The notes under the pieces: generated by a model
What the model saw: only the letters and a program-made list of their open reading frames with translations
Databases searched by the model: none
Told to the model about the DNA's origin: nothing
Translations under genes and position numbers: made by a program
Part shown: piece by piece, positions 1-64,000 of the stretch
How the letters are laid out: each line of letters starts with the position of its first letter
How positions within the stretch are numbered: the stretch's first letter is position 1
Origin: an uncultured delta proteobacterium
GTDB lineage: Bacteria > Desulfobacterota > RBG-13-43-22
NCBI GenBank assembly: GCA_963743305.1
Contig: CAVUPH010000027.1
Location: 1 to 64,000, forward strand
DNA length: 64,000 nucleotides
Direction: 5' to 3'

Positions 1-1770
1 TAGTCTCTTCGATGCGCGTCCCGCCGGGCGCGCGCAGGTGCAGCCGAAATTGCCCCGCGTCGACCGATGGGAAAAAGTCCTGACCGAGATGCGGGATGAG
101 CAGCCAGGTGCCGACGCAAAAGGCCAGAAAAAGAATCACGAAGAAGGGCCGATGGTCCAGACGGTGCCCAGCGTCCGGCGGTAGCCTTCCCGAAAACGGG
201 CGAAGCCGTGCTCAAAGCCGCCTTGCAGGGCCACCAAGGGACGGAGCCAAGGCGTGACCGTGCCCGGATCGGCCGCGTGGCCGCTATACTCGATGTTTCG
301 GTAGAACCACTGGACCAGGGTCGGGACGAGCGTTCGCGAGAGCACATAACTGGCCAGCATAGCGAAGACGACCGCCTCGGCTAAAGGCACGAAGAGATAA
401 TGCGACACGCCGGTGAGGAAGAACATGGGTACGAACACAATGCAGATGCACAGTGTCGAAACCAGGGCCGGCAGGGCAATTTCCTGGGCTCCGTCGAGGA
501 TGGCCTGCACGGTCGGCTTGCCCAGCGCCATCTGGCGATGAATGCTCTCGATGGTCACCGTGGCATCGTCCACCAGAATACCGACGGCCAGCGCCAGACC
601 GCCGAGGGTCATCAGGTTGATAGTCTCACCCAAGGCGCTGAGCAGGACAATGGAACTCAGAATCGAAAGCGGAATCGAGATAGCAATGATGAACGTGCTC
701 CGCCAGGAGCCGAGAAAGAGCAGAATCATCACCGCCGTCAGCAGGGCGGCGATCACCCCTTCCTTCACCACCCCGTTGACGGCCGCGCGGACAAAGAGCG
801 ATTGGTCGGCGAATTCCTTGGCTTCCAGCTCGGGCGGCAGACCGCTCAGGATCCGCGGCATGGCCTTTTTCACCCCGTCCACGACGCTGAGGGTCGAGGC
901 CGCGCCGCTCTTTAGGACCGTGAGCAGCACCCCGCGCACCCCGTCCAACCGGACCACGTTTTGCTGCGGCTGATAGCCGTCATGCACCTGGGCCACGTCG
1001 CCCACCCGGATCACGGCGCCGTTTATGGTTTTGACGGGGAGATCGTTCAGGGCCGCAAGCACTTCCGGATTACTATTGAGGGACACGTTATATTCCGTCT
1101 CGCCGATTTTTGCCGTGCCGCTGGGAAGGATGAAATTCTGGGCATTGAAGGCATTGACCACATCCTGCGGGGCCAGGTTCTTCGCTTTCAGGGCCGGCAG
1201 ATCGATATCCACGGCCACGACCCGCGCCTTCCCGCCGGCCGGATAGGGCACGGAGGCGCCCCGAACGGTTGAAAGACCGACCTTGACGCGATTCTGAGCC
1301 ATATCCTGAAGTTCCTGTTCCGAAAATTTCTTGCTGGCCAGGCTGTACTGAAGGATCGGAACCGATGAGGCATTGTAGCGGATGACCACAGGCGGGGTCA
1401 TGCCGGGCGGGAGCAACCGGAGAATTGATTGTCCGCTGGCCGCGATCTGGGCCACCCCATCGGAGACCGAGGCGCCGGGCTGGAAGAACACCTTGATCAC
1501 GCCGGCGCCGTTGTAAGAGGTGGACTCGATGTGCTCGATATCGTTGACCAGGGTGCTGATCTGGCGTTCACTATTGTAGACAATGCGCTGCTCTACCTCC
1601 CGGGCATTCAGACCGTTGTACGTCCAGACCACACTGACGACCGGTATGTTGATCTCCGGGAAAATATCCGTCGGCGTGCGAAGCAGCACGAACGGCGTCA
1701 GCAGCAAAAGCACCAGCGCCGCCACCACGAAGGTGTAGGGCCGGCGTAAGGCAAGTTGAACAATCCACAT
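1..1770 (-). CDS. RND efflux permease (AcrB/CusA superfamily), frameshifted near 160, runs off the window start
   Basis: Motifs DIFPEINIP and GLALAVGILVDDA. After a 1-nt shift near 160 the frame continues DHRPFFVILFLAFCVG...GQDFFPSVDAGQFRLHLRAPGGTRIEET, typical of the second half of RND proteins. Confidence 0.9.
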
Positions 1771-1925
1771 AATTCACTTCCTCGTTGGAAATATTTTTCC
1801 CCCACCCCTCGGGAAAAAGCTATACCCCGATATAGGGGACAGGAGATCTTCGTCTATTTTGGTAATCCCATTCGGACCTGGGGTATAGAACAAATCGCTG
1901 GCCTGAAGGGTATTCCTTCGCAATC

Positions 1926-2030
1926 AAAGGCCTTCTCATCAATTTCCAGACTGATCCTCTGCAGAGCGGAGACGACCACCTCCCCCACCCGGTACTCTTT
2001 GGACAACTCTTTGATTTCGACTAATCCCAT
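1926..2030 (-). pseudogene. N-terminal remnant of a LolD/MacB-type ABC ATP-binding protein
   Basis: ATG at 2030 gives MGLVEIKELSKEYRVGEVVVSALQRISLEIDEKAF; similarity stops before Walker A. Confidence 0.65.
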
Positions 2031-2042
2031 AAGACTTCCATC

Positions 2043-2073
2043 AAAAAAAGCCCCACCCTCAAAAGCGGGGCCT
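2043..2073 (-). terminator. Rho-independent terminator
   Basis: Minus strand reads GCCCCGCTTT-TGA-GGGTGGGGC then T7, just after the stop at 2084. Confidence 0.75.
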
Positions 2074-2083
2074 CTACAATAGA

Positions 2084-2542
2084 TTACCTGCGCCAACCTG
2101 ACCATACGGGTATGCCTGAGCTGTCCCTGAGAACCAGAACGTTATCGCCCTTCTTCACTTCCGCGGCGACAATAGCTGGTTTATCAGCGAAGGTTACCCT
2201 TGAACCCTTCACCTCGATTGTGTCACCTTTTGCAATCTTCGTATCGAGTCGCCCGATGTACCATTCCGGACCCAAATGGACGGGAATGGTTTCCTTATCC
2301 GTTTTCACGGTTACTGCCACTGCGGCATACATGCCCTTCACGGGAACTATCGTATCAACGCTTTCAACCGTGCCGGAGATTGTCTCTACCTTTGCCGGGT
2401 CGTACGTCCTCTGATAGGGCGTTCCCATGCCCCATCCGCCGCTTCCTCGCCATTTCATCGCACCTCGTTGCGCAAAGGATTCGGCGGACAAACCAAGGGT
2501 TACAATCGAAAGTACCGTGATCATGATAAATATTTTTTTCAT
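2084..2542 (-). CDS. Exported protein of unknown function (OB-fold-like), paralog 1
   Basis: Signal peptide, WRGSGGWG, VHLGPEWY, C-terminal PVWSGWRR; clear paralog of the next gene. Confidence 0.8.
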   Translation of the reverse strand: MKKIFIMITVLSIVTLGLSAESFAQRGAMKWRGSGGWGMGTPYQRTYDPAKVETISGTVESVDTIVPVKGMYAAVAVTVKTDKETIPVHLGPEWYIGRLDTKIAKGDTIEVKGSRVTFADKPAIVAAEVKKGDNVLVLRDSSGIPVWSGWRR

Positions 2543-2587
2543 GGTTGCTCCTATTTTGATATAAGTTATGAGCCTGTCAACTAGTAA

Positions 2588-3043
2588 CTACCGTCGCCAA
2601 CCGGCCCAGACCGGAGTGCCATTGGCATCCCTCATAACCAACACGTTTTCCCCCTTTTTGATTTCACCGGCGATTATCACCTGGTTATCTTGGAAATTAG
2701 CCCTGGCCCCTTTGACCTCGATCCTATCCCCCTTTCCGATCTTAATATCCAATCGCTCCACATACCAACCCGGCCCCAGATGAACGGGGATGGTTTCTTT
2801 TTCTGTTTTGAGCAGGATCTGCACCCCATAGGTCATGCCTTTGATGGGGGTTACCTTTTCCACCTTTACCACTTCCCCCGTCAGGTTGTCGGCCAGGGCC
2901 GGATTATAAAGCCCGGAATAAGGCGTTCCTATCCCCCATCCTCCGCTCCCCCGCCAGCCCTTCCAGGGTTGAGCCAAGGCCAACGAAGAAGCTAACAACA
3001 GGGACACTACCATGATCGCTACTGTGCTTTTCTTGTCTTTCAT
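2588..3043 (-). CDS. Exported protein of unknown function (OB-fold-like), paralog 2
   Basis: Signal peptide, WRGSGGWG, VHLGPGWY, PVWAGWRR; RBS AAGGAGG upstream. Confidence 0.8.
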   Translation of the reverse strand: MKDKKSTVAIMVVSLLLASSLALAQPWKGWRGSGGWGIGTPYSGLYNPALADNLTGEVVKVEKVTPIKGMTYGVQILLKTEKETIPVHLGPGWYVERLDIKIGKGDRIEVKGARANFQDNQVIIAGEIKKGENVLVMRDANGTPVWAGWRR

Positions 3044-3079
3044 ATGACCCTCCTTAGCTGTTTTAAAAACGGGTTACGC

Positions 3080-4534
3080 TTAGTCCGCCGGTACCGACGG
3101 CTGTCTGTCCAGTTTGAAGGCGTAGACCGGGACACGGGCCGGCCTGACTTTTTGGGCTTCTCCCCTGGTGAGCCAGGCCCCCTGACGCCGGCAAGTCAAA
3201 AAGGCATAGGGCATAATCCATTGGCAAGTTAAAATCCAGAAAAACTCATAGGCTACTACCCAGGCAAAATCCGAATCCCGTTCGTGGCGGAAATAAATGG
3301 CCGCCACCGGGATGCTCATCACGGCAATCATGACCAGGTAGCGGAAGAGCCAAAACGGATTTATCAAAAGCAGGTAATAGCTATGGACGATCAAGAAATA
3401 GGGAATAATTAACGTGGAGGCGATTAGGACCGAATTCATTCGAAAGCCCCAGAGATAATCAGTCCGGAAAGGTTTAAAAAGATAGGATAGTAGAATCAGG
3501 GTTTCCCGAATATTGCTTCGGGCCCAGCGTAAAAACATTTTCACCGTCCCGTTGTAGGTTGAGGGCATCTTGGCCCAGACCACGGCGGTGGACTGAAAGA
3601 AGGAATGATATCCCTGGGCGCAAATAAAGTTGGTCATAGACCGGTCCTCTCCCGTCAGACAGGGGACCCCCAGGAAGGTCTGGGTGAGCCATTTTCTCAA
3701 AACAGGCTTCACAGCGGAGGCCCGATAGACGGAAAAGGCGCCCGGCGTCGTCAGGAGGCCGCGTATCTGGGTCTGATAGGCCCGGGAGAAAGCAAAAGAA
3801 AGGGTAAAAGAGACTTTCAGCAAACGGGTGATCAGGCTGTCATTCCTGTTCAAAACCTTTACATTCCCGGCTACCAATCCGATCCGTTCATCCCGGACGA
3901 TGGGAACCACACCGTTGCGCAACGCGTCCGGTTCCAAAATACTGTCGGAATCGACCGTCACCCAGACATCGCCGGTTGCTTTTTGAAAACCGGCATACAA
4001 AGCATGACGCTTCCCTTGGTTAACCGGTTGGCGCAAGGTGATCACTTTCACCGGGGCACCGGCGGCGGCCGCACGAATGTGCTCCCAGGTATCGTCCGAA
4101 CTGCCATCATCCACGGCGATGACCTGAAATTTGTGCCGGGGATAATCACTGTGGGTCACGGAATCGATGGACTTGCGCACCAGTGCGCCTTCGTTGTAGG
4201 CCGGTATGATTACGGAAACCGTCGGCAATTCGGCTTCGTCCATTGGAGGCATGGGGCGGTAACTCAGCCAAAGGCATATTCTCCAGACCGTAGCCGCATA
4301 GTGAATGCCCCCGTAAAGAACCATCGACCAAAACCAGAGACTCCCCAGAGGAACATTGGGGACGATTCGAAATATTTTCTGAAAAACACCGGTCCAGGCC
4401 GCCGCCAGGAGCAAGAAACCGGCTGCCAGAAGGATCAACGCTTTCGCCCCCTTCTCCCATTGAGCCGGGACCTGGGCCTGCCAAATTTCGGGGTGTGCTG
4501 TCTTTAGTTTCATAGAAGGCATCTTTGAGAACAT
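3080..4534 (-). CDS. Membrane GT2 glycosyltransferase, hyaluronan/chitin-synthase-like
   Basis: PAYNE, DDGS, GKRHA, DSD, GEDR and (Q/M)xxRW motifs with flanking TM helices. Confidence 0.85.
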   Translation of the reverse strand: MFSKMPSMKLKTAHPEIWQAQVPAQWEKGAKALILLAAGFLLLAAAWTGVFQKIFRIVPNVPLGSLWFWSMVLYGGIHYAATVWRICLWLSYRPMPPMDEAELPTVSVIIPAYNEGALVRKSIDSVTHSDYPRHKFQVIAVDDGSSDDTWEHIRAAAAGAPVKVITLRQPVNQGKRHALYAGFQKATGDVWVTVDSDSILEPDALRNGVVPIVRDERIGLVAGNVKVLNRNDSLITRLLKVSFTLSFAFSRAYQTQIRGLLTTPGAFSVYRASAVKPVLRKWLTQTFLGVPCLTGEDRSMTNFICAQGYHSFFQSTAVVWAKMPSTYNGTVKMFLRWARSNIRETLILLSYLFKPFRTDYLWGFRMNSVLIASTLIIPYFLIVHSYYLLLINPFWLFRYLVMIAVMSIPVAAIYFRHERDSDFAWVVAYEFFWILTCQWIMPYAFLTCRRQGAWLTRGEAQKVRPARVPVYAFKLDRQPSVPAD

Positions 4535-4594
4535 GGGCCTTATTCCTTTCCAGGATCGTTTAGATCTTTTTATGGTAATTTTCGAACGATACTT

Positions 4595-5045
4595 CTACCG
4601 ATCACCCCAACCCATCCTTCCCATTCCCGGCCGGGGTCCCCTGCCGCCTTGGACCGAACTCAATCGATCTAATTGTTCGGGAGTCAGAATGGCCCGGCAA
4701 TCCATTTTATAGGACAGCCAAATTTCTCGAATCTGTTCGTGAAGCTCCCGGACTTGATCGCGAAGCAGGGTGGTCCTGACCGTTTCTTTTCCCTTTCCCG
4801 GTTCACACATTTTCAACTCGGTCCTCTTGTCCCGAAGTTCCATTTGGAGAGGCCGAATGATTTTCTGGAAATCGGACTGTATGACTTTCATCCGGGAGGC
4901 CTGTTCCGGGCTCAGATCTAATTCCAGAGTCGGCGCAGGGACCCAAACCATAATTCATTCCCTTGCCCGGGCCCTGGCCCCAGGAACCGGCCCAAACTGG
5001 GCTCACGAATGCCAGCACCAAGACGAGAATTAATAGTTTGATCAT
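4595..5045 (-). CDS. Spy/CpxP-family periplasmic protein, frameshifted near 4925
   Basis: ATG 5045 gives signal peptide MIKLLILVLVLAFVSPVWA plus a G/M-rich segment; a frame change leads into LDLSPEQ...ILTPEQ (LTxxQ motifs). Confidence 0.7.
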
Positions 5046-5423
5046 GCGAATACTCCCGAAGGAACTTTTTGAATGGAACTTTGAAGGAGGTGTCAAGTTG
5101 ACCGGTTTTAGAAAATAGTCGTGAAGATGGTCTTTGATTGAATCAAAGCTTTTTATTTCCCGTCTGGCAAAACCGCTGATCAGAATCACGGGAAGATGGG
5201 GATTGGTCTTCCTAAGTTGAAGGATCAACTCATCGCCACCCATAGCCGGCATGGCATAGTCGGTGATAACCAGATCGATATCCCCATTTTCCAAGGCTCG
5301 TAACCCTTCCTGCCCGTTTTCAGCCCGGGAGATTCGGTAGCCTTTTGCGGCCAAATAATCCCCCAGGACACTGCGGGTCAGCCAGTCGTCATCTACGATC
5401 AAAATATGTTGAATGCTGCTCAT
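5042..5423 (-). CDS. Single-domain response regulator (receiver), frameshift near 5090
   Basis: ILIVDDD, ITDYAMP, LISG, FLKP. Removing one base gives the C-terminus LLQSSIQKVPSGVFA* whose TGA overlaps the next ATG. Confidence 0.75.
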
Positions 5424-5484
5424 TGATCTCCCCCGGATAGGGGGGGAGGGTTTTCAACCACCCTCCCCCGACTGAGGTTAAAGT

Positions 5485-5856
5485 CTACGGATTCATAATT
5501 TTACGGGATTCCAGATTGAACTGGAGCCGCTTTTCCTGCATTTTTCCCTGAAGCTCCAGCAGTTCCTTTTGCAGGGTGGAGATCTTTCCCTCATCGGGGT
5601 TCGAGGCGGCCCAAAGGGTTCGCATCTCCGATTTTTTGGCAAACATTTGGTTTTGCAGGGGTGAAATTTCATTCAGGAAGGTTTCCCGCAGTGTCTGCAA
5701 TTGAGCGGTCTGGTCCGCCGTCAGATTGGCGGCATCATAAGGATAAGGCCCCATACCGTATCCCTGGCCCATCCCCCGACCCCAGGGGCCGGCCATAGCC
5801 GCCCCGGCAAAAATCACCATCAGGCCTACCAATAAAATTTGAAAAATTCGTTTCAT
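5485..5856 (-). CDS. Spy/CpxP/ZraP-like periplasmic protein
   Basis: RBS AGGAGGTG, signal peptide, GMGQGYGMG, LTADQ motif, coiled-coil body. Confidence 0.8.
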   Translation of the reverse strand: MKRIFQILLVGLMVIFAGAAMAGPWGRGMGQGYGMGPYPYDAANLTADQTAQLQTLRETFLNEISPLQNQMFAKKSEMRTLWAASNPDEGKISTLQKELLELQGKMQEKRLQFNLESRKIMNP

Positions 5857-5911
5857 GCTCTTCACCTCCTTTCCTTTATTGTTATATGCTTTATCAGTTA
5901 TGTTTTCATAA

Positions 5912-5927
5912 AGCAATGATTATGCCA
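5912..5927 (-). promoter_or_regulatory. sigma54 -24/-12 promoter
   Basis: Minus strand TGGCATAATCATTGCT (GG-N10-GC), about 55 nt upstream of ATG 5856. Confidence 0.75.
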
Positions 5928-5996
5928 AAAAGGGTTTACTGTTAACCGTTAGATATTATTTATCTATTAATGATGACACGTTTCGATGGGCAAAGT

Positions 5997-6020
5997 GGGC
6001 TCGACATTATTGTCGAGCCC
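5997..6020. promoter_or_regulatory. Palindrome, candidate activator binding site
   Basis: GGGCTCGACA-TTAT-TGTCGAGCCC has perfect 10-bp arms; related half-sites TTCGACAA and TTGTCGAA lie at about 6080-6130. Confidence 0.5.
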
Positions 6021-6333
6021 GATTTATTTGAAATGAGGGAGAATATTTACTACCCACCTGAATTCAATGGCTATTCTTATTCGACAAAAACCGTTAGGCG
6101 GGATTAGGCAGACCGGTAAATATTGTCGAATTCCTTTTTCATCAACCCTTTTCAGGTGAGGTGGTGCGGGATCTTGTAAATCTTGGGCTTTATGGCCCTC
6201 GATCTGCTGGTTCGGTTGCAGCGCTTAGATTTTTAACAGGAGTGGGCCCTATTGGCCGAACAGGAAAATTTGTAGACTTATCTGTCACAATATTGTATAT
6301 AGAGCTGTGACTCTTAAGAATGGGGGAATAGAT

Positions 6334-6579
6334 ATGCCTAGTGCCACGGTAAGGATCAGCAAGGGAACCAGGGAGACGCTCCGGGATTTGGCAGCCAAGT
6401 CGGGAGAATCCATGCAAACCATCATCGATCGAGCCATTGAAGAATATCGGCGTCAATCCTTCATGGAACAGGCCAATAAGGCCTATTTGGCCCTGCGAGA
6501 GAATCCTGAAGCCTGGGAATCAGAACTCAAGGAACGGCGGGAATGGGAAGCCACCCTGGCCGATAACCAGAAGGTTTAG
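6334..6579 (+). CDS. Antitoxin, ribbon-helix-helix type
   Basis: ATVRISKGTRETLRDLA N-terminus; directly upstream of a PemK/MazF toxin. Confidence 0.75.
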   Translation: MPSATVRISKGTRETLRDLAAKSGESMQTIIDRAIEEYRRQSFMEQANKAYLALRENPEAWESELKERREWEATLADNQKV

Positions 6580-6583
6580 GGCT

Positions 6584-6925
6584 ATGAGCGAACCCCTCCG
6601 AGGAGAGATCTGGCTGGTGGATTTAAATCCCACCAGGGGCCGGGAACCCTTTGGCAGAAGACCGGCCCTAATCGTTTCCGTTGATCTGTTTAATCGAGGG
6701 CCGGCCGGCTTGGTGGTGACTCTTCCTATCACTTCCAAAGAAAAAGGGATTCCCTTTCATTTAAAAATAGAGGCCCATGAAAGCGGATTAAGCAAAAAAA
6801 GCTTTATCCAATGTGAAGATATCCGTTCCATCGCCAAAGAGAGAATCCTTAAACGGGTGGGGCAAATATCCCCAGGTACACTTACAGCAGTTGCGGACTG
6901 CCTCCGGATCCTTCTTAATCTATAA
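6584..6925 (+). CDS. mazF: PemK/MazF family toxin (type II TA)
   Basis: RGEIWLVDLNPTRGRE...RPALIVS...LPITS...EDIRSI. Confidence 0.9.
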   Translation: MSEPLRGEIWLVDLNPTRGREPFGRRPALIVSVDLFNRGPAGLVVTLPITSKEKGIPFHLKIEAHESGLSKKSFIQCEDIRSIAKERILKRVGQISPGTLTAVADCLRILLNL

Positions 6926-6982
6926 TCAGAATAAGACATTTTATGACCCGGTTGGAACAGCAAGAAAATCAAGAGGCGGAAC

Positions 6983-7285
6983 ATGTCGCCGTTGGAAGAG
7001 AAGGGATGAATACTCTGAGCCGATTGCGAACCGCCAACAGTTCGTTGGCGTCTGCTGACCTTTATTGATGATACCCGGGTCCGGGTTAATGGCTCAGATG
7101 AGATATTGGCCGACCTTTACTCTGGAAGCGGACAGGCGAATGAGAGCACGGCCGAAGAGATCATCGATAGGTTGGAAGCTGAAAAAAGTTATATCCCCTT
7201 ATCGGACCGTGCCCGAAAACAATACGCTTATATTCTGCTGAAGGAGTACAGAAAGTTTCTGGCGAGCCGAGCCGCAGACGCCTAG
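6983..7285 (+). CDS. Candidate selenoprotein with UxxU motif (100 aa), not in ORF track
   Basis: MSPLEEKG-U-IL-U-ADCEPPTVRWRLLTFIDDTRVRVNGSDEILADLY...RLEAEKSYIPLSDRARKQYAYILLKEYRKF. TGA at 7007 and 7016, then 88 open codons; C-terminal part resembles the N-domain of the 14439 protein. Confidence 0.65.
7032..7050 (+). promoter_or_regulatory. Candidate bacterial SECIS hairpin
   Basis: CGCCAAC-AGTTC-GTTGGCG, a perfect 7-bp stem with a G-containing loop, 13 nt after the second TGA. Confidence 0.55.
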
Positions 7286-7330
7286 CTGGTTCAGGCCATT
7301 CCCTGGCTATGAGGGCGGCACTATTTACTA

Positions 7331-7359
7331 TTGACAAGCTTTTCGTTTCCCGGCATCTT
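7331..7359 (+). promoter_or_regulatory. sigma70-type promoter for lgt
   Basis: TTGACA-N17-CATCTT, ending 7 nt before ATG 7367. Confidence 0.5.
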
Positions 7360-7366
7360 GCTAATC

Positions 7367-8155
7367 ATGCTTTCCTTTCCAGCCATTGATCCGGTAATTT
7401 TTTCCATCGGACCTTTTCATGTCCGGTGGTACGGAACCATGTATCTCCTGGGATTTCTGGCCTCCTACCTGCTGGTTCGGTTGCAGCTCCGCCGTCAGAA
7501 GCCCCCGGCCCTGGCCGAAGATCGGGTGGAGGACCTCTATTTTTATCTTGTTTTGGGATTAATTGTCGGGGCCCGACTGGGGTATGTCCTTTTTTATAAT
7601 CTTAGAAATTATCTGGAGCATCCCCTGGAAGTAGTGGCGGTCTGGCAGGGGGGGATGTCTTTTCACGGCGGGTTGATCGGGGCCTTTTTAGCGGGTTGGC
7701 TCTTCTCCCGAAAATACCGGATTAATCTCTGGACGCTGGGAGATCTGATTATCGTCACCGCCCCCATCGGGTTGGGTTTAGGACGGTTGGGGAATTTTAT
7801 CAACGGAGAATTATTCGGGCGCGTTACTACCCAGCCCTGGGGAATGGTTTTTCCTCAGGGCGGTCCGCTGCCCCGCCATCCTTCCCAGCTTTACGAAGCC
7901 TTTTTGGAGGGGCTGGTTCTTTTCATCTGGCTGTGGTGGAGCAAAGGGAGGAACAGGACTTCCGGCGGGATGGTGGCCCGGTTCCTGATCGGCTATGGCC
8001 TATTTCGTATTTTCGTGGAATTTTTTCGCGACCCGGATCCCCAGATCGGCTTCCTTTTTAATTTCCTGACCATGGGACAGCTCCTGAGCTTCGGAATGGT
8101 CCTCCTGGGCGTCTTCCTCCTTTATTCCCGTCCAAACCGAGATTCCTCCTCATAA
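7367..8155 (+). CDS. lgt: Prolipoprotein diacylglyceryl transferase
   Basis: RWYG, GARLGY, GGMSFHGG, GRLGNFINGEL, HPSQLYE motifs. Confidence 0.97.
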   Translation: MLSFPAIDPVIFSIGPFHVRWYGTMYLLGFLASYLLVRLQLRRQKPPALAEDRVEDLYFYLVLGLIVGARLGYVLFYNLRNYLEHPLEVVAVWQGGMSFHGGLIGAFLAGWLFSRKYRINLWTLGDLIIVTAPIGLGLGRLGNFINGELFGRVTTQPWGMVFPQGGPLPRHPSQLYEAFLEGLVLFIWLWWSKGRNRTSGGMVARFLIGYGLFRIFVEFFRDPDPQIGFLFNFLTMGQLLSFGMVLLGVFLLYSRPNRDSSS

Positions 8156-8287
8156 AATTTTTCTAAGACGCCCCCCTTCGCAGCAATTTTTTCTTGACAA
8201 GACTTCCCTACTATATTACTTATTGGTTATATTCTCATAATTGATTGTTTGAGGAATCTTGGGAAAGTCTTGGAAAGGAGAAAAAGA

Positions 8288-8656
8288 ATGGAAAATAATC
8301 AACCCACTATTGAACAGTTGTTAAAAAACATGGAAAAAATCAGCGGCGGAGACCCCCGCCCTATGCGGGTATTGGCCCAAATTAATCCGGCCTTCGTTTT
8401 CGAACAGGCCCGGGGCAGAAAAATGGTCATGGACCTGCCGCTGATCCCCGCCAAATTTAAACACCTGATTATGATTGCCGTGGCGGCGGCCGGGGAAAGC
8501 GAGACGTGTACTACTACCTTTATGAAAGCCGCCAAGATCGCCGGGGTAACGAAGGAAGAAATCGCCGAGGCCATTATGGTGGCCCGTCAGGCCAAGGCCG
8601 CCGCTATTTTTGCCGCTTCGGTGGATGGATTTGAGGAATTATTGAAAGACCGTTAA
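8288..8656 (+). CDS. Carboxymuconolactone decarboxylase/AhpD-like protein, single Cys
   Basis: IPAKFKHLIMIAVAAA...SETC...AKIAGVTKEEIAEAI; RBS AGGAG. Confidence 0.8.
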   Translation: MENNQPTIEQLLKNMEKISGGDPRPMRVLAQINPAFVFEQARGRKMVMDLPLIPAKFKHLIMIAVAAAGESETCTTTFMKAAKIAGVTKEEIAEAIMVARQAKAAAIFAASVDGFEELLKDR

Positions 8657-8683
8657 CCCTCTAAATGGGGCTCAGCACATTCT

Positions 8684-8887
8684 ATGGATAGAACGGAGAG
8701 GGGTCCGATAAAAATCCTTTATATTAACCGGGGCTTCCAAGGTTTTTATTGGATTAAACAAAAAAATGGAATTATCAGATCGACCGTTTCCCTGCCCGGA
8801 ATCATCCAGTTGCTGAAATGCCAACGATTCGATCTGATTATTTCGGAACCGCACAACCTTTATATATTAGATTCCCCTTATAAGTAA
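8684..8887 (+). CDS. Small hypothetical protein
   Basis: 67-aa ORF filling the gap in a co-oriented operon; no recognised motif. Confidence 0.4.
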   Translation: MDRTERGPIKILYINRGFQGFYWIKQKNGIIRSTVSLPGIIQLLKCQRFDLIISEPHNLYILDSPYK

Positions 8888-8897
8888 GGAGCCCCTC

Positions 8898-9407
8898 ATG
8901 GAGCCATTTCAGGGTTACGCCGCTCAAATTTCAGAAGCGGTTCTTATGGAAAAATTAAAAGGAATGTTAAGGGCGTTAATAATGTTGGGGTTTATCTTCG
9001 TCGCTTCATCCCTTGAAGCCGAGGAAACCTGGTTGACGGATTTTAAGTCAGCCCAACAGGCATCCCAAGAAAAAAAACAGCCTATCCTGGCCGCCTTCGT
9101 CGGCTCCGACTGGTGTCCCTGGTGCCAAAAATTGGAAACCGAAATCTTCAATCAGCCGGAATTTAAGGATTTTGTCAGGGACCGGTTCATCCTGTTCCAG
9201 GCGGATTTCCCCAAACATAAAGAGCTGCCGGAGGGACTAAAAAATCAAAACCAGGAATTGAAGATACAATATGCCGTCAAAAAGTACCCCACGGTACTCT
9301 TTTTAGATCCCGAGGGAAAGGAAATCGCTCGGACCGGTTTTCGCTATGGCGGCGCAGGGACCTATGTCAACCATTTAAAGGAATTGATCAAAATCGATTC
9401 CCCTTAA
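8898..9407 (+). CDS. Exported thioredoxin-fold protein (DsbH-like)
   Basis: Signal segment, GSDWCPWC, cis-Pro motif YPT. Confidence 0.85.
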   Translation: MEPFQGYAAQISEAVLMEKLKGMLRALIMLGFIFVASSLEAEETWLTDFKSAQQASQEKKQPILAAFVGSDWCPWCQKLETEIFNQPEFKDFVRDRFILFQADFPKHKELPEGLKNQNQELKIQYAVKKYPTVLFLDPEGKEIARTGFRYGGAGTYVNHLKELIKIDSP

Positions 9408-9414
9408 GCGAAAA

Positions 9415-9876
9415 ATGGAGGATAAAATGGAGGGATTTTTAGAAACGACCTATGACAAGTTTATATTTAGAGTCAAGGAGGGCTATCTTTACCTCAAAGA
9501 AGATTTTTGGGCCAAAATTGACGGGAATTCGGCGTTAGTGGGGATCAGCGACTTTTTGCAAAAGTCCAGAGGGGATGTAGCCTTTCTGGAGACCGTCGAG
9601 GCCGGCTCGGAGGTCCGACAAGGGGAGGGAATAGGAACCATCGAGACCATCAAGGCCACCTTTGCGATCATCTCTCCGGTTACCGGACGAGTGACGGAAT
9701 TTAACCCCAGACTCGAGGGGAGTCCTTATCTGCTCAATGAAGATCCTTACGGAGAAGGGTGGATTTACAAGATCGAACTCTCTCGTCCGGAAGAGGACCG
9801 AAAAGGGCTCTTACCGGCCATAGACTACTTGGAATTAATGAAAGAAAAAATCGTGGAGGAGATGAAAAAAAAATGA
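9415..9876 (+). CDS. gcvH: Glycine cleavage H-like lipoyl carrier protein
   Basis: VGISDF, lipoyl-Lys motif IETIKA, SPVTG, NEDPYGEGWI. Confidence 0.85.
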   Translation: MEDKMEGFLETTYDKFIFRVKEGYLYLKEDFWAKIDGNSALVGISDFLQKSRGDVAFLETVEAGSEVRQGEGIGTIETIKATFAIISPVTGRVTEFNPRLEGSPYLLNEDPYGEGWIYKIELSRPEEDRKGLLPAIDYLELMKEKIVEEMKKK

Positions 9877-10289
9877 ACGCTCCTGGAAAAAAAGTGGTCG
9901 TTCTCCCTTGCAGCGGCATCGGTAAGGTCTATGGGGCCTTGGCCCGCGAGACGGCCTATGAACTGACGGAACGGGTCAGACCCGAGCAAACGGCTATGAC
10001 CTGTTTGCCCCTGCTGGTCATCAGGGATGAGCAGGCCCTGGAACTGATAAAGAATAATCACGTCATTACCATCGACGGCTGTCCTAAAAGTTGCGCCTTT
10101 AAGAACGTCGAGGCCCTGGGCAAAAATGTTTCCAAGGCCTATGAAGCCATTCATTTTCACCAGGCCCATAAGGACCTTAAACCCGAGGGAGTTGCCGAAT
10201 TGAATGAAACCGGAAGGAAGCTGGCGGCTGTAGCAGCCGAGGAACTGGCCAAGGACATTGACGAACTGGCCGGCAAGGAGGAAGCATGA
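9873..10289 (+). CDS. DGC-domain putative zinc-binding protein 1
   Basis: PCSG...CLP...IDGCPKSCA; ATGA overlap with gcvH. Confidence 0.8.
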   Translation: MNAPGKKVVVLPCSGIGKVYGALARETAYELTERVRPEQTAMTCLPLLVIRDEQALELIKNNHVITIDGCPKSCAFKNVEALGKNVSKAYEAIHFHQAHKDLKPEGVAELNETGRKLAAVAAEELAKDIDELAGKEEA

Positions 10290-10702
10290 ATGGTCTTGAA
10301 GTAATTTCGAAGAAAGTCGGGATCGTTTCCTGCAGCGGGGAGGACCTGCCGGGAGGTACGGTCTCCCGTCTGGCCAGCCGAAAAGTATTGGATGAATTGA
10401 AGCCCGGCGAGTCGGTGACTATCTGTCTGCCGCTGTTTATTGCCGGGGGAGAAGAAGAACGGTCTTTCGCTAAAAATTTCCCGACCATAACTGTGGACGG
10501 CTGCGAAAAGCGCTGCGCCCAAAAAAGTACTGAAGCCCTTTCCGGAAAACCCGGCAAATCTCTCCTCATCCCCGAGATTTTGAATAAGCGGGGTCTGGCC
10601 GCGCCCACCCGGAGGAGGAATCTCGGACCGGAGGAGCGAGAGGCCGTCCAGGCCGTGGCCGAAGAAATCGCCCGGGCCGTAGAGGAATTGACCAAAGGAT
10701 AA
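10286..10702 (+). CDS. DGC-domain putative zinc-binding protein 2
   Basis: SCSG...CLP...VDGCEKRCA; ATGA overlap. Confidence 0.8.
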   Translation: MNGLEVISKKVGIVSCSGEDLPGGTVSRLASRKVLDELKPGESVTICLPLFIAGGEEERSFAKNFPTITVDGCEKRCAQKSTEALSGKPGKSLLIPEILNKRGLAAPTRRRNLGPEEREAVQAVAEEIARAVEELTKG

Positions 10703-10723
10703 ATCCGAAACGAGGTGATTTAA

Positions 10724-11146
10724 ATGCCGATTTATAAAAATAAAGTCGAATGGCGCGGAGAGCATAAAGGGTACACTTGGTGCCAGAACGGCGTGGAAAT
10801 GGAGTTTTCCGCCCCGCCGGATCTTTACGGTCTGCCGAACGTCCTGACGCCCGAAGACGCCTTTGTAGCCGCCTCCAACACCTGTTATTTCATGATGGTG
10901 GTTTGGGCCGCGGAGCGCTTCAAGCTGGACCTGGTATCCTTCGAATGCCGGGCCGAAGGCGAAGTGGAAGAATTTTTGGATCGGACCTCCTGGTTTAAAA
11001 AGATTATTCTTTACCCTAAATTGGAAGTCCGGGGCAAATCACGGGAAGTGGTCCAGCGGGCACTGGATATGGCCCTGAAATATTCCACCATCAACCAAAC
11101 ACTTAAATCGGAAATCGTCATCCAGCCGACCATCGAGATCCAATAG
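10724..11146 (+). CDS. OsmC/Ohr-family protein
   Basis: FSAPP...TPEDAFVAASNTC; the usual second-Cys position reads KYSTI. Confidence 0.8.
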   Translation: MPIYKNKVEWRGEHKGYTWCQNGVEMEFSAPPDLYGLPNVLTPEDAFVAASNTCYFMMVVWAAERFKLDLVSFECRAEGEVEEFLDRTSWFKKIILYPKLEVRGKSREVVQRALDMALKYSTINQTLKSEIVIQPTIEIQ

Positions 11147-11157
11147 GGGGCCGTTCC

Positions 11158-12552
11158 ATGGCAGACCGATATGACCTTATTTTTCTGGGAGGCGGGCCGG
11201 CCGGTTATCAAGGGGCCATCCGGGCTGCCCAGCTTGGGGCTCGAACGGCGGTGGTGGAAAAAGGTTTCCTGGGCGGCGTCTGCCTGAACCGGGGCTGTAT
11301 CCCCACCAAAACGGTCAGGGCCTCAGCCGAGGTGAGTCGAACCTTGCGCAGGGCCGGGGAATTCGGGTTTAAGCCCGTGGAAGTGACGGCTGATCTGACG
11401 GCTATTCTGGCCCGGAAAGAACGGGTGGTCCACGGCTTACGATCCGGAATGGAAAATCTGTTTCGGGCCTGGAAGATTGATATTCTGGATGGAATTGGGC
11501 GACTGAACGGTTTCGGTAAGATCGAGGTTGAGCGGGAAGGAAAGACTGATTTGATTGAGACCGAAAAAATCGTCATCTCCACCGGATCCCGGCCGGGAAA
11601 TCTATCCATTTTCCCCTCGAATTCAAAAATTTTCCTGGCCGATGAAATGCTGAACATTTCCTACCTTCCAGATCATCTTTTAGTCGTAGGCGGCGGGGCG
11701 GTTGGGGTAGAAATGGCCGCCCTGTTCCGCGAATTAGGCTCTCAGGTAACCCTGATTGAAATGCAGGATCAGCTCCTGCCCCATGAAGATCGGGAAATGG
11801 CCGCTTATCTACAGAAAATTCTACAACGACGCAAGATTAAAGTCCTTTGCCATGTCAAAGCGGATTCGGTACGAGAAATCGACCAAACTTTGCAGATCAG
11901 ACTTTCCAATGGGTCCGAAATAACACCGGATACTATCCTCCTGGCCGTAGGCCGAAAATTTAACACCGAAGGGCTCGGCCTGAATGAACTGGGAGTGGCC
12001 CTGAAAGACGGTCGCCTGATTGTTGACGAAACCCTGGAGACCAATATCTCCGGCCTCTACGGGGCGGGTGATGTCATCGGCGGCTGGCTGCTGGCCCATG
12101 TGGCCTTTGCCGAAGGTATCTGTGCGGCCGAACAGGCCTTGGGAAAAGGAAGCCGAATGGACTACCAGGTCGTTCCCCGATGCGTCTTCAGCCTGCCGGA
12201 GTACGCCGCCGTTGGGGTCTCGGAAGAGGAAGCCAGGTTAAAACATCCCGTTAAAATAGGGCGTTTCCCTTTCAAGTCGCTTGGTATGGCCCAAGCCCTG
12301 GGGGAACCGGAAGGGCTGGTAAAAATCATAGCTCAGGCCCAAACGGATCAGATCCTGGGGGCTCATATCATCGGAGCCCAGGCCGCCGATCTCATTTCGG
12401 AAATAGCCCTGGCCATGCGGGCCGGCCTACCCAGCCGAGTCATCATGGAAACGATCCACACCCATCCGACCCTGTCAGAGGCCGTCTTGGAAGTAGCCCA
12501 GGCCTTGCACGGGCAGGCCATCCACCTCCCTCCGGAAGGGGTCCCGTCATGA
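11158..12552 (+). CDS. lpdA: Dihydrolipoyl dehydrogenase
   Basis: GGGPAG, GGVCLNRGCIP redox disulfide, HPTLSE. Confidence 0.95.
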   Translation: MADRYDLIFLGGGPAGYQGAIRAAQLGARTAVVEKGFLGGVCLNRGCIPTKTVRASAEVSRTLRRAGEFGFKPVEVTADLTAILARKERVVHGLRSGMENLFRAWKIDILDGIGRLNGFGKIEVEREGKTDLIETEKIVISTGSRPGNLSIFPSNSKIFLADEMLNISYLPDHLLVVGGGAVGVEMAALFRELGSQVTLIEMQDQLLPHEDREMAAYLQKILQRRKIKVLCHVKADSVREIDQTLQIRLSNGSEITPDTILLAVGRKFNTEGLGLNELGVALKDGRLIVDETLETNISGLYGAGDVIGGWLLAHVAFAEGICAAEQALGKGSRMDYQVVPRCVFSLPEYAAVGVSEEEARLKHPVKIGRFPFKSLGMAQALGEPEGLVKIIAQAQTDQILGAHIIGAQAADLISEIALAMRAGLPSRVIMETIHTHPTLSEAVLEVAQALHGQAIHLPPEGVPS

Positions 12553-13427
12553 ATAGTGCGGCGCCGGACTGGGTCATGAAAACAGTGGCCCAGGCCAAAA
12601 GGGGCCTGGATAAAAAAGAAATCGAGCAGACCAACGGATTATTGCGCAGGTTGAATCTATCGACGGTTTGCGAAAGCGCCGGCTGCCCCAACCGGGGAGA
12701 ATGTTTCTCACAGCGTACGGCAACTTTTCTGATACTCGGGGAAGTCTGCACGCGCAGATGCTCTTTTTGTGCGGTCAACCATGGGCGGCCCCCAGGGCCT
12801 CCGGACGATAGGGAACCCGAACGGCTGACCCAGGCCGTCTCCGAATTGGGCTTGTCTCATGTAGTCGTAACCTCTGTTACCCGCGATGACCTGCCTGATG
12901 GCGGTGCCGGTCATTATGCCCGGGTGGCGGCAGCGCTGCATCAACAACTTCCGTGGGTCAGGATTGAGCTTTTAATTCCCGACTTCAATGGCTCCCCCAA
13001 GGCCCTGGAAAAAGTATTGGCCGAGCAACCGGATATTTTGGCTCACAATATGGAGACGGTCCACAGGCTCTACCGGGATGTGCGTCCGGGGGCAGGTTAT
13101 TATCGCTCTTTAGCCCTCCTGCGGGAGGCCAAAGAATTATCCCCCCAAGTCATCACTAAATCAGGCTTCATGCTCGGTCTGGGAGAAAATGACAGCGAGA
13201 TCGACGGATTACTCAACGATATCTCGGCCACGGGCTGCGACCTGCTGACTATCGGGCAGTATCTATCTCCTTCCCTGGCCCATCGGCCGGTTGCCCGTTA
13301 CCTGGAGTCTGATGAATTTGACACCTGGCGGACCAAGGCCCTCACTCTTGGCTTTAGGAGTGTGGCCGCCGGGACCCTGGTCAGGAGTTCTTACCAAGCC
13401 TCCACCTTTTTCAAGGAACTGGGATGA
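12549..13427 (+). CDS. lipA: Lipoyl synthase
   Basis: CESAGCPNRGEC, CTRRCSFC and RSSY motifs. Confidence 0.95.
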   Translation: MNSAAPDWVMKTVAQAKRGLDKKEIEQTNGLLRRLNLSTVCESAGCPNRGECFSQRTATFLILGEVCTRRCSFCAVNHGRPPGPPDDREPERLTQAVSELGLSHVVVTSVTRDDLPDGGAGHYARVAAALHQQLPWVRIELLIPDFNGSPKALEKVLAEQPDILAHNMETVHRLYRDVRPGAGYYRSLALLREAKELSPQVITKSGFMLGLGENDSEIDGLLNDISATGCDLLTIGQYLSPSLAHRPVARYLESDEFDTWRTKALTLGFRSVAAGTLVRSSYQASTFFKELG

Positions 13428-14299
13428 GGATCTGGCGTTTGCTGAATACCGGCGCTTTACCCGGCGCCCTCAATATGGCCATCGATCAGGCCCTCCTCCA
13501 TCTACATACCCTCGGCCTGTCACCTCCGACGCTACGTTTCTACCGGTGGCAGCCTGCGGCGGTATCTATCGGCCACTTTCAGGAAATAAAAACCGTTCTC
13601 CTTTCTCGTTGCCCATCTCTGGGATTGGATGTGGTCCGAAGGCCGACCGGAGGCCGAGCCGTATTGCACCAAAACGACTTGACCTACAGCCTGGTTGCCG
13701 GAACTGAAGAGGGGATACCTTCTTCCCTTTCCGAGGCCTATCACCTGATTTGCAAAGGACTTCTTGCTGGTTTCCGCTTGATAGGGATCGAAGCCGGATT
13801 GGGCCAGGAAAAATTGACCGAGCCTCCACCGGAACTTTGTTTTTTACGTTCGTCCATCAGCGACATCGTCTGTCAAGGAAAAAAGTTTGTGGGGAGTGCC
13901 CAGATGTGGACCGGATCTTCCCTGCTTCAGCATGGTTCGATCATTCTCGAACCTCAAAATGAGACCTGGGCGAATCTTATGGTGATAAATCCGGATTCGA
14001 AAGGAGGATCTTATGCGGAACTGGAGTCCCGGACGACTTCCCTTCTGGAACTGCTTGGATATACGATTGAAACCGACCGGATAATCGCTGCTATAGAAAA
14101 AGAGATGGCTTTAATTCTGGGGGTGACCTTTGAAACAGGCCAATTGAGCCCTGAAGAATGGACCCTGGCCCGGAAGATCGCCGAGGGGAAAGAAATCGGC
14201 CGGATGGGCTACCAGGCGGGCGCTGCGGCCTTATACCTGGAAGCGATCAAAGCCCAAATACCAGAGGGCGACACCGGGACGAAACCTGTTATGGATTAA
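13424..14299 (+). CDS. Lipoate-protein ligase family / LipM-type octanoyltransferase
   Basis: NMAID, RRPTGGRAVLH, KFVGSAQ, LQHGSI; no LplA C-terminal domain. Confidence 0.88.
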   Translation: MRIWRLLNTGALPGALNMAIDQALLHLHTLGLSPPTLRFYRWQPAAVSIGHFQEIKTVLLSRCPSLGLDVVRRPTGGRAVLHQNDLTYSLVAGTEEGIPSSLSEAYHLICKGLLAGFRLIGIEAGLGQEKLTEPPPELCFLRSSISDIVCQGKKFVGSAQMWTGSSLLQHGSIILEPQNETWANLMVINPDSKGGSYAELESRTTSLLELLGYTIETDRIIAAIEKEMALILGVTFETGQLSPEEWTLARKIAEGKEIGRMGYQAGAAALYLEAIKAQIPEGDTGTKPVMD

Positions 14300-14352
14300 T
14301 CCAGCTTGAACGAGGCGAAGGAACTCACAACGAGTGAACATTTTGTTTAGTC

Positions 14353-14382
14353 TTGACATAAATTAGTGAAAGCCTATATTAT
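14353..14382 (+). promoter_or_regulatory. sigma70-type promoter
   Basis: TTGACA followed 16-18 nt later by TATATT/TATTAT. Confidence 0.55.
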
Positions 14383-14438
14383 CATAAAGTTATAAAGAAT
14401 TCAGGTTTATTGAATTTTCAGGATCGGACCTACCTACT

Positions 14439-14936
14439 ATGAGCGATGATGACCTTCTACAAATTATTATTGCCGGCCGGCCGATTGGAATCCTCGGGTT
14501 TAAAGCAGTCCTCGAAGATTTAGCTCCCACACTGGCCCAATCGACTGATGATGTTCTGGCCCGGGAATTGGTAACTCGTCTTTCCAAAAAAAATTACATT
14601 CCGGAGAAAGTCCAGGCGGAGTATGGGCAGGCCCTGGTCCGGGAGTTCAGAAGACAGTTGGGGCAGCCCATCCAGGAAGAAAAACCCGCCGGACTGGTGA
14701 TCAAAGTCCTCGGCCAGGGATGCAACAACTGCCGGGAATTAACCCAGCGGGTCATGGACGTCATGTCCGAGTTAAACCTGGCCGCCGACCTGGAGCATGT
14801 CACCGATGTCAAGGAAATTGCCCGTTATCGTGTCATGGGTATTCCGGCGCTGATCGTTAATGGAAAAACCCTTTCCGTCGGGTCTGTGCCCAGCAAAAAA
14901 CAGCTCACGAATTGGCTCAAGAATGCGGGAGACTGA
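14439..14936 (+). CDS. Small redox-active disulfide (MTH895-like thioredoxin) fused to an N-terminal helical domain
   Basis: IKVLGQGCNNC...GIPALIVNG; N-domain contains KKNYIP..EYGQALVREF. Confidence 0.85.
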   Translation: MSDDDLLQIIIAGRPIGILGFKAVLEDLAPTLAQSTDDVLARELVTRLSKKNYIPEKVQAEYGQALVREFRRQLGQPIQEEKPAGLVIKVLGQGCNNCRELTQRVMDVMSELNLAADLEHVTDVKEIARYRVMGIPALIVNGKTLSVGSVPSKKQLTNWLKNAGD

Positions 14937-14942
14937 TCCGCG

Positions 14943-15167
14943 GTGAAGAATTTAGTATTGACTTTTAGCGAGGAAGAAATCCAGGAACTGGAACGGATTG
15001 ATCTGGACTCGGACGCCTCGGGGGCCTTGGGCTTCCTTCGGGAAGTTTTAGGAAAAAAGTTAAAGGCCTTGACGCGCCCCCACTGCGTCCCGGTCTTTGA
15101 AGTGACCTACAGCCCCAGGCAGAAGGAGGCCTTTCAGCCCACAGGACCTTCCGGGGGAAAGCCATGA
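14943..15167 (+). CDS. Hypothetical protein
   Basis: GTG start after GGGAGA; acidic helix, RPHCVPVFE. Confidence 0.55.
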   Translation: MKNLVLTFSEEEIQELERIDLDSDASGALGFLREVLGKKLKALTRPHCVPVFEVTYSPRQKEAFQPTGPSGGKP

Positions 15168-15206
15168 TCCGCCCGAATTATTCGCATGAAAATAGGGTAA
15201 AAGGCT

Positions 15207-15470
15207 ATGCGTAATAAATGTCTTCTGCTGATTTTGGTTTTAGTTTGTTTTTCTTTATCCCCTTTCTTCTCCCGGGCGGATGACGTCAAAGGACCCGACC
15301 CGAACCCGACCCCAACCATTCAGGGACCGAGTCCAAGCAAGATAGATAATCCCAATTCTCCGGTCTCCAACCACTCTTCGGAAGTCAAGGCCGGAGGCGC
15401 TTCACAGGATCAGAAATCACAAGCTCTCCCGGCGGTAAGAATTCAAGAAGGCACTAATGCCGAAGACTGA
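15207..15470 (+). CDS. Hypothetical exported low-complexity protein
   Basis: Signal peptide followed by a P/S-rich tail. Confidence 0.45.
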
Positions 15471-15525
15471 TCCTGATAATGACCCTCCGGGGGAGGGGAT
15501 AATGACAAGCAAGGAGGAACATACC

Positions 15526-16617
15526 ATGATTGAACCGATTCCTAAAAAACTCTCTTTTCTGGACCGTTTTTTAACCCTTTGGATCTTTCTGGCCATGTTG
15601 CTGGGCGTGGGTTCCGGTTATTTTTTCCCGGGGGTGGCCCAGTTCTGGAACCTGTTCCAGTCCGGGACCACCAACATTCCCATCGCCGTCGGCCTGATCC
15701 TGATGATGTATCCCCCCCTGGCCAAGGTTAAATACGAAGAACTGGGCGAAGTCTTTAAAAATTACAGGGTATTGATCCTTTCACTGATCCAGAATTGGGT
15801 CATCGGTCCCATCCTGATGTTTTTCCTGGCGATCCTCTTTCTGGCCGGCTACCCGGAATACATGGTCGGCCTGATCCTGATCGGCCTGGCCCGCTGCATC
15901 GCCATGGTCATCGTCTGGAACGAACTGGCCTCCGGCGACACGGAATATTGCGCCGGACTGGTGGCTTTCAACTCCATTTTTCAGGTCCTTTTCTTCTCCG
16001 TCTATGCCTATATCTTCATCACCATCCTGCCCGGCTGGTTCGGTTTGAAAGGCACCGTGGTGGACATCTCCATCGGTCAGATCGCCGAAAGCGTATTCAT
16101 CTACCTGGGCATCCCCTTTATCGCCGGCATTATCACCCGCTTCACCCTGATCAAGGTCAAGGACAAGACCTGGTATCATGAAAAATTCATCCCCAAGATC
16201 AGCCCCATCACCCTCATCGCCCTGCTGTTCACGATTATCGTCATGTTCTCCCTGAAGGGGGAATTTATTGTTCAACTGCCGCTCGATGTGGTCCGCATCG
16301 CCATCCCGCTGACCATTTATTTCGTCATCATGTTTTTTATCTCGTTTTATATGTCCATGAAAGTCAAGGCCACCTACGAGCAGTCCGCCACCCTTTCCTT
16401 TACCGCCGCCTCGAATAATTTCGAACTGGCCATTGCCGTGGCGATCGCCGTATTCGGGATTCAGTCCGGCGCGGCCTTTGCCGCGGTTATCGGTCCGCTG
16501 GTGGAGGTCCCGGTGTTGATCAGCCTGGTCAATGTGGCCCTCTGGTTCAAACGGAAATATTTTCCCTTTGCCCTGGAGACCCCCACCGGGGTGTGCCATG
16601 TGACTTGCAAACCCTAG
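15526..16617 (+). CDS. acr3: ACR3 family arsenite efflux transporter
   Basis: [49 protein letters not shown]; RBS AGGAGG. Confidence 0.96.
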
Positions 16618-16641
16618 CCAGAAATTTTTGAAATTTGGATT

Positions 16642-16707
16642 AAATTCGAAACTCGAAATCCGAAATCCGAAACAAATTCAAAGGATCGAAATCCGAATGA
16701 CCGAAAC
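16642..16707. repeat. Degenerate heptamer (CGAAATC-like) tandem repeat
   Basis: aaattcgaaactcgaaatccgaaatccgaaac...cgaaatccgaatgaccgaaac, intergenic. Confidence 0.7.
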
Positions 16708-16751
16708 GTCATCCCCCACCGACGAGAGGGACAGGTGGGTCGGGAGGAACC

Positions 16752-17276
16752 ATGCTGCTTAAAGGCTATCGGAAAGAGATCTTTCGGCCGGAGTGCAATC
16801 CGAGTTTCCAATCCCTGCACTGCATCGCCTATCTGGACGAAGATATCGAGGCCGTTCTACCTTATTTGAACGCCAGGCTGGGGGGCGACGAGTTTTATCG
16901 GGAACCCCCGGCCGTAACCTTCCGGCTCCAGGGAAAATTGATTACCGTCCAGCCCCGGCAGATTGCCGTCAATGCCCTGCGGGACGCCGAAGAGGCCGAT
17001 AAAATCCTGGAGTGGATGAAAAGGGAAATAAACGAGGCCTGGGAAAAGCGAGCAGAGTCGGTGCCCAGTTACGAAAGTGCCCCGAAACCGAAACTGTTGG
17101 AAATTCTTAAGTTGCTGCCCAAAACCAATTGTAAACGCTGTGGGGAGCCCACCTGCATGGTCTTTGCTGCCCGGGTGGCCGAAGGGGTCAAAGGACCGGA
17201 AGATTGTCCGATATTGTCAGGGGAAATGCGAAATCGACTTGCTGACTATTTGTCCCCTTTTAATATTTTCGAATAA
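16752..17276 (+). CDS. Protein with a C-terminal 4Fe-4S (FeS) domain
   Basis: LPKTNCKRCGEPTCMVFA...CP; RBS GGAGG. Confidence 0.85.
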   Translation: MLLKGYRKEIFRPECNPSFQSLHCIAYLDEDIEAVLPYLNARLGGDEFYREPPAVTFRLQGKLITVQPRQIAVNALRDAEEADKILEWMKREINEAWEKRAESVPSYESAPKPKLLEILKLLPKTNCKRCGEPTCMVFAARVAEGVKGPEDCPILSGEMRNRLADYLSPFNIFE

Positions 17277-17408
17277 TACGCTTCGCATCTCACTGCACGG
17301 GGTAACCTTGCATGCATCTGAACCCGATTGTTAAATCGCTGACCCTGTTCATCCTGGCCGGCCTTTGTGAAATAGGCGGAGGCTATCTTGTCTGGTTATG
17401 GCTGAGAA

Positions 17409-18620
17409 ATGGAAATGGTAATGTCTAGAAAAAATTTTCTTTTTTATTTGCTATTATCAACCGCTTTAATCACTCTCTTTGCACCCCTCTATCTTTTCGG
17501 GGAAGGGAAGAAGGAGGAAATCGGGTCTTTAAAGGATTTGATCGCTCACTATGATTCCGGACGATGCAAGGAGTGCCATGCGGAGATTTACGCCCAGTGG
17601 GAAAAATCCCATCATGCCCGGCCCTTGATGGGCATGGACGACTGGATCTTCATGTCCAAATACCTCAAAGAGGGAGTTCTGGCAGTCAAGTCGCCCGAGC
17701 AGGCCACCAAGGCCAACTTCCCTTGCGCCAAGTGCCATCTGCCCCAACTTTTCAAAGCAACCGATGCCGTAGCCGCGGAACTGGCCGCCGCCGTCTTCCG
17801 GGACGACAAAAAAACCATCCGCCGGTTGAATATCGGCTGCCTGGTCTGCCACCAGGATAAGGCCGTGGTTCATGGCCGGCCGAAGTTATCGGTCCTCTAC
17901 GGCAATCGGGAGATCAAGGACCATGAGGGCCTCCCGGTAAAGAAAAGCCCCCTGCTGAAATATCCCCTCTTCTGCGGCCAGTGCCATGGCCTCGGCCCCA
18001 ACCTCGAATTCGAAAATCCGGTCCAGTGCGCCACGTTGTACGGCAGCTATCTCCATGCCTACCTCCCCAACGGAGGGGCTCAGACCTGCCAGGACTGCCA
18101 CATGCCGGGCAAGGACCATACCTGCCTGCCGAACTTCAACGACCGGGCCGGCACCTCCGCCCGTCTCCGCCAGGCCTTACCCCTGGAGGTGGAAACCCTG
18201 GGCTATGTTTTCCAGATAGAAGAAGGAAAGCATCTACCCCTGGTCGTGGTTAAAACCCGGATAACCAATAAGGCCGGCCACCGGATCCCGGACGGCTGAC
18301 CCACCCGCACCCGGGTGGTCCTGGAAGTGACCGCTACCGCTCCCAACGGGCAAAAATTCTTTGAAGGAACAAAATTTTATATGCCTCAGGCCGGCGACGG
18401 CCGGGGCCCGATCATGGTCCTGGGACCGGACAAAAAACTAGGCCTGTTGCGCGATACCAGCCTTCAGCCTTTCCGGCCGAAGGAGGAAACCTTTGAACTC
18501 CCGGTTCCCAAAGGAATCAATGAGGTTACCGTGACGGTTCAGTTGACCTACCAGCCCCGCCCGGGGAATAGTTATTCCCTCCAAACCATCAGCCGTCGGG
18601 TACGAATGGATACCCCCTAA
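17409..18620 (+). CDS. Pentaheme c-type cytochrome selenoprotein, ExtKL-like (UGA at 18297-18299)
   Basis: Five CxxCH motifs (CKECH, CAKCH, CLVCH, CGQCH, CQDCH). [20 protein letters not shown] is in frame with ORF 18315..18620; hairpin GGTGGTC-CTGGAAGT-GACCGCT follows. Confidence 0.85.
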
Positions 18621-18653
18621 AGACTATCTTTTCCGTTCCCAGCATTCGTTTAA

Positions 18654-19802
18654 TTAATTTAGAAATTTATCCAGCCCCATATGGCCGTGCATTTTCAGAA
18701 ATTCTTTCCGGCCCATGGTAAAAAGAAGGGCGCCATAAGAAAAGCCCTCGAAAGGGAGGGCGTACCGTTCCAATCCCGGTTCGGTGCAATTTAGACACTC
18801 CGGATAACCGCCTATCCTTTGGCGAAATCGAGCCGCTGGGGTGGAATTCCAGAGAGCAACAAGATCGTCTGTTTCTATATTGCCTACCCGGCTCCCGGTT
18901 ATTAAAGGACACAAAAAGACATCCCCATTATATCGAATAAATAGATAATTGAAACCACAAGTGCAGGGTTTGTCCATAACCCCCTGCTGAGCCCATTCGA
19001 GGAGCTTCCGGTTATGATAAGCCCAGCGAAAGCGCCGGCCCTGAAAAAATTCAATCATTTGTTCCCTGGCCTCGGGGCTAAAAACCAATTCCGCGGCGCG
19101 ATCGGGGTTTAAGTACCGCCCCGGGGTGACGATACAGGGAGAGATAATGGTAAAAAACCCCTCCGTTTCCGCCAATTCGACGATCTTCCCCAACTCCCCG
19201 ACGTTTAAGGGGACTATCGTCGTTTTGAGTCCGATAATCAGGTTAGGGAATTCTTCTCTGATTTTCTTTAGCCCCTCGAGGGTGGCCCGAACCCTCAACC
19301 AGGCGTCCGGATAATTCCTTATTCGGTCGTGAAGGGGGCCGATCCCGTCCAGAGCGCAGACCATGACCAGGTCGAGTCCGACCTCCCTGAGTTCGGAAAG
19401 GATACCCGGAGTCAGGCCCAGGACCCGATCGGTCAATAACCCATTGGTGGTGACGGCCAGGGATTGAAGAGCCCTTAAGTTTTTCGCCTTCAACCTGCTG
19501 ACGTTCGAAATAAGATCGGGAAGGTCCTTTCTCAAGAATGGCTCCCCCCCGGTCAGGTCCAGTTCTCGTAAATCCGAAAACAATTCCATTGAAAGCAAGG
19601 TGACCCATTTCTCCAAGGGTAGATCCGGCACCTCCCTGGGAATTTTCCAGATATTGCACATCAGGCATTTGGCCACACAGTGATGCGTGATTTCCAAGCT
19701 TAGGGCCTGCGGTTTCCCGGGCCTGCCGGTCCATTTTAAGTAGCGATACCTTAGGCCCTGGCCCAGAAGTTGGCAGGAAAGTTTGAAGAGCGATGGGGTC
19801 AT
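18654..19802 (-). CDS. Radical SAM protein with twitch/SPASM-like domain, last gene of the mft run
   Basis: CVAKCLMC, TGGEPF, CTCG...GDVFLCP...CLNC; ATGA overlap with mftF. Confidence 0.88.
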   Translation of the reverse strand: MTPSLFKLSCQLLGQGLRYRYLKWTGRPGKPQALSLEITHHCVAKCLMCNIWKIPREVPDLPLEKWVTLLSMELFSDLRELDLTGGEPFLRKDLPDLISNVSRLKAKNLRALQSLAVTTNGLLTDRVLGLTPGILSELREVGLDLVMVCALDGIGPLHDRIRNYPDAWLRVRATLEGLKKIREEFPNLIIGLKTTIVPLNVGELGKIVELAETEGFFTIISPCIVTPGRYLNPDRAAELVFSPEAREQMIEFFQGRRFRWAYHNRKLLEWAQQGVMDKPCTCGFNYLFIRYNGDVFLCPLITGSRVGNIETDDLVALWNSTPAARFRQRIGGYPECLNCTEPGLERYALPFEGFSYGALLFTMGRKEFLKMHGHMGLDKFLN

Positions 19803-21289
19803 CCTCTTTCTCTAAAGAGGGGGTCGGTTGCCAATCGGGGATTCACCGGTCGGAAACACCGATTTTTCAGGCACCCCCACCAAACACCCAACTGATAAGA
19901 AAGCTGATCCAGCGTGAAATACCAAAAAAAGGAAAAGAAATTCAGCCGTGGTTTCTTGATAAAATATTCCACCCCAGCGGTCAAAAGGTGCAGGCCCAAC
20001 AGGATCAGGGAAATCGCGGGCAGAAAAAAACCGAAAGGTAGCGCCAGCACGAGATAATACCGGGAGAAGAAAGCCGCCCAATGGTATAAGAGGGCAAGAT
20101 AACCTCGGAGAGCGGCGGCCACGATAGTAAAAAAAGTCAGAGTAAGCTTTTGGCGGGCCAATTTAAAAAACCGGATTCCGGAATCCAGCAATAAAACCAG
20201 GCCGCTGACGACCAATAGGGGTGGGTAAAGAAACCGGAGGGCCAAGAAAAGAAAAATCCAGAAGAAAAATCCGGCGGGGGGAAGAATCAATTGCTTGATA
20301 CGGTGGCTATGCCGGCGCTGCAGCCAAGGTTCGGAGGTGCCGTACTCAAAGCGCCTGCGGCAAAAAGGGCTGAGTCTATTCCGATGACGGTGATATATCT
20401 TTCCCCGGGGCCGATACTCCATCTGGAACCCCTCATCCTGCAGCCTCCAGCACAAATCTACATCTTCACCCACTTGCAGATCCTCCCGAAATCCCCTTAA
20501 GCTCAAAAAAACGTCCCGTTTGACCAGGAGGTTGCAGGAGGGCAGGTAAAAAAACCGATCCGCCTCTTGCGAACGTCTAAACCAGGCCCCGATAGATAAT
20601 GAGGACTTGACCTCCTCATATCGGTCCAGTCCTTTTTCACCGGAAGAGGCCGCCACCATCCCGCCTATGGCCCCTAGGGCCGGATCTTTAAAGGCCGGGA
20701 CCAAGTCCTTCAACCAGAGCGGATGGGCCTGACAATCGGAATCGATAAAGGCCAGGATTTCTCCTTTGGCCTTCCGGGCAGCCAGATTTCTGCAAAAAGA
20801 GGCTTGCTTAGGCTCTGTTAGTCGCCAGAGCGCGACGGGAAAGGTGGAAATCACCTCCGGGGTCGAATCACTGGAGGAATCATCCACCACCAGAATTTCC
20901 ATTTTCCCCGGAGGATAGTCCAGGTGAGCGAGCGAAGCAAGACAGTCCGCTATCTCTTCCGATCTATTTCTGACCGGGACGATGACGGAGACCAGGGGAT
21001 AATCCGGGAGTAATAAAGTACCCTCCGGTTCCAGGAACCCTCTCCGCACCAAGTCGTCCAGGAAAAATATGAGTTTATCCGGATTGATCGAAGGAACCCG
21101 GGAACTTATATCTTCGGCGGAAACGAATTGGTCTCCGGATAAAGAATCCAGCACCGGGATCCAAAAAGGGTCCAGCCGCAGGACCTTCAAGGGGAAGGCC
21201 AGAACCAAAACGGGGATCCGGTTTCTCTGCGTATGGACCACCGATTCCCGCAGGCGATAGGCCAGGGGTTTTGTTATTGGGCCGACCAT
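19799..21289 (-). CDS. mftF: Mycofactocin-system glycosyltransferase (GT2)
   Basis: N-terminal extension, VIVPVRNR, DSDC, DRYEEVKSSL, YLPSCNLLV, GEDVDLCWRL, YGTSE; operon context. Confidence 0.88.
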   Translation of the reverse strand: MVGPITKPLAYRLRESVVHTQRNRIPVLVLAFPLKVLRLDPFWIPVLDSLSGDQFVSAEDISSRVPSINPDKLIFFLDDLVRRGFLEPEGTLLLPDYPLVSVIVPVRNRSEEIADCLASLAHLDYPPGKMEILVVDDSSSDSTPEVISTFPVALWRLTEPKQASFCRNLAARKAKGEILAFIDSDCQAHPLWLKDLVPAFKDPALGAIGGMVAASSGEKGLDRYEEVKSSLSIGAWFRRSQEADRFFYLPSCNLLVKRDVFLSLRGFREDLQVGEDVDLCWRLQDEGFQMEYRPRGKIYHRHRNRLSPFCRRRFEYGTSEPWLQRRHSHRIKQLILPPAGFFFWIFLFLALRFLYPPLLVVSGLVLLLDSGIRFFKLARQKLTLTFFTIVAAALRGYLALLYHWAAFFSRYYLVLALPFGFFLPAISLILLGLHLLTAGVEYFIKKPRLNFFSFFWYFTLDQLSYQLGVWWGCLKNRCFRPVNPRLATDPLFRERG

Positions 21290-22092
21290 CCGGCATCCAC
21301 GGGTATGACCGCCCCGGTGGTGAATTGGCTTTTATCTGAAACCAGCCAGGCTACCGTTCGGGCAATATCCCTGGGGGTGATCGGACGGTCTTGAAAAAGA
21401 TGCCGTCGAGCAAAATGAGGATACGGTTCGTCCGCCAACTGAATTTGGGAGGCCAGCCCCGAGAGCATCGGGGATTCAGTGGTTCCAGGACAAACCGCGT
21501 TTACATTAATATTATGATCGGCCACCTCCAGGGCCAGCGCTTTGGTCAGACCGATGATCCCATGCTTGGCCGCGCAGTAATGGACGCTGAGGCCCAATCC
21601 GCGCTGCCCGGCTACGGAGGAAATATTGACGATCTTACCGTAGTGCTGTTCGACCATCGCCGGCAGGGCGTATTTGCAACAGAGATACGTCCCTTTCAGG
21701 CAGACATCCACCACTTCATCCCAGGCCTTTTCGGTCAGGCGGGTGATCGGATGAAGGGAGACCACGCCGGCATTGTTGATCAGGATATCCAGGCGGCCGA
21801 ATTGATCGCGCACCTGGCCAAAGGCGGCTTTGACCTGCCTATCCTGGCGGATGTCGCACGTCAAACCCAGGGTCTCGACCCCCATTTTGGCAATTTCCTG
21901 AACCGCTCCTTCCAAATCCGACGGCCCAGCCAGGGCGTAGGGGATAGTCTTTAAGTCTCGACAGATATCGACCAGGGCGATGGAAGCACCCTGGGCTGCC
22001 AGTTCTTTGGCTATGGCCAGGCCGATATTCCGGGCCCCACCGGTGACCAGGGCACATTTACCGGAAAATTCTTTTCGTCCTTTGCGGGCCAC
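21274..22092 (-). CDS. Mycofactocin-coupled SDR oxidoreductase
   Basis: TGGARNIG, insertion DICRDLKTIPYALAGPSDL typical of Mft-associated SDRs, YCAAK. Confidence 0.85.
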   Translation of the reverse strand: MARKGRKEFSGKCALVTGGARNIGLAIAKELAAQGASIALVDICRDLKTIPYALAGPSDLEGAVQEIAKMGVETLGLTCDIRQDRQVKAAFGQVRDQFGRLDILINNAGVVSLHPITRLTEKAWDEVVDVCLKGTYLCCKYALPAMVEQHYGKIVNISSVAGQRGLGLSVHYCAAKHGIIGLTKALALEVADHNINVNAVCPGTTESPMLSGLASQIQLADEPYPHFARRHLFQDRPITPRDIARTVAWLVSDKSQFTTGAVIPVDAGWSAQ

Positions 22093-22097
22093 GACGT

Positions 22098-22970
22098 TTA
22101 TTCACCCCCGGATTTCTGCCGAGACCCCAGGAAACCATGGTTCTCTAAAAAGGAGAGGATCCCTTCCACCTGCGATTCAGGGCTTCCAGTCAGCACGAGC
22201 CCGTTTTTTTGGATGCTGGTGCCGGAAAGAAGCTGGTCGATCCTTTCATAAGCCGGCCGAGAGCAATCCGGTGCCGGGATTCTTTTGGGTCGCGGACGTG
22301 GAGGAAACACTTCGGCCATCACTGTTTGGGGTTTCGGGCTGGGATCATTATACGTTATTTGGTGAAAAGGGATAGACCAGGCCTGCTTTTTGTTTGGATA
22401 GGTGGGCAGCGGGAGGGCTTGGCCACCCAGATCAACACTGAAGACCGCCGGTAGCGGGCAAAGGACAGTTTCCCGCACTCCCCGTCCCCCACTCCTTTGA
22501 ACAGTCCCTGAATGGTGGTCTGAAGAAAACGTCAGTTGGGTAATGGCCGAGACAAAAGGCCTCTTCAGGTGATAGGCCAGGTAGGCCCCCATGAGACCGT
22601 TTTGTTTGTCCAAAGACTCTTTTCCGCAGAGGACAACCCGGGCACCCAGATCCTTTATCGCCCGAGCTAAATAGATGGATTTGGCCCAGGGATCCGCTTC
22701 ACCTTCTCCAGCCAGAAGATAAAGCCGGTCGGCCCCCAAGGCCAGACAGCGTCGCAGTTCGGCTTCGGCGATGAGGGGCCCCAAAGTCAATAAGGCGACC
22801 TCTCCTTCACCCAAAGAAGCCCTGGCCGATAAGGCTAATTCCAAGGCCGCCTCGTCGTAGGGATTGATTCGATAAAGGGTATCTTCCGGTGCCAAAAAAT
22901 GCTGTTCCGGATCGAGACCGCTTCGGCAGTAGGTGTGGGCTATTTGTTTGATACAAACGACGATCTTCAT
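22098..22970 (-). CDS. etfB: Electron transfer flavoprotein beta subunit
   Basis: MKIVVCIKQ, INPYDEAALE, LALGAD, CGKESLD. Confidence 0.92.
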   Translation of the reverse strand: MKIVVCIKQIAHTYCRSGLDPEQHFLAPEDTLYRINPYDEAALELALSARASLGEGEVALLTLGPLIAEAELRRCLALGADRLYLLAGEGEADPWAKSIYLARAIKDLGARVVLCGKESLDKQNGLMGAYLAYHLKRPFVSAITQLTFSSDHHSGTVQRSGGRGVRETVLCPLPAVFSVDLGGQALPLPTYPNKKQAWSIPFHQITYNDPSPKPQTVMAEVFPPRPRPKRIPAPDCSRPAYERIDQLLSGTSIQKNGLVLTGSPESQVEGILSFLENHGFLGSRQKSGGE

Positions 22971-22973
22971 GGC

Positions 22974-24875
22974 CTAGTTCCTTTCCAGGGAAGCGGCCAC
23001 GATTTCGATGACATCCCGGACCTGTGGGGGGGGGTTCTTTTCCTGAGAGAGAACCCCGTCTTCGAGCATGACCAAACAATACGGACAAGCGGTCCCGACC
23101 AGTTCCACCCCGGATACCATGATCTCTTCGGCCCGAAGTTGATTAATGGGACGACCCCTGGTTTCATGAAGCCACATGTGCCCGCCTCCGCCTCCACAGC
23201 AAAAACCGTTTTCCCGGTTCCGGGGTAATTCCTGAACTTCAATATCCGGGACGGCCGAAAGGATTTCCCGAGGCGATTGATACTGTTGATTCGCCCGACC
23301 CAGATAGCAGGGATCATGAAAAACGGCCTTTTTCCTTAAAGGGTATTTTAATTTGATTCGCTGTCGGTCAATCAGCTCTTTGACCAGTTCGCTGGCATGA
23401 AAAACCTGGAACTTTCCTCCTAAGGGGGGATACTCGTTTTTCAGCGTATTCAGGCAATGAGGGCAGAGGGTCACGATTTTTTTAACCGGGTAGTGATTCA
23501 AGCGCTGGATATTCTTTCTGGCCAGCTCTGCAAACAAGGCTTCCTCACCCAGCCTCCGGGCCGGATCCCCGCAACAAAACTCCTCTTTTTCTAAGAAACC
23601 GAACCGGACCTGCCCGACCTTCATAATCTCCACCAACGCCCTGGCCACCTTCTGGTAGCGCGGATGAAAGGACCCGTAACAGCCCACCCAGAAAAGCACT
23701 TCAGGACTTAAGCCCCTGGCGGACATAGGGCTTAGACCCAGGTTGAAAGCCCATTCGGAACGGTAGGCCCTGCCTTTACCCTGAACATCCCCGAATAGTT
23801 CCAGATTGCGGATAGCCGGTCTGGCCTCCGGGGGGACCAGGCCTCTTCCCAGAACCTGATATCTTCTCAAATCCATGATTTGCCGCAAGGGTTGGATGAA
23901 GATCGGGCACTGTTCGATACAGGCCAGGCAGGTGGTGCAGGACCAAATTTCTTCCTCACTGATGTCCTGGGCGAGCAGGGGTGGGCCGGATTGATCTTCC
24001 GCTCTTTTTCGGTGAACGGCTTGCTCCATCTGGCCCAGGATCTTCTGAATCACTTTTTGAGGAGAGAGGGGTTTTCCGGAAAGAAAGGCCGGGCAGTTCT
24101 GCTGACAACGGTTGCAGGCCACACAGGCCTCGGCATCCATCAACTGCTTCCAGGAAAAATCGTGGACCGTTTGAGCTCCCAGGTCCCCTTTTTCCAAGGA
24201 GAGTGGATAAAGTTGGCCTGGCCCTTGCCGGCTGTGAAAATAAACATTGAGAGGCGCCGCTGCTAAATGACGCAAGGAAGTGAAAGGTATCAGGGCGATC
24301 AAGATCAGGACCGTCAGCAAATGGAAACGAATGACTACTTGCAAAAACCAGGGAGAGTCCGGCATTCCCAGAGATACCAGCCAACCCAAAGGAGAGGCCC
24401 AGAGGTCACCGCCGGGGACTATACGTAACCGCGTCCCTTCGGCCAGGAAGCCGGTGATGGCGATAATCAACAGGAGCAGCAGCGGCAGGGCCGTCTGGAA
24501 GGATAGGGAATAATCCGGCTGATTCAAACGGCGAAAAAGGAACCAGAAGGTCCCGACCAGCAGGGCTATTCCCAAAAGGTCCAAAAAGAAAGAGAGTAGT
24601 TGAGCCACCGGCCCGGGAATTGAAAAATCAAATTGAGCCAGGAGAATGATTCCCAGCGGGATAACCACCCCCCAGAATAAAACCAGGTGGGCCGTCCCGG
24701 AACCTTTTTTTCTGACTATTCGCTTCTGGCCGACGAGGTAACCGATCAGACCTTTCCAATCCCCCGGACGAGTTTCAGCCCCCCCCTGCCTCCACAGGGA
24801 TCTCCGCCGGATGAAGCCGAAAGCGCCAAGCAATAAGGCCAGGGTTACCAGGAAAAAATCAAAAACCGTCAGCAT
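22974..24875 (-). CDS. Membrane-bound Fe-S oxidoreductase (NarI-like TM + 2x4Fe-4S + 2 CCG domains; HdrD/GlpC/EMO-like)
   Basis: TM helices with His, CVACNRCQQNCP, CTTCLACIEQCP, CCGD, HDPCYLGR, CCGGGGG, ACPYC; start moved to ATG 24875. Confidence 0.9.
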   Translation of the reverse strand: MLTVFDFFLVTLALLLGAFGFIRRRSLWRQGGAETRPGDWKGLIGYLVGQKRIVRKKGSGTAHLVLFWGVVIPLGIILLAQFDFSIPGPVAQLLSFFLDLLGIALLVGTFWFLFRRLNQPDYSLSFQTALPLLLLLIIAITGFLAEGTRLRIVPGGDLWASPLGWLVSLGMPDSPWFLQVVIRFHLLTVLILIALIPFTSLRHLAAAPLNVYFHSRQGPGQLYPLSLEKGDLGAQTVHDFSWKQLMDAEACVACNRCQQNCPAFLSGKPLSPQKVIQKILGQMEQAVHRKRAEDQSGPPLLAQDISEEEIWSCTTCLACIEQCPIFIQPLRQIMDLRRYQVLGRGLVPPEARPAIRNLELFGDVQGKGRAYRSEWAFNLGLSPMSARGLSPEVLFWVGCYGSFHPRYQKVARALVEIMKVGQVRFGFLEKEEFCCGDPARRLGEEALFAELARKNIQRLNHYPVKKIVTLCPHCLNTLKNEYPPLGGKFQVFHASELVKELIDRQRIKLKYPLRKKAVFHDPCYLGRANQQYQSPREILSAVPDIEVQELPRNRENGFCCGGGGGHMWLHETRGRPINQLRAEEIMVSGVELVGTACPYCLVMLEDGVLSQEKNPPPQVRDVIEIVAASLERN

Positions 24876-24877
24876 GG

Positions 24878-25648
24878 TTACTTTTTCCTTCGCCCCCTTT
24901 TGAATCGGGCCGATAGAATACCGATTCCCCCCAATCCCAACAGCAGTAGCCAGGCCTGATCCAAGACCAGGGAGACAAAAACCGCCGGATGGGTTTTCGG
25001 ATCCGCTTGGGGATGAATATATCCCAGGAATGAGGCTTTCCCCCCGAGGTCGCCATGACACTTTGAACAGCTTTGGCTGTTTAGCGGTTGCTCCTCTCCG
25101 TGGGCGGCTTGCCCTTGATGACAACCCAGACAATTACTCCTGCGGTAATGTTGGCTGAAATCCTGCTTGGCATGAGAGGCCACTTGCAGCGAAGGAAAAT
25201 AAGTCCAATAATTGTTCGCGCCGCACTCCCGGGGATGGCAGCCGCGGCAGGTCTTTTTTAGATTTTCAGGGTTGACGGTGGAGGCGGGGTTATCTTTTTT
25301 CAATATGTCATGCCGGGTATGGCACGTCTGGCAGGCGGGTAATGGCGATCCTTTTTTTGAAGAACGCCGTCCGTGCCTGTTTACTTGTTCGTGACACCCG
25401 CGACAATTGACCCGGCCTGAACCTATTTGGTGTTGATGGTTCTGATCTTTAATCCCGACGTGACATTCCTGGCAGGAAATGTTTTGCCCATGAACCGATT
25501 TGAAAAATGCACTGCCGGAAAGTTGCTGGCGGGTTTTGGGGTTTCCTGTTTCATGGCAGCCCAGGCATTCTTCCGTGGTGTAGGCCAGAGTAGACTGAGG
25601 GAAAAACAGAAAGATCGCCCCAAGCAATAAAAAGGGAAAAGCGGACAT
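24878..25648 (-). CDS. Heptaheme c-type cytochrome with C-terminal membrane anchor
   Basis: Signal peptide, seven CxxCH motifs, hydrophobic C-terminus with basic tail. Confidence 0.9.
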   Translation of the reverse strand: MSAFPFLLLGAIFLFFPQSTLAYTTEECLGCHETGNPKTRQQLSGSAFFKSVHGQNISCQECHVGIKDQNHQHQIGSGRVNCRGCHEQVNRHGRRSSKKGSPLPACQTCHTRHDILKKDNPASTVNPENLKKTCRGCHPRECGANNYWTYFPSLQVASHAKQDFSQHYRRSNCLGCHQGQAAHGEEQPLNSQSCSKCHGDLGGKASFLGYIHPQADPKTHPAVFVSLVLDQAWLLLLGLGGIGILSARFKRGRRKK

Positions 25649-25652
25649 ACCT

Positions 25653-26684
25653 TTATTTCGGTTCCTTCATTTTGTGCAGCTTCTCAATCAAAATAGGCAA
25701 TAATTTATGAACATCCCCCACCACCCCCAAGTCGGCCAATCGAAAAATGCGGGCCTGGGGATCGGTGTTGATCGCCAAAACCAATTTGGACTTTTCCATG
25801 CCCACGGTGAATTCGTTAGCCCCGGAAATGCCGCAGGCCACCAGTAACCGGGGGGAAACCGTCTTCCCGGTCTGGCCGATTTGCCGTTCAAATGTCAGGG
25901 TCTTTGAATCTATGACGGGGCGCGTGCCGCCCACCGTCCCCCCCAGGACCCCGGCCAGTTCATGGACGACGGAAAAAGAACCTTCCCGACCGACTCCCCG
26001 TCCTCCACAGACGATGAGATCCGCCTCCTCCAGGTCCAGGACTTCAGGAGGGGCTTCGAATCGTTCCAACAGCCGGGTGCCCTGCCTTTCCGACTGGTCC
26101 TGGAGAAAAATTTCCGTGATTTCCGGGTTGGCAGGAACGGGGATTTTTTCCGAGGTTAGCACCGAGGGCAGAAAGGTCAGGATATGGGGTGTCTGATCGG
26201 CAAAATAGACTCTTTCAAAAAGATGCCCGTTCGCCACCGCTCGAACGGCCCAAGCCTTTCCCCGGCCATCCACCTGGGCATCCAGGGCCCGGGTGATTAA
26301 ACCGGTTTCCAGAAGAGCGGCCAACCGGGGGGCCCAATCGCCCGTCTCCGCGGTTTGGGCCAGCAGGAAAAAAGAGGGTTGCCGCGTTCTGATCAAATCA
26401 GCCAATAACCAAGCGGTCCTTTCTCCTGGAACCTCAGGGCGATGATCCTCCCGACACCAAAGCACCCGCTGCACCCCGAAATGCCCTAACCCTTTCAGCT
26501 CCTCCTCGGCAACCGGGCCCAAGACTACGGCGGTCACCGTTGCTGTTTCTCCCCGGGAAGGAAGGAGCCGCCGGGCTTCACCGGCCAATCCCTTGGTTAG
26601 TTCTTCAACAGCGCCGGCCCTGGTATGTACCCAAATCCAGATATCCTCTGATTTGGAACGGATTTTCCCGAACTCCAAACTCAT
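25653..26684 (-). CDS. etfA: Electron transfer flavoprotein alpha subunit
   Basis: GGRGV, GGTRPVID, RQIGQTGKTVSP, GISGA, AINTD; ATGA overlap. Confidence 0.93.
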   Translation of the reverse strand: MSLEFGKIRSKSEDIWIWVHTRAGAVEELTKGLAGEARRLLPSRGETATVTAVVLGPVAEEELKGLGHFGVQRVLWCREDHRPEVPGERTAWLLADLIRTRQPSFFLLAQTAETGDWAPRLAALLETGLITRALDAQVDGRGKAWAVRAVANGHLFERVYFADQTPHILTFLPSVLTSEKIPVPANPEITEIFLQDQSERQGTRLLERFEAPPEVLDLEEADLIVCGGRGVGREGSFSVVHELAGVLGGTVGGTRPVIDSKTLTFERQIGQTGKTVSPRLLVACGISGANEFTVGMEKSKLVLAINTDPQARIFRLADLGVVGDVHKLLPILIEKLHKMKEPK

Positions 26685-28639
26685 AGGCGCCTTCCCACCC
26701 GATGACCTTCCAGGATGGCCGTATCGGTTTTCCGAGGAGCCAGACAATCGCCGATCCGGTACAGCTCCTGGACTTTTCCTTTAAGGGCAAAATAAAGCGC
26801 GTCGCAAGACCGGTTCCCGGCCACCAGGACAATCGTGTCCTGGTCTTCAAAATCGATCAATTGATTGGAATAGACGTTCAAGCCTTTGACCAATTTTCCT
26901 TGAATCTCCAGAACGGCTATGTCGGGAGTAAAGGTGACCCCCTTTTGGGCCAATCGCTTTCGGGTCAGATAGAGGTCTTGCAAAGGCCCCAGTTGGCTGC
27001 CGATAAACAAGGCCGGGGTGAGGATATGAACAACCCTGCCCCGGTCGGCCAGATATTCGGCCGTGCCCGTACCTTGATGATGCCCTTCCAAATCAATCAG
27101 CAGCACCCGGGGGCCGGCCACCACCAGCCCGGTCAGAACTTGGGGGGCAGTAACCACATCCGGAAAGGAGTAATCCCCCGGAAAGGGATGCTCTTTGGGA
27201 AGCGAGCCGCTGGCCACCACGACCGCATCCGGTTTTTCGGCTAAGACCAAGGCTTCCGTTGCCTCCATCCCCAACCTAAGATCAATATCCAGTTGGCTGA
27301 TCTGTCCGACCAGCCAGCGGGTTACTCCGGTGATTTCTTGTCTTCCGGCCGCCTGGCCGGCAATCAGATTCTGCCCCCCCACTTCCGGATTTTTTTCCAG
27401 GAGAATGACCTCGTGTTTTCTGAGGGCCGCTACGCGGGCGGCCTCCAGACCGGCCGGCCCGCCCCCAATCACCAGCACTTTTTTAGGTCTTTCAGCGGGC
27501 CGGAGGGTCCCCGCGCCCCAGACCTTCTCCCGGCCCACGGCCGGGTTTTGAACACACCCCAATAAATAACCCAACCCCATCCGGCCGATGCATCCCTGAT
27601 TGCAGGCAATGCATTGGCGAACATCTTCCACTCTTCCTTCCCGGGCTTTATTCGGCAATTCCGGATCGCAGATCAAGGCCCGGACCATCCCGATCATATC
27701 CGCTCGACCGTCGGCCAGAATTTTTTCAGCCAGATGAGGGTCATTAATGCGGTTGGTGCAAAAAACCGGCAGGGTAATGACCGAGCGGATGCCGGCGGCC
27801 AGAGGAACCGTGTAGGCCAGCGGGGTGTGCATGGAACCTTCCACCAGGAAGAGATGATGGAAGGTCCCCAGACTGAGGTCCATGAAATCCAGTTGATCCG
27901 TGGCCTCCAACTGCTGGGCGATGATTTTGGCGTCTTCCAAGGTCAAGCCGCCCCGCGGGTGCATTTCATCGGCATTTAATCGTACGCCCAGGGTGAAGTC
28001 GGGCCCTATGGCCTGACGAACGGATTGAATGACCTCCAGACAAAATCGCAGCCGATTCTCAGAAGTCCCGCCATAGTCATCCTGACGAAAGTTGGTGGCC
28101 GGCGATAAAAACTGTCGGATAAGGGAACTGTGGCCGATCTGAAGCTCTATCCCGTCGAACCCCCCTTCGACGGCATGGACCGCGCTTCGGGCAAAAAATT
28201 CCAGGCATTCCCGAATGTCCTCGATTTCCATTTCCTTGGCCGTCTCCCGGAAAAGGGGATCCTTACCGGCCGAGGGGCCCCAGACCGGTAACCGGGAATT
28301 CTTCCCATCCCCCTGCATTCCATTGTGGTTCAATTGGGCGAATATCTTGGTTTCGGTTTGGTGGATGGTCTTAGTCAGTTCCTGGAAACCGGGTATGACC
28401 TCCGGTTTATAGGCGTCTACGAGTTTGGCATAAGGATAATCGGTGGGGTGCACCGATAATTCTTCGGTGGTTATCAACCCACAACCCCCTTGGGCCCTCT
28501 CTCGATAATAATGGATATGCCGCTCGCTGATCCGGTTGTTTTCCCCGAAATTAGTCAAGTGGGCGGCAAAATGGATCCGGTTGGACACTACAATGCGGCC
28601 GATCTTCAAGGGGGCGAATAAATAGGGAAAGCCGCTCAT
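26681..28639 (-). CDS. Mycofactocin-system FadH/OYE-family flavoenzyme
   Basis: AAHLTNF, TEELSVHP, CIACNQGC, GGGPAGLEAA. Confidence 0.88.
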   Translation of the reverse strand: MSGFPYLFAPLKIGRIVVSNRIHFAAHLTNFGENNRISERHIHYYRERAQGGCGLITTEELSVHPTDYPYAKLVDAYKPEVIPGFQELTKTIHQTETKIFAQLNHNGMQGDGKNSRLPVWGPSAGKDPLFRETAKEMEIEDIRECLEFFARSAVHAVEGGFDGIELQIGHSSLIRQFLSPATNFRQDDYGGTSENRLRFCLEVIQSVRQAIGPDFTLGVRLNADEMHPRGGLTLEDAKIIAQQLEATDQLDFMDLSLGTFHHLFLVEGSMHTPLAYTVPLAAGIRSVITLPVFCTNRINDPHLAEKILADGRADMIGMVRALICDPELPNKAREGRVEDVRQCIACNQGCIGRMGLGYLLGCVQNPAVGREKVWGAGTLRPAERPKKVLVIGGGPAGLEAARVAALRKHEVILLEKNPEVGGQNLIAGQAAGRQEITGVTRWLVGQISQLDIDLRLGMEATEALVLAEKPDAVVVASGSLPKEHPFPGDYSFPDVVTAPQVLTGLVVAGPRVLLIDLEGHHQGTGTAEYLADRGRVVHILTPALFIGSQLGPLQDLYLTRKRLAQKGVTFTPDIAVLEIQGKLVKGLNVYSNQLIDFEDQDTIVLVAGNRSCDALYFALKGKVQELYRIGDCLAPRKTDTAILEGHRVGRRL

Positions 28640-30624
28640 AGCCCCTGTCCCACCTTCCGGCCTTCATAAATGGCGGTATCAATACCCCTCGGGCTTTGGC
28701 AATCTCCCACGCGATGGAGTTCCTTCACCCGACCTTTCAGCTCTCTATACAGCCAGTCGTTGGCGATATTCCCCATGTCCAGAACAACAGTCCCGTATCC
28801 TTCCCAGCCTTTAGGTTGGTTGGTATAAATATCCCGGCCCCTGACCGTAGTTCCTTGAATCTCATCGATGAGAACCTCGGTGGTAAAGGTGACCCCTTTT
28901 TGGAGCAAACGCTGTCGGGTCAGATAAAGATCCCCCAGCGGGGCCAGCTCGATGCCCACAAAAAGGTCGCTGGTGATCATATCCACTTGTTTCCCTTGAT
29001 CGGCCAGCAGTTCCACCGTGGCCGTAGCGTGATGCCCGCTGTTTTCATCAACAAAAAGGACCCGATCTCCGATAGGATACCGACCCTCCAGGACCTCCCA
29101 GACCGTGAGAACCTCCGGAGGACCGTATTGACCGGGGACCGGTTTAGCGTTCGGGAATGAACCGGTGGCCACAATCACGACATCGGGATTTTCTTCCAGG
29201 ACCCGTTCCGGGCTTATGGTCTGGTCGGTGAGCAGAGGCACGCCCAGGGCTTCCAACTGATGCTGGAGATACAAAATGACCCCGGCCATTCCCTGCCGAG
29301 TAGGTCTTTTTCGGATCAAATTGAGTTGGCCGCCCACGACTTTGTTTTTTTCATAGACCACTACCCGGTGGCCCCGGGAAGCGGCTGCCCGGGCGGCCTC
29401 CAATCCGGCCGGCCCGGCCCCGATGACCATGACCCGTCTGGCGATTTTAGAATGCGGCTGGGGGCTGGCAGCGTATTGGGTCGGATTATCGCCGAACGCC
29501 GAACGCTGAACGCCGAAGGCTTCGTAGCCCACTTCCGGATTCTGAATGCACCCCAGGGTCTTGGCCTGATTAATCCGTCCCAGACAGCCTTTGTTGTCCC
29601 GAACGCAATAACGAACTTTTTTCAGGTCTCCCGCGCGGATCTTTCTCGGGAAATCAGGGTCGCAAATCAATTGGCGAACATAGCCTACCAGATCGGCTTT
29701 CCCCAGAGCAACGGTCTCTTCGGCCATTTGCGGGGTATTGATTTGATAGCTGGCCATTATGGGAAGAGGAACGGCGGCTTTTATCTTTTCGGCCAATTCC
29801 ACGGTGTATCCGGGAGGAGTATGCATCGAAGCCAGGATCAGATGCAGGTTGTAATAGGTCCCCAAAGTCACATTGACAAAATCGATCCCGCCGGTTTGAC
29901 CGAGGTGACGGGCCATCTCCTGGGCCTCTTCCACGCCAATCCCGCCCCAGAATTTTTCATCGGCACATAACCGGATTCCCACCGTGAAATCGTTCCCCAC
30001 GACTTTCCGAATACCCTCCAGGACCTGGAGGGGCAGACGGAGACGGTTCTCCAGGCTGCCCCCGTATTCGTCTTGACGCTGGTTCGTCAGGGGAGAGAGA
30101 AACTGCCGCAACAGGGATTCCGGTCCCAGGTCTATCTCGATCCCGTCCAACCCGCCTGCCCGTACAAATCCGGCCGCCCGGGAAAAGGATTCCACCAGTT
30201 CCTCAAAATCCTCCGCCTCCATGGCTTTGGCCGTTTCCCCAAAGACGATATCCGCCAAGGCCGACGGCCCCCAGACGGGCATTCGGTTGATGGCCCCGCT
30301 GCTTTGAAACCCATGGTGGGTCAGTTGGGCAAATAGGGATGTGCCGGTTTCATGGATGACTTCGGTTAATTTCCGGTAATCAGGGACGATCGAGGGAACG
30401 GAGGCTTCGATCATGGTCTCCCAGGGGCGGTCATTGGCCTGGATGGCGAGTTCCCCCAGAATGATCAGCCCGCAGCCCCCGACAGCCCGCTGTTGGTAAT
30501 AGGCCCGATGGCGGTCATTGAAACGGCCGTCCCGGGAAAAATTGGTACGGTGCGCCAGAAAGCAAATACGGTTGGGCAAGGTGGACTGACCCAAAACCAG
30601 CGGTGTGAAGAGATGATCAAACAT
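28636..30624 (-). CDS. Mycofactocin-system FadH/OYE-family flavoenzyme, divergent paralog
   Basis: LAHRTNF, DEYGGSLENR, CVRDNKGC, GAGPAGLEAA; paralog of the adjacent gene. Confidence 0.85.
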   Translation of the reverse strand: MFDHLFTPLVLGQSTLPNRICFLAHRTNFSRDGRFNDRHRAYYQQRAVGGCGLIILGELAIQANDRPWETMIEASVPSIVPDYRKLTEVIHETGTSLFAQLTHHGFQSSGAINRMPVWGPSALADIVFGETAKAMEAEDFEELVESFSRAAGFVRAGGLDGIEIDLGPESLLRQFLSPLTNQRQDEYGGSLENRLRLPLQVLEGIRKVVGNDFTVGIRLCADEKFWGGIGVEEAQEMARHLGQTGGIDFVNVTLGTYYNLHLILASMHTPPGYTVELAEKIKAAVPLPIMASYQINTPQMAEETVALGKADLVGYVRQLICDPDFPRKIRAGDLKKVRYCVRDNKGCLGRINQAKTLGCIQNPEVGYEAFGVQRSAFGDNPTQYAASPQPHSKIARRVMVIGAGPAGLEAARAAASRGHRVVVYEKNKVVGGQLNLIRKRPTRQGMAGVILYLQHQLEALGVPLLTDQTISPERVLEENPDVVIVATGSFPNAKPVPGQYGPPEVLTVWEVLEGRYPIGDRVLFVDENSGHHATATVELLADQGKQVDMITSDLFVGIELAPLGDLYLTRQRLLQKGVTFTTEVLIDEIQGTTVRGRDIYTNQPKGWEGYGTVVLDMGNIANDWLYRELKGRVKELHRVGDCQSPRGIDTAIYEGRKVGQGL
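29490..29517. repeat. Four CGCCGAA-like heptamers inside the OYE gene
   Basis: cgccgaa cgccgaa cgctgaa cgccgaa. Confidence 0.75.
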
Positions 30625-30636
30625 GTGGGCGTGGTA

Positions 30637-31638
30637 TTAGGCCGCTGATCTTAAATTCACCAGGCATTCCGGGTCAGGCAAGGAAATATCGCGATAGGTA
30701 TGGTAGGCCATGGCCGGGCACCCGCCGCGGCAGGTCTCAAAGCGGCGGCAGGTATGGCAGGAGGAAATATCAAGAGTCCGGAACCGGCGAAAAATCGCCG
30801 CCTGATCCCAAATCTCTTTAAATGAGTGACGGCGCACATTGCCGGCCTGAAAGTCCTTTTCCTGCAAGAAGGCGCAGGGATAGACCTCCCCGCTGGGAGA
30901 CAGGCAACAGGTCATCTTGGCGGCGCCGCACATGTCCAATCCCTTGCGACGCCGATTCTCCGAGGTGAGGCAGAAGAAAGAATCCCCGGTACGTACTTGA
31001 TCGTGGCCATTCAGCCATTCCGCAAAGGCTTCCAACTGGTCCGGACTGGGATTGAGGAGTGTTTTGCTGTCTTTACCCCTCCCCGAGGGACGGAAACGCG
31101 ACACCCGAAACCCCGCTCGGTATTCCCCGGCCAATTCCCGCAAGGAGTCCAATTGGGAATAATTCAGCCTGGTCAGGACCGTATTGATACTATAGGAAAT
31201 ATTCTGCCTGGAGAGGCAGTCCAAGGCGGACAGGATCTTTCGATACGTCCCTTGACCGCGGATCCGGTCATTCACCTCCTCGGTGACGCCGTCCAGGCTG
31301 ACCTGGAGATAGAGCTGTTTAAAGGCCTTTAAGCGTCGGGCTAGTTCGTCATCCATGAGCAACCCGTTGGTACTCACACAGGCCACTATTCCCTTTTCCT
31401 GTAACCCAGTCAAAAGTTCCAGAAAATCTTTTCGAAGAAAGGGTTCCCCGCCGCCGATATTAACCTGAAAGACCTTCAGACCGGCCCATTGCCGGATCAG
31501 GTCTTGACACTCTCCGAAGGAAAGCTCCTCCGGTGAGGCCTCCCCGGCAGCGGAGAGGCAATGAGCACAGCGGAGATTGCATCGCCAGGTAATTTCCCAG
31601 GTCACGTTGACCGGGGCGCGAAGACCGGTGCGAGCCAT
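30637..31638 (-). CDS. mftC: Mycofactocin radical SAM/SPASM maturase
   Basis: APVNVTWEITWRCNLRCAHC, VFQVNIGGGEP, SRFRPSGRG, SPASM CGA...CxxC..C.GGC, PDPECL. Confidence 0.93.
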   Translation of the reverse strand: MARTGLRAPVNVTWEITWRCNLRCAHCLSAAGEASPEELSFGECQDLIRQWAGLKVFQVNIGGGEPFLRKDFLELLTGLQEKGIVACVSTNGLLMDDELARRLKAFKQLYLQVSLDGVTEEVNDRIRGQGTYRKILSALDCLSRQNISYSINTVLTRLNYSQLDSLRELAGEYRAGFRVSRFRPSGRGKDSKTLLNPSPDQLEAFAEWLNGHDQVRTGDSFFCLTSENRRRKGLDMCGAAKMTCCLSPSGEVYPCAFLQEKDFQAGNVRRHSFKEIWDQAAIFRRFRTLDISSCHTCRRFETCRGGCPAMAYHTYRDISLPDPECLVNLRSAA

Positions 31639-31639
31639 T

Positions 31640-31918
31640 TCAGCAGGCAAGAATGATCCCCTTCCCCTGCAAAGTGTTCAGTGTCTTTTTCAACGCCGAG
31701 TACCGATCCTCGGACCAGGGACCGGAAAGGGGCCCCCGCTGCCGCCATTCTTCCAGGGTGTGACGTCCTTGGAAAAAATCCGCCTTCAGGAAATCACCGG
31801 AGGAAACAAAATAAAGCCCCGGACCTTGCTGGGTATAGAAGAGCAATCCAAAGTCTTCCTCCCGTACCTGGCACCCTGGAGCCAGGGTATACCGGGGTCC
31901 TTGATCTATTGAGGTCAT
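31640..31918 (-). CDS. mftB: Mycofactocin RiPP-recognition chaperone
   Basis: YTLAPGCQVREEDFGLLFY...LQGKGII, PqqD-like, directly upstream of mftC. Confidence 0.88.
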   Translation of the reverse strand: MTSIDQGPRYTLAPGCQVREEDFGLLFYTQQGPGLYFVSSGDFLKADFFQGRHTLEEWRQRGPLSGPWSEDRYSALKKTLNTLQGKGIILAC

Positions 31919-31926
31919 AGTCCTTT

Positions 31927-31968
31927 TTAATATATCCCGCGGGTCCCGTCAATACGGATCTCTTCCAT
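31927..31968 (-). other. 13-codon MftA-like mini-ORF (MEEIRIDGTRGIY), remnant or variant precursor
   Basis: GGAG 7 nt before ATG; 7 of 12 residues match EELAIDGICGVY; occupies the canonical mftA position. Confidence 0.65.
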
Positions 31969-32004
31969 TTTGTTTCTCCGGCATAGTTACCGATCTCCGT
32001 TGCA

Positions 32005-33168
32005 CTAACAATTCCGGGAGCCATTGATCTCGCTCATGGCTTCCAGCGCCCAATCGATTTCATCTCCGGTATTAAAAGGTCCGAGGCTGAAACGGACGCC
32101 GCCCCGGGGAAAGGTGCCTATAGCCTCGTGAACCAAGGGAGCACAATGGAGCCCGGCCCTTACGGCGATGCCGAAGTCGGCATCCAGGATCGCCCCGGTG
32201 TCCCCCGGATCCATTCCCCGCACATTGAGGGTGATGAGCCCCACATGGTTGCGCAGATCTTCCGCACAATAAAGTTCGACCCTGTCCAGGGAAGACAGGC
32301 CGTCACGGAAGCGGGTGACCAGTTCCATCTCCCTGCGGTGTATGGCTTCGATACCCTGTTCCTCCAGGAAGTCTAGGCCCGCGGAAAGACCGAGGATACC
32401 GATCAGGTTAAGGGTCCCGGCCTCCAGACGATGGGGATAGGTCTGGGTGTGGATGGGACTCTCCGAATCAATGCCGGTTCCCCCAAAGCGTGTGGTCCGC
32501 AGGTCCAGGTCCGGGTGAATAATCAGGCCGCCGATGCCTGTGGGCCCCAGTAAAGACTTATGGCCGGTGAAGGCTACGGCGCCGATTTTCCAGGCCTCCA
32601 GATCAATGGGGACCACGCCGGCGCTCTGGGTGGCATCCACCAGCAAGGGCACCTCTTTCCGGGCACAGAGGGCACCGATTTCGGCTAGAGGCTGGATCGT
32701 TCCCAGCACGTTGGAGGCATGGCAGACGATCACCAGCCGGGTATTGGGCCTGATGGCCTGGGCGATATCGTCAGGGTCAACAAAGCCCTTTCCATCGAAG
32801 GGCACCAGATCGTATTCGATCAGGCCCTGTTCGTGAAGGTGGTACAGGGGCCGAAGGACCGAGTTGTGTTCAATCCGAGTGGAGACCACGTGATCCCCCG
32901 GCCGAATCAAGCCCTGAATGGCCAGATTCAGGGCGTCCGTGGCGTTCCCCGCGAATATGACCCGATGGGGATCGGGTGCGCCGAAGAAGCGAGCGAGCTT
33001 TCTCCTCGCGGCCTCGACCAGATCCTCCGCCTCAATCGCCAGGTCATAGCTCCCCCGCCCGGGAGAGACCCCGGTCCGCTGGTACGCTTCGACCATGCTG
33101 GCCAGCACACCCGGTGGTTTGGGGAAGGTGGTGGCTGCGTTGTCCAGGTAGATAAACCGTTTGGTCAT
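32005..33168 (-). CDS. Cysteine desulfurase-family class V aminotransferase
   Basis: YLDNAATT, EHNSV, TGHK, RAGLHCAP. Confidence 0.9.
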   Translation of the reverse strand: MTKRFIYLDNAATTFPKPPGVLASMVEAYQRTGVSPGRGSYDLAIEAEDLVEAARRKLARFFGAPDPHRVIFAGNATDALNLAIQGLIRPGDHVVSTRIEHNSVLRPLYHLHEQGLIEYDLVPFDGKGFVDPDDIAQAIRPNTRLVIVCHASNVLGTIQPLAEIGALCARKEVPLLVDATQSAGVVPIDLEAWKIGAVAFTGHKSLLGPTGIGGLIIHPDLDLRTTRFGGTGIDSESPIHTQTYPHRLEAGTLNLIGILGLSAGLDFLEEQGIEAIHRREMELVTRFRDGLSSLDRVELYCAEDLRNHVGLITLNVRGMDPGDTGAILDADFGIAVRAGLHCAPLVHEAIGTFPRGGVRFSLGPFNTGDEIDWALEAMSEINGSRNC

Positions 33169-33173
33169 ACTCC

Positions 33174-33539
33174 CTACCCCGAACAGGTCTTCGGATTCGG
33201 CAAGCCGGCCACACGGCGGGCGCCCCGACGGATACCCTCCGGGAAGAGGGCCTCCATCTGCATGAAGGTCAAGCCGATCTCGGCTTTTATGTCACGGTTC
33301 ATGGGCGCCCGGCCGTTGTGGAAGTAGAAATTCCTCAAAAAATGGATGATCCGCCATTGGGTCTCGTTCATTTCTTCAAGCCCGGTTTCCGCGGCGAGGA
33401 TTCCGGCCAGCTCAACGGTCCAGTCTTCCGGTTTCCACAGGAATCCCTCGTTGTCAAAGAGGATCTCCCTCCCCGCGATCAAGCGAACCTTCCGGTTGGG
33501 CTGGCCGGAAAGGGGCTTGGACCCTGCAGATCCGTCCAT
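33174..33539 (-). CDS. TusE/DsrC-family sulfur relay protein
   Basis: DNEGFL..PEDW, LFP, AGLPNPKTC; one C-terminal Cys. Confidence 0.85.
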   Translation of the reverse strand: MDGSAGSKPLSGQPNRKVRLIAGREILFDNEGFLWKPEDWTVELAGILAAETGLEEMNETQWRIIHFLRNFYFHNGRAPMNRDIKAEIGLTFMQMEALFPEGIRRGARRVAGLPNPKTCSG

Positions 33540-33548
33540 GGGCCTCCG

Positions 33549-36204
33549 TTATCCTTTAGCCAGCGCGGCCTTGATCTTCTCCGGCGTTGCCGGCAGGTTG
33601 CAGATCCTGACGCCGCAGGCATCCTTGATGGCGTTGATGACCGCCGGGGCCGTTGAAACCATGGTCATCTCACCGATACCGGTGGCTCCCAGGGTTCCTT
33701 TGGTTCGAGGCGTCTTCGAGGGGTGTAATCACCTCCATGTCAAAGGCGGTCTTCATGGTGGGAAATTTAAAGGTGACCCAGTCTTTGGTTTTGCCGCTTA
33801 CATATTCCTCCCTGAGGGCGTATCCCACGCCTTGATCCATTCCACCCTCAAGCTGGCCTTCCAGGTTCTGAGGATGGATCACCGGTCCCGGATCAACCGC
33901 TGTGGTCATTTTGATCACCCGGACATCACCGGTCTCGGTGTTGACCTCTACCTCCGCCATCTGAATATTATGGACTTGGGACTCAAAGGTCGGCCCCTGA
34001 CCGGTTTGCGGATCGAGCTGACCTTCAGGGACATTCTTCTTCCCCATGTAGCGGGTGGGTTTTCCAGCTTTTTTCAGCCCTTCATAGGTCGCCTCACCGG
34101 CCGTGGCCAGGTTTTCTTTCAACTGTTCCAGGGCATTGACCAGGGCCCCTCCGACCATATAGGTGATCCGGCTGCCGGCAGCAGGACCGGTTTCAGTAGT
34201 CTGATCGGTATTGCGGGTCACCAAACGGACCTTCTCCAACGGAAGATTCAGTAAATGAGCGGTGATCTGGGTCAGCATGGAATCGTTTCCTTCACCAGGA
34301 TCGGCCGCGGCGGCGTAGAGGGTAACCCCATTATCCGGATCAAGTTCCACCGCCAACTGGGCCGCGTCTCCTGGTGAGGCGATGCCGAAGGAATGGGCGC
34401 CCAGGCCGACGCCCCGTTTGATCGGGCCATCCTTGAAAGCAGCCGCCTCTTTCCTGGCCCGCTCGTAATGGGGCCGGATGAGTTCGCAGAGCTCCTTGAA
34501 AGTCCACTGCTCCGCGACGGTACCGGTGGACACGCTCTGACCGGGCAGAAGAGCGTTTCTTAAACGGAATTCCAGGGGATCGATTCCCAATTTTTCCGCC
34601 AGCATGTCCATGGCCGATTCCAGGGCAAAATTGACCTGCGGCGGCCCGGCCCCGCGGGCGGCGCCTCCCGCCGGGTTATTGGTGTAAACCAGCTTGGCCA
34701 TAGTGTCAATATGGGGGATATGATAGGAGCCGGAGAGCATTTGCAGGGCACGAACAATGACGACGATGCCCAAAATCATGTAGGCGCCGTTCTCCACGAC
34801 GAAATCATTGGCGTAGGCGGTCAACTTCCCGTCCCGATCAGCCGCCAGTTTGACCTTCATGATAAAGGGATGCCGTTTGGAAGTCAGCAGCATGGATTCA
34901 TGCAGGCTGGGGATATAGCGAACAGGTCTCTTGAAATGGAGGGCCGCGGCCCCGGTAATGCCTTCGGAGGTAATGGCGGCCTTGATCCCGAACTGCCCCC
35001 CGGTGTAGGCCTCTTCATAGCGCATGTTTTCCCATCCCAGGGCACCTTGCAGCATGGCCATATGGGTGTGGATCATGATGCTTCGTCCGATCACCACGAG
35101 CAAGGCCTCCTCTCCTTCTCCTTCCAGATAGGCGACACAGGCCTCCGGCTCCAGGGGAGCCTGATGATTGAGCTGCGTGGAAAACTCCGCCTCCACCACG
35201 GCGGCGGATCCCGCAAAGGCCGTTTTAGCATCTCCCTTAATCTGGGGTTGTTGATAGCAGAGGTTGGGGAATTCGGCATGCAGCGGTACGGCGTTTTCTG
35301 CCAGGGCCTCCTGCGGAGTCATCATCACCGGCAGGGGCTCGTACGCTACTTTTACGGCGGCCGCCGCTGCCCGGGCCTGGTCCAAGGTCTCGGCCGCCAC
35401 TACGGCAATGGGATCCCCCAGGCAGCGGACCTTCTCATCGCAGAGCACGGGCTGGTCATTGAAGATGAATTGGATTCGGTTGGTCCCCTTGATGTCTTTG
35501 GCGGTCATGGTGCCGATGACGCCGGGCATCTTTTCCGCCTCTCCGGTATCGATGGAAATGATTTTCGCGTGATGCTCCGTGCTGCGGACGACCGCTATCT
35601 CCGCGGCGCCCTGAATTTTTATATCGGCCGAGAATTCGGCCAGCCCGCAGGCCTTGATCATGGCCGAGGGTCGCGGATGGGAGACATGCAGCTTCGGTCC
35701 CTTGGGGTCCGGCCTGACCTGGTCGGGCGAGGTCTCGCCGCGAATGAACCGGCCGGCCAGCTTCACGGCGTCCAGGATCTTCGCATAGCCGGTGCAACGG
35801 CACAAATTCCGGGCCAAGGCCTTTTTGATCTCTTCCGAATCCGGGTCCGGATTCCGGTCCAGAAGGACCTTGGCCGCCATAATCATACCCGGTGTACAGA
35901 ATCCGCATTGTATGGCGCCTGAAAGAACAAAGGCCTCTTGGATCAGATGGGGATTATCCGGAGTACCCAAGCCCTCCACGGTAATCACCTCGGCGCCTTC
36001 CAGGTCAGCCACCTTGGTGAGACAGGATCGCGTCGCTTTATTGTTGACGATGACCGTACAGGCCCCGCATTGCCCCAGGCGGTCGCAGGACTGCTTCGCC
36101 CCGGTAAGGTGCAGGTCGTCACGCAGGAGATCCATAAGGACCCTGTCCGGTTCGACCACAAACTGATACCTTCGTCCGTTTACTTTTAATGAGATTTTTT
36201 TCAT
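33549..36204 (-). CDS. Molybdopterin aldehyde oxidoreductase (xanthine oxidase family, fused 2x[2Fe-2S]), frameshift near 33715
   Basis: CDRLGQCGAC, QCGFC, CRCTGY, GGQFG. The C-terminus GATGIGEM...PATPEKIKAALAKG* is in another frame, ending at 33549. Confidence 0.9.
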
Positions 36205-36283
36205 TTGCTCCCCTCGCTGTAAGTCAGCTATTGGTTTTTCTTATTAAAATCTCGCCTCTCGGGCGTTTCTCGCCGGATATCCT

Positions 36284-37423
36284 TTACCATTCACAGACCC
36301 AGCGACCGATGATTTGCCTTTTTCGCATCGCTTCGGCCACCTCGTTAATCTCTTCCACCTTAAACTTTTTAGTTAATAATTTTTCCACGTTATACTCCCC
36401 TCGCATAATCATGTCGGCGAAGGCGGGGATGTCCTCATGGGTCCGGATATTGCCGTATAGAGTCCCTTGCAGGGTTTTGCAGTGGACGGGGAAAAAAGTC
36501 AGGACCATCTCGGCCGATTGATCCGCCGGATGAATGCCGATCTGAACCCACTTGCCCCCCATGGCCAAGGCCCAGTAGGCCTGGCTAATGGCGCCGGTAT
36601 TCCCGCTGACCTCGAAGAGGATGTCCACCCCGCCGCCCATGATCATCCCGTTATCCATCTTTACCCCGCCGGTTTGTAATTGGATGATCGGGACCGGATC
36701 TTCCCGGCTGCTGTTAATAAAATGGGTCACCCCGAAGGCTTTGGCTATTTCCTCTTTACTGCCTTCCAGGTCCACCCCGAAAATGGGATAAGCACCCCGG
36801 AGCTTGGCGCCCTGAACCACATTAAGCCCGACACCGCCCAACCCCCAGACGGCCACGGATTGTCCCGGTTTCACCTGGGCCACATTATAGGCGGCCCCAA
36901 ATCCGGTGGGCATGCAACAGGCCAGCGAACAGGCCTGCTCCAACGGCAGGTCGTCTCTGATTTTAATGGCCCCGGCCTCCACCAGGACCATGTATTCGGC
37001 GAAACCGGAAACAAAATTATTGTGCAATAATTGGTTTCCCTGGGCATCCTTCAACCGGGAGGTTCCATCCAGGAGCGTGCCTTGCGTATGGATGCCATGA
37101 CTTGTCCGGCAGATATGTCCCTGACCGCTGGTGCACTCCGGGCAGTGCCCGCAGGCCACCATCCAGGTGGCGACCACGTGATCCCCTTTTTGGAGTGAAG
37201 TGACCCCCGGTCCGACGGCCTCGACAATACCGGCGGCCTCGTGCCCGACCACCATAGGCAGCGGGAAGGGGACGTCGCCTTCCATGAAAGACAGGTCCGA
37301 ATGGCAGAAACCGGTATAAGCGGTTTTGACCAAGACCTCCTGTTCCTTGGGCGGGGCCAATTCAACTTCTTCAATAGTCAATGGTTTTTTATACTCTCTT
37401 AGCACTGCCGCTTTCATTTTCAT
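36284..37423 (-). CDS. Zn-dependent alcohol dehydrogenase (MDR), paralog B
   Basis: CHSD, GHE, CGHCPEC..C, GLGGVG. Confidence 0.92.
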   Translation of the reverse strand: MKMKAAVLREYKKPLTIEEVELAPPKEQEVLVKTAYTGFCHSDLSFMEGDVPFPLPMVVGHEAAGIVEAVGPGVTSLQKGDHVVATWMVACGHCPECTSGQGHICRTSHGIHTQGTLLDGTSRLKDAQGNQLLHNNFVSGFAEYMVLVEAGAIKIRDDLPLEQACSLACCMPTGFGAAYNVAQVKPGQSVAVWGLGGVGLNVVQGAKLRGAYPIFGVDLEGSKEEIAKAFGVTHFINSSREDPVPIIQLQTGGVKMDNGMIMGGGVDILFEVSGNTGAISQAYWALAMGGKWVQIGIHPADQSAEMVLTFFPVHCKTLQGTLYGNIRTHEDIPAFADMIMRGEYNVEKLLTKKFKVEEINEVAEAMRKRQIIGRWVCEW

Positions 37424-37469
37424 GTCTTGCCCTCCCTTTCCTAGCTTCAGGTTAACGTGCTTTTTTTTT

Positions 37470-37507
37470 CGCTTCGTCCTTTTGGGTAGGTACCCCCCCG
37501 ATCCGGT
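37470..37507. repeat. Solo degenerate end of the 19-bp inverted-repeat element
   Basis: cgcTTCGTCCTTTTGGGTAGGTacccccccgatccggt, 2 mismatches to the core. Confidence 0.75.
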
Positions 37508-37531
37508 CTGATCGGCTGATCTTGGGGGTTC

Positions 37532-38350
37532 TTAGACCCCCCATTTAACGCCGGCATTGGTCAGCGTTGCTCCCGAGACATCAACCACCGCCGAGCCGCC
37601 GTCAATGAGCAGAACGGACCCGGTCATGAATCTCGAATCCTCGCTGGCCAGGTAACTGCAGATACCCGTGATCTCTTCGGGCGCTGCGAAGCGGCGAAGG
37701 GGTACGCCCGAGGAGACCACCTGGAAGACGCCCTCCACATCGGTACCCAGCGTTTCTTGGAGTTGGCCGAGTGAATGCTCCAACATGGCCGTCCTTGTGC
37801 CGCCGGGGCAAACGACATTGCAGCGGACGTTGGCAGGACCGTAGTCCAGGGCCACTTGCTGGGTGAGCATGATCAGGCCGCCTTTTGACGAGGCATAGGC
37901 CGGCATGGTGGGAAGGCAACGGACTCCGCCCAGGGAGGAAATGTTGATGATCGATCCTCCGCCTTGTTTAATCATGTGCGGTATGGAGGCCTTCATCAGG
38001 AGAAAGGGGCCGGTCAGGTTCGTCTCGATCACCTGCCGCCATAGGTCGGGATCGAGGTCGACCACGGAGCCCCCGGGATCTATGCCGGCGTTGTTTACCA
38101 AAACGTCGATTTTACCGTCAAACGTGAGTGTCGCCTCCACCATTCTTTTGACGTCTTCAAAGTCGGTGACATCCCCCGAACAGGTCACCACAGTGCCCGC
38201 AGGGAGCGTTTGGGCGACCACGTCCAGCATTTTCTGCCGCCGGCCGGTGATGCAGATCCGCGCTCCGTCGGCCACAAACCGCGCCGCAATGGCCGCGCCT
38301 ATTCCCTGCCCCCCTCCGGTAATGAGGGCTACTTTACCATTCAGATTCAT
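37532..38350 (-). CDS. SDR-family oxidoreductase
   Basis: TGGGQGIG, NNAG, YASSK; RBS GGAGG before ATG 38350. Confidence 0.92.
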   Translation of the reverse strand: MNLNGKVALITGGGQGIGAAIAARFVADGARICITGRRQKMLDVVAQTLPAGTVVTCSGDVTDFEDVKRMVEATLTFDGKIDVLVNNAGIDPGGSVVDLDPDLWRQVIETNLTGPFLLMKASIPHMIKQGGGSIINISSLGGVRCLPTMPAYASSKGGLIMLTQQVALDYGPANVRCNVVCPGGTRTAMLEHSLGQLQETLGTDVEGVFQVVSSGVPLRRFAAPEEITGICSYLASEDSRFMTGSVLLIDGGSAVVDVSGATLTNAGVKWGV

Positions 38351-38508
38351 TTTGACCTCCTCAACGCTTGCTGGTCCGGACCTTTTTTTGTCCGGAATGG
38401 TTTGGACTTCCTCAGACCGGTTATCCATGCAGATCAGCCTCGGTCTCCTCCCGGCTTGCCGATCCCCTGAATTCGAAGGTGGTCTTCCCGGCGGGAAAGG
38501 CCTGTTGC

Positions 38509-39135
38509 CTAGTTCAGGGAATCGATCATGAATTGGGCGGCGAGTCTCGCGCCGATACCCGGCGGCAGACCGCACTTTTCGAACCCCTTCTCCTTGGAAA
38601 AGGTCATCATGGCCTCTTCGCTCTCCCCCGGATTAAGCCTGTGCCCGAGGATGACCGTTTCCATAATGTCTGAGCAATACAGATGCCCTATTTCACCCTC
38701 GAAGCGAGCCATGAATTTCTGAGCCATCAGGATCGTGTTATTCAGGGCGCCATAATCCAACCGGTCATTGCTTCCGAAGAAGAGCCCGAAAGCCATCAGG
38801 CTGCCCGTGATCCCCCCGCATATTTCACCGGTGCCGCCAATCCCGGGGAAAGGGGTGAGGGCCTGGATGATTTCCATGGAACCCAGTCCAAATTCCTCGA
38901 GCAACGCCAGGGCCGTACCCTGAGCGCAGTTTTTAAGGATAAAGTTATATTCCTCCGCCCGCAACTGGACGCGGTCCAGGATCTCTTCCTTTCTCGCCAG
39001 CATCTCCGCCGGGTCGAGCTTCCGGGAGGAAATCCCTTCAGCCGACAGTTCTCTGACCCGCGCCTCAATAGCCGCGGCCTCCCAGACCCTCCCGGCCAGT
39101 TCGTCGACCTTCTTCTTTAGCCGCTCTTCATTCAC
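38509..39135 (-). CDS. C-GCAxxG-C-C family putative redox protein
   Basis: NCAQG...GEICGG...LYC...EKC pattern. Confidence 0.8.
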   Translation of the reverse strand: MNEERLKKKVDELAGRVWEAAAIEARVRELSAEGISSRKLDPAEMLARKEEILDRVQLRAEEYNFILKNCAQGTALALLEEFGLGSMEIIQALTPFPGIGGTGEICGGITGSLMAFGLFFGSNDRLDYGALNNTILMAQKFMARFEGEIGHLYCSDIMETVILGHRLNPGESEEAMMTFSKEKGFEKCGLPPGIGARLAAQFMIDSLN

Positions 39136-39241
39136 CGTTCAAATCCCCCTTTCCGCCCTTCGATTCTTGTTTCACCCACCTCGGTCTTTGACCGCATTTC
39201 AATCCGAGGCTCGAAGGGGCTTGTTGTCCTTCCCCTCGGTA

Positions 39242-39946
39242 TCACAACCCCAGATAGGCCTTGCGTATGTGATCATTATTCATAAGATCGACGGCCTTTC
39301 CCTCCAGGGTGAGCCGGCCATTCTCCAACACGCAAGCGCGATCGGCCAACTCCAAGGCCTGCTTGACGTTCTGCTCCACCAGCAGGACGGTGATCCCTTG
39401 CTGGGGCAAGGATTTGATGATTCGGAATATCTCGGCCACCAATATCGGTGCCAGACCGTAAGACGGCTCGTCGAACATGCAGAGCTTGGGCTTGGACATC
39501 AAACCCCGGCCGATGGCCACCATTTGCTTTTCACCGCCGCTCAGGGTCCGGGCTATCTGACCACTCCGTTCCTTAAGCCTGGGGAATATCTCGTAGACCT
39601 CTTGGAGCGTCTCTTTCTTCCGGTCCCAGGCCCGGGACAGGTAGGCGCCCATTTCAAGGTTTTCGCGGACGGTCATATCCGGAAAAAGTCTTCCTTCCTG
39701 AGGGACCTGGGAAATGCCCTGTCCTACGATCATCTGGGGCGGCTGCCCTTCTAATCGCCGGCCCAGGAATTCAACGCTTCCCGCTGCTCCGGGAACGACC
39801 CCGGATAGGGTGTTCAGGAGCGTCGTCTTGCCGGCCGCATTGGCCCCAACAAGGGCCACGATCTCCCCTTGGTGGACCTCGAAGCTGACCTCCCACAAGG
39901 CCTGAATCTTTCCGTAAAAAGTGCTCAGATTTCTGACTGAAAGCAT
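39242..39946 (-). CDS. HAAT ABC transporter ATP-binding protein (LivF-like)
   Basis: GANAAGKTT, LSGGEKQ, LLVEQN. Confidence 0.92.
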   Translation of the reverse strand: MLSVRNLSTFYGKIQALWEVSFEVHQGEIVALVGANAAGKTTLLNTLSGVVPGAAGSVEFLGRRLEGQPPQMIVGQGISQVPQEGRLFPDMTVRENLEMGAYLSRAWDRKKETLQEVYEIFPRLKERSGQIARTLSGGEKQMVAIGRGLMSKPKLCMFDEPSYGLAPILVAEIFRIIKSLPQQGITVLLVEQNVKQALELADRACVLENGRLTLEGKAVDLMNNDHIRKAYLGL

Positions 39947-39950
39947 CGTT

Positions 39951-40670
39951 TCATTTTCCCAGATAGACTTCAATGACGGTCTCGTTGTTGACTATCTCCG
40001 CCGGTGTTCCCTCGGCGACCTTTACTCCATAGTGCAACATGATGATCCGGTCACAAATGCTCATGATGGCCTTCATCACATGTTCGATCATCATAATGGT
40101 AATTCCAATGTCTCGAATCCTGGTGATCAAGGCCATCGCCTCGGACGTCTCCGTCGGATTCAAACCGGCGATCACTTCATCCAACAGCAACAGTTCCGGT
40201 TTAGTCGCCAAGGCCCTGGCCACCTCGAGTCTCTTCTGCTGAGCCATGGTTAGATCCTTCGCCAGGATCGTCCAGGGAACGGACAACCCGGTGAACTCCA
40301 AAAGTTCCAGCGCCTCTTTGGTCGCCTGGGCCGAGGACATGCCGCCGGGAGCGCCAAAGTGCGCGGCCAGGGTAACGTTTTCAAGAACGGACAGGTTGGG
40401 GAAGACCCTCACCGCCTGAAAAGTCCTGGCCACTCCGGACCGGCAGACCTGGTAGGATTGAAGACCGCTGATCTTGGCCCCCTTGAATCGGATCTCTCCG
40501 GAATCCACCCGGATGGCTGCCGAGATGAGATTGAACAGCGTAGTCTTGCCGGCCCCATTGGGGCCGATGAGCCCTACGATTTCACCCCGGTCGACGTGAA
40601 AGTCGACATTGGTAATCGCGGCTAACCCGCCAAAATGCTTATTGACTCCTAAACCCTCAAGAATTTGCAT
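39951..40670 (-). CDS. HAAT ABC transporter ATP-binding protein (LivG-like)
   Basis: GPNGAGKTT, ARTFQ, LLDE, IEH. Confidence 0.92.
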   Translation of the reverse strand: MQILEGLGVNKHFGGLAAITNVDFHVDRGEIVGLIGPNGAGKTTLFNLISAAIRVDSGEIRFKGAKISGLQSYQVCRSGVARTFQAVRVFPNLSVLENVTLAAHFGAPGGMSSAQATKEALELLEFTGLSVPWTILAKDLTMAQQKRLEVARALATKPELLLLDEVIAGLNPTETSEAMALITRIRDIGITIMMIEHVMKAIMSICDRIIMLHYGVKVAEGTPAEIVNNETVIEVYLGK

Positions 40671-41608
40671 GTCGCCTGGCTGCGCCTCCCTTCGTCCACT
40701 TCTGTAACCATCCTACCAACCCGCCGGGAAGATACAATATAGCGATGACCAGGATGGAACCGAATATGAGCATATAATGGTAGGGGAACTGAGTGATCAG
40801 TAATTCCTCCAAATAAGCAAAGACGGTCGCACCCAGTATGGGACCGTAGAACGTTCCCATGCCGCCGAAAATGGCCATCAACACCGGCATGAACGAAAAG
40901 AGAGGATTGAAGGCGATGTAGGGGTCGATGTAGGTCCACTTGGTTGCCATGATGGCGCCGGTGGCGCCCATAAAGAAGGCGCTGACCCCGAACATAATGG
41001 TCTTGAGAGCGGTGACGTTAACGCCGGCATGGGCCGCGGCCTCGTCGTCTTCCCCAATGCTCTTTAAGGCCAACCCGTACTTCGATTCTCGAATAAGGTA
41101 AGCGGTGAGAAGCAATACCGCGAGGATAGCCAGCATGACATAGAAGATGGTCGCATTATTGATGACGATCACGAATCGGCCCCGGGTGTGCGTCAGTCTG
41201 ACTTCGTACCAGAGGATAAGCTGCTGGATAAGCACGACGAGGCCGAAGGTAAATATGGAGAAATAGATGCCTTTCAAGCGCAGCGTCAGGGCGCCGACCA
41301 CCAGAGCGAGGCCAAGACTGGTGAGAGCGCCGGCCCCGATAACCAGGGGCAGAGGGAGTACCTTACCCAGTACGGCCGAGGTGTAGATGCCAATGCCCAG
41401 AAAGGCGGCCGGCGCGAGAGAGATGTTGCCCGTGGGTCCGGAAAACATGACCCAACTGACCGTCAAAATGATGTACATGACGACGGACGTCATGAGAATC
41501 ATCGTGTATTCGTCCCCATAAAGGGGTAGAACGGGCGAGTAGCATGAAGATCAGGATGGCCAATCCCCATGAAAACAGCCTTTTTGCAGGAAGCGCAGTC
41601 GGATTCAT
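40657..41608 (-). CDS. HAAT ABC permease (LivM-like), frameshift near 41520
   Basis: LRLKGIYF, FGGMGT; N-terminus MNPTALPAKR... is in another frame from ATG 41608. Confidence 0.8.
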
Positions 41609-41613
41609 TTTCT

Positions 41614-42488
41614 CTATTTCCCCATAAGGCCGGTGGGTTTTATCCAGAGCAGGAGCATAAAGAGCAGATAATAGGCGGCCAGCGACAGTCCCGGCTCTAT
41701 TTTGGTGACAATGCTGCCGATCAGACCCAGTATGAAACCGCCGATAAAACTGCCGGGGATGTTGCCCAGCCACCCCCAGGACGACCACGATGATGGTGAT
41801 GATCGTGTATTCGAGGCCCATCGTCGTATGAACCGGGTAAGACATGCTGACGAGCAGGCCGGCGAGGCCGGCCATCAGTGTACCGAAGCCGAAGCATAGG
41901 GCCAGCACTTGGTTGATGTTAACCCCCATGAGCGCGGCAGATCTCGGATCCTGGGCCGCTGCCCGGATGGCCTTTCCGAGACCGGGTGCGTACCAGGAAA
42001 AGGTAAAAGACGATACCGATGACCACGGCAAAGGCCAGGGTGACCAGACGGTTAGCGGCGAAGAGGGCGCCCGAAGACGCTGACCGGATAGGTCATGAAG
42101 GTGTAGGCCCTGGTCTCGGTGCCCCAGAGGATGGAGGCCACGATTCTGAATGATGAAAAGAATACCGAAAGAGGCCAGCATCGAGTTGCCCTCAAAGACG
42201 CCAAAGAAGGCGACGTAGTTCGCAGCCGTTTGAAGACGATTCTGTGGAGCCCATAACCCAGACCGAAGGCGACGGGACCACAGATCGGCCATGCAGATCA
42301 GAGGATTCAGCCCGAAGGCCTGGTTCAGGGACCAGGTGGATAGAGCCCCGAGCATCATGAATTCGCCGTGGGCAACGTTCAAGACCCGGGCCACACCGTA
42401 CTGAAGGCTCAGTCCTACGGAGATCAGGGCGTAGATGCCGCCCAACAAGCAAGCCGGCAACCACTACGTCAAGAATTTGCACAATCAT
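41614..42488 (-). CDS. HAAT ABC permease (LivH-like), multiple frameshifts
   Basis: GGIYALISVGLSL, LNVAHGE, GKAIRAAAQD and KPTGLMGK* are spread over several frames. Confidence 0.75.
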
Positions 42489-42566
42489 GAGGATAGCTTC
42501 CTAATGGTCGGTTAATTATGATACAGGCTGCCCGGAGGCGGCCCGCCGGACAGCCTGCTCACCCTT

Positions 42567-43809
42567 CTACTTCTTTGCCGGTGCCGGTGCAGGCCAATTC
42601 GGCTTGGGATAGATGAACGGCGCCGTAGATTTGTTTTTAGGACCGACTACCTCAAATTCTCCTTTCTGCCACTGGCCGATCTCCCCGGTGTGGGACTCCT
42701 TGTCCAGAAACCCCTTCACAAAGCGGGTCGGCCCGAGCACCGTGTTGAAGGTCTCCTTGGCCAAGACGTCCCGGACCTTCTTGTTGTCGAGGGTCCCGGC
42801 CTTCTCGATGGCCTGTTTCCAGAACTCCAGGGCCGCCCAATAGAGCGGGTGCCCCCAATAGTCGTGGATCGCTTCAGGCTTGCCTTTGTAGAGCTTCTCG
42901 AACAGGGCCTTCATGGCGGGAGATGTTTTCTTGCTCGCCATGTCAAAACCCAGTACCCCCTCTGTCGCCGGACCGAATATGGCGTGGTAAAAGCCGAAAT
43001 TGACTCCGGGGCCGCCCAGAAAGGCCTTCGGGTTGTAGCCGAGTTCCATGCATTGCTTGGTAGCCAGAATGACCACGTCCGGATAACCCAGGACCAACAG
43101 GGCGTCGGCCTTGGACGCCTGGGCCTCCTTCAGGATGGAAGACAGGTCCTTGATGTCGGGGGGTACGCTCTTCATCCCGACGATATTGATCCCCCTCTTG
43201 GGCAGTTCTATGCTCGACACGCCGGAATACTCGATGCCGAAGAGGTCGGCCATGGAGATGAGGTAGGCCGTTTTGGCGCCCTTTTCGGCGAGCAGGTCGG
43301 CCAGGACCGGTATCTGGTTCCAGTCGGAGAAACTCAGGGAGATGAAGGTATAGGGCAGGCTGGGCATCATATCCCGAATGCTGGTGGCGCCGCCTTCCAT
43401 CGATATAAGCAGCTTATTGTACTTATTGGCTATGGGAGCTTGGGCAAAGAGAAAAGGCGGTGCCGCAGGCGGGCCACAGGAAGTCGACCTTGTCCTGGAG
43501 GATCAATTTCTCCGTAAGTCTGGTCATGGTGCCCACGTCACTCTTATCGTCGTATATTTTCAGTTCTATGGGCAGTTTCTTGTTGTACTCTTTGACGAAG
43601 ATTCCACCCTGGGCATTGACTTCCTTAACCCAGGTCTCATAGACCGGTCTGAAAGCCGAGTCTCCGATCTGGGCCATCCATCCGGAAAGCGGTCTGGACA
43701 TGCCGACCACGATCTTGTCTTTTGTTTTCGCTGCTGAAAAGGCGGTAAGGGGCAATACGACAAATGAAATCAGCACCGCTAAGCAAACCACATACTTTAG
43801 ATTTTTCAT
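42567..43809 (-). CDS. HAAT ABC substrate-binding protein, frameshift near 43450
   Basis: Signal peptide at 43809, YDDKSD...KVDFL; continues in ORF 42567..43400; paralog of 52331..53554. Confidence 0.82.
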
Positions 43810-43990
43810 CTTCCCTCCCTCGATTGCTTCTTTTGAAAGATTTTCCCATGATTCCTGGTCCAAAGGCAAGACGCCTCCTCCCCATAACTACCTATCCTTG
43901 AGAATGCCGGTACACCCCCCCTTCCGTTAAATTGGTTTATATTCCTTGGTCTAAGGATGCTCCCCGCCAACATCCCGGGATAAAATGGTG

Positions 43991-44120
43991 TTCGCCCTTT
44001 TGGGTGGGTACCCCCCAGATCTGGTAAGGTGGAAAACCTTTCGCCGAGACCCAGTGGCCACGGAGGCCTAAATTCTGTCTAAGCTACCACATATTGTGGC
44101 CACCCACCCAAAAGGGCGAA
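43991..44120. mobile_element. 130-bp element with perfect 19-bp terminal inverted repeats (MITE/REPIN-like)
   Basis: TTCGCCCTTTTGGGTGGGT (43991-44009) ... ACCCACCCAAAAGGGCGAA (44102-44120). Confidence 0.75.
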
Positions 44121-44144
44121 GCGTCGATAAAATAAAGGTATTTT

Positions 44145-44160
44145 AGCAAAATCAATGCCA
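44145..44160 (-). promoter_or_regulatory. sigma54 -24/-12 promoter
   Basis: Minus strand TGGCATTGATTTTGCT; just downstream of a sigma54 activator gene and upstream of the ABC operon. Confidence 0.75.
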
Positions 44161-44295
44161 AAAAATACTCCCCCTTCTCCGAAAATATTGGTTTGATTTT
44201 ATAGAGAAAATGAATACGAAGGCTGATAGCGATAAAAAGGGGTCTGTTATGGTTTGCTAAATCGAGATTTTTTCTCATTTTGGCAAACCGAAGCA

Positions 44296-46269
44296 TCAAA
44301 GGCGAGTATCGGGCTTGAAAATTTGTTCGCGGTAAAAACCAAATTCCTTCATTTTTCTGTAAAAAGTGCTTAAGGGCACACCCAATGAATCGGCGGCTTC
44401 CTTGACGTTACCAAATCGCTTCAGGGCTCCGACAAATGAGTCTTTAGTGACCTCCTCCATGGTTTGTCCCTGACCGGCCACCCGCTTCGGATCGAAGGAT
44501 ATAACATCCGCGACATCCTCTAAAGCAATAGTCTCTCCCTGGCTGAAAATGAAACCACTCTCCAAGCAGTTTCTGAGTTCCCGGACATTTCCGGGCCAAG
44601 GATATTTAGAAAAGGCCTTTAGGGCTTCCGGTTCCAAGCCCCGTATCGAGCGATTGAATTTCCGGTTCATCTCGTCAATGAAGTAATCGACCAGGAGCGG
44701 AATATCCTCCTTTCGCTCCCTCAGGGGAGGGAGGCGAAGTTTCACGACGTTTAATCTAAAAAAAAGGGAGGGGACAAAACGCCCTTTCTCCATCTCTTCC
44801 CCCAGGTTCGCCGCACTGGCCACGATGATACGGATATTCAAAGGGAAGGGATCCTTCCCTCCGATTCTGGAAACACAGCGATCCTCAATGACCCGCAATA
44901 TCTTTCCTTGGGCCGCAACGCTCATCAGGTGAATTTCATCCAAAAAGAAGGTGCCGCCGTTGGCCAATTCGAACTTGCCGGCATTCCCCTCCCGGAGGGC
45001 ACCGGTGTAGGCCCCCTTTTCGTACCCGAATAGCTCACTTTCGATCAGTTCCCGAGGAATAGCGGCACAATTGAGGGCGATGAACGGCCCCTGTCGGTAG
45101 AGGCTTTCGCTATGAATTCCTTGAGCAAAGAGTTCTTTTCCGGTCCCGGTCTCTCCCTCGATCAGGATTGTGGATCCTGTTTTCGCCGCCATTTTGGCCC
45201 GCTCCACCACCTGCACCATTTTGGGACTGGTGCCGACGATATTGCGGAAAGTATATTGCGCCTTCGCGGAGGCTCGTTCCGGGATTGTTTTAAGCCGCTT
45301 CTCCTTCTCTAATCTGAGCACAAAGGCAATTTCTTTCCCGGATTGATTGAAAATCGGTATCGATTCCGCGGAAAAGGACCCGGATTTTTTATCTCCCAAG
45401 GAAACTTTACACCCGGATCCCCCGAAAAGACGCTCGATCCGGCCCTGATCACCCAAGATGGTTCTGACATTCTTATTTTTCAGGTCTTGGATATTGACCC
45501 TAAAGAAGTCCTTGGCCTTTTGATTTAGATCGATGACGGCCCCCCCGGCATCGGTCAACACCAACATACTATTGGAATAATCAAAAGTGGAATGGTAGTA
45601 GGAATGAAAAAGTTCAAGCTGGTCTAACTTCCTTTTTAAGGTAAGTTCAAACTGAATAGAATTGGCGATGTTGAACATAAGGGGGATAAGCTGCTTTAAT
45701 TTTTCGGAGTCTTCCAAGGCCACGGTGAAATCCAAGACGCCCAGGAGATTCTTTTCCCCGTCCATGATGGGACTGGCAATACAACTGGCCCAATGAATGG
45801 CCTGGATAAAATGTTCTTCGGCATTGACGGCGGCAAACCGGTTCTCTTCCAGACAGATGCCCGGTGCGGTGGTGCCTAGAATACCTTCTTTGATGGAGCT
45901 ACCGATTAGGGTTGTTTGGGAACTTTCTTCCATCTGTTTAATTATCTGGTCATCGCCTTGCAAGAACTGGATGGTTCCGTCCCGATCGGCGAAAAACAGG
46001 CAAACGGGTAAGAAAGAAAAATATTTCTCGATGTTTTTATAATGGGCCTGGAGGATTTCATAAAGGTCACAGGGAGAATCGGATCGTTTCCGAATCGCGC
46101 CCTGATCTATCCGCATCAACCTGGTTTCTTTTCGAGGATTGACATTGGCCTTTCGACACCGCTCCCAAGATTGTCTTATGTTTACAGGAATTTCATTAAT
46201 ATCCCCCGCCCCGGAGACAAATTTATTCCAGACATCGTAAAAGTCGGTTCTGCGCGTCAGTTTTTTCAT
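44296..46269 (-). CDS. GAF-PAS sigma54-dependent activator (AcoR-like)
   Basis: SWERC GAF, PAS, GETGTGKE, GAYTGA, WPGNVREL, C-terminal HTH. Confidence 0.93.
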   Translation of the reverse strand: MKKLTRRTDFYDVWNKFVSGAGDINEIPVNIRQSWERCRKANVNPRKETRLMRIDQGAIRKRSDSPCDLYEILQAHYKNIEKYFSFLPVCLFFADRDGTIQFLQGDDQIIKQMEESSQTTLIGSSIKEGILGTTAPGICLEENRFAAVNAEEHFIQAIHWASCIASPIMDGEKNLLGVLDFTVALEDSEKLKQLIPLMFNIANSIQFELTLKRKLDQLELFHSYYHSTFDYSNSMLVLTDAGGAVIDLNQKAKDFFRVNIQDLKNKNVRTILGDQGRIERLFGGSGCKVSLGDKKSGSFSAESIPIFNQSGKEIAFVLRLEKEKRLKTIPERASAKAQYTFRNIVGTSPKMVQVVERAKMAAKTGSTILIEGETGTGKELFAQGIHSESLYRQGPFIALNCAAIPRELIESELFGYEKGAYTGALREGNAGKFELANGGTFFLDEIHLMSVAAQGKILRVIEDRCVSRIGGKDPFPLNIRIIVASAANLGEEMEKGRFVPSLFFRLNVVKLRLPPLRERKEDIPLLVDYFIDEMNRKFNRSIRGLEPEALKAFSKYPWPGNVRELRNCLESGFIFSQGETIALEDVADVISFDPKRVAGQGQTMEEVTKDSFVGALKRFGNVKEAADSLGVPLSTFYRKMKEFGFYREQIFKPDTRL

Positions 46270-46391
46270 GCCAATCCTCTAATCATCGGTTCTACAATTT
46301 TCCAGGTCTTTCGGGCAGAGAAGGAACTACCGTGAGCAGAGGACAATCCCGGGGTAGCGTCTGGCCTTCGGAATTTTGGTCCTTTTCCCCT

Positions 46392-46514
46392 TTAATAAAC
46401 ACCACAAATTCCGTCGATGGCCAATTCTTCGATTTTGATCTCTTCGATAGCAAAAATTTCCTCGTTGATTTCCTTATTGGTTTCCTCGTTGATTTCTTTT
46501 TCTGGTTGGATCAT
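46392..46514 (-). CDS. mftA: Mycofactocin precursor peptide (40 aa), not in ORF track
   Basis: MIQPEKEINEETNKEINEEIFAIEEIKIEELAIDGICGVY*; RBS AGGAGGT at 46524-46530. Confidence 0.95.
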   Translation of the reverse strand: MIQPEKEINEETNKEINEEIFAIEEIKIEELAIDGICGVY

Positions 46515-46621
46515 CTTTAGAAAACCTCCTGGTGTCTGAGTATTTAGAAATAGCAGAAATGGTCCGGTAGTCGGTCCGGCCCTGTTGGATAAAGTTCCAA
46601 TCCTTGTGGGCTAGGTAGTTA

Positions 46622-46945
46622 TCACTTTAAAGATTCCATGGATATACAGGAATGGGCAAAGGAAGCGCCGGCATTCATGGCCACGGCCACGAAAATAACT
46701 TCGGAGATCTCTTCATCCGTGGCCCCGGCCTGTTTGGCCTTTTGAACGTGGTTGTCAATGCAATAGGGGCAGCGGGTGATGTGGGCGCAGGCGACAGCGA
46801 TCAGTTCCTTCACTTTAAGGGACAGTTTCCCTTCTTCAAAAACTTTCTGATTGAAGGCGACAAATGAAGTAAAAAGATCTTTGTTGAGTTCCAATAATTT
46901 TTGGAAATTTTTGGGCCCGTCTTTAGGGTAAAAGAAATCGCTCAT
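46622..46945 (-). CDS. AhpD/CMD-family protein
   Basis: KVKELIAVACAHITRCPYCIDNH, GATDEEI. Confidence 0.88.
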   Translation of the reverse strand: MSDFFYPKDGPKNFQKLLELNKDLFTSFVAFNQKVFEEGKLSLKVKELIAVACAHITRCPYCIDNHVQKAKQAGATDEEISEVIFVAVAMNAGASFAHSCISMESLK

Positions 46946-47052
46946 GGCATCCTTCCTTCATCAAAGTTTCTGTAGGCGCACCGGTTCAATCCAATGCATC
47001 TTCTAGTTTCCTGGGGGCAAATGAAGATTTACCCCCAGGCCGGGTTTTAGAT

Positions 47053-48165
47053 TCAATCAAACATGATTTGCCATCGGCCGATGATCTTCCTGTTGACCAT
47101 GGCCTCGGCGGCGACATTGATATCCTCCAGTTTAATTTTTTTGGTTGTTATTTGTTTGGTCTTCAATTCGCCTGTAACGGCCAGAGCTGCCAACTTGGGA
47201 AGGTCCACCGGGGGGTTGATTTCTCCGTACAAGGTACCGATAATTTTTTTCGCCTGTAACGGCATGAGCATTAAGTCCAGGTTGGTGGTTTTCCCGGCCG
47301 GGGTGATCCCGGGGACAATGACACTGCCTCCCTGGCGGATGGACCACCAGCATTGAATGATCGCCCCGGGGTCGCCGATGGCCTCCGCGCAATATTCCAC
47401 TCCCAGCCCATCGGTCAGTTCCTTTATTTTTTCCACAGGATCCACTTTCGAGGAATCGATAAAATGAGTGGCCCCGAATTCCATGGCCATCGCTTTTTTA
47501 CTTTCCTCCAGATCGACGGCGATGATTGGATAAGCCTTTCGCTGGGCGGCGCCCAAAATCGTATACAAGCCCACGGCGCCCATCCCGTAGACGGCAAAAC
47601 TGGTGCCGATGCCGGCGTTAGCGACATTCTGGGCCGTTCCAACTCCCGTAGGGACACAGCACCCCAGGTAACAGGCCTCTTCCAGGGAAAGGGCATCCGG
47701 GATCTTGTGAACGCCGGCCTCCGGCACCACCTGATGGGTGGCAAACCCGCCGACAAAAAAAGCTGTTCCCACTTCGTTGTTCTGTTTATCCTTTAATCGT
47801 TTGGTGTCATCCAATAGGTTTCCGCCCAGGAAAGGGCCAAAGTTTCCCTCGCAGATATTCCCCTGTCCCTTCAGGCATTGAAAGCAATGCCCACAGGGAA
47901 TCATCCAGGAACAGGCTACCCGATCTCCTGGTTTCAATTGGGTTACACCGGGACCGACTTTTTCGACCACACTGGCCGCTTCGTGGCCCAACACAATGGG
48001 AAGGGGCACAGGGATTTCCCCCAGTTGGACATGCAAATCGGAGTGGCAAAATCCGGTGGCCACATTCCGGATCAAAACCTCTCCCGCCTTGGGGTCCGCC
48101 AATTCCAGTTCCTCGATTGACCAAGGTACGTTAAATTCTCTTAACACCGCTGCTTTAATCTTCAT
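47053..48165 (-). CDS. Zn-dependent alcohol dehydrogenase (MDR), paralog C
   Basis: CHSDLH, GHE, CGHCFQC..C, GMGAVG. Confidence 0.92.
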   Translation of the reverse strand: MKIKAAVLREFNVPWSIEELELADPKAGEVLIRNVATGFCHSDLHVQLGEIPVPLPIVLGHEAASVVEKVGPGVTQLKPGDRVACSWMIPCGHCFQCLKGQGNICEGNFGPFLGGNLLDDTKRLKDKQNNEVGTAFFVGGFATHQVVPEAGVHKIPDALSLEEACYLGCCVPTGVGTAQNVANAGIGTSFAVYGMGAVGLYTILGAAQRKAYPIIAVDLEESKKAMAMEFGATHFIDSSKVDPVEKIKELTDGLGVEYCAEAIGDPGAIIQCWWSIRQGGSVIVPGITPAGKTTNLDLMLMPLQAKKIIGTLYGEINPPVDLPKLAALAVTGELKTKQITTKKIKLEDINVAAEAMVNRKIIGRWQIMFD

Positions 48166-48267
48166 AACGTTCCTCCATCCAGGGTTGTAACGGTTTGCTG
48201 ATCCCCAAACGCAAGACCCCAGCTCGACCTAAACATCACCTCCTTTCAAGAAGAAGAGTAGAAGAGA

Positions 48268-48507
48268 TTACCCCCCGTACATCGCTTGGAAAACCTGAAC
48301 CAACGACCCGTCTGTCAACTTCGCTTCCTTCGGTAAAAAGCGACCCTCCATCACTACCGTTCCACCCTGAGAAGAGGAGATTCCCAGTTGGGCCAACAAA
48401 TCACTGACATTGGCCCCATCGGGGATCTCCACTTCAAGGCCCTGCTGGGCGTGGTCGGCGACAGGCCCTATTTCTACTGTTCCATAGGTCTTTACCGTGA
48501 CTTTCAT
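48268..48507 (-). CDS. MoaD/ThiS-family sulfur carrier
   Basis: 79 aa ending in GG, directly after aor. Confidence 0.88.
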   Translation of the reverse strand: MKVTVKTYGTVEIGPVADHAQQGLEVEIPDGANVSDLLAQLGISSSQGGTVVMEGRFLPKEAKLTDGSLVQVFQAMYGG

Positions 48508-48519
48508 CGAAACGGCTTT

Positions 48520-50238
48520 TTAGAAATTAAAGGTGCTGTCCATCTCCTCGTCGCTGATCACGACCACGGTGTTGTGCGGCGGCAAGGGTTCTTTGTAGAA
48601 GAATTCAGGGAGTCGATCATCTTTGTTTGTAAAACCGGCCTTTTGATTGAATTCCCGTTCGGCCTGCAGTACCCGGATCCCCAATTGGGGAATAGCCTCG
48701 GGGCCAAGCTGGGTCCCGAACTTGGCGTTCATGGCCTGAAGAAAGGCCAGACCGCCTTCCGGGGTGGTCAGGGCGAAACTAGCCAAAAGGCAAAGTCCGG
48801 TACAATCCACGGCGGCCATGGCTATTTGGGTGTTCCGGGAGGCCTCCACCTGGCCTTCGGCCTTCAACGGATCGAGCTTTCCGGCCATGTATTCCCCGAT
48901 TACGTTTCCAGCGGTATGATCCGCGCCCATGGGGGAAGTGGCATAGGAAACGGCGTTCCCCTGCATCGCCCTGGGGTCATAGGCGGCGATACTCTGACCC
49001 TTAACTACCGGGACCCGGCTGTGGTTGAAATGCTGCCCGATAGCCGCGGGACCATTTCCCAAAAGCTGGCCCATTTTCGTTCCTTGGGCCACTTCCTCGA
49101 CCCATTGGATCGCCGCGGGACCATCGCCAAATTTTTTATATCCGGCATCCATGGCCACCGCCAGGGCCACCCCGGTGCTCATGGTGTCCAGGCCAATATC
49201 ATCACAGAGGAAATCCAAACGGGCGATGGTGTCTAAATCGTCGATGCCGGTCATTCCGCCCATGGACCAGATAGTCTCATATTCCAGGGAAGAGGTCAGA
49301 TACTTCTCCTCTTTGTCGTTATAGACGTTGGAGCAATGAACGATACATTGGCTACAGCCCATATGGCTGGGGTTTCCCCGCCGTTCATTGATCAGTTGAG
49401 TCATGGCCTCACCACTAATCTTCTCCCAGCCCTCCATAACACCTTTGGTGGCGTTATAACTGGGAAAGGCCCCCATGGAATTCACCGGAGCCACCAGCCC
49501 GGCGGTCCCCAGGTTCGGCAGAAGCTGGCCGCTGAAGGGATGTTCTTTTACGGCCTTGGCAAAGGCCTTGGCCGATTCCTTGAAGGTTTCCGGATCGGCG
49601 ATAGCATCCGGGCTGCTGCCCCGTTGATCCACCACCAGGGCCTTCAAGCCTTTAGCCGCCATAACCGCCCCCAGACCGCCTCTGCCGGCGGCCCGGCAGG
49701 GTCGGCCGTCGATATCCGAGGCTTGAATGGAGGCCGCCTTTAGTCGCTGCTCTCCAGCCGGCCCGATGCACATAACCGAGGTCTTACCCCCATAGGTCTG
49801 CAATAACTTTTCCGTCAGGGCATAGGTCCGCATCCCCTTATATTCCTGGGCAGGCAGGAGGGCGGCCTCTCCTTTTTCATCGATCCTCAGGAGAAACAGT
49901 TCCCCTTCTGCGGCCTGACCCTCAACGATGATGGCCGTAATCCCCAAATGGCCCAAGGCGGCCGCGATGGTGCCTCCGGCATTGCTTTCTTTAATAGTGC
50001 CGGTTAACGGACTTTTGGCCCCCACCGAAATCCGGCTGGTATTGACCAGATTGGTTCCGCTTAAAAGCCCCGGGGCAAAAATGAGCTTGTTTTCGGGGCC
50101 TAAAGGGTCACAATGGGCCGGCACCTCGGCATTGATCAGGATAGAGGTCAGTCCCCGCCCCCCTAGGCCCAGATATTGTTGGGGCACATCTTCCACCCCA
50201 ATGGTTTTGTTCGACATGTTCACTTTTATAAATTTCAT
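48520..50238 (-). CDS. aor: Aldehyde:ferredoxin oxidoreductase (tungstopterin AOR family)
   Basis: KSPLTG, ESNAGG, AGRGGLGAVM, CSQCIVHC, EYET, DDIGLDT. Confidence 0.93.
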   Translation of the reverse strand: MKFIKVNMSNKTIGVEDVPQQYLGLGGRGLTSILINAEVPAHCDPLGPENKLIFAPGLLSGTNLVNTSRISVGAKSPLTGTIKESNAGGTIAAALGHLGITAIIVEGQAAEGELFLLRIDEKGEAALLPAQEYKGMRTYALTEKLLQTYGGKTSVMCIGPAGEQRLKAASIQASDIDGRPCRAAGRGGLGAVMAAKGLKALVVDQRGSSPDAIADPETFKESAKAFAKAVKEHPFSGQLLPNLGTAGLVAPVNSMGAFPSYNATKGVMEGWEKISGEAMTQLINERRGNPSHMGCSQCIVHCSNVYNDKEEKYLTSSLEYETIWSMGGMTGIDDLDTIARLDFLCDDIGLDTMSTGVALAVAMDAGYKKFGDGPAAIQWVEEVAQGTKMGQLLGNGPAAIGQHFNHSRVPVVKGQSIAAYDPRAMQGNAVSYATSPMGADHTAGNVIGEYMAGKLDPLKAEGQVEASRNTQIAMAAVDCTGLCLLASFALTTPEGGLAFLQAMNAKFGTQLGPEAIPQLGIRVLQAEREFNQKAGFTNKDDRLPEFFYKEPLPPHNTVVVISDEEMDSTFNF

Positions 50239-50343
50239 TTTTCACTCCTCGGTCCAGGTTAAGGTCTTAGTCTCACCCTAATTATCCCTCTTACGGCTTT
50301 GATTGGCAATCATAATCACCCTTGTCTTTAAAAACTTTGGTTG

Positions 50344-50668
50344 TTCGCCCTTTTGGGTGGGTGGCCACACTATATAGTATAGTATCTCAGTCTGATATCG
50401 GGCCTTCGTGGCCGCCGGGTCTGGGCTAAAGGGTTTTCCAAAGCTAATCCGGACTTCGAATCCGGGCCTAAGTTACTAACTTTATTTAAAGCAGGCCCAT
50501 AATCCGAGTCTTTTGATGCCTCCCAGGCCGGCCCTGCCTCCTGGAAGATTTTAGAACCAGGGGCCGGGTTAGAACCTAAAATGGCCCGCCTTGGCGGGCT
50601 GGAAAACCCTTTCGCCGAGACCCGGCGGCCATACCAGATCTGGGGGGGTACCCACCCAAAAGGGCGAA
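50344..50668. mobile_element. 325-bp copy of the 19-bp inverted-repeat element with nested inner IR
   Basis: TIRs at 50344-50362 and 50650-50668; inner inverted pair at about 50409-50440 and 50600-50631. Confidence 0.78.
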
Positions 50669-50681
50669 GCGTCAAAACTTT

Positions 50682-50718
50682 AAAAAAGGGAGGAGCCCAA
50701 TAAACCAGGCTCCTCCTT
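50682..50718 (-). terminator. Rho-independent terminator
   Basis: Minus strand GGAGGAGCCT-loop-GGGCTCCTCC then a T run, after the ADH stop at 50765. Confidence 0.7.
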
Positions 50719-50764
50719 CCAAAGATCTGGCTGAACGGATAAACCCTGTCCAGCCAAAAGTTGG

Positions 50765-51907
50765 TTAGTCCCAAGCGCAGACCCAACGACCTTGGATCTG
50801 GCGTTTGACCATGGCATCGGCCACATCGTTAATCTGGTCCAGTTTAAATTTTTTGCTGATCAGTTTGTCGAGTTTCAGGTCCTCCTTCATGGCCATATTG
50901 ATCAGCCGAGGGATATCCACGTGGGTGGAGATGCTCCCATACAGGTTCCCCAAAATCGATTTTTGATGCAACGGCAGGAGCATGAGGGGCAGATTGGTCG
51001 GCTGATCGTGGGGGGTAATCCCGGGGATAACCACCTTGCCGCCGATCCCGGTGGACCAGTAGGCCTGAATAATGGCCCCCGGGTCGCCGATGGCCTCGAA
51101 GGCCACGTCGACGCCGCCGCCCATCCACATGCCGCCTTCCACCTGCACCCCGCCGGTCATCGTTAAGATAATAGGAACAGGATCTTCTTTGGAACTGTCG
51201 ATAAAATGGGTGGCGCCGAACTCCAGGGCCAGGTCTTTCTTGCTGCCTTCCAGGTCTACGGCAAACACCGGATTGGCATGCTGCATGACCGCCGCCCGCA
51301 GGCAGTTCAAACCGACACCTCCCAGCCCGTAAACGACCACCGAGTCACCGGGTTTGATCTGGGCGGTATTGAATACCGAACCCCAGCCCGTCGGCACGCA
51401 GCAGCCCATAAAGCAGGCCTGGTCCAGGGGGAACTCCTTGGGGACCGGGATGGTCCCGTCTTCAGGCATGACCGTGTAATTGGAAAAGCCGGAAACGAAA
51501 TTACCGTGTCGAACCATCTCCCCCTTTTTGTCAGTCAACCGGGAAGTGCCGTCCAGCAGCACTCCCCCCAGAAAGGCGCCAAAGTTGCCGCTGCAAATAT
51601 TTCCCATGCCCCGAAGACACTGGGGACATTTCCCGCAGGGAATCATCCAGGTGCCGACCACATGGTCTCCCTTTTTGACCTTGGTCACCCCCGGTCCGAC
51701 CTCTTCAACGACGCCGGCCATTTCATGGCCGATGGCTAGCGGAAGCGCAATGGGAATTTCCCCTAACATGAGATGGAGATCGGAGTGGCAGAATCCCGTA
51801 AAGGCGGATTTAACCAATACCTCCTTTTCTTTGGGAGGAGCGAGTTCCAGTTCTTCAATCGTCAAAGGCTTATTGGGTTCTCTTAAGACCGCTGATTTAA
51901 CTTTCAT
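50765..51907 (-). CDS. Zn-dependent alcohol dehydrogenase (MDR), paralog A
   Basis: CHSDLH, GHE, CGKCPQC..C, GLGGVG; RBS AAGGAGG. Confidence 0.92.
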   Translation of the reverse strand: MKVKSAVLREPNKPLTIEELELAPPKEKEVLVKSAFTGFCHSDLHLMLGEIPIALPLAIGHEMAGVVEEVGPGVTKVKKGDHVVGTWMIPCGKCPQCLRGMGNICSGNFGAFLGGVLLDGTSRLTDKKGEMVRHGNFVSGFSNYTVMPEDGTIPVPKEFPLDQACFMGCCVPTGWGSVFNTAQIKPGDSVVVYGLGGVGLNCLRAAVMQHANPVFAVDLEGSKKDLALEFGATHFIDSSKEDPVPIILTMTGGVQVEGGMWMGGGVDVAFEAIGDPGAIIQAYWSTGIGGKVVIPGITPHDQPTNLPLMLLPLHQKSILGNLYGSISTHVDIPRLINMAMKEDLKLDKLISKKFKLDQINDVADAMVKRQIQGRWVCAWD

Positions 51908-52200
51908 GAATAACCTCCTTTAGGAATGTTGGGTATGGTCAAACTCTTTTTAAGTTTCATGGATAGAATGTGGGCTATTTGGAAAAACGAATCATTAAGG
52001 GCCTGTTACTCCTTATTTGTTTTTCATGCCGATTATAAGGAAAACCCATTCCCTTAAGCACTCATCACCCCCTTCCTCCTCAGGGCCAATCCTCCAAAAA
52101 GAAAACAAGCGTACCCGCCGTTTTTTTGTCTTTATTTACGCCTTGGGCCTCTTGTCGGACTTATTTTATAAACATTAGATCTTGCCTGTCCATCTTTTTT

Positions 52201-52237
52201 AAAGGGATGCTTAACGAGTTGCTAAGCATCCCCTTTT
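52201..52237. terminator. Hairpin terminator, possibly bidirectional
   Basis: aaaGGGATGCTTA-acgagttgc-TAAGCATCCCctttt. Confidence 0.6.
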
Positions 52238-52330
52238 GATAGTGATCTCTTTACCCCCAATATCTTCGATTAAGCCGACCTCCTCATGGCCCTAACCAGT
52301 AATAACCAGAAAGGAATCATTCCCTTGGAA

Positions 52331-53554
52331 CTAGCGCTTATCCCAAGGTGGGGCCATTTTGATTTTATATTTCGTCCAATTAAAGGGATAGACGGTCATC
52401 TGCTTACCGTCCCACCATTGGTTCGCGGTACTGACAAAGGTCGCCACGCCGTTGGCGTCGTACTTCACCTTGCCCATCACGGTCTGAAATTCATTGTCCA
52501 AAACCGCCTGTCGAACCTTGGCCGAATCCAGGGTTCCGGCCTTCTCGATGGCCTGCCAGAGAATCTGGCAGAGGCCGTAGGTGGCCCCGACGCTGACCGA
52601 GTATTTCTTAAATTTTTCGTAATAGCGTTCCCCTAACTGGCGCGCGCCGGGAAAAGGAAAATCCATGGACCAAAAGCCGTCGGACAAAACATACTGGGCA
52701 TCCTTTCCCAAGGCCCCCCAGAATTCTCCGGCCCAGGTCCCTTTCCAACCATGGAAATATTTGACGTTTAATTTGTTCTCTTTCATTTGCCGAACAAATG
52801 TAATGCAATCGGTGTCGGCCCCGAAGATTAAAATAGCATCCACCCCCAGCGACTTGGCCTTGATTATCTGGGCCGAATAGTCTTTGGCCCCTACGGACCA
52901 GGGTTCATCCAGGACGAAACTATATCCGAATTTTTTGGCCTGATCGCGAAAGATACCGGCAAAGGCCCGTCCGTCAAAAGTATCTTCCATAATCAAGGCC
53001 GGTTTTTGCGGTCTTTGATCTTTAGGCAAGGTATTCCAAATTTCAAAAGGAACAGCGCAGGCCTGGACCAGATCAAAGAAAAAGAGGGTTGACCACTTGA
53101 ACTTGTGTTCCAACCAGGGGGGGATGAGACAAATGGTCGTGTGATAATATTTCTTATACTTCTCGGCGGTGATACAGCCGGGTATTACCCCAAAAGGCGC
53201 CGCGAATCCCCCGAGCAGCAGGTCTACCTTGTCCAACTTAATCAATCGTTCCACCGCGGCCGCCGCCTTCCCGGGATCGCTCTCGTCATCGGCCACGATT
53301 AACCGTACCGGCAGCTTCTTTCCGTATTCTTTAACCAGAATTCCCCCCGTCTTGTTGACATCGTCGACCGCCGTCTGATAGGCCCACTTTTGTTCGGCGC
53401 CGGCCATAGCCAGAATCCCGGTTAAGGGCAGATTCGTTCCGATGAGGATTTCTTTCTTGGCCTCCTTCGCCCAAACGGCCGAAGGCCCAGCCAGCGACCC
53501 GAACACTAAAGCCACCACCCCTACGATAAGACCCCACTTGGCACTTCCTTTCAT
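52331..53554 (-). CDS. HAAT ABC substrate-binding protein
   Basis: Signal peptide, LPLTG, DDESDP, KVDLLLG. Confidence 0.9.
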   Translation of the reverse strand: MKGSAKWGLIVGVVALVFGSLAGPSAVWAKEAKKEILIGTNLPLTGILAMAGAEQKWAYQTAVDDVNKTGGILVKEYGKKLPVRLIVADDESDPGKAAAAVERLIKLDKVDLLLGGFAAPFGVIPGCITAEKYKKYYHTTICLIPPWLEHKFKWSTLFFFDLVQACAVPFEIWNTLPKDQRPQKPALIMEDTFDGRAFAGIFRDQAKKFGYSFVLDEPWSVGAKDYSAQIIKAKSLGVDAILIFGADTDCITFVRQMKENKLNVKYFHGWKGTWAGEFWGALGKDAQYVLSDGFWSMDFPFPGARQLGERYYEKFKKYSVSVGATYGLCQILWQAIEKAGTLDSAKVRQAVLDNEFQTVMGKVKYDANGVATFVSTANQWWDGKQMTVYPFNWTKYKIKMAPPWDKR

Positions 53555-53611
53555 TGTGATCCTCCTTTGGTTAAATAGACGAATTAAAAAGCTTGGGATA
53601 GCAAAAAAAAG

Positions 53612-54631
53612 TCACCTCCTTTCCTGACCTTTTCTAAAAGAAAACAACCGGGCGAGGGATAGTCCTCCGGGAAAACTCTGGGAAAAGGAGGACGGTTTTC
53701 CAATTTTGATCAACCCCTGGGGTAAAAACAGCATCACTAAAATAATAAATAACCCCGCTATAATCGGATGGATTTCAGGCCACCAGATATTGGCCAGCTC
53801 GAAAAGGGCGGACAGGACAAAAGCACCCAATACCGGACCTACCAGGGTGCCGATACCACCCAGGATCGTCATTAAAACCGGCAATAGGGCAAAGTTGAGG
53901 CTGAAAACTCCGGTGGGATGGACGTGAAAGAGATGGTAGGCATAGAGGCTCCCGCACAATCCGGCAAAAAAAGACCCCACAGAAAAGGCAACGATCTTGA
54001 AAAAAAGGACTGGAACCCCGTTGGCCGCCGCGGCCTGTTCGTCTTCCCGGATGGCCACCAGGGCCAGCCCGAACCGGGAGCGGACCAATAGCCCTATGGC
54101 AGCCAACGACAGCAGGGCGACGGAAAAGCCCAGATAATAATAAGGTCGCAGCGATTGATACATCGAGGAAGGGAGCATCAATCCCACCGGGCCTCCCGTT
54201 AAAGCCCCGCCCTGGGTGAAAATGGTCCGGAGAATTTCACCCAGTCCAAGGGTCCCCAGGGCAAAATAGTCTCCCCGCAATTTGGCCAATAAGGGAAACC
54301 CAACGAGAATGGCTAACAACGCGGCCCCCAGCCCGCTGATTCCCATGGCCGCCGGGTCCAAATACCCGGTCCAGCCGGCATTCCAAGTAATCGCCGTCAG
54401 ATAAGCTCCCAGGCCGAAAAAGGCATGCTGTCCCAAGGAGGCCTGTCCGGTATATCCGGCCACTAAATTCCACCCCTGGGCCAAGGCCACATAAAGAAAG
54501 GTTACGAAAAGAAAAGACATCAGATAAGATTCTTCCGAGTTAACCAGCAGAGGGAAGACCAGGAGAAAAATCACCCCGGCGGAAATCCCCATCCCGGAAA
54601 AAGACCAGAGGTTTTTCTTGACGATTCCCAT
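53612..54631 (-). CDS. HAAT ABC permease (LivM-like)
   Basis: GYTGQASLG, LRGDYFAL, AIREDE. Confidence 0.9.
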   Translation of the reverse strand: MGIVKKNLWSFSGMGISAGVIFLLVFPLLVNSEESYLMSFLFVTFLYVALAQGWNLVAGYTGQASLGQHAFFGLGAYLTAITWNAGWTGYLDPAAMGISGLGAALLAILVGFPLLAKLRGDYFALGTLGLGEILRTIFTQGGALTGGPVGLMLPSSMYQSLRPYYYLGFSVALLSLAAIGLLVRSRFGLALVAIREDEQAAAANGVPVLFFKIVAFSVGSFFAGLCGSLYAYHLFHVHPTGVFSLNFALLPVLMTILGGIGTLVGPVLGAFVLSALFELANIWWPEIHPIIAGLFIILVMLFLPQGLIKIGKPSSFSQSFPGGLSLARLFSFRKGQERR

Positions 54632-54641
54632 TGTCTCCCCA

Positions 54642-55532
54642 TCAAGCCGACCGATAGGCCCGTCCAAAAAGCCCTTCCGGTCGAAACATAATTACCAACA
54701 GAAAAACGGCATAGGATATCGCATCGGCCCAGCCCCCACCGATCGTGTAAGAGCCGATACTTTCAATGACCCCCAGGAGGATACCGCCCAGGAGGGCGCC
54801 GCCGACATTGCCAATTCCCCCTAAAGCCACGGCAATCAGGGCCTTCAGGCTAAAAATAAAGCCGAAATAGGGATCAAAGGGATACGTGGTTGCCGTGGCA
54901 ACGCCGGCTATCCCCGCCAAGGCTATCCCGATGGCGAAGGTAATGCCGCTGACTCGACGAGGGCTGATTCCAACCAGCGTGGCGGCCTCCATATCTTCGG
55001 AAGCCCCTCGGACCGCTTTCCCCCAAAGGGTCTTTTTGGTAAATAGATAGACCAGGCCGGCGGCCGTCAGGCTGGTGAAGAAAACCAAAAACCGAGTAAA
55101 AGAAATTTGCAACGGACCCCAGGTGAGGCCCAAAGCCGTATAGCTAGTCCGAATGGCCCGGGGATTCGGGGTCCAGAGAACGGACATTAGATTTTCCAGG
55201 AGGATCATCAGGCCGAAGGCCAAAAGGAGAGAAGGGTTTTTCCCGGCCCGGGCCACATTGTGAAAAAGTCCAACATAAAGGAGCCAGCCGAATCCCAGGA
55301 AAAGGGGGATGAGGACAATGAGGCTGAGAAAAGGGTCCATCGAAACCAGAGTGAAGAGCCAGTAGCAGCAGTAGGCGGCCAGGATCATGACCGCGCCCTG
55401 GGCGATAAAAATGATTTGCATGGACCCGAAAATCAGGCTTAATCCAATGGCCGCGATACCATACATACTGCCAAACAAGATGCCATTGATTAAGATCTGC
55501 CAAAAGATTTGGTAAGTGAAGAATCCGCCCAT
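54642..55532 (-). CDS. HAAT ABC permease (LivH-like)
   Basis: GSMYGIAAIGLSLIFG, GKAVRG, LGGIG, RPEGLFG. Confidence 0.9.
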   Translation of the reverse strand: MGGFFTYQIFWQILINGILFGSMYGIAAIGLSLIFGSMQIIFIAQGAVMILAAYCCYWLFTLVSMDPFLSLIVLIPLFLGFGWLLYVGLFHNVARAGKNPSLLLAFGLMILLENLMSVLWTPNPRAIRTSYTALGLTWGPLQISFTRFLVFFTSLTAAGLVYLFTKKTLWGKAVRGASEDMEAATLVGISPRRVSGITFAIGIALAGIAGVATATTYPFDPYFGFIFSLKALIAVALGGIGNVGGALLGGILLGVIESIGSYTIGGGWADAISYAVFLLVIMFRPEGLFGRAYRSA

Positions 55533-55541
55533 ATTCTAAAA

Positions 55542-55702
55542 TTTGATAACCTCGCAAAAAGTCAAAGGACGACTTTCTGCTCGGCGGGGAAGGGTTCCCC
55601 CTCCCCCGCCATTGGAAGTGAATTCCAATGGTGCCACCCTCACCTCAGCCCGGCGCTTAACCGCGCTCGGGCTGTTGATGGACTTTTTGAGAGTCCATCA
55701 AA
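55542..55702. repeat. About 160-bp element with 22-bp imperfect terminal inverted repeats
   Basis: TTTGATAACCTCGCAAAAAGTC ... GACTTTTTGAGAGTCCATCAAA (18 of 22 complementary), with internal hairpins. Confidence 0.65.
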
Positions 55703-56420
55703 GGTTCATCCCCAAGTAAGCCCTCTGAAATTCCGGATTGGACAACAATTCAGCCCCCAGGCCCTCTAAGACCAGCCTCCCCGTCTGTAAAACATACACA
55801 TAATCAGCCAACTGCAAGGTTTGGTAAACATTCTGTTCAACCAGGATAATGGTCATCCCCTTTTGATTGAGGGTTTGAATCGTTTCAAACATCAGGTTCA
55901 CCACCAAAGGGGCGAGACCTAAGGAAGGTTCATCCAATAAAAGCAAAGTGGGGCGGGCCATGATGGCCCGACCAATGGCCAACATCTGTTGTTCCCCGCC
56001 GCTTAAGGAGCCTGCCGGCTGACGGGTCCGATCTTTTAGAATGGGGAAGAGGGAAAAGACTTGTTCCAGGGATTCTTCCGCTTGCGATTGATTTTTTTTG
56101 AGGAAGGCCCCCAACTCCAAATTTTCGAGCACCGTCAATTGGGCAAAAAGCCTTCTCCCTTCCGGTACATGGGAAATTCCCAGCGAAACCACTTCTTCCG
56201 GTTTGCAGTGGAGTAAGGAACGGCCTAGAAAGTCGATCTTCCCTTGATGAGGATGGATCAGGCCGGAAATAGTCCTTAAAATAGTCGTCTTCCCGGCTCC
56301 ATTCGACCCCACTAAGGCTACGATCCCGCCTTTTTCCACTCGGAATCCAAAATCCCAAATGGCCTGCGCGTCCCCATAAAAGACATCCAGACCGATAATC
56401 TCAAGCAAGGGGTCTGCCAA
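55698..56420 (-). CDS. HAAT ABC ATP-binding protein (LivF-like)
   Basis: GSNGAGKTT, LSGGEQQ, LVEQN. Confidence 0.92.
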   Translation of the reverse strand: MADPLLEIIGLDVFYGDAQAIWDFGFRVEKGGIVALVGSNGAGKTTILRTISGLIHPHQGKIDFLGRSLLHCKPEEVVSLGISHVPEGRRLFAQLTVLENLELGAFLKKNQSQAEESLEQVFSLFPILKDRTRQPAGSLSGGEQQMLAIGRAIMARPTLLLLDEPSLGLAPLVVNLMFETIQTLNQKGMTIILVEQNVYQTLQLADYVYVLQTGRLVLEGLGAELLSNPEFQRAYLGMNL

Positions 56421-57156
56421 AATAAGCCTCGATGACGGTGTTGTTTTTGATTATTTCTTCGGGTGGCCCATCGGCGATCTTTTGCCCGTAATCCAAGACC
56501 ACTACTCGGTCGCAGAGATGAAAAATGGCCTCCATTTTATGTTCCACCCATAAAATCGCCAAATTTCTCTCCTCCCGGGCCCGGTTGATTATTTGTAACA
56601 TCTTCATGGTTTCGGAGAGATTGAGGCCGGCCATGGGTTCATCCAACAAGGTCACCGAAGGCCTGGAAGCCAGCGCCCTGGCCACTTCTAATAGTCGCCT
56701 TTCGGAAAGAGTCATCCTCCCGGTTATCTCATCCTTTTTGTCAGCCAATTCGACCAATTCCAAGGATTCCAGGGCGGTTTGAAGAGCCGCTCTCCCCGTT
56801 AACCGTCGCCCATAATAGGCGCCGACCAAAGTGTTCTCCAAGACGGTCATGCCTAAGAACACCTTAACCAGTTGAAAAGTACGAGCCAAACCGGAACGGC
56901 AGATTTTATGGGATGGGTATCCGGTTATCCGCTTGCCCTTCAGAAAAATATCCCCTCCATCGGGCCGATAAATAGAAGTAATCACATTAAATAGTGTAGA
57001 TTTCCCGGCGCCGTTCGGACCGATCAAGCCAACAATCTCCCGTTCGCTAAGTGTCAGATTAACATCGGATAATACCAGAAGTCCCCCAAACCGCTTACGG
57101 ATATTTTCTAGACGAAGGACCTCTCTTTTAGTGATCGGGGTTGACATAAGGTTCAT
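56401..57156 (-). CDS. HAAT ABC ATP-binding protein (LivG-like)
   Basis: GPNGAGKST, ARTFQ, LLDEP, VEH. Confidence 0.92.
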   Translation of the reverse strand: MNLMSTPITKREVLRLENIRKRFGGLLVLSDVNLTLSEREIVGLIGPNGAGKSTLFNVITSIYRPDGGDIFLKGKRITGYPSHKICRSGLARTFQLVKVFLGMTVLENTLVGAYYGRRLTGRAALQTALESLELVELADKKDEITGRMTLSERRLLEVARALASRPSVTLLDEPMAGLNLSETMKMLQIINRAREERNLAILWVEHKMEAIFHLCDRVVVLDYGQKIADGPPEEIIKNNTVIEAYFGRPLA

Positions 57157-57191
57157 TGGATCGGTGATGAAGAGATTTGTTGAAAAACCTA

Positions 57192-57207
57192 AGCAATAAC
57201 TGTTCCC
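57192..57207 (-). promoter_or_regulatory. sigma54 -24/-12 promoter
   Basis: Minus strand GGGAACAGTTATTGCT (GG-N10-GC), upstream of the ABC operon. Confidence 0.6.
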
Positions 57208-57375
57208 AAAATATTTTTGAAGGAGGAGTTAATACATTTAGCGTAATATCAATGAATTATAATATAAGAGCGGAAAGGTGGGGATACCTGGACCAAAGAA
57301 AAAGGAAGAGTAAATCCAAACCAGAAAGAGGTCCTAGATAATTTTATTTATATTTATTAATAAGTTGCCCTGTTG

Positions 57376-57420
57376 TGTATCGAAAGGAAACAAAAATAAG
57401 AATTGTATAGAAAAGAAACA
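57376..57420. promoter_or_regulatory. Tandem TGT-N11-ACA upstream activator sequences
   Basis: TGTATCGAAAGGAAACA (57376-57392) and TGTATAGAAAAGAAACA (57404-57420). Confidence 0.6.
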
Positions 57421-57433
57421 CTGGCTATTGTCC

Positions 57434-58815
57434 CTACCCATTTATCTGGTACTTTTCCATCTTCTCATAAAGGGCCTTTCGTGAAATTCCGAGGAGTCTG
57501 GAAGCCTCGGTCTTATTCCCTTGGCATTTTACTAAGGTCTGCTGAATGAGTGCCCGTTCCATATCCTTTATTTTCGTTCCCGGCGGATAGGAGAATGTTT
57601 CCTGTTTTTCCCCCGGATCCAGGGGGGCTTTCCGGGTTTCCTTTTCAAACTTATCCGACAAATCCACGGAGCGGATCAGCGGTCCTTTGGAAAGGATGAC
57701 CGCCCGGGCCAGACAGTTTTCTAATTCCCTGACATTTCCCGGCCAAGGGTGCCGGATTAAGATATCCAAGGCCTGGGGGTCAATTCCCTCGATGCAATTT
57801 TTATATTGTTCGGAATAGCGTCGGATGAAATGGTTGACCAGAAGGGGGATATCCTCTCGCCTCTCCCGCAACGGGGGCAGCGTAAGGGAGATCACCTCGA
57901 TCCGGTAGAATAAATCGCTCAGAATCGGCCGGCCCGGATTTCCTCTGAGAGGTTTCGGTTGGTGGCCGTTATGAGCCGGACGTCGACGCTGCGAACTTCC
58001 AACCCTCCCAGGGGTTCAAAGGTTCTTTCCTGCAAAAAACGAAGGAGCTTGGACTGAAGGTTCAGGGACATCTGGCCGATTTCGTCGAGGAATAATGTGC
58101 CTCGATCCGCCAATTCAAGACGCCCCTTTTTATCCGTTAAAGCTCCGGTGAAGGCTCCCTTCCGGTAGCCGAAGAGTTCGGCCTCGAGTAAACTTTCGGT
58201 CAAGGCGGCGGAATTGATGCAGACCATATTTCGGTCCCGGCGGGGGCTCAGAGTATGGATCGCTCGCGAAAGCAGTTCTTTTCCGGTTCCGGTTTCTCCA
58301 TTGATCAAGATAGTGGCATTGGTCGGAGCTACGGTTTGGACCAGCTCAAAGATTTCTTTCATCCGGGGGCTGATCCCGATAATATTCTGGAAGGAGTATT
58401 TCTCTTGCACTTCACGCCGCAGGGAATCCAGTTCCAGTGACATCTCCCGCTCACGAAGGGCTCTTTGTATGATCAGGTTCATTTCTTCATAGTTAAGGGG
58501 CTTGATCAGATAATTGGTTACCCCTTCCTTCATGGCCTGTACGGCCGATTGGATCGTGCCATGAGCGGTCATGATCAGAAACGGAAGCCCGTTCTCCAGG
58601 GCCTTGATCTTTTGGTAAAGTTCCAGACCGTCCATCCCCCCCATCTTGAGGTCGGCTAAAATCAAATCGATATTGCCCGGTTCTCGAAAAAGGGAAAGGG
58701 CCTGTTCCCCGCTTTGGGCCGTGATTACCTCAAAGCCTTCATCCCGGAGAATGGCTTCCAGGACTTTCAACGTATTGGGTTGGTCATCGACCACCAAGAT
58801 TCTTTTTTTACCCAT
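57434..58815 (-). CDS. NtrC-family sigma54 response regulator, frameshift near 57920
   Basis: Receiver, GETGTGKE, GAFTGA. Adding one base restores GRFLSDLFYRIEVISL and joins the WPGNVREL/HTH ORF. Confidence 0.9.
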
Positions 58816-60658
58816 TTTCGGACTCCTCGATCCCGGCAATGGTCATCACTGGAAATTCAAGGATGACTACCGTTCCTTCCCCCGCCTTGCTGTGAACGGC
58901 CAGTTTTCCGCCGTGGCTCTCAACAATGCCCAAGGTTATAGGCAATCCCAATCCGGTCCCCCCCTTCTTGAGACTAAAAAAGGGATCGAAAATATGCGCT
59001 TGGTGTTCGGAGGGAATCCCGATCCCGGTATCCTTAATCGACAATACGATTTTACCCGACCGTTCGTCCCCCATTTCCTTTCTTTCGTGCCGGGTAGTTA
59101 TTTCCAAAGTCCCGCCCTCAGGCATGGCATCCCGGGCGTTGATCAATAGATTGATCAAGACCTGCCCCATCTGGTGGGGATCCATTTTACATAGGGGAAG
59201 CGAGCCCTCCAAATGCCTGATGAGTTGAATCCCTTTCGCCGCCAGCGGCTCTTCAAATAAAGCCAGCGTATTCTGAATCAACTCATTGATAGGGGTGGGA
59301 AGAAGTTTTGGGACGGATTCCTTGGCCAGGTAAAGGAAGTCGGTGACAAAGGAATTGAGACGCTCAATTTCCTCCAAGATAAGGTTCGTATATTCCTCTA
59401 TTAAAGGATCTCCAGGCCGACGCCGCTGCAAATAGACGATCGCCCCTTTCATGGCATTTAGGGGATTCCTGATCTCGTGAGCTACCCCGGCCGAAAGCCT
59501 GCCCAAGGAGATAAATTTCTCGGAGCGCACCAGTTCATTCTGGGTTTCTTTCAGGTCCTGAATCATCCGGTTAAAGGATTGAGTCAGCATCCCCAACTCG
59601 TCCCGTGATTTAACGGGAATCCCCTGATCGAGATTGCCTCCGGCAATTCGTTCCGTGGCCATGACCAGCCTTCGGACCGGCCTGATCAGATTATAGGAAA
59701 TAATGATGACCGCCCCCGCCGCAATAAAAAGAGCAATCAGGACCACTTCCAATATCCTCTTTTGGAGGGCCTGCACCTCTTTCTTAAATTCCTCGATAGG
59801 GATGCTGACGGCCAAAGACCAATTCATCGCCGGGATAGGGGTATAGGCGGCGATTTTTTCTCCGAGGTAGGAATACGTTTTCCATCCCGTTTCTCCGGCC
59901 ATCATATCGATGATGAATTCTCGCAGGCGGGGATTAGGATAATTCTTGAGGTCCATCTCATAAGGGGCAAATTCCGGGTGGGCGATGGTCCTGCCTAGAT
60001 GGTCCACCATAAAAGCATACCCTTTGTCACCCACCTGGATTTCTTTTACCACTTTAATTATTCGGTCGTAATCCAAATCAATTACGACCGTACCTCCGAT
60101 TTGGCGATTGGAGTGGACCAGGGGTTTGGCGAAATAAACGACATACCCCTGCCGGATCGATGAAAAGATTATGTCCGAGATGTACAGTGATTTTTGAGAA
60201 AATTTCTTATAGGCCCGATAAAATCCATCTTCTCTTATTGAAGGGCGGGAAGAGACTGGCTGATCCTTCAGCACTCGGATCATTTCAGTCCCTTCTTTAT
60301 CAAAAAAGCGAACCTGGAAGTAAAACGGGGACCGATTGAGAAGATAGGTGAATAATTGGTTCACGTGCCTCCGATTGACTTCGGCCTCCTTCGCCTGCCC
60401 TTTGATTCTGGCCAGGTAGTAATCTCCCAAGAAAGGGATGCGAGAAATCATTTCCAGATCCAGTTTGCAGGAACGAAAGATAGTATCGATTTTTTCCGCC
60501 GCCCCCTTGACCGACATCATCTGTTCTTCCCGCGACATCCGGGTAACTATCCCTAAGGCCGTTTGGTAGGAGAAATAGCCGACCAAGGCTATGGGCACTG
60601 TAACCAGGGGAGCGATCAACAGCAATAATTTGGCGGAAATGGAGAAGCGGATTTTCAT
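58808..60658 (-). CDS. Cache-HAMP sensor histidine kinase
   Basis: Two TM helices, HAMP DELGML, AHEIRNPL, NARDA, GTGLGL. Confidence 0.93.
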   Translation of the reverse strand: MKIRFSISAKLLLLIAPLVTVPIALVGYFSYQTALGIVTRMSREEQMMSVKGAAEKIDTIFRSCKLDLEMISRIPFLGDYYLARIKGQAKEAEVNRRHVNQLFTYLLNRSPFYFQVRFFDKEGTEMIRVLKDQPVSSRPSIREDGFYRAYKKFSQKSLYISDIIFSSIRQGYVVYFAKPLVHSNRQIGGTVVIDLDYDRIIKVVKEIQVGDKGYAFMVDHLGRTIAHPEFAPYEMDLKNYPNPRLREFIIDMMAGETGWKTYSYLGEKIAAYTPIPAMNWSLAVSIPIEEFKKEVQALQKRILEVVLIALFIAAGAVIIISYNLIRPVRRLVMATERIAGGNLDQGIPVKSRDELGMLTQSFNRMIQDLKETQNELVRSEKFISLGRLSAGVAHEIRNPLNAMKGAIVYLQRRRPGDPLIEEYTNLILEEIERLNSFVTDFLYLAKESVPKLLPTPINELIQNTLALFEEPLAAKGIQLIRHLEGSLPLCKMDPHQMGQVLINLLINARDAMPEGGTLEITTRHERKEMGDERSGKIVLSIKDTGIGIPSEHQAHIFDPFFSLKKGGTGLGLPITLGIVESHGGKLAVHSKAGEGTVVILEFPVMTIAGIEESENG

Positions 60659-60928
60659 GATCTGCAAATTATCACAAACCCATCCTTCTTGCCAATATCA
60701 GATCCCGGCAATTCCTCTTTTCTCGACAAGAAAGCTTTCCTGCCAAAGGAGGAACCCTTTGAATTCCTATATATATGAGGGAGATATGAAATTAGCCTGT
60801 CGGTGGTGATGACCTACCCCCCTCCGCGAATATTTTCCCCCTTTGCGACGAAGTAATGGTAAAATCGTCGAGACGAGCACGAAGGGTTTATGAGGGGTCA
60901 ATTCAATATTGTTACTATTTAAAACAAA

Positions 60929-62842
60929 ATGGGCTACCGCGAACTGACCGCCTTACTGATCCTTCTCCCTTTTATCACCGCGCCGTTTTATTCTCTGTTC
61001 AAAGCGGAAAAGATTCAGTCCTTCGGGGTAATTTCCACCGGGATCCTTTTGGGACTGGGGGCATTGTTCATGATCCCCCAGGTCCCTTTTTCATTTTCCC
61101 CGGAATCTTTGGGGCCGCTGAGACCGGAGACCCTGATCGAAGTCGGCGATTTCGCCCTGCTCCTGCTTTTCCTTTATTATGGTTTTAGGCATCGCCACCG
61201 GCTGATTCAACTGCTCTCCGGGCTTCAGATCCTGCTGCTGATTTTTATCCAGCTCTATTTCCCTCAATCCGATCTCGGTTATCCGGTCTTTCACTGCGAT
61301 CGCCTGTCGCTCCTTTTGATCCTGATCATCTCCCTGATCGGCCCGGTGATCGTCTGGCAGGCCCTGCCCTACCTGGAGAACCACGAAAAACACCTCCAAA
61401 TCAAGGAAACGCGACGGCACCGTTTCTTTCCGGTGCTCATCCTTTTCCTGGGGGCCATGAATGGGGTCGTCCTGTCCAATGACCTCCGCTTCTTCTATTT
61501 CTTCTTCGAGATCACCACCCTCTGTTCTTTTTGGCTGATCCTTCATGATCGGACCGCGGAGGCCCTGACCAATGCCCTTCGGGCCCTCTGGATGAACAGC
61601 CTGGCCGGGCTGGCCCTGTTGGTGGGCCTCCTGGCCTGCTTAAAAGGTTACGGAACGCTCGACCTCCAGGGGATCATTCAGCGGGGGTCCGCTGGCCTTT
61701 ACGGGATACTGCCCCTGACTTTTCTTTGCCTGGCCGCTTTCATCAAATCCGCCCAATTCCCTTTTCAGAACTGGCTGCTGGGGGCCATGGTGGCCCCCAC
61801 CCCGGTCTCCGCCCTGCTCCATTCCAGCACCATGGTGAAAATCGGAGTTTATTTCGTCATGCGCCTGACCCCGGCTTTTCAGGGAACGTTTTTGAGCTAC
61901 GGCATCGCCCTTTTCGGAGCCTTTTCCTTTTTGTCCGCCGCCGCCCTGGCGGTGGGCCAGAGCAACGGCAAAAAAGTTTTGGCCTATTCCACCATCAGCA
62001 ACCTGGGTTTGATGTTCGCCATGGCCGGTCTGAACACCCCGGAAGCCCTCAGCGCCGGGCTTTTGCTGATCCTCTTCCATGCCTTGACCAAGGCCCTGCT
62101 GTTTCTCAGCGTCGGGGTGATTGAACAGCATCTGGACAGTCGGAATATCGAAGATATGGCCGGCCTTTATGCCCGGATACCCCTGACGGCCCTGATTACG
62201 GTGATGGGAATCATCATGATGATTATGCCCCCCTTCGGCTTGGTCCTGGGCAAATGGATGGCCTTCGAAGCGGCCTCCCGAAACCTGTCGGTAATGATCC
62301 CGCTCACCGCCGGCAGCGCCCTGACCGTGATGTACTGGGCCCGCTGGGCGGGAACCTTGATGAGTCATCCCCTTTCCGGACCCCTGATCCCCGAGAAACA
62401 GCCGATCCCCACCTGGACCGCGCTGGGGGCCCTCGCTCTCGGCGGCCTGGGCCTGGGCGTTGCCGCTCCCTGGGTTTACGAGTGGCTGCTCACCGGGACC
62501 TTTTTGCAGAATATTCCACTGCCCTATACCATTCACCAGGGCACACTGGAAAATCCGTACGGGGCCTTTGCCGTTTTGCCCTTGTCCCTGGTCGCTTTTC
62601 TGGGCCTCTGGGTCTCGGTCTTCTTCCTTCACTGGGCGCGGAAAGGAAAAATCAGCCCCCCTTACTTGAGCGGCCTGGAAACGGATCACCCCGGAATTTT
62701 TGTCGGTCCCCTGAACCAGCCGGTTAAAGCCGAAACGAAAAACTATTACTTGTCCACCCTTTTTAACGAAAAGCGGGTCACCCTTTGGGTGAATCTGGCG
62801 GCGGGCGGCCTGTTGTTTTTAATCCTGGCCGGAGGAGTGTGA
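60929..62842 (+). CDS. echA: Ech hydrogenase subunit A (antiporter-like)
   Basis: FEITTLCS, KSAQFPF, AMVAPTPVSALLHSSTMV, LAYSTI. Confidence 0.88.
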   Translation: MGYRELTALLILLPFITAPFYSLFKAEKIQSFGVISTGILLGLGALFMIPQVPFSFSPESLGPLRPETLIEVGDFALLLLFLYYGFRHRHRLIQLLSGLQILLLIFIQLYFPQSDLGYPVFHCDRLSLLLILIISLIGPVIVWQALPYLENHEKHLQIKETRRHRFFPVLILFLGAMNGVVLSNDLRFFYFFFEITTLCSFWLILHDRTAEALTNALRALWMNSLAGLALLVGLLACLKGYGTLDLQGIIQRGSAGLYGILPLTFLCLAAFIKSAQFPFQNWLLGAMVAPTPVSALLHSSTMVKIGVYFVMRLTPAFQGTFLSYGIALFGAFSFLSAAALAVGQSNGKKVLAYSTISNLGLMFAMAGLNTPEALSAGLLLILFHALTKALLFLSVGVIEQHLDSRNIEDMAGLYARIPLTALITVMGIIMMIMPPFGLVLGKWMAFEAASRNLSVMIPLTAGSALTVMYWARWAGTLMSHPLSGPLIPEKQPIPTWTALGALALGGLGLGVAAPWVYEWLLTGTFLQNIPLPYTIHQGTLENPYGAFAVLPLSLVAFLGLWVSVFFLHWARKGKISPPYLSGLETDHPGIFVGPLNQPVKAETKNYYLSTLFNEKRVTLWVNLAAGGLLFLILAGGV

Positions 62843-63690
62843 TGCGTCTGGTCCTCTTAACGGCTTTCGGTCTGCTGACGGCCCCACTCCTGGGCGGCCT
62901 GATTATCGGTCTGGACCGAATCCTCACCGCCCGGCTACAGTCCCGAATCGGCCCGCCGCTTTTCCAGCCTTTTTATGACCTGGGCAAGCTCTGGCAAAAG
63001 GAAAGGGCTATCGCCAATCCTTGGCAGGCCTTTTGCGCCCATGGCTATTTGGCCGCCGCCTCCATCGCCCTGGCCCTGTTCGGGCTGCAATCTGATCTAC
63101 TGCTCATCCTCTTCGTTCAGGCCGTGGGCGCCCTGTTTTTGGTCATCGGGGCCTTTTCCTCCGGTTCCCCCTATAGCCAGGTGGGTGCCCACCGGGAGCT
63201 ACTGCAGATCCTGGCCTATGAACCGCTCCTGCTGCTAGTGCCCGCCGGCTTCTATTTGGAGACCCACAGTTTTAAGATCATCGATCTCTATCAATGGAAC
63301 GAACCTCTTTTGTTACGGTTACCCCTTTTGTTTCTGGTTCTCCCTTTGGTCTTGACCATAAAACTGCGCAAATCACCCTTTGACCTCTCCGCCTCTCATC
63401 AGACGCATCAGGAATTGGTGCGGGGAATCCTGACCGACTTTTCCGGTCCTTATTTGGGACTGATTGAACTAGCCCATTTCTTTGATATCCTCCTCGTTCT
63501 GGGGATCTGTTCGCTCTTCTGGGCCAGCGGTTGGGCAGGGATGATCGCTTTACCGGGAGCCGTTTTTGTTTTTCAGATCGTAACCGATACGGCCTCGGCC
63601 CGGATGAACTGGCGCTGGATGTGGGCCTGGGCCTGGGGGGTCGGATTTCCGCTTTGTTTGATCAACTTGATTTGGATTGCTCGGGGATAG
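62842..63690 (+). CDS. echB: Ech hydrogenase subunit B (NuoH-like)
   Basis: DRILTARLQSRIGPP, QPFYD, KSPFD, HQELVRG. Confidence 0.88.
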   Translation: MRLVLLTAFGLLTAPLLGGLIIGLDRILTARLQSRIGPPLFQPFYDLGKLWQKERAIANPWQAFCAHGYLAAASIALALFGLQSDLLLILFVQAVGALFLVIGAFSSGSPYSQVGAHRELLQILAYEPLLLLVPAGFYLETHSFKIIDLYQWNEPLLLRLPLLFLVLPLVLTIKLRKSPFDLSASHQTHQELVRGILTDFSGPYLGLIELAHFFDILLVLGICSLFWASGWAGMIALPGAVFVFQIVTDTASARMNWRWMWAWAWGVGFPLCLINLIWIARG

Positions 63691-63697
63691 GCGGGAA

Positions 63698-64000
63698 ATG
63701 GGATACATTCACTCTTTTTTTCAAAAGTCCCGGATCAAATCCCCCTGGTTGCTCCATTATGACTGCGGGAGCTGCAACGGCTGCGATATCGAAGTCCTGG
63801 CCTGTCTGACCCCGGTCTACGACCTGGAACGCTTCGGTATCATCAATGTGGGCAACCCCAAGCACGCGGATATTTTTCTGGTCACCGGGACCGTCAATCC
63901 CCGGAACCGGAAGGTCCTGCTTAATCTTTACCGGCAAATACCCGCCCCCAGGATCGTGGTGGCCCTCGGCTCCTGCGCCCTCAGCGGAGGAATTTTCCGG
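63698..64000 (+). CDS. echC: Ech hydrogenase small subunit C (partial)
   Basis: MGYIHSFFQKSRIKSPWLLHYDCGSCNGCDIE...NPKHADIFLVTG...GSCALSGGIF; runs off the window end. Confidence 0.88.
   Translation, partial: MGYIHSFFQKSRIKSPWLLHYDCGSCNGCDIEVLACLTPVYDLERFGIINVGNPKHADIFLVTGTVNPRNRKVLLNLYRQIPAPRIVVALGSCALSGGIFR

What the first reader, a model, noticed from the sequence alone, without database searches (positions are those of the whole stretch)
18654..31968. Anaerobic mycofactocin-type cofactor system with an alternative maturation and electron-transfer set
Seen: contiguous mftB, mftC, OYE, OYE, etfA, heptaheme cytochrome, membrane Fe-S oxidoreductase, etfB, Mft-type SDR, mftF and a second radical SAM, plus an intact mftA upstream. 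No mftD or mftE occurs in 64 kb. Known: in Actinobacteria MftC cyclises the C-terminal Val-Tyr, MftE releases it, MftD deaminates it and MftF glycosylates it. mft-like clusters have been noted bioinformatically in some anaerobes, but I know of no characterised product. Inference: an O2-independent, chemically distinct mycofactocin variant wired to the membrane. This is the strongest candidate for an undescribed system here.
Basis: partly seen in the sequence, partly recalled or inferred. Interest (0 to 1): 0.9.

Follow-up and report, generated by a model that had tools for sequence, protein, structure and literature searches.

The report
Oxygen-independent mycofactocin system of anaerobes
This anaerobe has the genes for the redox cofactor mycofactocin, but instead of the oxygen-using maturation enzyme it has iron-sulfur flavoproteins linked through an electron-transfer flavoprotein to a membrane complex, a widespread arrangement that nobody has characterised.

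Summary
A tightly packed 13.3-kb minus-strand operon (18654-31918) encodes MftB, MftC, two FadH/OYE Fe-S flavoproteins, EtfA, a heptaheme cytochrome c, an EtfD/EMO-like membrane Fe-S protein, EtfB, an SDR, MftF and a second rSAM/SPASM enzyme. An intact canonical mftA (…IDGICGVY) lies 14.5 kb upstream, and a decayed 13-codon mftA relic sits before mftB. MftD, MftE and MftG are missing genome-wide and clade-wide, so this is not an assembly gap. The gene order recurs in dozens of Thermodesulfobacteriota. A FixCX version occurs in Dehalococcoidales-type and actinobacterial genomes. New result: among 68 MftC-positive genomes sampled from three phyla, 26 have MftD, 36 have OYE_2, none has both and 6 have neither. 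In MftD-less actinobacterial clusters that keep MftE, OYE_2 and ETF lie inside the mft cluster. My best reading (about 0.6) is that OYE_2, ETF and an ETF:quinone module replace the aerobic MftD step without oxygen, and probably also recycle the cofactor as MftG does. The peptidase step is unassigned. "Chemically distinct" is unsupported, because the core peptide, MftC and MftF are canonical. NCBIfam family names already record the association, and Haft (2011) noted that MftD and MftE are not universal. My literature searches found no paper on the functional swap.

The parts
46393..46514 (-). mftA, intact 40-aa precursor ending ...EELAIDGICGVY
   Evidence: TIGR03969 32 bits, cut-off 25. Sequence read. 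AGGAGG lies upstream of the ATG.
31927..31968 (-). 13-codon mftA-like relic (MEEIRIDGTRGIY) directly upstream of mftB. It has lost the leader and the Cys.
   Evidence: Read. Its DNA aligns with the mftA 3' ends of the window and of two relatives. In related loci the intact mftA occupies this position.
31640..31918 (-). mftB, the precursor-binding chaperone
   Evidence: TIGR03967 42 bits, cut-off 33.
30637..31650 (-). mftC, the radical SAM/SPASM maturase, of the divergent 'anaerobe-type' clade
   Evidence: TIGR03962 358 bits, cut-off 265. Pfam Radical_SAM plus SPASM. MftC tree.
28636..30624 (-). OYEa, a FadH/OYE-family FMN/Fe-S/FAD-type flavoprotein and paralogue of OYE_2. The second Cys of its Fe-S motif is replaced by Asp.
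   Evidence: TIGR03997 746.5 bits, below the 793 cut-off. Asp at that position in 40 of 43 orthologues.
26681..28639 (-). OYEb, a member of 'mycofactocin system FadH/OYE oxidoreductase 2'. Proposed ETF-linked dehydrogenase acting at C3 of the AHDP/mycofactocinol ring.
   Evidence: TIGR03997 875.5 bits, cut-off 793. Nearest solved structures are NCR, FadH, TMADH and histamine dehydrogenase. Phyletically complementary to MftD.
25653..26747 (-). etfA, electron-transfer flavoprotein alpha subunit
   Evidence: Pfam ETF and ETF_alpha. NF038209 138 bits, below cut-off.
24878..25648 (-). Heptaheme c-type cytochrome with a signal-peptide-like N-terminus and a hydrophobic C-terminal anchor (both read from the sequence)
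   Evidence: Seven CxxCH motifs. These motifs and seven distal His are invariant in 28 orthologues.
22974..24875 (-). EtfD/EMO-like membrane Fe-S protein, the putative ETF:menaquinone oxidoreductase. It has a NarI-like membrane domain, two 4Fe-4S motifs and two CCG domains. The listed ORF reaches 25133, but an internal ATG at 24875 fits the orthologues.
   Evidence: Pfam. The only PDB match is 9ojn, 311 bits, an entry code cited in the M. smegmatis EtfD structure paper. Cys motifs. Alignment A3.
22098..22970 (-). etfB, electron-transfer flavoprotein beta subunit
   Evidence: Pfam ETF. TIGR04503 is the top hit at 92 bits, below cut-off.
21274..22092 (-). SDR related to the mycofactocin-coupled SDR subfamily 3
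   Evidence: NF040490 359 bits, cut-off 385.
19799..21289 (-). mftF, the glycosyltransferase
   Evidence: TIGR03965 364 bits, cut-off 280.
18654..19802 (-). Second radical SAM/SPASM enzyme (rSAM2), overlapping mftF by 4 nt. Role unknown.
   Evidence: Pfam Radical_SAM plus SPASM. No NCBIfam family above cut-off. An orthologue directly follows mftF in 3 of 5 large genomes searched and lies 4 kb away in a fourth. It also follows mftF in L028, L037 and L082.
36284..37423 (-). Zn-dependent alcohol dehydrogenase related to the mycofactocin-linked nicotinoprotein family (first of three)
   Evidence: TIGR03989 is the top hit at 322 bits, cut-off 440.
47053..48165 (-). Zn-dependent alcohol dehydrogenase, second copy
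   Evidence: TIGR03989 316 bits, below cut-off.
50765..51907 (-). Zn-dependent alcohol dehydrogenase, third copy
   Evidence: TIGR03989 340 bits, below cut-off. An orthologue is syntenic upstream of mftA in many loci.
48520..50238 (-). Tungsten-type aldehyde:ferredoxin oxidoreductase
   Evidence: Pfam AFOR_N and AFOR_C. Syntenic upstream of mftA in relatives.
44296..46269 (-). Sigma-54-dependent transcriptional activator next to mftA
   Evidence: NCBIfam PrdR/DhaR-like hits. Homologues lie near many related clusters.
33670..36204 (-). Molybdopterin aldehyde oxidoreductase. With the DsrC-like gene (33174-33539) and the cysteine desulfurase (32005-33168) it lies between mftA and mftB.
   Evidence: NF045668 732 bits, below cut-off; TIGR03342; TIGR01977. 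The same trio lies upstream of the cluster in L073.

Best explanation
The locus is a genuine mycofactocin (MFT) system of an anaerobe.

Maturation:
- MftA (core Val-Tyr) is bound by MftB and cyclised by MftC to the AHDP lactam. This step is inferred from orthology.
- In place of the O2-requiring flavoenzyme MftD, the Fe-S flavoprotein OYE_2 (OYEb here) oxidises C3 of the ring, turning the amine into a keto group and so giving premycofactocin. OYEa, or OYE_1 in other lineages, may assist. Electrons pass through the enzyme's Fe-S and flavin centres to EtfAB.
- EtfAB is re-oxidised by an EtfD/EMO-like membrane protein that reduces menaquinone and/or hands electrons to the attached periplasmic heptaheme cytochrome. 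In other lineages FixCX takes this role.
- MftF then glycosylates the product.

Recycling: because C3-OH of mycofactocinol is the same centre, the same OYE/ETF/membrane route most likely also re-oxidises reduced MFT. That reduced MFT would be made by the neighbouring nicotinoprotein-type Zn-ADHs and SDRs. The route would thus also do the job MftG does in aerobes, feeding alcohol and aldehyde electrons into anaerobic respiration.

Open points: the peptidase step (MftE) has no identified substitute, and the role of the second rSAM is unknown.

Shown: gene content, synteny, phyletic patterns and homology. Inferred: every catalytic assignment and the direction of electron flow.
For: 1. Core genes pass the curated cut-offs, and the precursor is canonical.

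2. MftD, MftE and MftG are absent beyond doubt of assembly.
- None is over cut-off in the window's genome.
- MftD and MftE are over cut-off in 0 of 5 family relatives with MftC.
- MftD and MftE are over cut-off in 0 of 16 genomes behind related loci. These include the complete Desulfosarcina variabilis genome and several chromosome-level assemblies.
- In 10 of those 16 there is no MftD-like match even at 1e-10. In 7 of 16 there is no creatininase-family match.

3. Synteny (60 loci).
- OYE directly downstream of mftC: 47 of 52.
- EtfA: 44 of 47.
- EtfD-like or FixC: 41 of 45.
- EtfB: 36 of 41.

4. Profile in the phylum sample of 401 genomes. MftC is present in 17. OYE_2 at E<=1e-215 is present in 15, all of them among those 17, and in 0 of 384 MftC-negative genomes.

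5. Complementarity over 68 MftC-positive genomes from three phylum samples. MftD is over cut-off in 26, OYE_2 in 36, both in 0, neither in 6. Three of those six have partial or near-cut-off OYE hits (G020, G421, G381).

6. Actinomycetota with canonical MftC.
- The 6 genomes that lack MftD include all 5 that have OYE_2. All 5 keep MftE.
- In three of them the order is mftA, mftC, OYE_1, OYE_2, mft_etfA, FixC, FixX, mft_etfB, with MftE on the same contig.

7. Relation to MftG. All 16 MftD-positive genomes without MftG over cut-off also lack OYE_2. OYE_2 therefore tracks loss of MftD, not simply loss of MftG.

8. On the MftC tree the OYE_2 genomes sit in four separate places inside the canonical clade. 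At least 5 MftD/OYE_2 changes are needed.

9. The MftD step is described as aerobic (PMC8406134, Discussion passage).

10. Relatives of OYEb with solved structures include trimethylamine dehydrogenase and histamine dehydrogenase. From my own recall, these deaminate amines oxidatively, and trimethylamine dehydrogenase donates to ETF.

11. The membrane protein's only solved relative is 9ojn. That code is cited in the M. smegmatis EtfD paper, which shows an ETF-to-menaquinone electron wire (PMC13083937, passages). The Syntrophus EMO is an ETF:methylmenaquinone oxidoreductase (preprint 10.64898/2026.08.18.745454, abstract).
Against: - OYEb's nearest solved relatives are reductases (NCR 303 bits, FadH 252 bits). 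Its best named NCBIfam relatives are BaiCD and bilirubin reductase.
- The residue aligned to the trimethylamine dehydrogenase flavin-linking Cys (position recalled) is Leu or Met in 52 of 54 OYEb. It is Arg in 40 of 43 OYEa.
- A whole ETF plus membrane complex looks excessive for a biosynthetic step. This favours a recycling role.
- The conservative independent-pairs test is not significant. There are 5 pairs; OYE_2 goes the opposite way in 3-4 and the same way in 0 (p 0.125-0.25).
- MftD loss and OYE_2 gain could both merely track anaerobiosis.
- A second cluster type (mftA ending GIY, then mftB, mftC, mftF) has neither MftD, MftE nor OYE/ETF next to it. G393 (100% complete) and G005 have only that type.
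- G622 and G797 also have neither MftD nor OYE_2.
- No peptidase was found, so the proposed pathway is incomplete.
- In this window EtfA, EtfB, the SDR and OYEa score below their curated cut-offs.
- There is no expression or biochemical evidence.
Confidence: 0.6

Rival explanations
1. The OYE/ETF/membrane module only recycles the finished cofactor. It would be a mycofactocinol:ETF oxidoreductase, a functional analogue of MftG. The keto group would be made by some other, unrecognised enzyme, or by a housekeeping aminotransferase or dehydrogenase.
For: - The size of the electron-transfer apparatus suits catabolic flux.
- No genome with OYE_2 has MftG over cut-off (0 of 20 tested).
- eLife 2025 (PMC11778925, passage) leaves open what replaces MftG in about 25% of MftC genomes.
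- Nicotinoprotein-type ADHs, SDRs and aldehyde oxidoreductases surround the cluster.
Against: - None of the 16 MftD-positive genomes lacking MftG over cut-off has OYE_2. The strict complementarity is with MftD.
- In MftD-less actinobacterial clusters that keep MftE, no other cluster-specific oxidoreductase stands in apart from OYE_1, OYE_2 and the SDRs.
- The MftG cut-off used is strict: 8 of 30 canonical genomes pass it, against 75% reported in the paper. The MftG calls are therefore rough.
Confidence: 0.2
2. OYE_1 and OYE_2 are substrate enzymes. They would be ene-reductases or dehydrogenases for some enoyl, aromatic or steroid-like compound that merely use ETF and/or mycofactocin as a redox partner. 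On this reading they have no role in making or recycling the cofactor, and the anticorrelation with MftD reflects lifestyle.
For: - The closest characterised homologues are 2-naphthoyl-CoA reductase, 2,4-dienoyl-CoA reductase, BaiCD and bilirubin reductase.
- These genomes hold many OYE/FadH paralogues, 8-10 matches per genome.
Against: - OYE_2 orthologues occur only in MftC-positive genomes: 15 of 17, against 0 of 384.
- They sit directly after mftC in 47 of 52 loci.
- They persist in minimal clusters made only of mftABC, OYE_2, ETF, FixCX and mftF.
- The pattern of never co-occurring with MftD recurs in three phylum samples and in at least four places on the MftC tree.
Confidence: 0.12
3. 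The product really is chemically different. Without MftE and MftD the cofactor would stay peptide-bound or keep its amine. Alternatively, the second radical SAM would add a further modification.
For: - MftE is over cut-off in 0 of 19 genomes with divergent MftC from two phylum samples, and in 0 of 3 intermediate-type Chloroflexota.
- The divergent MftC clade is deeply separated (100* support).
- A second rSAM/SPASM gene is often linked to mftF.
Against: - The last eight residues of MftA are the canonical IDG[IV]CGVY in 51 of 60 loci.
- MftB, MftC and MftF all pass the equivalog cut-offs.
- OYE_2/ETF clusters with canonical MftC keep MftE, so OYE_2 can work with free AHDP.
- rSAM2 is not universal. 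It was not found in G027.
Confidence: 0.08

Closest known systems
Canonical actinobacterial mycofactocin system mftABCDEF(G) (Mycobacterium; Haft 2011 PMC3023750; eLife 2025 PMC11778925)
   Same: MftA with the IDGxCGVY C-terminus, MftB, MftC and MftF orthologues over curated cut-offs. Neighbouring Zn-ADH and SDR relatives of the nicotinoprotein partner families.
   Different: No MftD, MftE, MftG or TetR-type MftR context. MftC belongs to a deeply separated clade, scoring 320-380 bits against 575-670 for canonical MftC. Two OYE/FadH Fe-S flavoproteins, EtfAB, an EtfD-like membrane protein, a heptaheme cytochrome and a second rSAM are added, with a sigma-54 activator nearby.
Actinobacterial and Chloroflexota mft clusters with OYE_1, OYE_2, mft_etfA/B and FixCX (the clusters behind NCBIfam TIGR03996, TIGR03997, NF038209 and TIGR04503)
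   Same: OYE_2 orthologue plus ETF inside the mft cluster, and no MftD.
   Different: Those clusters keep canonical MftC and MftE, and they use FixC/FixX. Here MftE is missing, the partner paralogue is an OYE_2-like protein with an Asp in its Fe-S motif rather than OYE_1, and ETF is paired with an EtfD/EMO-like membrane protein plus a cytochrome c.
EtfD (M. smegmatis MSMEG_0690 / Rv0338c homologue; PMC13083937) and EMO of Syntrophus aciditrophicus (preprint 10.64898/2026.08.18.745454)
   Same: Membrane domain, two 4Fe-4S motifs and two CCG domains. The gene is adjacent to etfAB. 311 bits to 9ojn.
   Different: Those enzymes serve acyl-CoA beta-oxidation. Here the gene is embedded in an mft operon and translationally coupled to a periplasmic heptaheme cytochrome c. 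That cytochrome is present in 29 of the 35 loci that have the EtfD-like gene. This resembles the Tmc/Hmc-type complexes of sulfate reducers (weak TmcB, HmcF and DsrK hits).
Trimethylamine dehydrogenase / histamine dehydrogenase with ETF
   Same: The same three-domain OYE-like/4Fe-4S/nucleotide-binding architecture (about 207 bits). Oxidative C-N cleavage chemistry and an ETF acceptor (recalled from the literature).
   Different: The Cys that links FMN covalently in these enzymes is Leu or Met in OYEb. OYEb is closer in sequence to NCR and FadH.
PQQ biosynthesis (PqqA-E)
   Same: A peptide-derived redox cofactor made by a radical SAM/SPASM enzyme with a small chaperone. PqqE is a distant hit of MftC.
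   Different: Different precursor, chemistry and accessory enzymes.

Membership tests
Mycofactocin biosynthesis system | MftA precursor with a conserved C-terminal ...IDGxCGVY | tested here: met
   TIGR03969 32 bits, cut-off 25, at 46393-46514. Sequence.
Mycofactocin biosynthesis system | MftB chaperone and MftC radical SAM/SPASM maturase | tested here: met
   TIGR03967 42 bits (cut-off 33). TIGR03962 358 bits (cut-off 265).
Mycofactocin biosynthesis system | MftF glycosyltransferase | tested here: met
   TIGR03965 364 bits, cut-off 280.
Mycofactocin biosynthesis system | MftD, the FMN-dependent premycofactocin synthase | tested here: not met
   The best match in the genome scores 31.6 bits against a cut-off of 471. 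0 of 19 genomes with divergent MftC have one.
Mycofactocin biosynthesis system | MftE, the creatininase-family peptidase | tested here: not met
   The best match scores 111.6-113 bits against a cut-off of 172. It is unlinked, scores equally well against generic creatininase, and its neighbours are a thiol-disulfide oxidoreductase and a histidine kinase.
Mycofactocin biosynthesis system | MftG, the GMC-family mycofactocinol dehydrogenase (present in most, not all, systems) | tested here: not met
   No match at 1e-60 in G000 or in any of the 19 genomes with divergent MftC.
Mycofactocin biosynthesis system | Nicotinoprotein partner dehydrogenases (TIGR03989 Zn-ADH, mycofactocin-coupled SDR subfamilies) | tested here: inconclusive
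   These families are the top hits but score below cut-off. Three Zn-ADHs score 316-340 bits against 440. The SDR scores 359 bits against 385.
NCBIfam TIGR03997, mycofactocin system FadH/OYE oxidoreductase 2 | Score over the curated cut-off, and position in an mft cluster | tested here: met
   OYEb scores 875.5 bits against a cut-off of 793. OYEa scores 746.5 bits and does not pass.
EtfD/EMO ETF:(methyl)menaquinone oxidoreductase | Membrane haem-b domain, two 4Fe-4S motifs, two CCG domains, and adjacency to etfAB | tested here: met
   Pfam Nitrate_red_gam, Fer4 and two CCG domains. CxxCxxCxxxC twice and CCG twice. 9ojn at 311 bits. The gene is flanked by etfA and etfB. Haem binding and quinone reduction cannot be tested with these tools.
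Trimethylamine/histamine dehydrogenase subfamily | Cys that forms 6-S-cysteinyl FMN (position recalled, mapped with the HMMER alignment) | tested here: not met
   The aligned residue is Leu in OYEb. It is Leu or Met in 52 of 54 OYEb and Arg in 40 of 43 OYEa.
Trimethylamine/histamine dehydrogenase subfamily | 4Fe-4S motif CxxCxxxC...C | tested here: met
   OYEb has C343, C346, C350 and C362. In OYEa the second Cys is Asp.

The most novel reading that the evidence does not exclude
In the divergent-MftC lineages, which lack both MftE and MftD, a single Fe-S flavoprotein (OYE_2) would act directly on the MftC-modified peptide. It would oxidise the N-C(alpha) bond of the peptidyl-AHDP so that hydrolysis releases premycofactocin without any peptidase. 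The same enzyme would re-oxidise mycofactocinol. One ETF-coupled enzyme, feeding an EtfD-like plus heptaheme-cytochrome membrane conduit, would thus replace MftE, MftD and MftG. Alcohol oxidation would then be coupled to energy conservation in sulfate reducers and syntrophs.
Probability: 0.12. Interest if true: 0.88.

Novelty: new variant of a known kind. Interest (0 to 1): 0.72.

Why it matters
Mycofactocin biochemistry has been worked out almost entirely in aerobic mycobacteria. There one maturation step (MftD) is described as aerobic, and recycling (MftG) feeds an aerobic chain.

In the genomes sampled here, more MftC-positive species carry OYE_2 (36 of 68) than MftD (26 of 68), and none carries both. 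A large and phylogenetically broad share of mycofactocin systems therefore probably runs on an uncharacterised, ETF-linked, oxygen-independent route.

This gives concrete candidates for two open questions:
- How anaerobes form the keto-amide redox centre.
- What re-oxidises the cofactor where MftG is missing, a question left open in eLife 2025.

It also suggests a route by which alcohol and aldehyde electrons enter the membrane of sulfate reducers and syntrophs. A cultured carrier, Desulfosarcina variabilis str. Montpellier (locus L073), makes this directly testable.

Tried and rejected
- Expression: the look-up of sequencing runs listed no RNA holder. There were five DNA metagenome rows from two studies, with word shares of 0.23 or less. 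I therefore did not use read laying, and nothing can be said on expression.
- Binding: complex prediction for the cytochrome and the EtfD-like protein gave no verdict (runs 0.00, 0.36, 0.21; mark 0.32). I use it neither for nor against binding.
- Promoter: a sigma-54 consensus scan gave 6 matches against 3.3 expected, and 12 of 100 shuffles reached 6. None lies upstream of mftA or mftB, so I make no promoter claim.
- Creatininase homologue as a hidden MftE: rejected. It is unlinked and scores as well for generic creatininase. Among the 19 genomes with divergent MftC, 9 have a sub-cut-off homologue and 10 have none at 1e-20.
- Search for a conserved peptidase: all-against-all clustering of ORFs from 67 loci found no further conserved coding-strand family beyond those named.
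- Trimethylamine-dehydrogenase-like covalent flavin: not supported.
- My first independent-pairs test was circular, because rows with neither gene had been left out. I repeated it with all 50 rows and report only that result.
- The Ayikpoe 2019 review (PMC6449177) is not held. Paper supplements are closed, so the eLife genome tables that might list MftC-positive, MftG-negative taxa were not seen.
- Rows dropped: of the 73 loci, the 13 with 35% identity or less (L092-L104, other rSAM/SPASM families) were left out of all counts.
- Sampling bias: G000, G029 and G030 entered the phylum samples as centres, chosen because they carry MftC.

Literature searches behind the 'not in print' statement:
- mycofactocin + Geobacter.
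- mycofactocin + mftD + anaerobic.
- mycofactocin + electron transfer flavoprotein, 0 papers.
- mycofactocin + desulfo.
- mycofactocin with OYE/FadH terms.
- mycofactocin, 2024 onward, 40 of 63 titles seen.

Full report
WHAT IS THERE.
- mftB, 31640-31918
- mftC, 30637-31650
- two roughly 655-aa FadH/OYE-type Fe-S flavoproteins: OYEa, 28636-30624, and OYEb, 26681-28639
- etfA, 25653-26747
- a cytochrome with seven CxxCH motifs, 24878-25648
- a membrane Fe-S protein, 22974-24875
- etfB, 22098-22970
- an SDR, 21274-22092
- mftF, 19799-21289
- a second radical SAM/SPASM gene, 18654-19802

MftB, MftC, OYEb and MftF pass NCBIfam's curated cut-offs. OYEa, EtfA, EtfB and the SDR have the mycofactocin-named families as best or near-best hits but fall below cut-off. 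Genes overlap or lie 13 nt or less apart, so this reads as one operon.

THE PRECURSOR. The only TIGR03969 match over cut-off in the genome is at 46393-46514(-), 14.5 kb upstream. It encodes a 40-aa peptide ending ...EELAIDGICGVY. Directly before mftB, where the finding's end coordinate falls, is a 13-codon ORF, MEEIRIDGTRGIY. Its DNA aligns with the 3' end of mftA. In related loci the intact mftA sits in exactly that position: 51 of 60 loci have it, and 5 of the other 9 have under 450 nt upstream of mftC. I read the short ORF as a decayed copy left by a rearrangement. That rearrangement placed a sigma-54 activator, a Liv-type ABC transporter, a Zn-ADH, an SDR, a molybdo-aldehyde oxidoreductase, a DsrC-like protein and a cysteine desulfurase between mftA and mftB.

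Further upstream lie an AhpD-like protein, two more Zn-ADHs related to the mycofactocin-linked TIGR03989 family, and a tungsten-type aldehyde oxidoreductase. The whole 18.6-52 kb stretch looks like an alcohol and aldehyde oxidation island built around the cofactor.

ARE MftD AND MftE REALLY MISSING? Yes.
- In the window's genome (90% complete) the best MftD-like match scores 31.6 bits against a cut-off of 471.
- The only creatininase-family gene scores 112 bits against a cut-off of 172. It is on another contig, scores equally for generic creatininase, and lies between a thiol-disulfide oxidoreductase and a histidine kinase.
- Neither MftD nor MftE is over cut-off in any of the five family relatives that have MftC.
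- The same holds for all 16 genomes behind related loci, among them the complete Desulfosarcina variabilis str. Montpellier genome and several chromosome-level assemblies.
- MftG is absent as well.

IS THE GENE SET CONSERVED? A scan with MftC returned 73 loci. I kept the 60 with real MftC relatives (L032-L091) and dropped 13 distant rSAM/SPASM hits. By record title they come from Syntrophobacter (80% identity), Desulfobacteraceae, Desulfocapsaceae, Desulfatiglandales, Desulfarculales, Desulfomonilaceae, Dehalococcoidales and one actinomycete MAG.

tblastn with the window's proteins shows this order: mftA, mftB, mftC, OYEa, OYEb, etfA, cytochrome, EtfD-like, etfB, (SDR), mftF. Counts are given over the loci with enough downstream sequence to judge each gene:
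- OYE directly downstream of mftC: 47 of 52
- both OYE paralogues: 39 of 49
- EtfA: 44 of 47
- EtfD-like or FixC: 41 of 45 (EtfD-like in 35, FixC in 6)
- cytochrome: 29 of 45
- EtfB: 36 of 41

A reduced version (mftC, OYEb, etfA, FixC, FixX, etfB, mftF, sometimes rSAM2) occurs in Dehalococcoidales-type, some Thermodesulfobacteriota and actinomycete loci. In both versions ETF is therefore paired with a known kind of ETF-oxidising partner.

The second rSAM directly follows mftF in the window, in L028, L037 and L082, and in 3 of 5 large genomes searched. It lies 4 kb away in a fourth and was not found in the fifth.

PHYLETIC PROFILES.
- In an even sample of 401 genomes of the window's phylum, MftC occurs in 17.
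- In the same 401 genomes, OYE_2 at E<=1e-215 occurs in 15, all among those 17, and in none of the 384 MftC-negative genomes. Of the two exceptions, G381 has a partial OYEb at the edge of a 2.6-kb contig. G393 has only a second cluster type, described below.
- I added 32 MftC-positive genomes from 301 of the phylum of G030 (an actinomycete MAG by its locus title). I also added 19 from 301 of the phylum of G029 (a Chloroflexia MAG by its title).

Over these 68 genomes:
- MftD is over cut-off in 26 (24, 2).
- OYE_2 is over cut-off in 36 (20, 16).
- No genome has both.
- Six have neither: G020, G421, G381, G393, G622 and G797. The first three have partial or near-cut-off OYE hits. G622's MftC sits on a 5-kb contig.

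Among the 30 genomes of the G030-phylum sample with canonical MftC, the 6 without MftD include all 5 with OYE_2, and all 5 keep MftE. In three of them the order on one contig is mftA, mftC, OYE_1, OYE_2, mft_etfA, FixC, FixX, mft_etfB, with MftE further along. All the named families are over cut-off there.

MftG is over cut-off in 8 genomes, all MftD-positive. The other 16 MftD-positive genomes have no OYE_2. OYE_2 therefore tracks loss of MftD rather than simply loss of MftG.

On a maximum-likelihood MftC tree of 50 rows:
- A divergent clade of 20 rows, which includes the window, and a canonical clade of 30 rows are each supported at 100.
- OYE_2 genomes sit at four separate places inside the canonical clade.
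- At least five MftD/OYE_2 changes are needed.

The conservative independent-pairs test, with all rows included, gives 5 pairs. OYE_2 goes the opposite way in 3-4 and the same way in none, at p 0.125-0.25. The direction is consistent, but there are too few contrasts for significance.

MftE follows a different rule.
- It is over cut-off in 29 of 30 canonical-MftC genomes of the G030-phylum sample; the thirtieth scores 169 against a cut-off of 172.
- It is over cut-off in 2 of 2 tested canonical-type genomes of the G029-phylum sample.
- It is over cut-off in 0 of 19 genomes with divergent MftC and 0 of 3 with intermediate-type MftC.

So two substitutions can be told apart. MftD against OYE_2/ETF holds whatever the MftC type. 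Loss of MftE goes only with divergent MftC.

WHAT THE ADDED PROTEINS LOOK LIKE.
- OYEb's nearest solved relatives are 2-naphthoyl-CoA reductase (303 bits), E. coli 2,4-dienoyl-CoA reductase (252), trimethylamine dehydrogenase (209) and histamine dehydrogenase (206). All share the FMN barrel, a 4Fe-4S motif and nucleotide-binding domains.
- The residue aligned with the flavin-linking Cys of trimethylamine dehydrogenase is Leu or Met in 52 of 54 OYEb and Arg in 40 of 43 OYEa. These are therefore not members of that subfamily, and homology alone does not fix the chemistry.
- OYEa orthologues carry Asp in place of the second cluster Cys in 40 of 43.
- The membrane protein's only solved relative is 9ojn (311 bits). 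That code is cited in the M. smegmatis EtfD structure paper, which shows a chain of Fe-S clusters and a haem b linking ETF to menaquinone (PMC13083937, passages).
- The Syntrophus ETF:methylmenaquinone oxidoreductase is of the same kind (preprint abstract).
- New relative to both is the translationally coupled heptaheme cytochrome. Its seven haem motifs and seven further His are invariant in 28 orthologues. Reading its sequence, it has a signal-peptide-like N-terminus and a C-terminal hydrophobic anchor. This recalls the Tmc/Hmc complexes of sulfate reducers (weak TmcB, HmcF and DsrK hits).

HOW IT MOST LIKELY WORKS. MftA, MftB and MftC make the AHDP lactam, inferred from orthology. The MftD step is described as aerobic (PMC8406134, Discussion passage). 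These organisms lack MftD, and what they have next to mftC is OYE_2 with ETF and an ETF-oxidising partner.

I therefore propose the following:
- OYE_2 oxidises C3 of AHDP from amine to imine to keto, and passes the electrons to ETF.
- ETF passes them to the EtfD-like/cytochrome complex, or to FixCX in other lineages.
- The hydroxyl of mycofactocinol sits on the same carbon. The premycofactocin midpoint of about -255 mV (same paper) lies below menaquinone's potential (recalled). The same route would therefore plausibly re-oxidise the reduced cofactor made by the neighbouring Zn-ADHs and SDRs.
- That would answer the question left open in eLife 2025: what replaces MftG in about 25% of MftC genomes (PMC11778925, passage).

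I put about 0.6 on substitution for MftD, with or without recycling. Recycling only gets 0.2, an unrelated substrate enzyme 0.12, and a truly different product 0.08. The peptidase step has no candidate: clustering the ORFs of 67 loci found no further conserved family.

WHAT IS KNOWN.
- Haft 2011 (PMC3023750, passages) named Geobacter uraniireducens, Geobacter sp. M18, Pelotomaculum and Desulfotomaculum acetoxidans as carriers. He also wrote that MftD, MftE and MftR occur in most but not all mft species.
- A Geobacter pickeringii genome note links its cluster to methanol use (PMC4358379, passage).
- NCBIfam names the OYE and ETF families as mycofactocin-associated.
- I found no paper holding both 'mycofactocin' and 'electron transfer flavoprotein'.
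- None of the papers assigns these genes a role, judging by title or by the passages I read.
- The 2019 review by Ayikpoe et al. was not available.

VERDICT. The system is a widespread variant of a known kind. The strict MftD/OYE_2 complementarity gives it a testable mechanism.

Noticed in passing
window 17409-18620 (+): A multihaem cytochrome of the ExtKL (seleno)protein family is split by a single in-frame TGA. Read as selenocysteine (U297, motif ...RIPDGUPTR...), it gives one 403-aa protein. The two halves match NF040886 positions 11-314 and 321-421.
   Followed up: partly
L024 (G020:C3), L026 (G009:C208), L031 (G005:C3), L143 (G393:C211), L076/L077: A second, distinct mft-like cluster type: SDR, mftA ending ...DGICGIY (Ile-Tyr core in the G-handle loci), mftB, mftC, mftF. 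In L024 these are followed by LarB and LarC (nickel-pincer cofactor genes) and a tungsten aldehyde oxidoreductase. No OYE/ETF, MftD or MftE lies beside it. Its MftC forms its own clade (99* support). G009 carries both cluster types.
   Followed up: partly
window 28636-30624 (-) and orthologues: In OYEa orthologues the second Cys of the 4Fe-4S motif is Asp in 40 of 43 sequences, and in 10 of 54 OYEb. This suggests an Asp-ligated or otherwise altered cluster.
   Followed up: partly
window 39242-43869 (-) versus 52331-57156 (-): There are two Liv-type ABC transporter gene sets. In the set lying between mftA and mftB, the binding protein is split into two ORFs (42567-43400 and 43423-43869) and the permease ORFs overlap oddly. 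That copy may be decaying. The other set looks intact.
   Followed up: no
L046 11060-11781, and the same gap in L047: In L046 a Phd/VapC toxin-antitoxin pair is inserted between mftC and OYEa. L047 has a similar gap at that place, which I did not scan. Both loci are Desulfatiglandales genomes.
   Followed up: no
L111-L114 (G026, G021, G022, G023): Open frames of about 800 aa have an N-terminal creatininase domain scoring 150-170 bits to the MftE model, just under the 172 cut-off. They lie far from the mft clusters, and the rest of each protein was not examined.
   Followed up: no
window 32005-36204 (-) and L073 1516-5645: The trio of molybdo-aldehyde oxidoreductase, DsrC/TusE-like protein and cysteine desulfurase is conserved upstream of the mft cluster in Desulfosarcina variabilis too. 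It may be a sulfur-relay maturation set for the Mo enzyme.
   Followed up: no
window 14439-16617 (+): An ArsE/MTH895-type thioredoxin-like protein and an ACR3 arsenite efflux transporter lie just outside the operon.
   Followed up: no

What the first reader, a model, noticed from the sequence alone, without database searches (positions are those of the whole stretch)
31927..31979. Cryptic 13-aa MftA-like peptide ending Gly-Ile-Tyr directly before mftB
Seen: GGAG-7nt-ATG GAA GAG ATC CGT ATT GAC GGG ACC CGC GGG ATA TAT TAA = MEEIRIDGTRGIY, ending 8 nt before the mftB start. It aligns with EELAIDGICGVY at 7 of 12 positions; Cys is lost and Val becomes Ile, and an in-frame TAA upstream removes the leader. 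Inference: either the decayed original mftA, left after an insertion while a second copy took over, or a minimal alternative precursor giving an Ile-derived +14 Da homolog, or a translational coupler for mftB.
Basis: partly seen in the sequence, partly recalled or inferred. Interest (0 to 1): 0.8.

Follow-up and report, generated by a model that had tools for sequence, protein, structure and literature searches.

The report
Decayed leftover of a duplicated mftA
The 13-codon reading frame in front of mftB is the worn-down tail of a second copy of the mycofactocin precursor gene, so it is an ordinary gene relic rather than a new mini-precursor.

Summary
On the minus strand, GGAG, 7 nt, then ATG (31968) to TAA (31927) encodes MEEIRIDGTRGIY and ends 8 nt before the mftB start.

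It is homologous to the last 15 codons of mftA, not a chance match. With a matrix built from relatives' MftA C-termini it ranks 2nd of 6,377,111 six-frame 15-mers in the genome, after the true mftA at 46514-46392. Its stop lies where mftA stops in the nearest relatives.

A full mftA precedes mftB in 51 of 60 genome loci and 55 of 77 metagenome loci. None has a truncated or Cys-less copy.

Two related genomes (G011, G013) carry two intact mftA copies, as direct repeats of the mftA-mftB junction around a 12-kb block of client genes. In G011 this lies on one contig; in G013 the copies are on two. In this window the mftB-proximal copy lost its leader, next to a molybdo-oxidoreductase/DsrC/cysteine-desulfurase cassette. 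It then took about 6 further substitutions, all amino-acid-changing, including the invariant Cys to Arg.

The best reading is a relic that no longer serves as a precursor (0.85). It may still be translated as a short coupling frame for mftB (about 0.3, untested). A working Ile-type mini-precursor is unlikely (about 0.04). Full-length MftAs ending in GIY exist in four relatives.

The parts
31927..31968 (-). 13-codon ORF plus TAA (MEEIRIDGTRGIY)
31927..31974 (-). 48 nt (15 codons plus stop) homologous to the 3' end of mftA: the relic proper
   Evidence: Matrix rank 2 in window and genome. Identity is 31/48 nt to the window's full mftA, 32/48 to the G011 copies and up to 36/48 to L119. No detectable homology further upstream (P 0.29-0.97).
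31976..31979 (-). GGAG, 7 nt before the ATG (possible ribosome-binding site)
   Evidence: sequence only, function not tested.
31987..31989 (-). In-frame TAA that closes the frame upstream
31919..31926 (-). 8-nt spacer AAAGGACT between the relic's stop and the mftB ATG. AAGGA lies only 2 nt from the ATG.
   Evidence: The same 8-nt spacing is seen in L012, L110, L124 and L125.
31640..31918 (-). mftB (92 aa)
   Evidence: TIGR03967, 42 bits, cut-off 33
30637..31650 (-). mftC radical SAM/SPASM maturase (337 aa)
   Evidence: TIGR03962, 357.9 bits, cut-off 265. It is the only copy over the cut-off in the genome.
26681..30624 (-). Two FadH/OYE-type oxidoreductases (TIGR03997-like)
   Evidence: 746.5 and 875.5 bits, cut-off 793
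46392..46514 (-). Full-length mftA (40 aa, ...EELAIDGICGVY), the working copy
   Evidence: TIGR03969, 32 bits, cut-off 25
46270..46391 (-). 122 nt after the full mftA; possibly a decayed 5' piece of mftB (weak)
   Evidence: Left-anchored alignment to the window's own mftB 5' end scores 1.0 against shuffles of -9.6 +/- 3.9, P=0.009. An earlier local test was not significant (P=0.64). Against G011 mftB it was not significant (P=0.69).
32005..36204 (-). Cassette of molybdopterin aldehyde oxidoreductase-like, DsrC/TusE-like and cysteine desulfurase-family genes. It lies between ADH-a and the relic, where G011 and G013 have the intact 5' part of mftA.
36284..46269 (-). Rest of the block between the two mftA copies: ADH-a, SDR, C_GCAxxG_C_C protein, liv-type ABC transporter genes (partly broken) and a sigma-54 activator
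46620..46945 (-). CMD-family gene directly upstream of the full mftA, as in L011/L051, L110 and L124
19799..21289 (-). mftF glycosyltransferase
   Evidence: TIGR03965, 364 bits, cut-off 280

Best explanation
The ORF is a relic: the last 15 codons and the stop of a second, mftB-proximal copy of mftA. In this lineage the mftA-mftB junction existed as a direct repeat on either side of a roughly 12-14 kb block of mycofactocin-client genes. Relatives G011 and G013 still have both copies intact (on one contig in G011, on two contigs in G013). Here the copy next to mftB lost its leader and start, where a molybdo-oxidoreductase/DsrC/cysteine-desulfurase cassette now abuts it. Being redundant with the full mftA 14.4 kb upstream, it then took on amino-acid-changing substitutions, including the invariant Cys to Arg. 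It no longer serves as a mycofactocin precursor. Shown: the homology, the synteny, the two-copy state in relatives and the pattern of substitutions. Inferred: the order of events, and that the peptide is not processed. Its stop still lies 8 nt before the mftB start, so if it is translated it could pass ribosomes on to mftB. That is a possible present use, not a shown one.
For: (1) Homology and position: matrix rank 2 of 6,377,111 in the genome. The stop lies 8 nt before mftB, as in L012, L110, L124 and L125, and 277 nt before the mftC start, as in L110 and L124.
(2) Relatives carry a full mftA at this place: 7 of 8 related-genome loci, 51 of 60 genome-contig loci and 55 of 77 metagenome loci. 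Every one of these ends in DG[IV]CG[VI]Y, although the search expressions allowed other residues at the Cys position. In the 16 loci scanned for a relic (14 of them with mftB but no adjacent mftA), no relic-like hit lies next to mftB.
(3) Two-copy state: G011:C36 reads ADH-a, mftA1, 12-kb block, mftA2, mftB, mftC. Both copies are 42 aa and their last 70 nt are identical. The 59 nt after mftA1 are a decayed mftB 5' end (score 35 against shuffles of -8.7 +/- 3.6). G013 has the same two units on two contigs.
(4) Decay: against the codons seen in 102 distinct functional mftA 3' ends, the relic needs at least 6 nt changes, all amino-acid-changing (positions -15, -10, -9 twice, -5 and -4). It averages 30.9/48 identity to them, against 36.8/48 for the window's full copy.
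(5) Family tests fail: no TIGR03969 match at E<=10, while the full copy scores 32 bits. Two of the 7 residues invariant among the last 8 are changed, and the conserved 23-aa region is absent (passages of PMC3023750).
(6) A full canonical mftA is present in the same cluster.
Against: The frame has a good GGAG at 7 nt, an ATG and an intact stop. It also keeps E-E, I-D-G and G-I-Y. In a simulation that let the window's full copy decay neutrally to the same nucleotide distance, 20% of runs kept an open frame with its stop. Of those, 52% had a start codon, 7.7% kept G[VI]Y and 8% scored at least 16.5 bits. By that model the relic is better kept than expected. The model is pessimistic, because functional copies already differ from each other by about 11 of 48 nt. 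The relic was also noticed because it is well kept. Ile at -2 occurs in four full-length MftAs of relatives, so Val to Ile alone does not disable it. No expression data could be obtained. No closer relative with the same junction was found, so conservation of the relic itself could not be tested.
Confidence: 0.85

Rival explanations
1. A relic put to new use as a coupling frame. The short ORF is translated from its own GGAG/ATG, and ribosomes that stop 8 nt before the mftB ATG restart there. This would keep the mftA-to-mftB translational coupling that the nearest relatives appear to have. It adds to the relic reading rather than excluding it.
For: GGAG lies 7 nt before the ATG. The stop is kept 8 nt before mftB. 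mftB's own AAGGA lies only 2 nt from its ATG. In the nearest relatives mftB starts 3-9 nt after the mftA stop (L011 3, L032 5, L012/L110/L124/L125 8, L041 9). L110, L124 and L032 show no Shine-Dalgarno-like run in that spacer. No terminator or promoter match lies between the cysteine desulfurase gene and the ORF.
Against: Coupling is not general in the family. Only 20 of the 82 junctions where mftB could be placed have a gap of 15 nt or less. Loci with mftB but no adjacent mftA exist (L034, L040 and 10 metagenome loci). No RNA structure hides the mftB start (z = +0.81). There are no translation data. A start codon in such a relic is expected by chance about half the time.
Confidence: 0.3
2. 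A working minimal precursor. The leaderless 13-mer is taken by MftB/MftC, and its Ile-Tyr end gives an ethyl-methyl (+14 Da) homologue of the mycofactocin core.
For: It keeps Gly-Ile-Tyr-stop and I-D-G. Ile at -2 is used by full-length MftAs in G007, G011:C208, G013:C3 and G377. A ribosome-binding site and a start codon are present.
Against: The conserved 23-aa region and the leader are absent (passages of PMC3023750; MftA lengths of 30-80 aa in a passage of PMC5264612). Cys at -4 is Arg, whereas all 102 distinct functional 3' ends have Cys. Position -5 is Thr, against Ile or Val in the rest. There is no TIGR03969 match. The variant is not seen in any other locus or in a metagenome pattern scan (0 hits). 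All relic-specific changes alter the amino acid. A full mftA is present.
Confidence: 0.04
3. A chance resemblance in an intergenic spacer.
For: Only 7 of 12 residues match, and at the nucleotide level the match is modest (31/48).
Against: It ranks 2 of 6.4 million genome 15-mers at the one syntenic position, followed by a stop with the relatives' spacing.
Confidence: 0.005

Closest known systems
MftA, mycofactocin precursor (TIGR03969)
   Same: It is homologous to the last 15 codons. It lies directly before mftB. It ends in Gly-x-Tyr-stop and keeps I-D-G.
   Different: It is 13 aa, against the 35-48 aa and more seen in relatives. It has no leader and no conserved 23-aa region. Cys is replaced by Arg, Ile by Thr and Val by Ile. 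The family model does not find it.
Duplicated mftA-mftB junction in G011:C36 and G013 (C62 and C198)
   Same: The layout is the same: mftA, a 12-14 kb block of client dehydrogenase, transporter and regulator genes, a second mftA, then mftB and mftC. The modules are shared: ADH-a 91%, ADH-b 93%, AOR 90% and LivK 89% amino-acid identity to G011.
   Different: There both mftA copies are intact, and the redundant part that decayed is the mftB 5' piece after the distal copy. Here the proximal mftA decayed. The order of the two modules is swapped. MftB, MftC and OYE1 are only 58-73% identical to G011.
Short upstream ORFs that couple translation in bacterial operons (general knowledge, recalled)
   Same: It has its own Shine-Dalgarno sequence and start. 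Its stop lies a few nt before the next start.
   Different: It derives from a gene remnant, and neither translation nor coupling has been shown.

Membership tests
MftA (TIGR03969) | Match to the family model over its cut-off (25 bits) | tested here: not met
   a search of the own genome at E<=10 lists the full copy (32 bits) and an unrelated 11.5-bit hit, but not the relic. The peptide is too short (under 20 aa) for search_protein_families.
MftA (TIGR03969) | Seven invariant residues among the last eight (I-D-G-x-C-G-V-Y) | tested here: not met
   Five of 7 are kept; Cys is Arg and Val is Ile (motif from passages of PMC3023750 and PMC5264612).
MftA (TIGR03969) | C-terminal Val-Tyr core | tested here: inconclusive
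   The relic ends in Ile-Tyr. Val-Tyr is called essential in a passage of PMC10288494. However, four full-length MftAs of relatives end in Ile-Tyr.
MftA (TIGR03969) | Conserved roughly 23-aa C-terminal region behind a leader; length 30-80 aa | tested here: not met
   It is 13 aa, closed by an in-frame TAA. There is no homology upstream of the 48 nt.
MftA (TIGR03969) | Encoded next to mftB and mftC | tested here: met
   It lies 8 nt before mftB.
MftA (TIGR03969) | Bound by MftB and modified by MftC | not testable with these tools
   Complex prediction asks for chains of 30 residues or more, so it was not used.
Gene relic (truncated paralogue) | Homology to a parent gene at the parent's syntenic place | tested here: met
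Gene relic (truncated paralogue) | Essential parts lost, changes mostly amino-acid-changing, intact paralogue present | tested here: met
   (at least 6 relic-specific changes, all amino-acid-changing).
Coupling upstream ORF | Own ribosome-binding site and start; stop within a few nt of the next start | tested here: met
   (sequence only).
Coupling upstream ORF | It is translated, and downstream expression depends on that translation | not testable with these tools
   No RNA or ribosome data. The RNA run X12 laid nothing.

The most novel reading that the evidence does not exclude
The 13-mer is made and is still recognised by MftB/MftC without a leader and without the Cys. It would then be either a second substrate that yields an Ile-derived (+14 Da) mycofactocin core, or a small decoy that tunes the maturase.
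Probability: 0.04. Interest if true: 0.7.

Novelty: new member of a known kind. Interest (0 to 1): 0.25.

Why it matters
Taken alone this is an ordinary pseudogene fragment, and it warns genome miners against calling short look-alike frames 'minimal precursors'. The surroundings are of more use.

- In this group of Thermodesulfobacteriota, the mftA-mftB junction occurs as a direct repeat around blocks of mycofactocin-client genes. The redundant half of each repeat decays.
- The relic gives a natural view of which MftA positions drift once selection stops.
- Full-length GIY-type MftAs in relatives are the better place to look for an Ile-derived mycofactocin.

Tried and rejected
Conservation of the relic itself could not be tested.
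- A degenerate pattern for the exact peptide found 0 stretches in metagenome contigs.
- The closest MftC relatives are 80% identical (L032, genome contigs) and 73% identical (metagenome contigs). None shares the junction.
- Three same-genus genomes have no mftC and no colinear block.

Sequencing runs.
- X2 holds the junction with 0 differences and may be the source sample.
- X1 covers only parts of the stretch, outside the relic (31524-31749 and 32338-32400).
- X3 gave short pieces of other organisms.
- The RNA run X12 laid nothing, so there is no statement on expression.

Homology beyond the 48 nt was not found.
- Upstream against eight relatives' leaders and the window's own: P 0.29-0.97.
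- I saw a possible 1-nt deletion that would carry the homology about 10 nt further. I did not pursue it because it is too short to test.

The region after the full mftA against the mftB 5' end gave mixed results.
- A local test was not significant (P 0.64).
- A left-anchored test gave P 0.009 against the window's own mftB.
- The same test against G011 was not significant (P 0.69 and 0.75).
- I keep this as weak evidence only.

Other negative checks.
- RNA structure around the ORF: z = +0.81.
- Promoter and terminator scan: nothing between the cysteine desulfurase gene and the ORF.
- Rfam at E<=1 over 30000-47500: 0 matches.
- Candidate odd peptides in MftA-less loci (L111, L146, L150) turned out to be parts of larger proteins.

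Counting notes.
- One search examined 77 of the 80 metagenome loci. L180, L181 and L183 were left out because the MftC match starts at the first bases of the locus.
- One search examined L032-L091, which are 60 of the 73 loci. The other 13 have MftC identity of 35% or less.

Tools and papers.
- Complex prediction was not used, because the peptide has 13 residues and the tool asks for 30 or more.
- The two primary biochemical papers (PMC5331333, PMC5546040) are not held. Whether MftA truncations or Cys variants have been assayed is therefore unknown to me.
- Searches found no such report. I read only passages, and supplements were closed.

Full report
**Observation.** All genes of interest lie on the minus strand. 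Searches show GGAG (31979-31976), then AAACAAA, then ATG (31968). Thirteen sense codons follow, giving MEEIRIDGTRGIY, and then TAA (31929-31927). After that come 8 nt (AAAGGACT) and the ATG of a 92-aa gene. An in-frame TAA at 31989-31987 closes the frame upstream.

The 92-aa protein matches MftB (TIGR03967, 42 bits, cut-off 33). The next gene matches MftC (TIGR03962, 357.9 bits, cut-off 265). Two TIGR03997-type OYE oxidoreductases follow.

A six-frame search of the window for peptides ending G-[VIAL]-Y-stop finds only two. One is this ORF. The other is a 40-aa MftA at 46514-46392 (...EELAIDGICGVY), which scores 32 bits on TIGR03969.

**Not chance.** I built a position matrix from 43 distinct C-terminal 15-mers of MftA, taken from 113 related loci.
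- The relic (NKMEEIRIDGTRGIY) scores 16.5 bits and the true copy scores 58.2.
- The relic ranks 2nd of 81,777 stop-free 15-mers in the window. The next best scores 1.0; the mean is -38.8 and the sd 7.0.
- It ranks 2nd of 6,377,111 in the whole 4.9-Mb genome. The next best scores 12.3 and is not followed by a stop.
- Its stop lies 8 nt before mftB, exactly as in L012, L110, L124 and L125. It lies 277 nt before the mftC start, as in L110 and L124.
- Homology is detectable for 48 nt only. Nothing significant lies upstream.

**What relatives have at this place.**
- Among 61 related genomes, 8 have mftC. None of the three same-genus genomes does.
- Of the 8 non-own loci over the cut-off, 7 show a full mftA directly before mftB. 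The eighth is cut by a contig end.
- In genome contigs, 51 of 60 loci have a full mftA. Fifty of these are adjacent to mftB, and in L035 it lies 1381 nt away behind an insertion.
- Of the other 9 genome-contig loci, 5 lack upstream sequence and 1 is masked. Three (L034, L040, L063) have room but no mftA.
- In metagenome contigs, 55 of 77 loci have a full mftA. Eleven have room but none, and 11 are too short.
- All of these full copies end in DG[IV]CG[VI]Y, although the search expressions would have let other residues through at the Cys position.
- In the 16 loci scanned with the matrix (14 of them with mftB but no adjacent mftA), no relic-like hit lies next to mftB.
- The closest MftC (80%, L032, a MAG titled Syntrophobacter sp.) sits in a plain ADH-mftA-mftB-mftC-OYE-OYE cluster.

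**How it arose.** A pattern scan of 401 genomes of the phylum showed two mftA-type matches 12 kb apart on one contig of G011. G011 belongs to the same family as the window's genome.

That contig reads in this order:
- C_GCAxxG_C_C protein, then ADH-a, then mftA1;
- histidine kinase, sigma-54 regulator, livGFHMK, ADH-b and AOR;
- mftA2, then mftB, mftC, OYE and OYE.

Both copies are 42 aa, and their last 70 nt are identical. The 59 nt after the mftA1 stop are a decayed copy of the mftB 5' end (47 of 59 nt; the ATG has become ATA; score 35 against shuffles of -8.7 +/- 3.6). G013 has the same two units on two contigs.

So in these relatives a direct repeat of the mftA-mftB junction brackets a block of client genes. 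The redundant mftB piece has decayed there.

The window has the same modules. Identity to G011 is 91% for ADH-a, 93% for ADH-b, 90% for AOR and 89% for LivK. The order is swapped, however:
- [kinase ... AOR], then ADH-c, CMD and the full mftA;
- [sigma-54 activator, liv', GCAxxG, SDR, ADH-a, Mo-oxidoreductase, DsrC-like, cysteine desulfurase];
- the relic, then mftB and mftC.

In G011 and G013 an intact mftA follows ADH-a directly. Here a 4.2-kb Mo-oxidoreductase/DsrC/cysteine desulfurase cassette stands in that place and abuts the last 48 nt of mftA.

MftB, MftC and OYE1 are only 58-73% identical to G011, although OYE2 is 87% identical. The mftB-mftC core therefore has a separate history, by recombination or replacement, and the relic lies at its left edge. 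The order of these events is inferred, not shown.

The 122 nt after the window's full mftA may hold the reciprocal mftB relic, but the evidence is weak (P=0.009 in one of four tests; not significant).

**Decay or constraint?**
- Against the window's full copy the relic differs at 17 of 48 nt.
- A neutral simulation at that distance kept an open frame with its stop in 20% of runs. Of those, 52% had a start codon, 7.7% kept G[VI]Y and 8% reached 16.5 bits.
- That would hint at constraint. But functional copies themselves differ by about 11 of 48 nt. The mean identity of the full copy to 102 distinct functional 3' ends is 36.8/48, against 30.9/48 for the relic.
- Codon by codon, the relic needs at least 6 changes from codons seen in functional genes. 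All 6 alter the amino acid: N at -15, I at -10, R at -9 (two changes), T at -5 and R at -4.
- Cys at -4 is invariant in all 102.

This is the pattern of relaxed selection after the loss of function, not of a maintained precursor. With so few changes, an open frame is no surprise.

**Function now.** The published model is as follows (passages of PMC7491314, PMC5264612, PMC10114670 and PMC3023750). MftB binds MftA. MftC decarboxylates the C-terminal Tyr and links it to the penultimate Val. Sequence similarity among MftAs covers the last 23 residues, with 7 of the last 8 invariant.

The relic lacks the leader and most of that region. It has lost two invariant residues and is not found by TIGR03969. 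A full mftA is at hand. I therefore hold that it is not a precursor (0.85).

Its anatomy does fit a short frame that could feed ribosomes to mftB.
- GGAG lies 7 nt before the ATG, and the stop lies 8 nt before mftB.
- mftB's own AAGGA lies only 2 nt from its start.
- The nearest relatives have mftA-mftB gaps of 3-9 nt, and three of them have no Shine-Dalgarno run in the gap.
- Against this, only 20 of the 82 junctions where mftB could be placed are that tight.
- No hairpin hides the mftB start.
- There are no translation data.

I give coupling about 0.3 as an added role.

**What I could not do.** There is no RNA cover and no closer relative. No co-folding was done, because the peptide is too short for the tool.

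**Verdict.** The more interesting by-products are the junction repeats around client-gene modules and the full-length GIY-type MftAs in relatives.

Noticed in passing
L013 (G007), L015 (G013:C3), L018 (G011:C208), L194 (G377:C211): Full-length MftA genes ending ...VDGICGIY (Ile instead of the 'invariant' Val). The first three stand with an MftC over the TIGR03962 cut-off (367-374 bits). L194 was not scored against TIGR03962; it stands with an MftC-like ORF seen only in the ORF list. These clusters, not the relic, are candidates for an Ile-derived (+14 Da) mycofactocin core. One search for mycofactocin + MftA + isoleucine found no report of this.
   Followed up: partly
L191 (G011:C36:3000-21750); L192 and L193 (G013): Two intact mftA copies form a direct repeat of the mftA-mftB junction around a 12-kb block (kinase, sigma-54 regulator, liv transporter, ADH, AOR). 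A decayed 59-nt mftB 5' piece follows the distal copy.
   Followed up: yes
window 43991-44120: A roughly 130-nt element with 19-nt terminal inverted repeats (MITE-like). Many copies at 76-97% identity occur in the three same-genus genomes, often as a longer form. No Rfam match.
   Followed up: partly
window 44145-44160 (-): TGGCAT-N5-TTGCT, a sigma-54 -24/-12-like site. It lies just downstream of the sigma-54 activator gene (46269-44296) and upstream of the liv-like genes. It was read, and the consensus is recalled. mftB and mftC may lie in this long same-strand gene run.
   Followed up: no
window 41363-43869 (-): The liv-type binding protein is split into two frames (43869-43423 and 43400-42567). 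One permease frame matches its Pfam model only in parts. These are either broken genes or assembly indels.
   Followed up: no
whole genome G000: No MftD match was found (best 31.6 bits against a cut-off of 470.85). There is only a sub-threshold MftE-like creatininase on contig C2 (111.6 bits against 172). MftF is present at 19829-21244. The genome is 90% complete, so absence is not proven.
   Followed up: partly
window 26681-31918 compared with L191: Mosaic identity to G011. MftB is 58%, MftC 70% and OYE1 73% identical, but OYE2 is 87% and the client genes are 89-93% identical. The nearest MftC (80%) is in another family's genome, G353/L032. This suggests the mftB-mftC core was replaced.
   Followed up: partly
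L035: mftB appears truncated at its 5' end, and mftA lies 1381 nt upstream behind inserted DNA.
   Followed up: no
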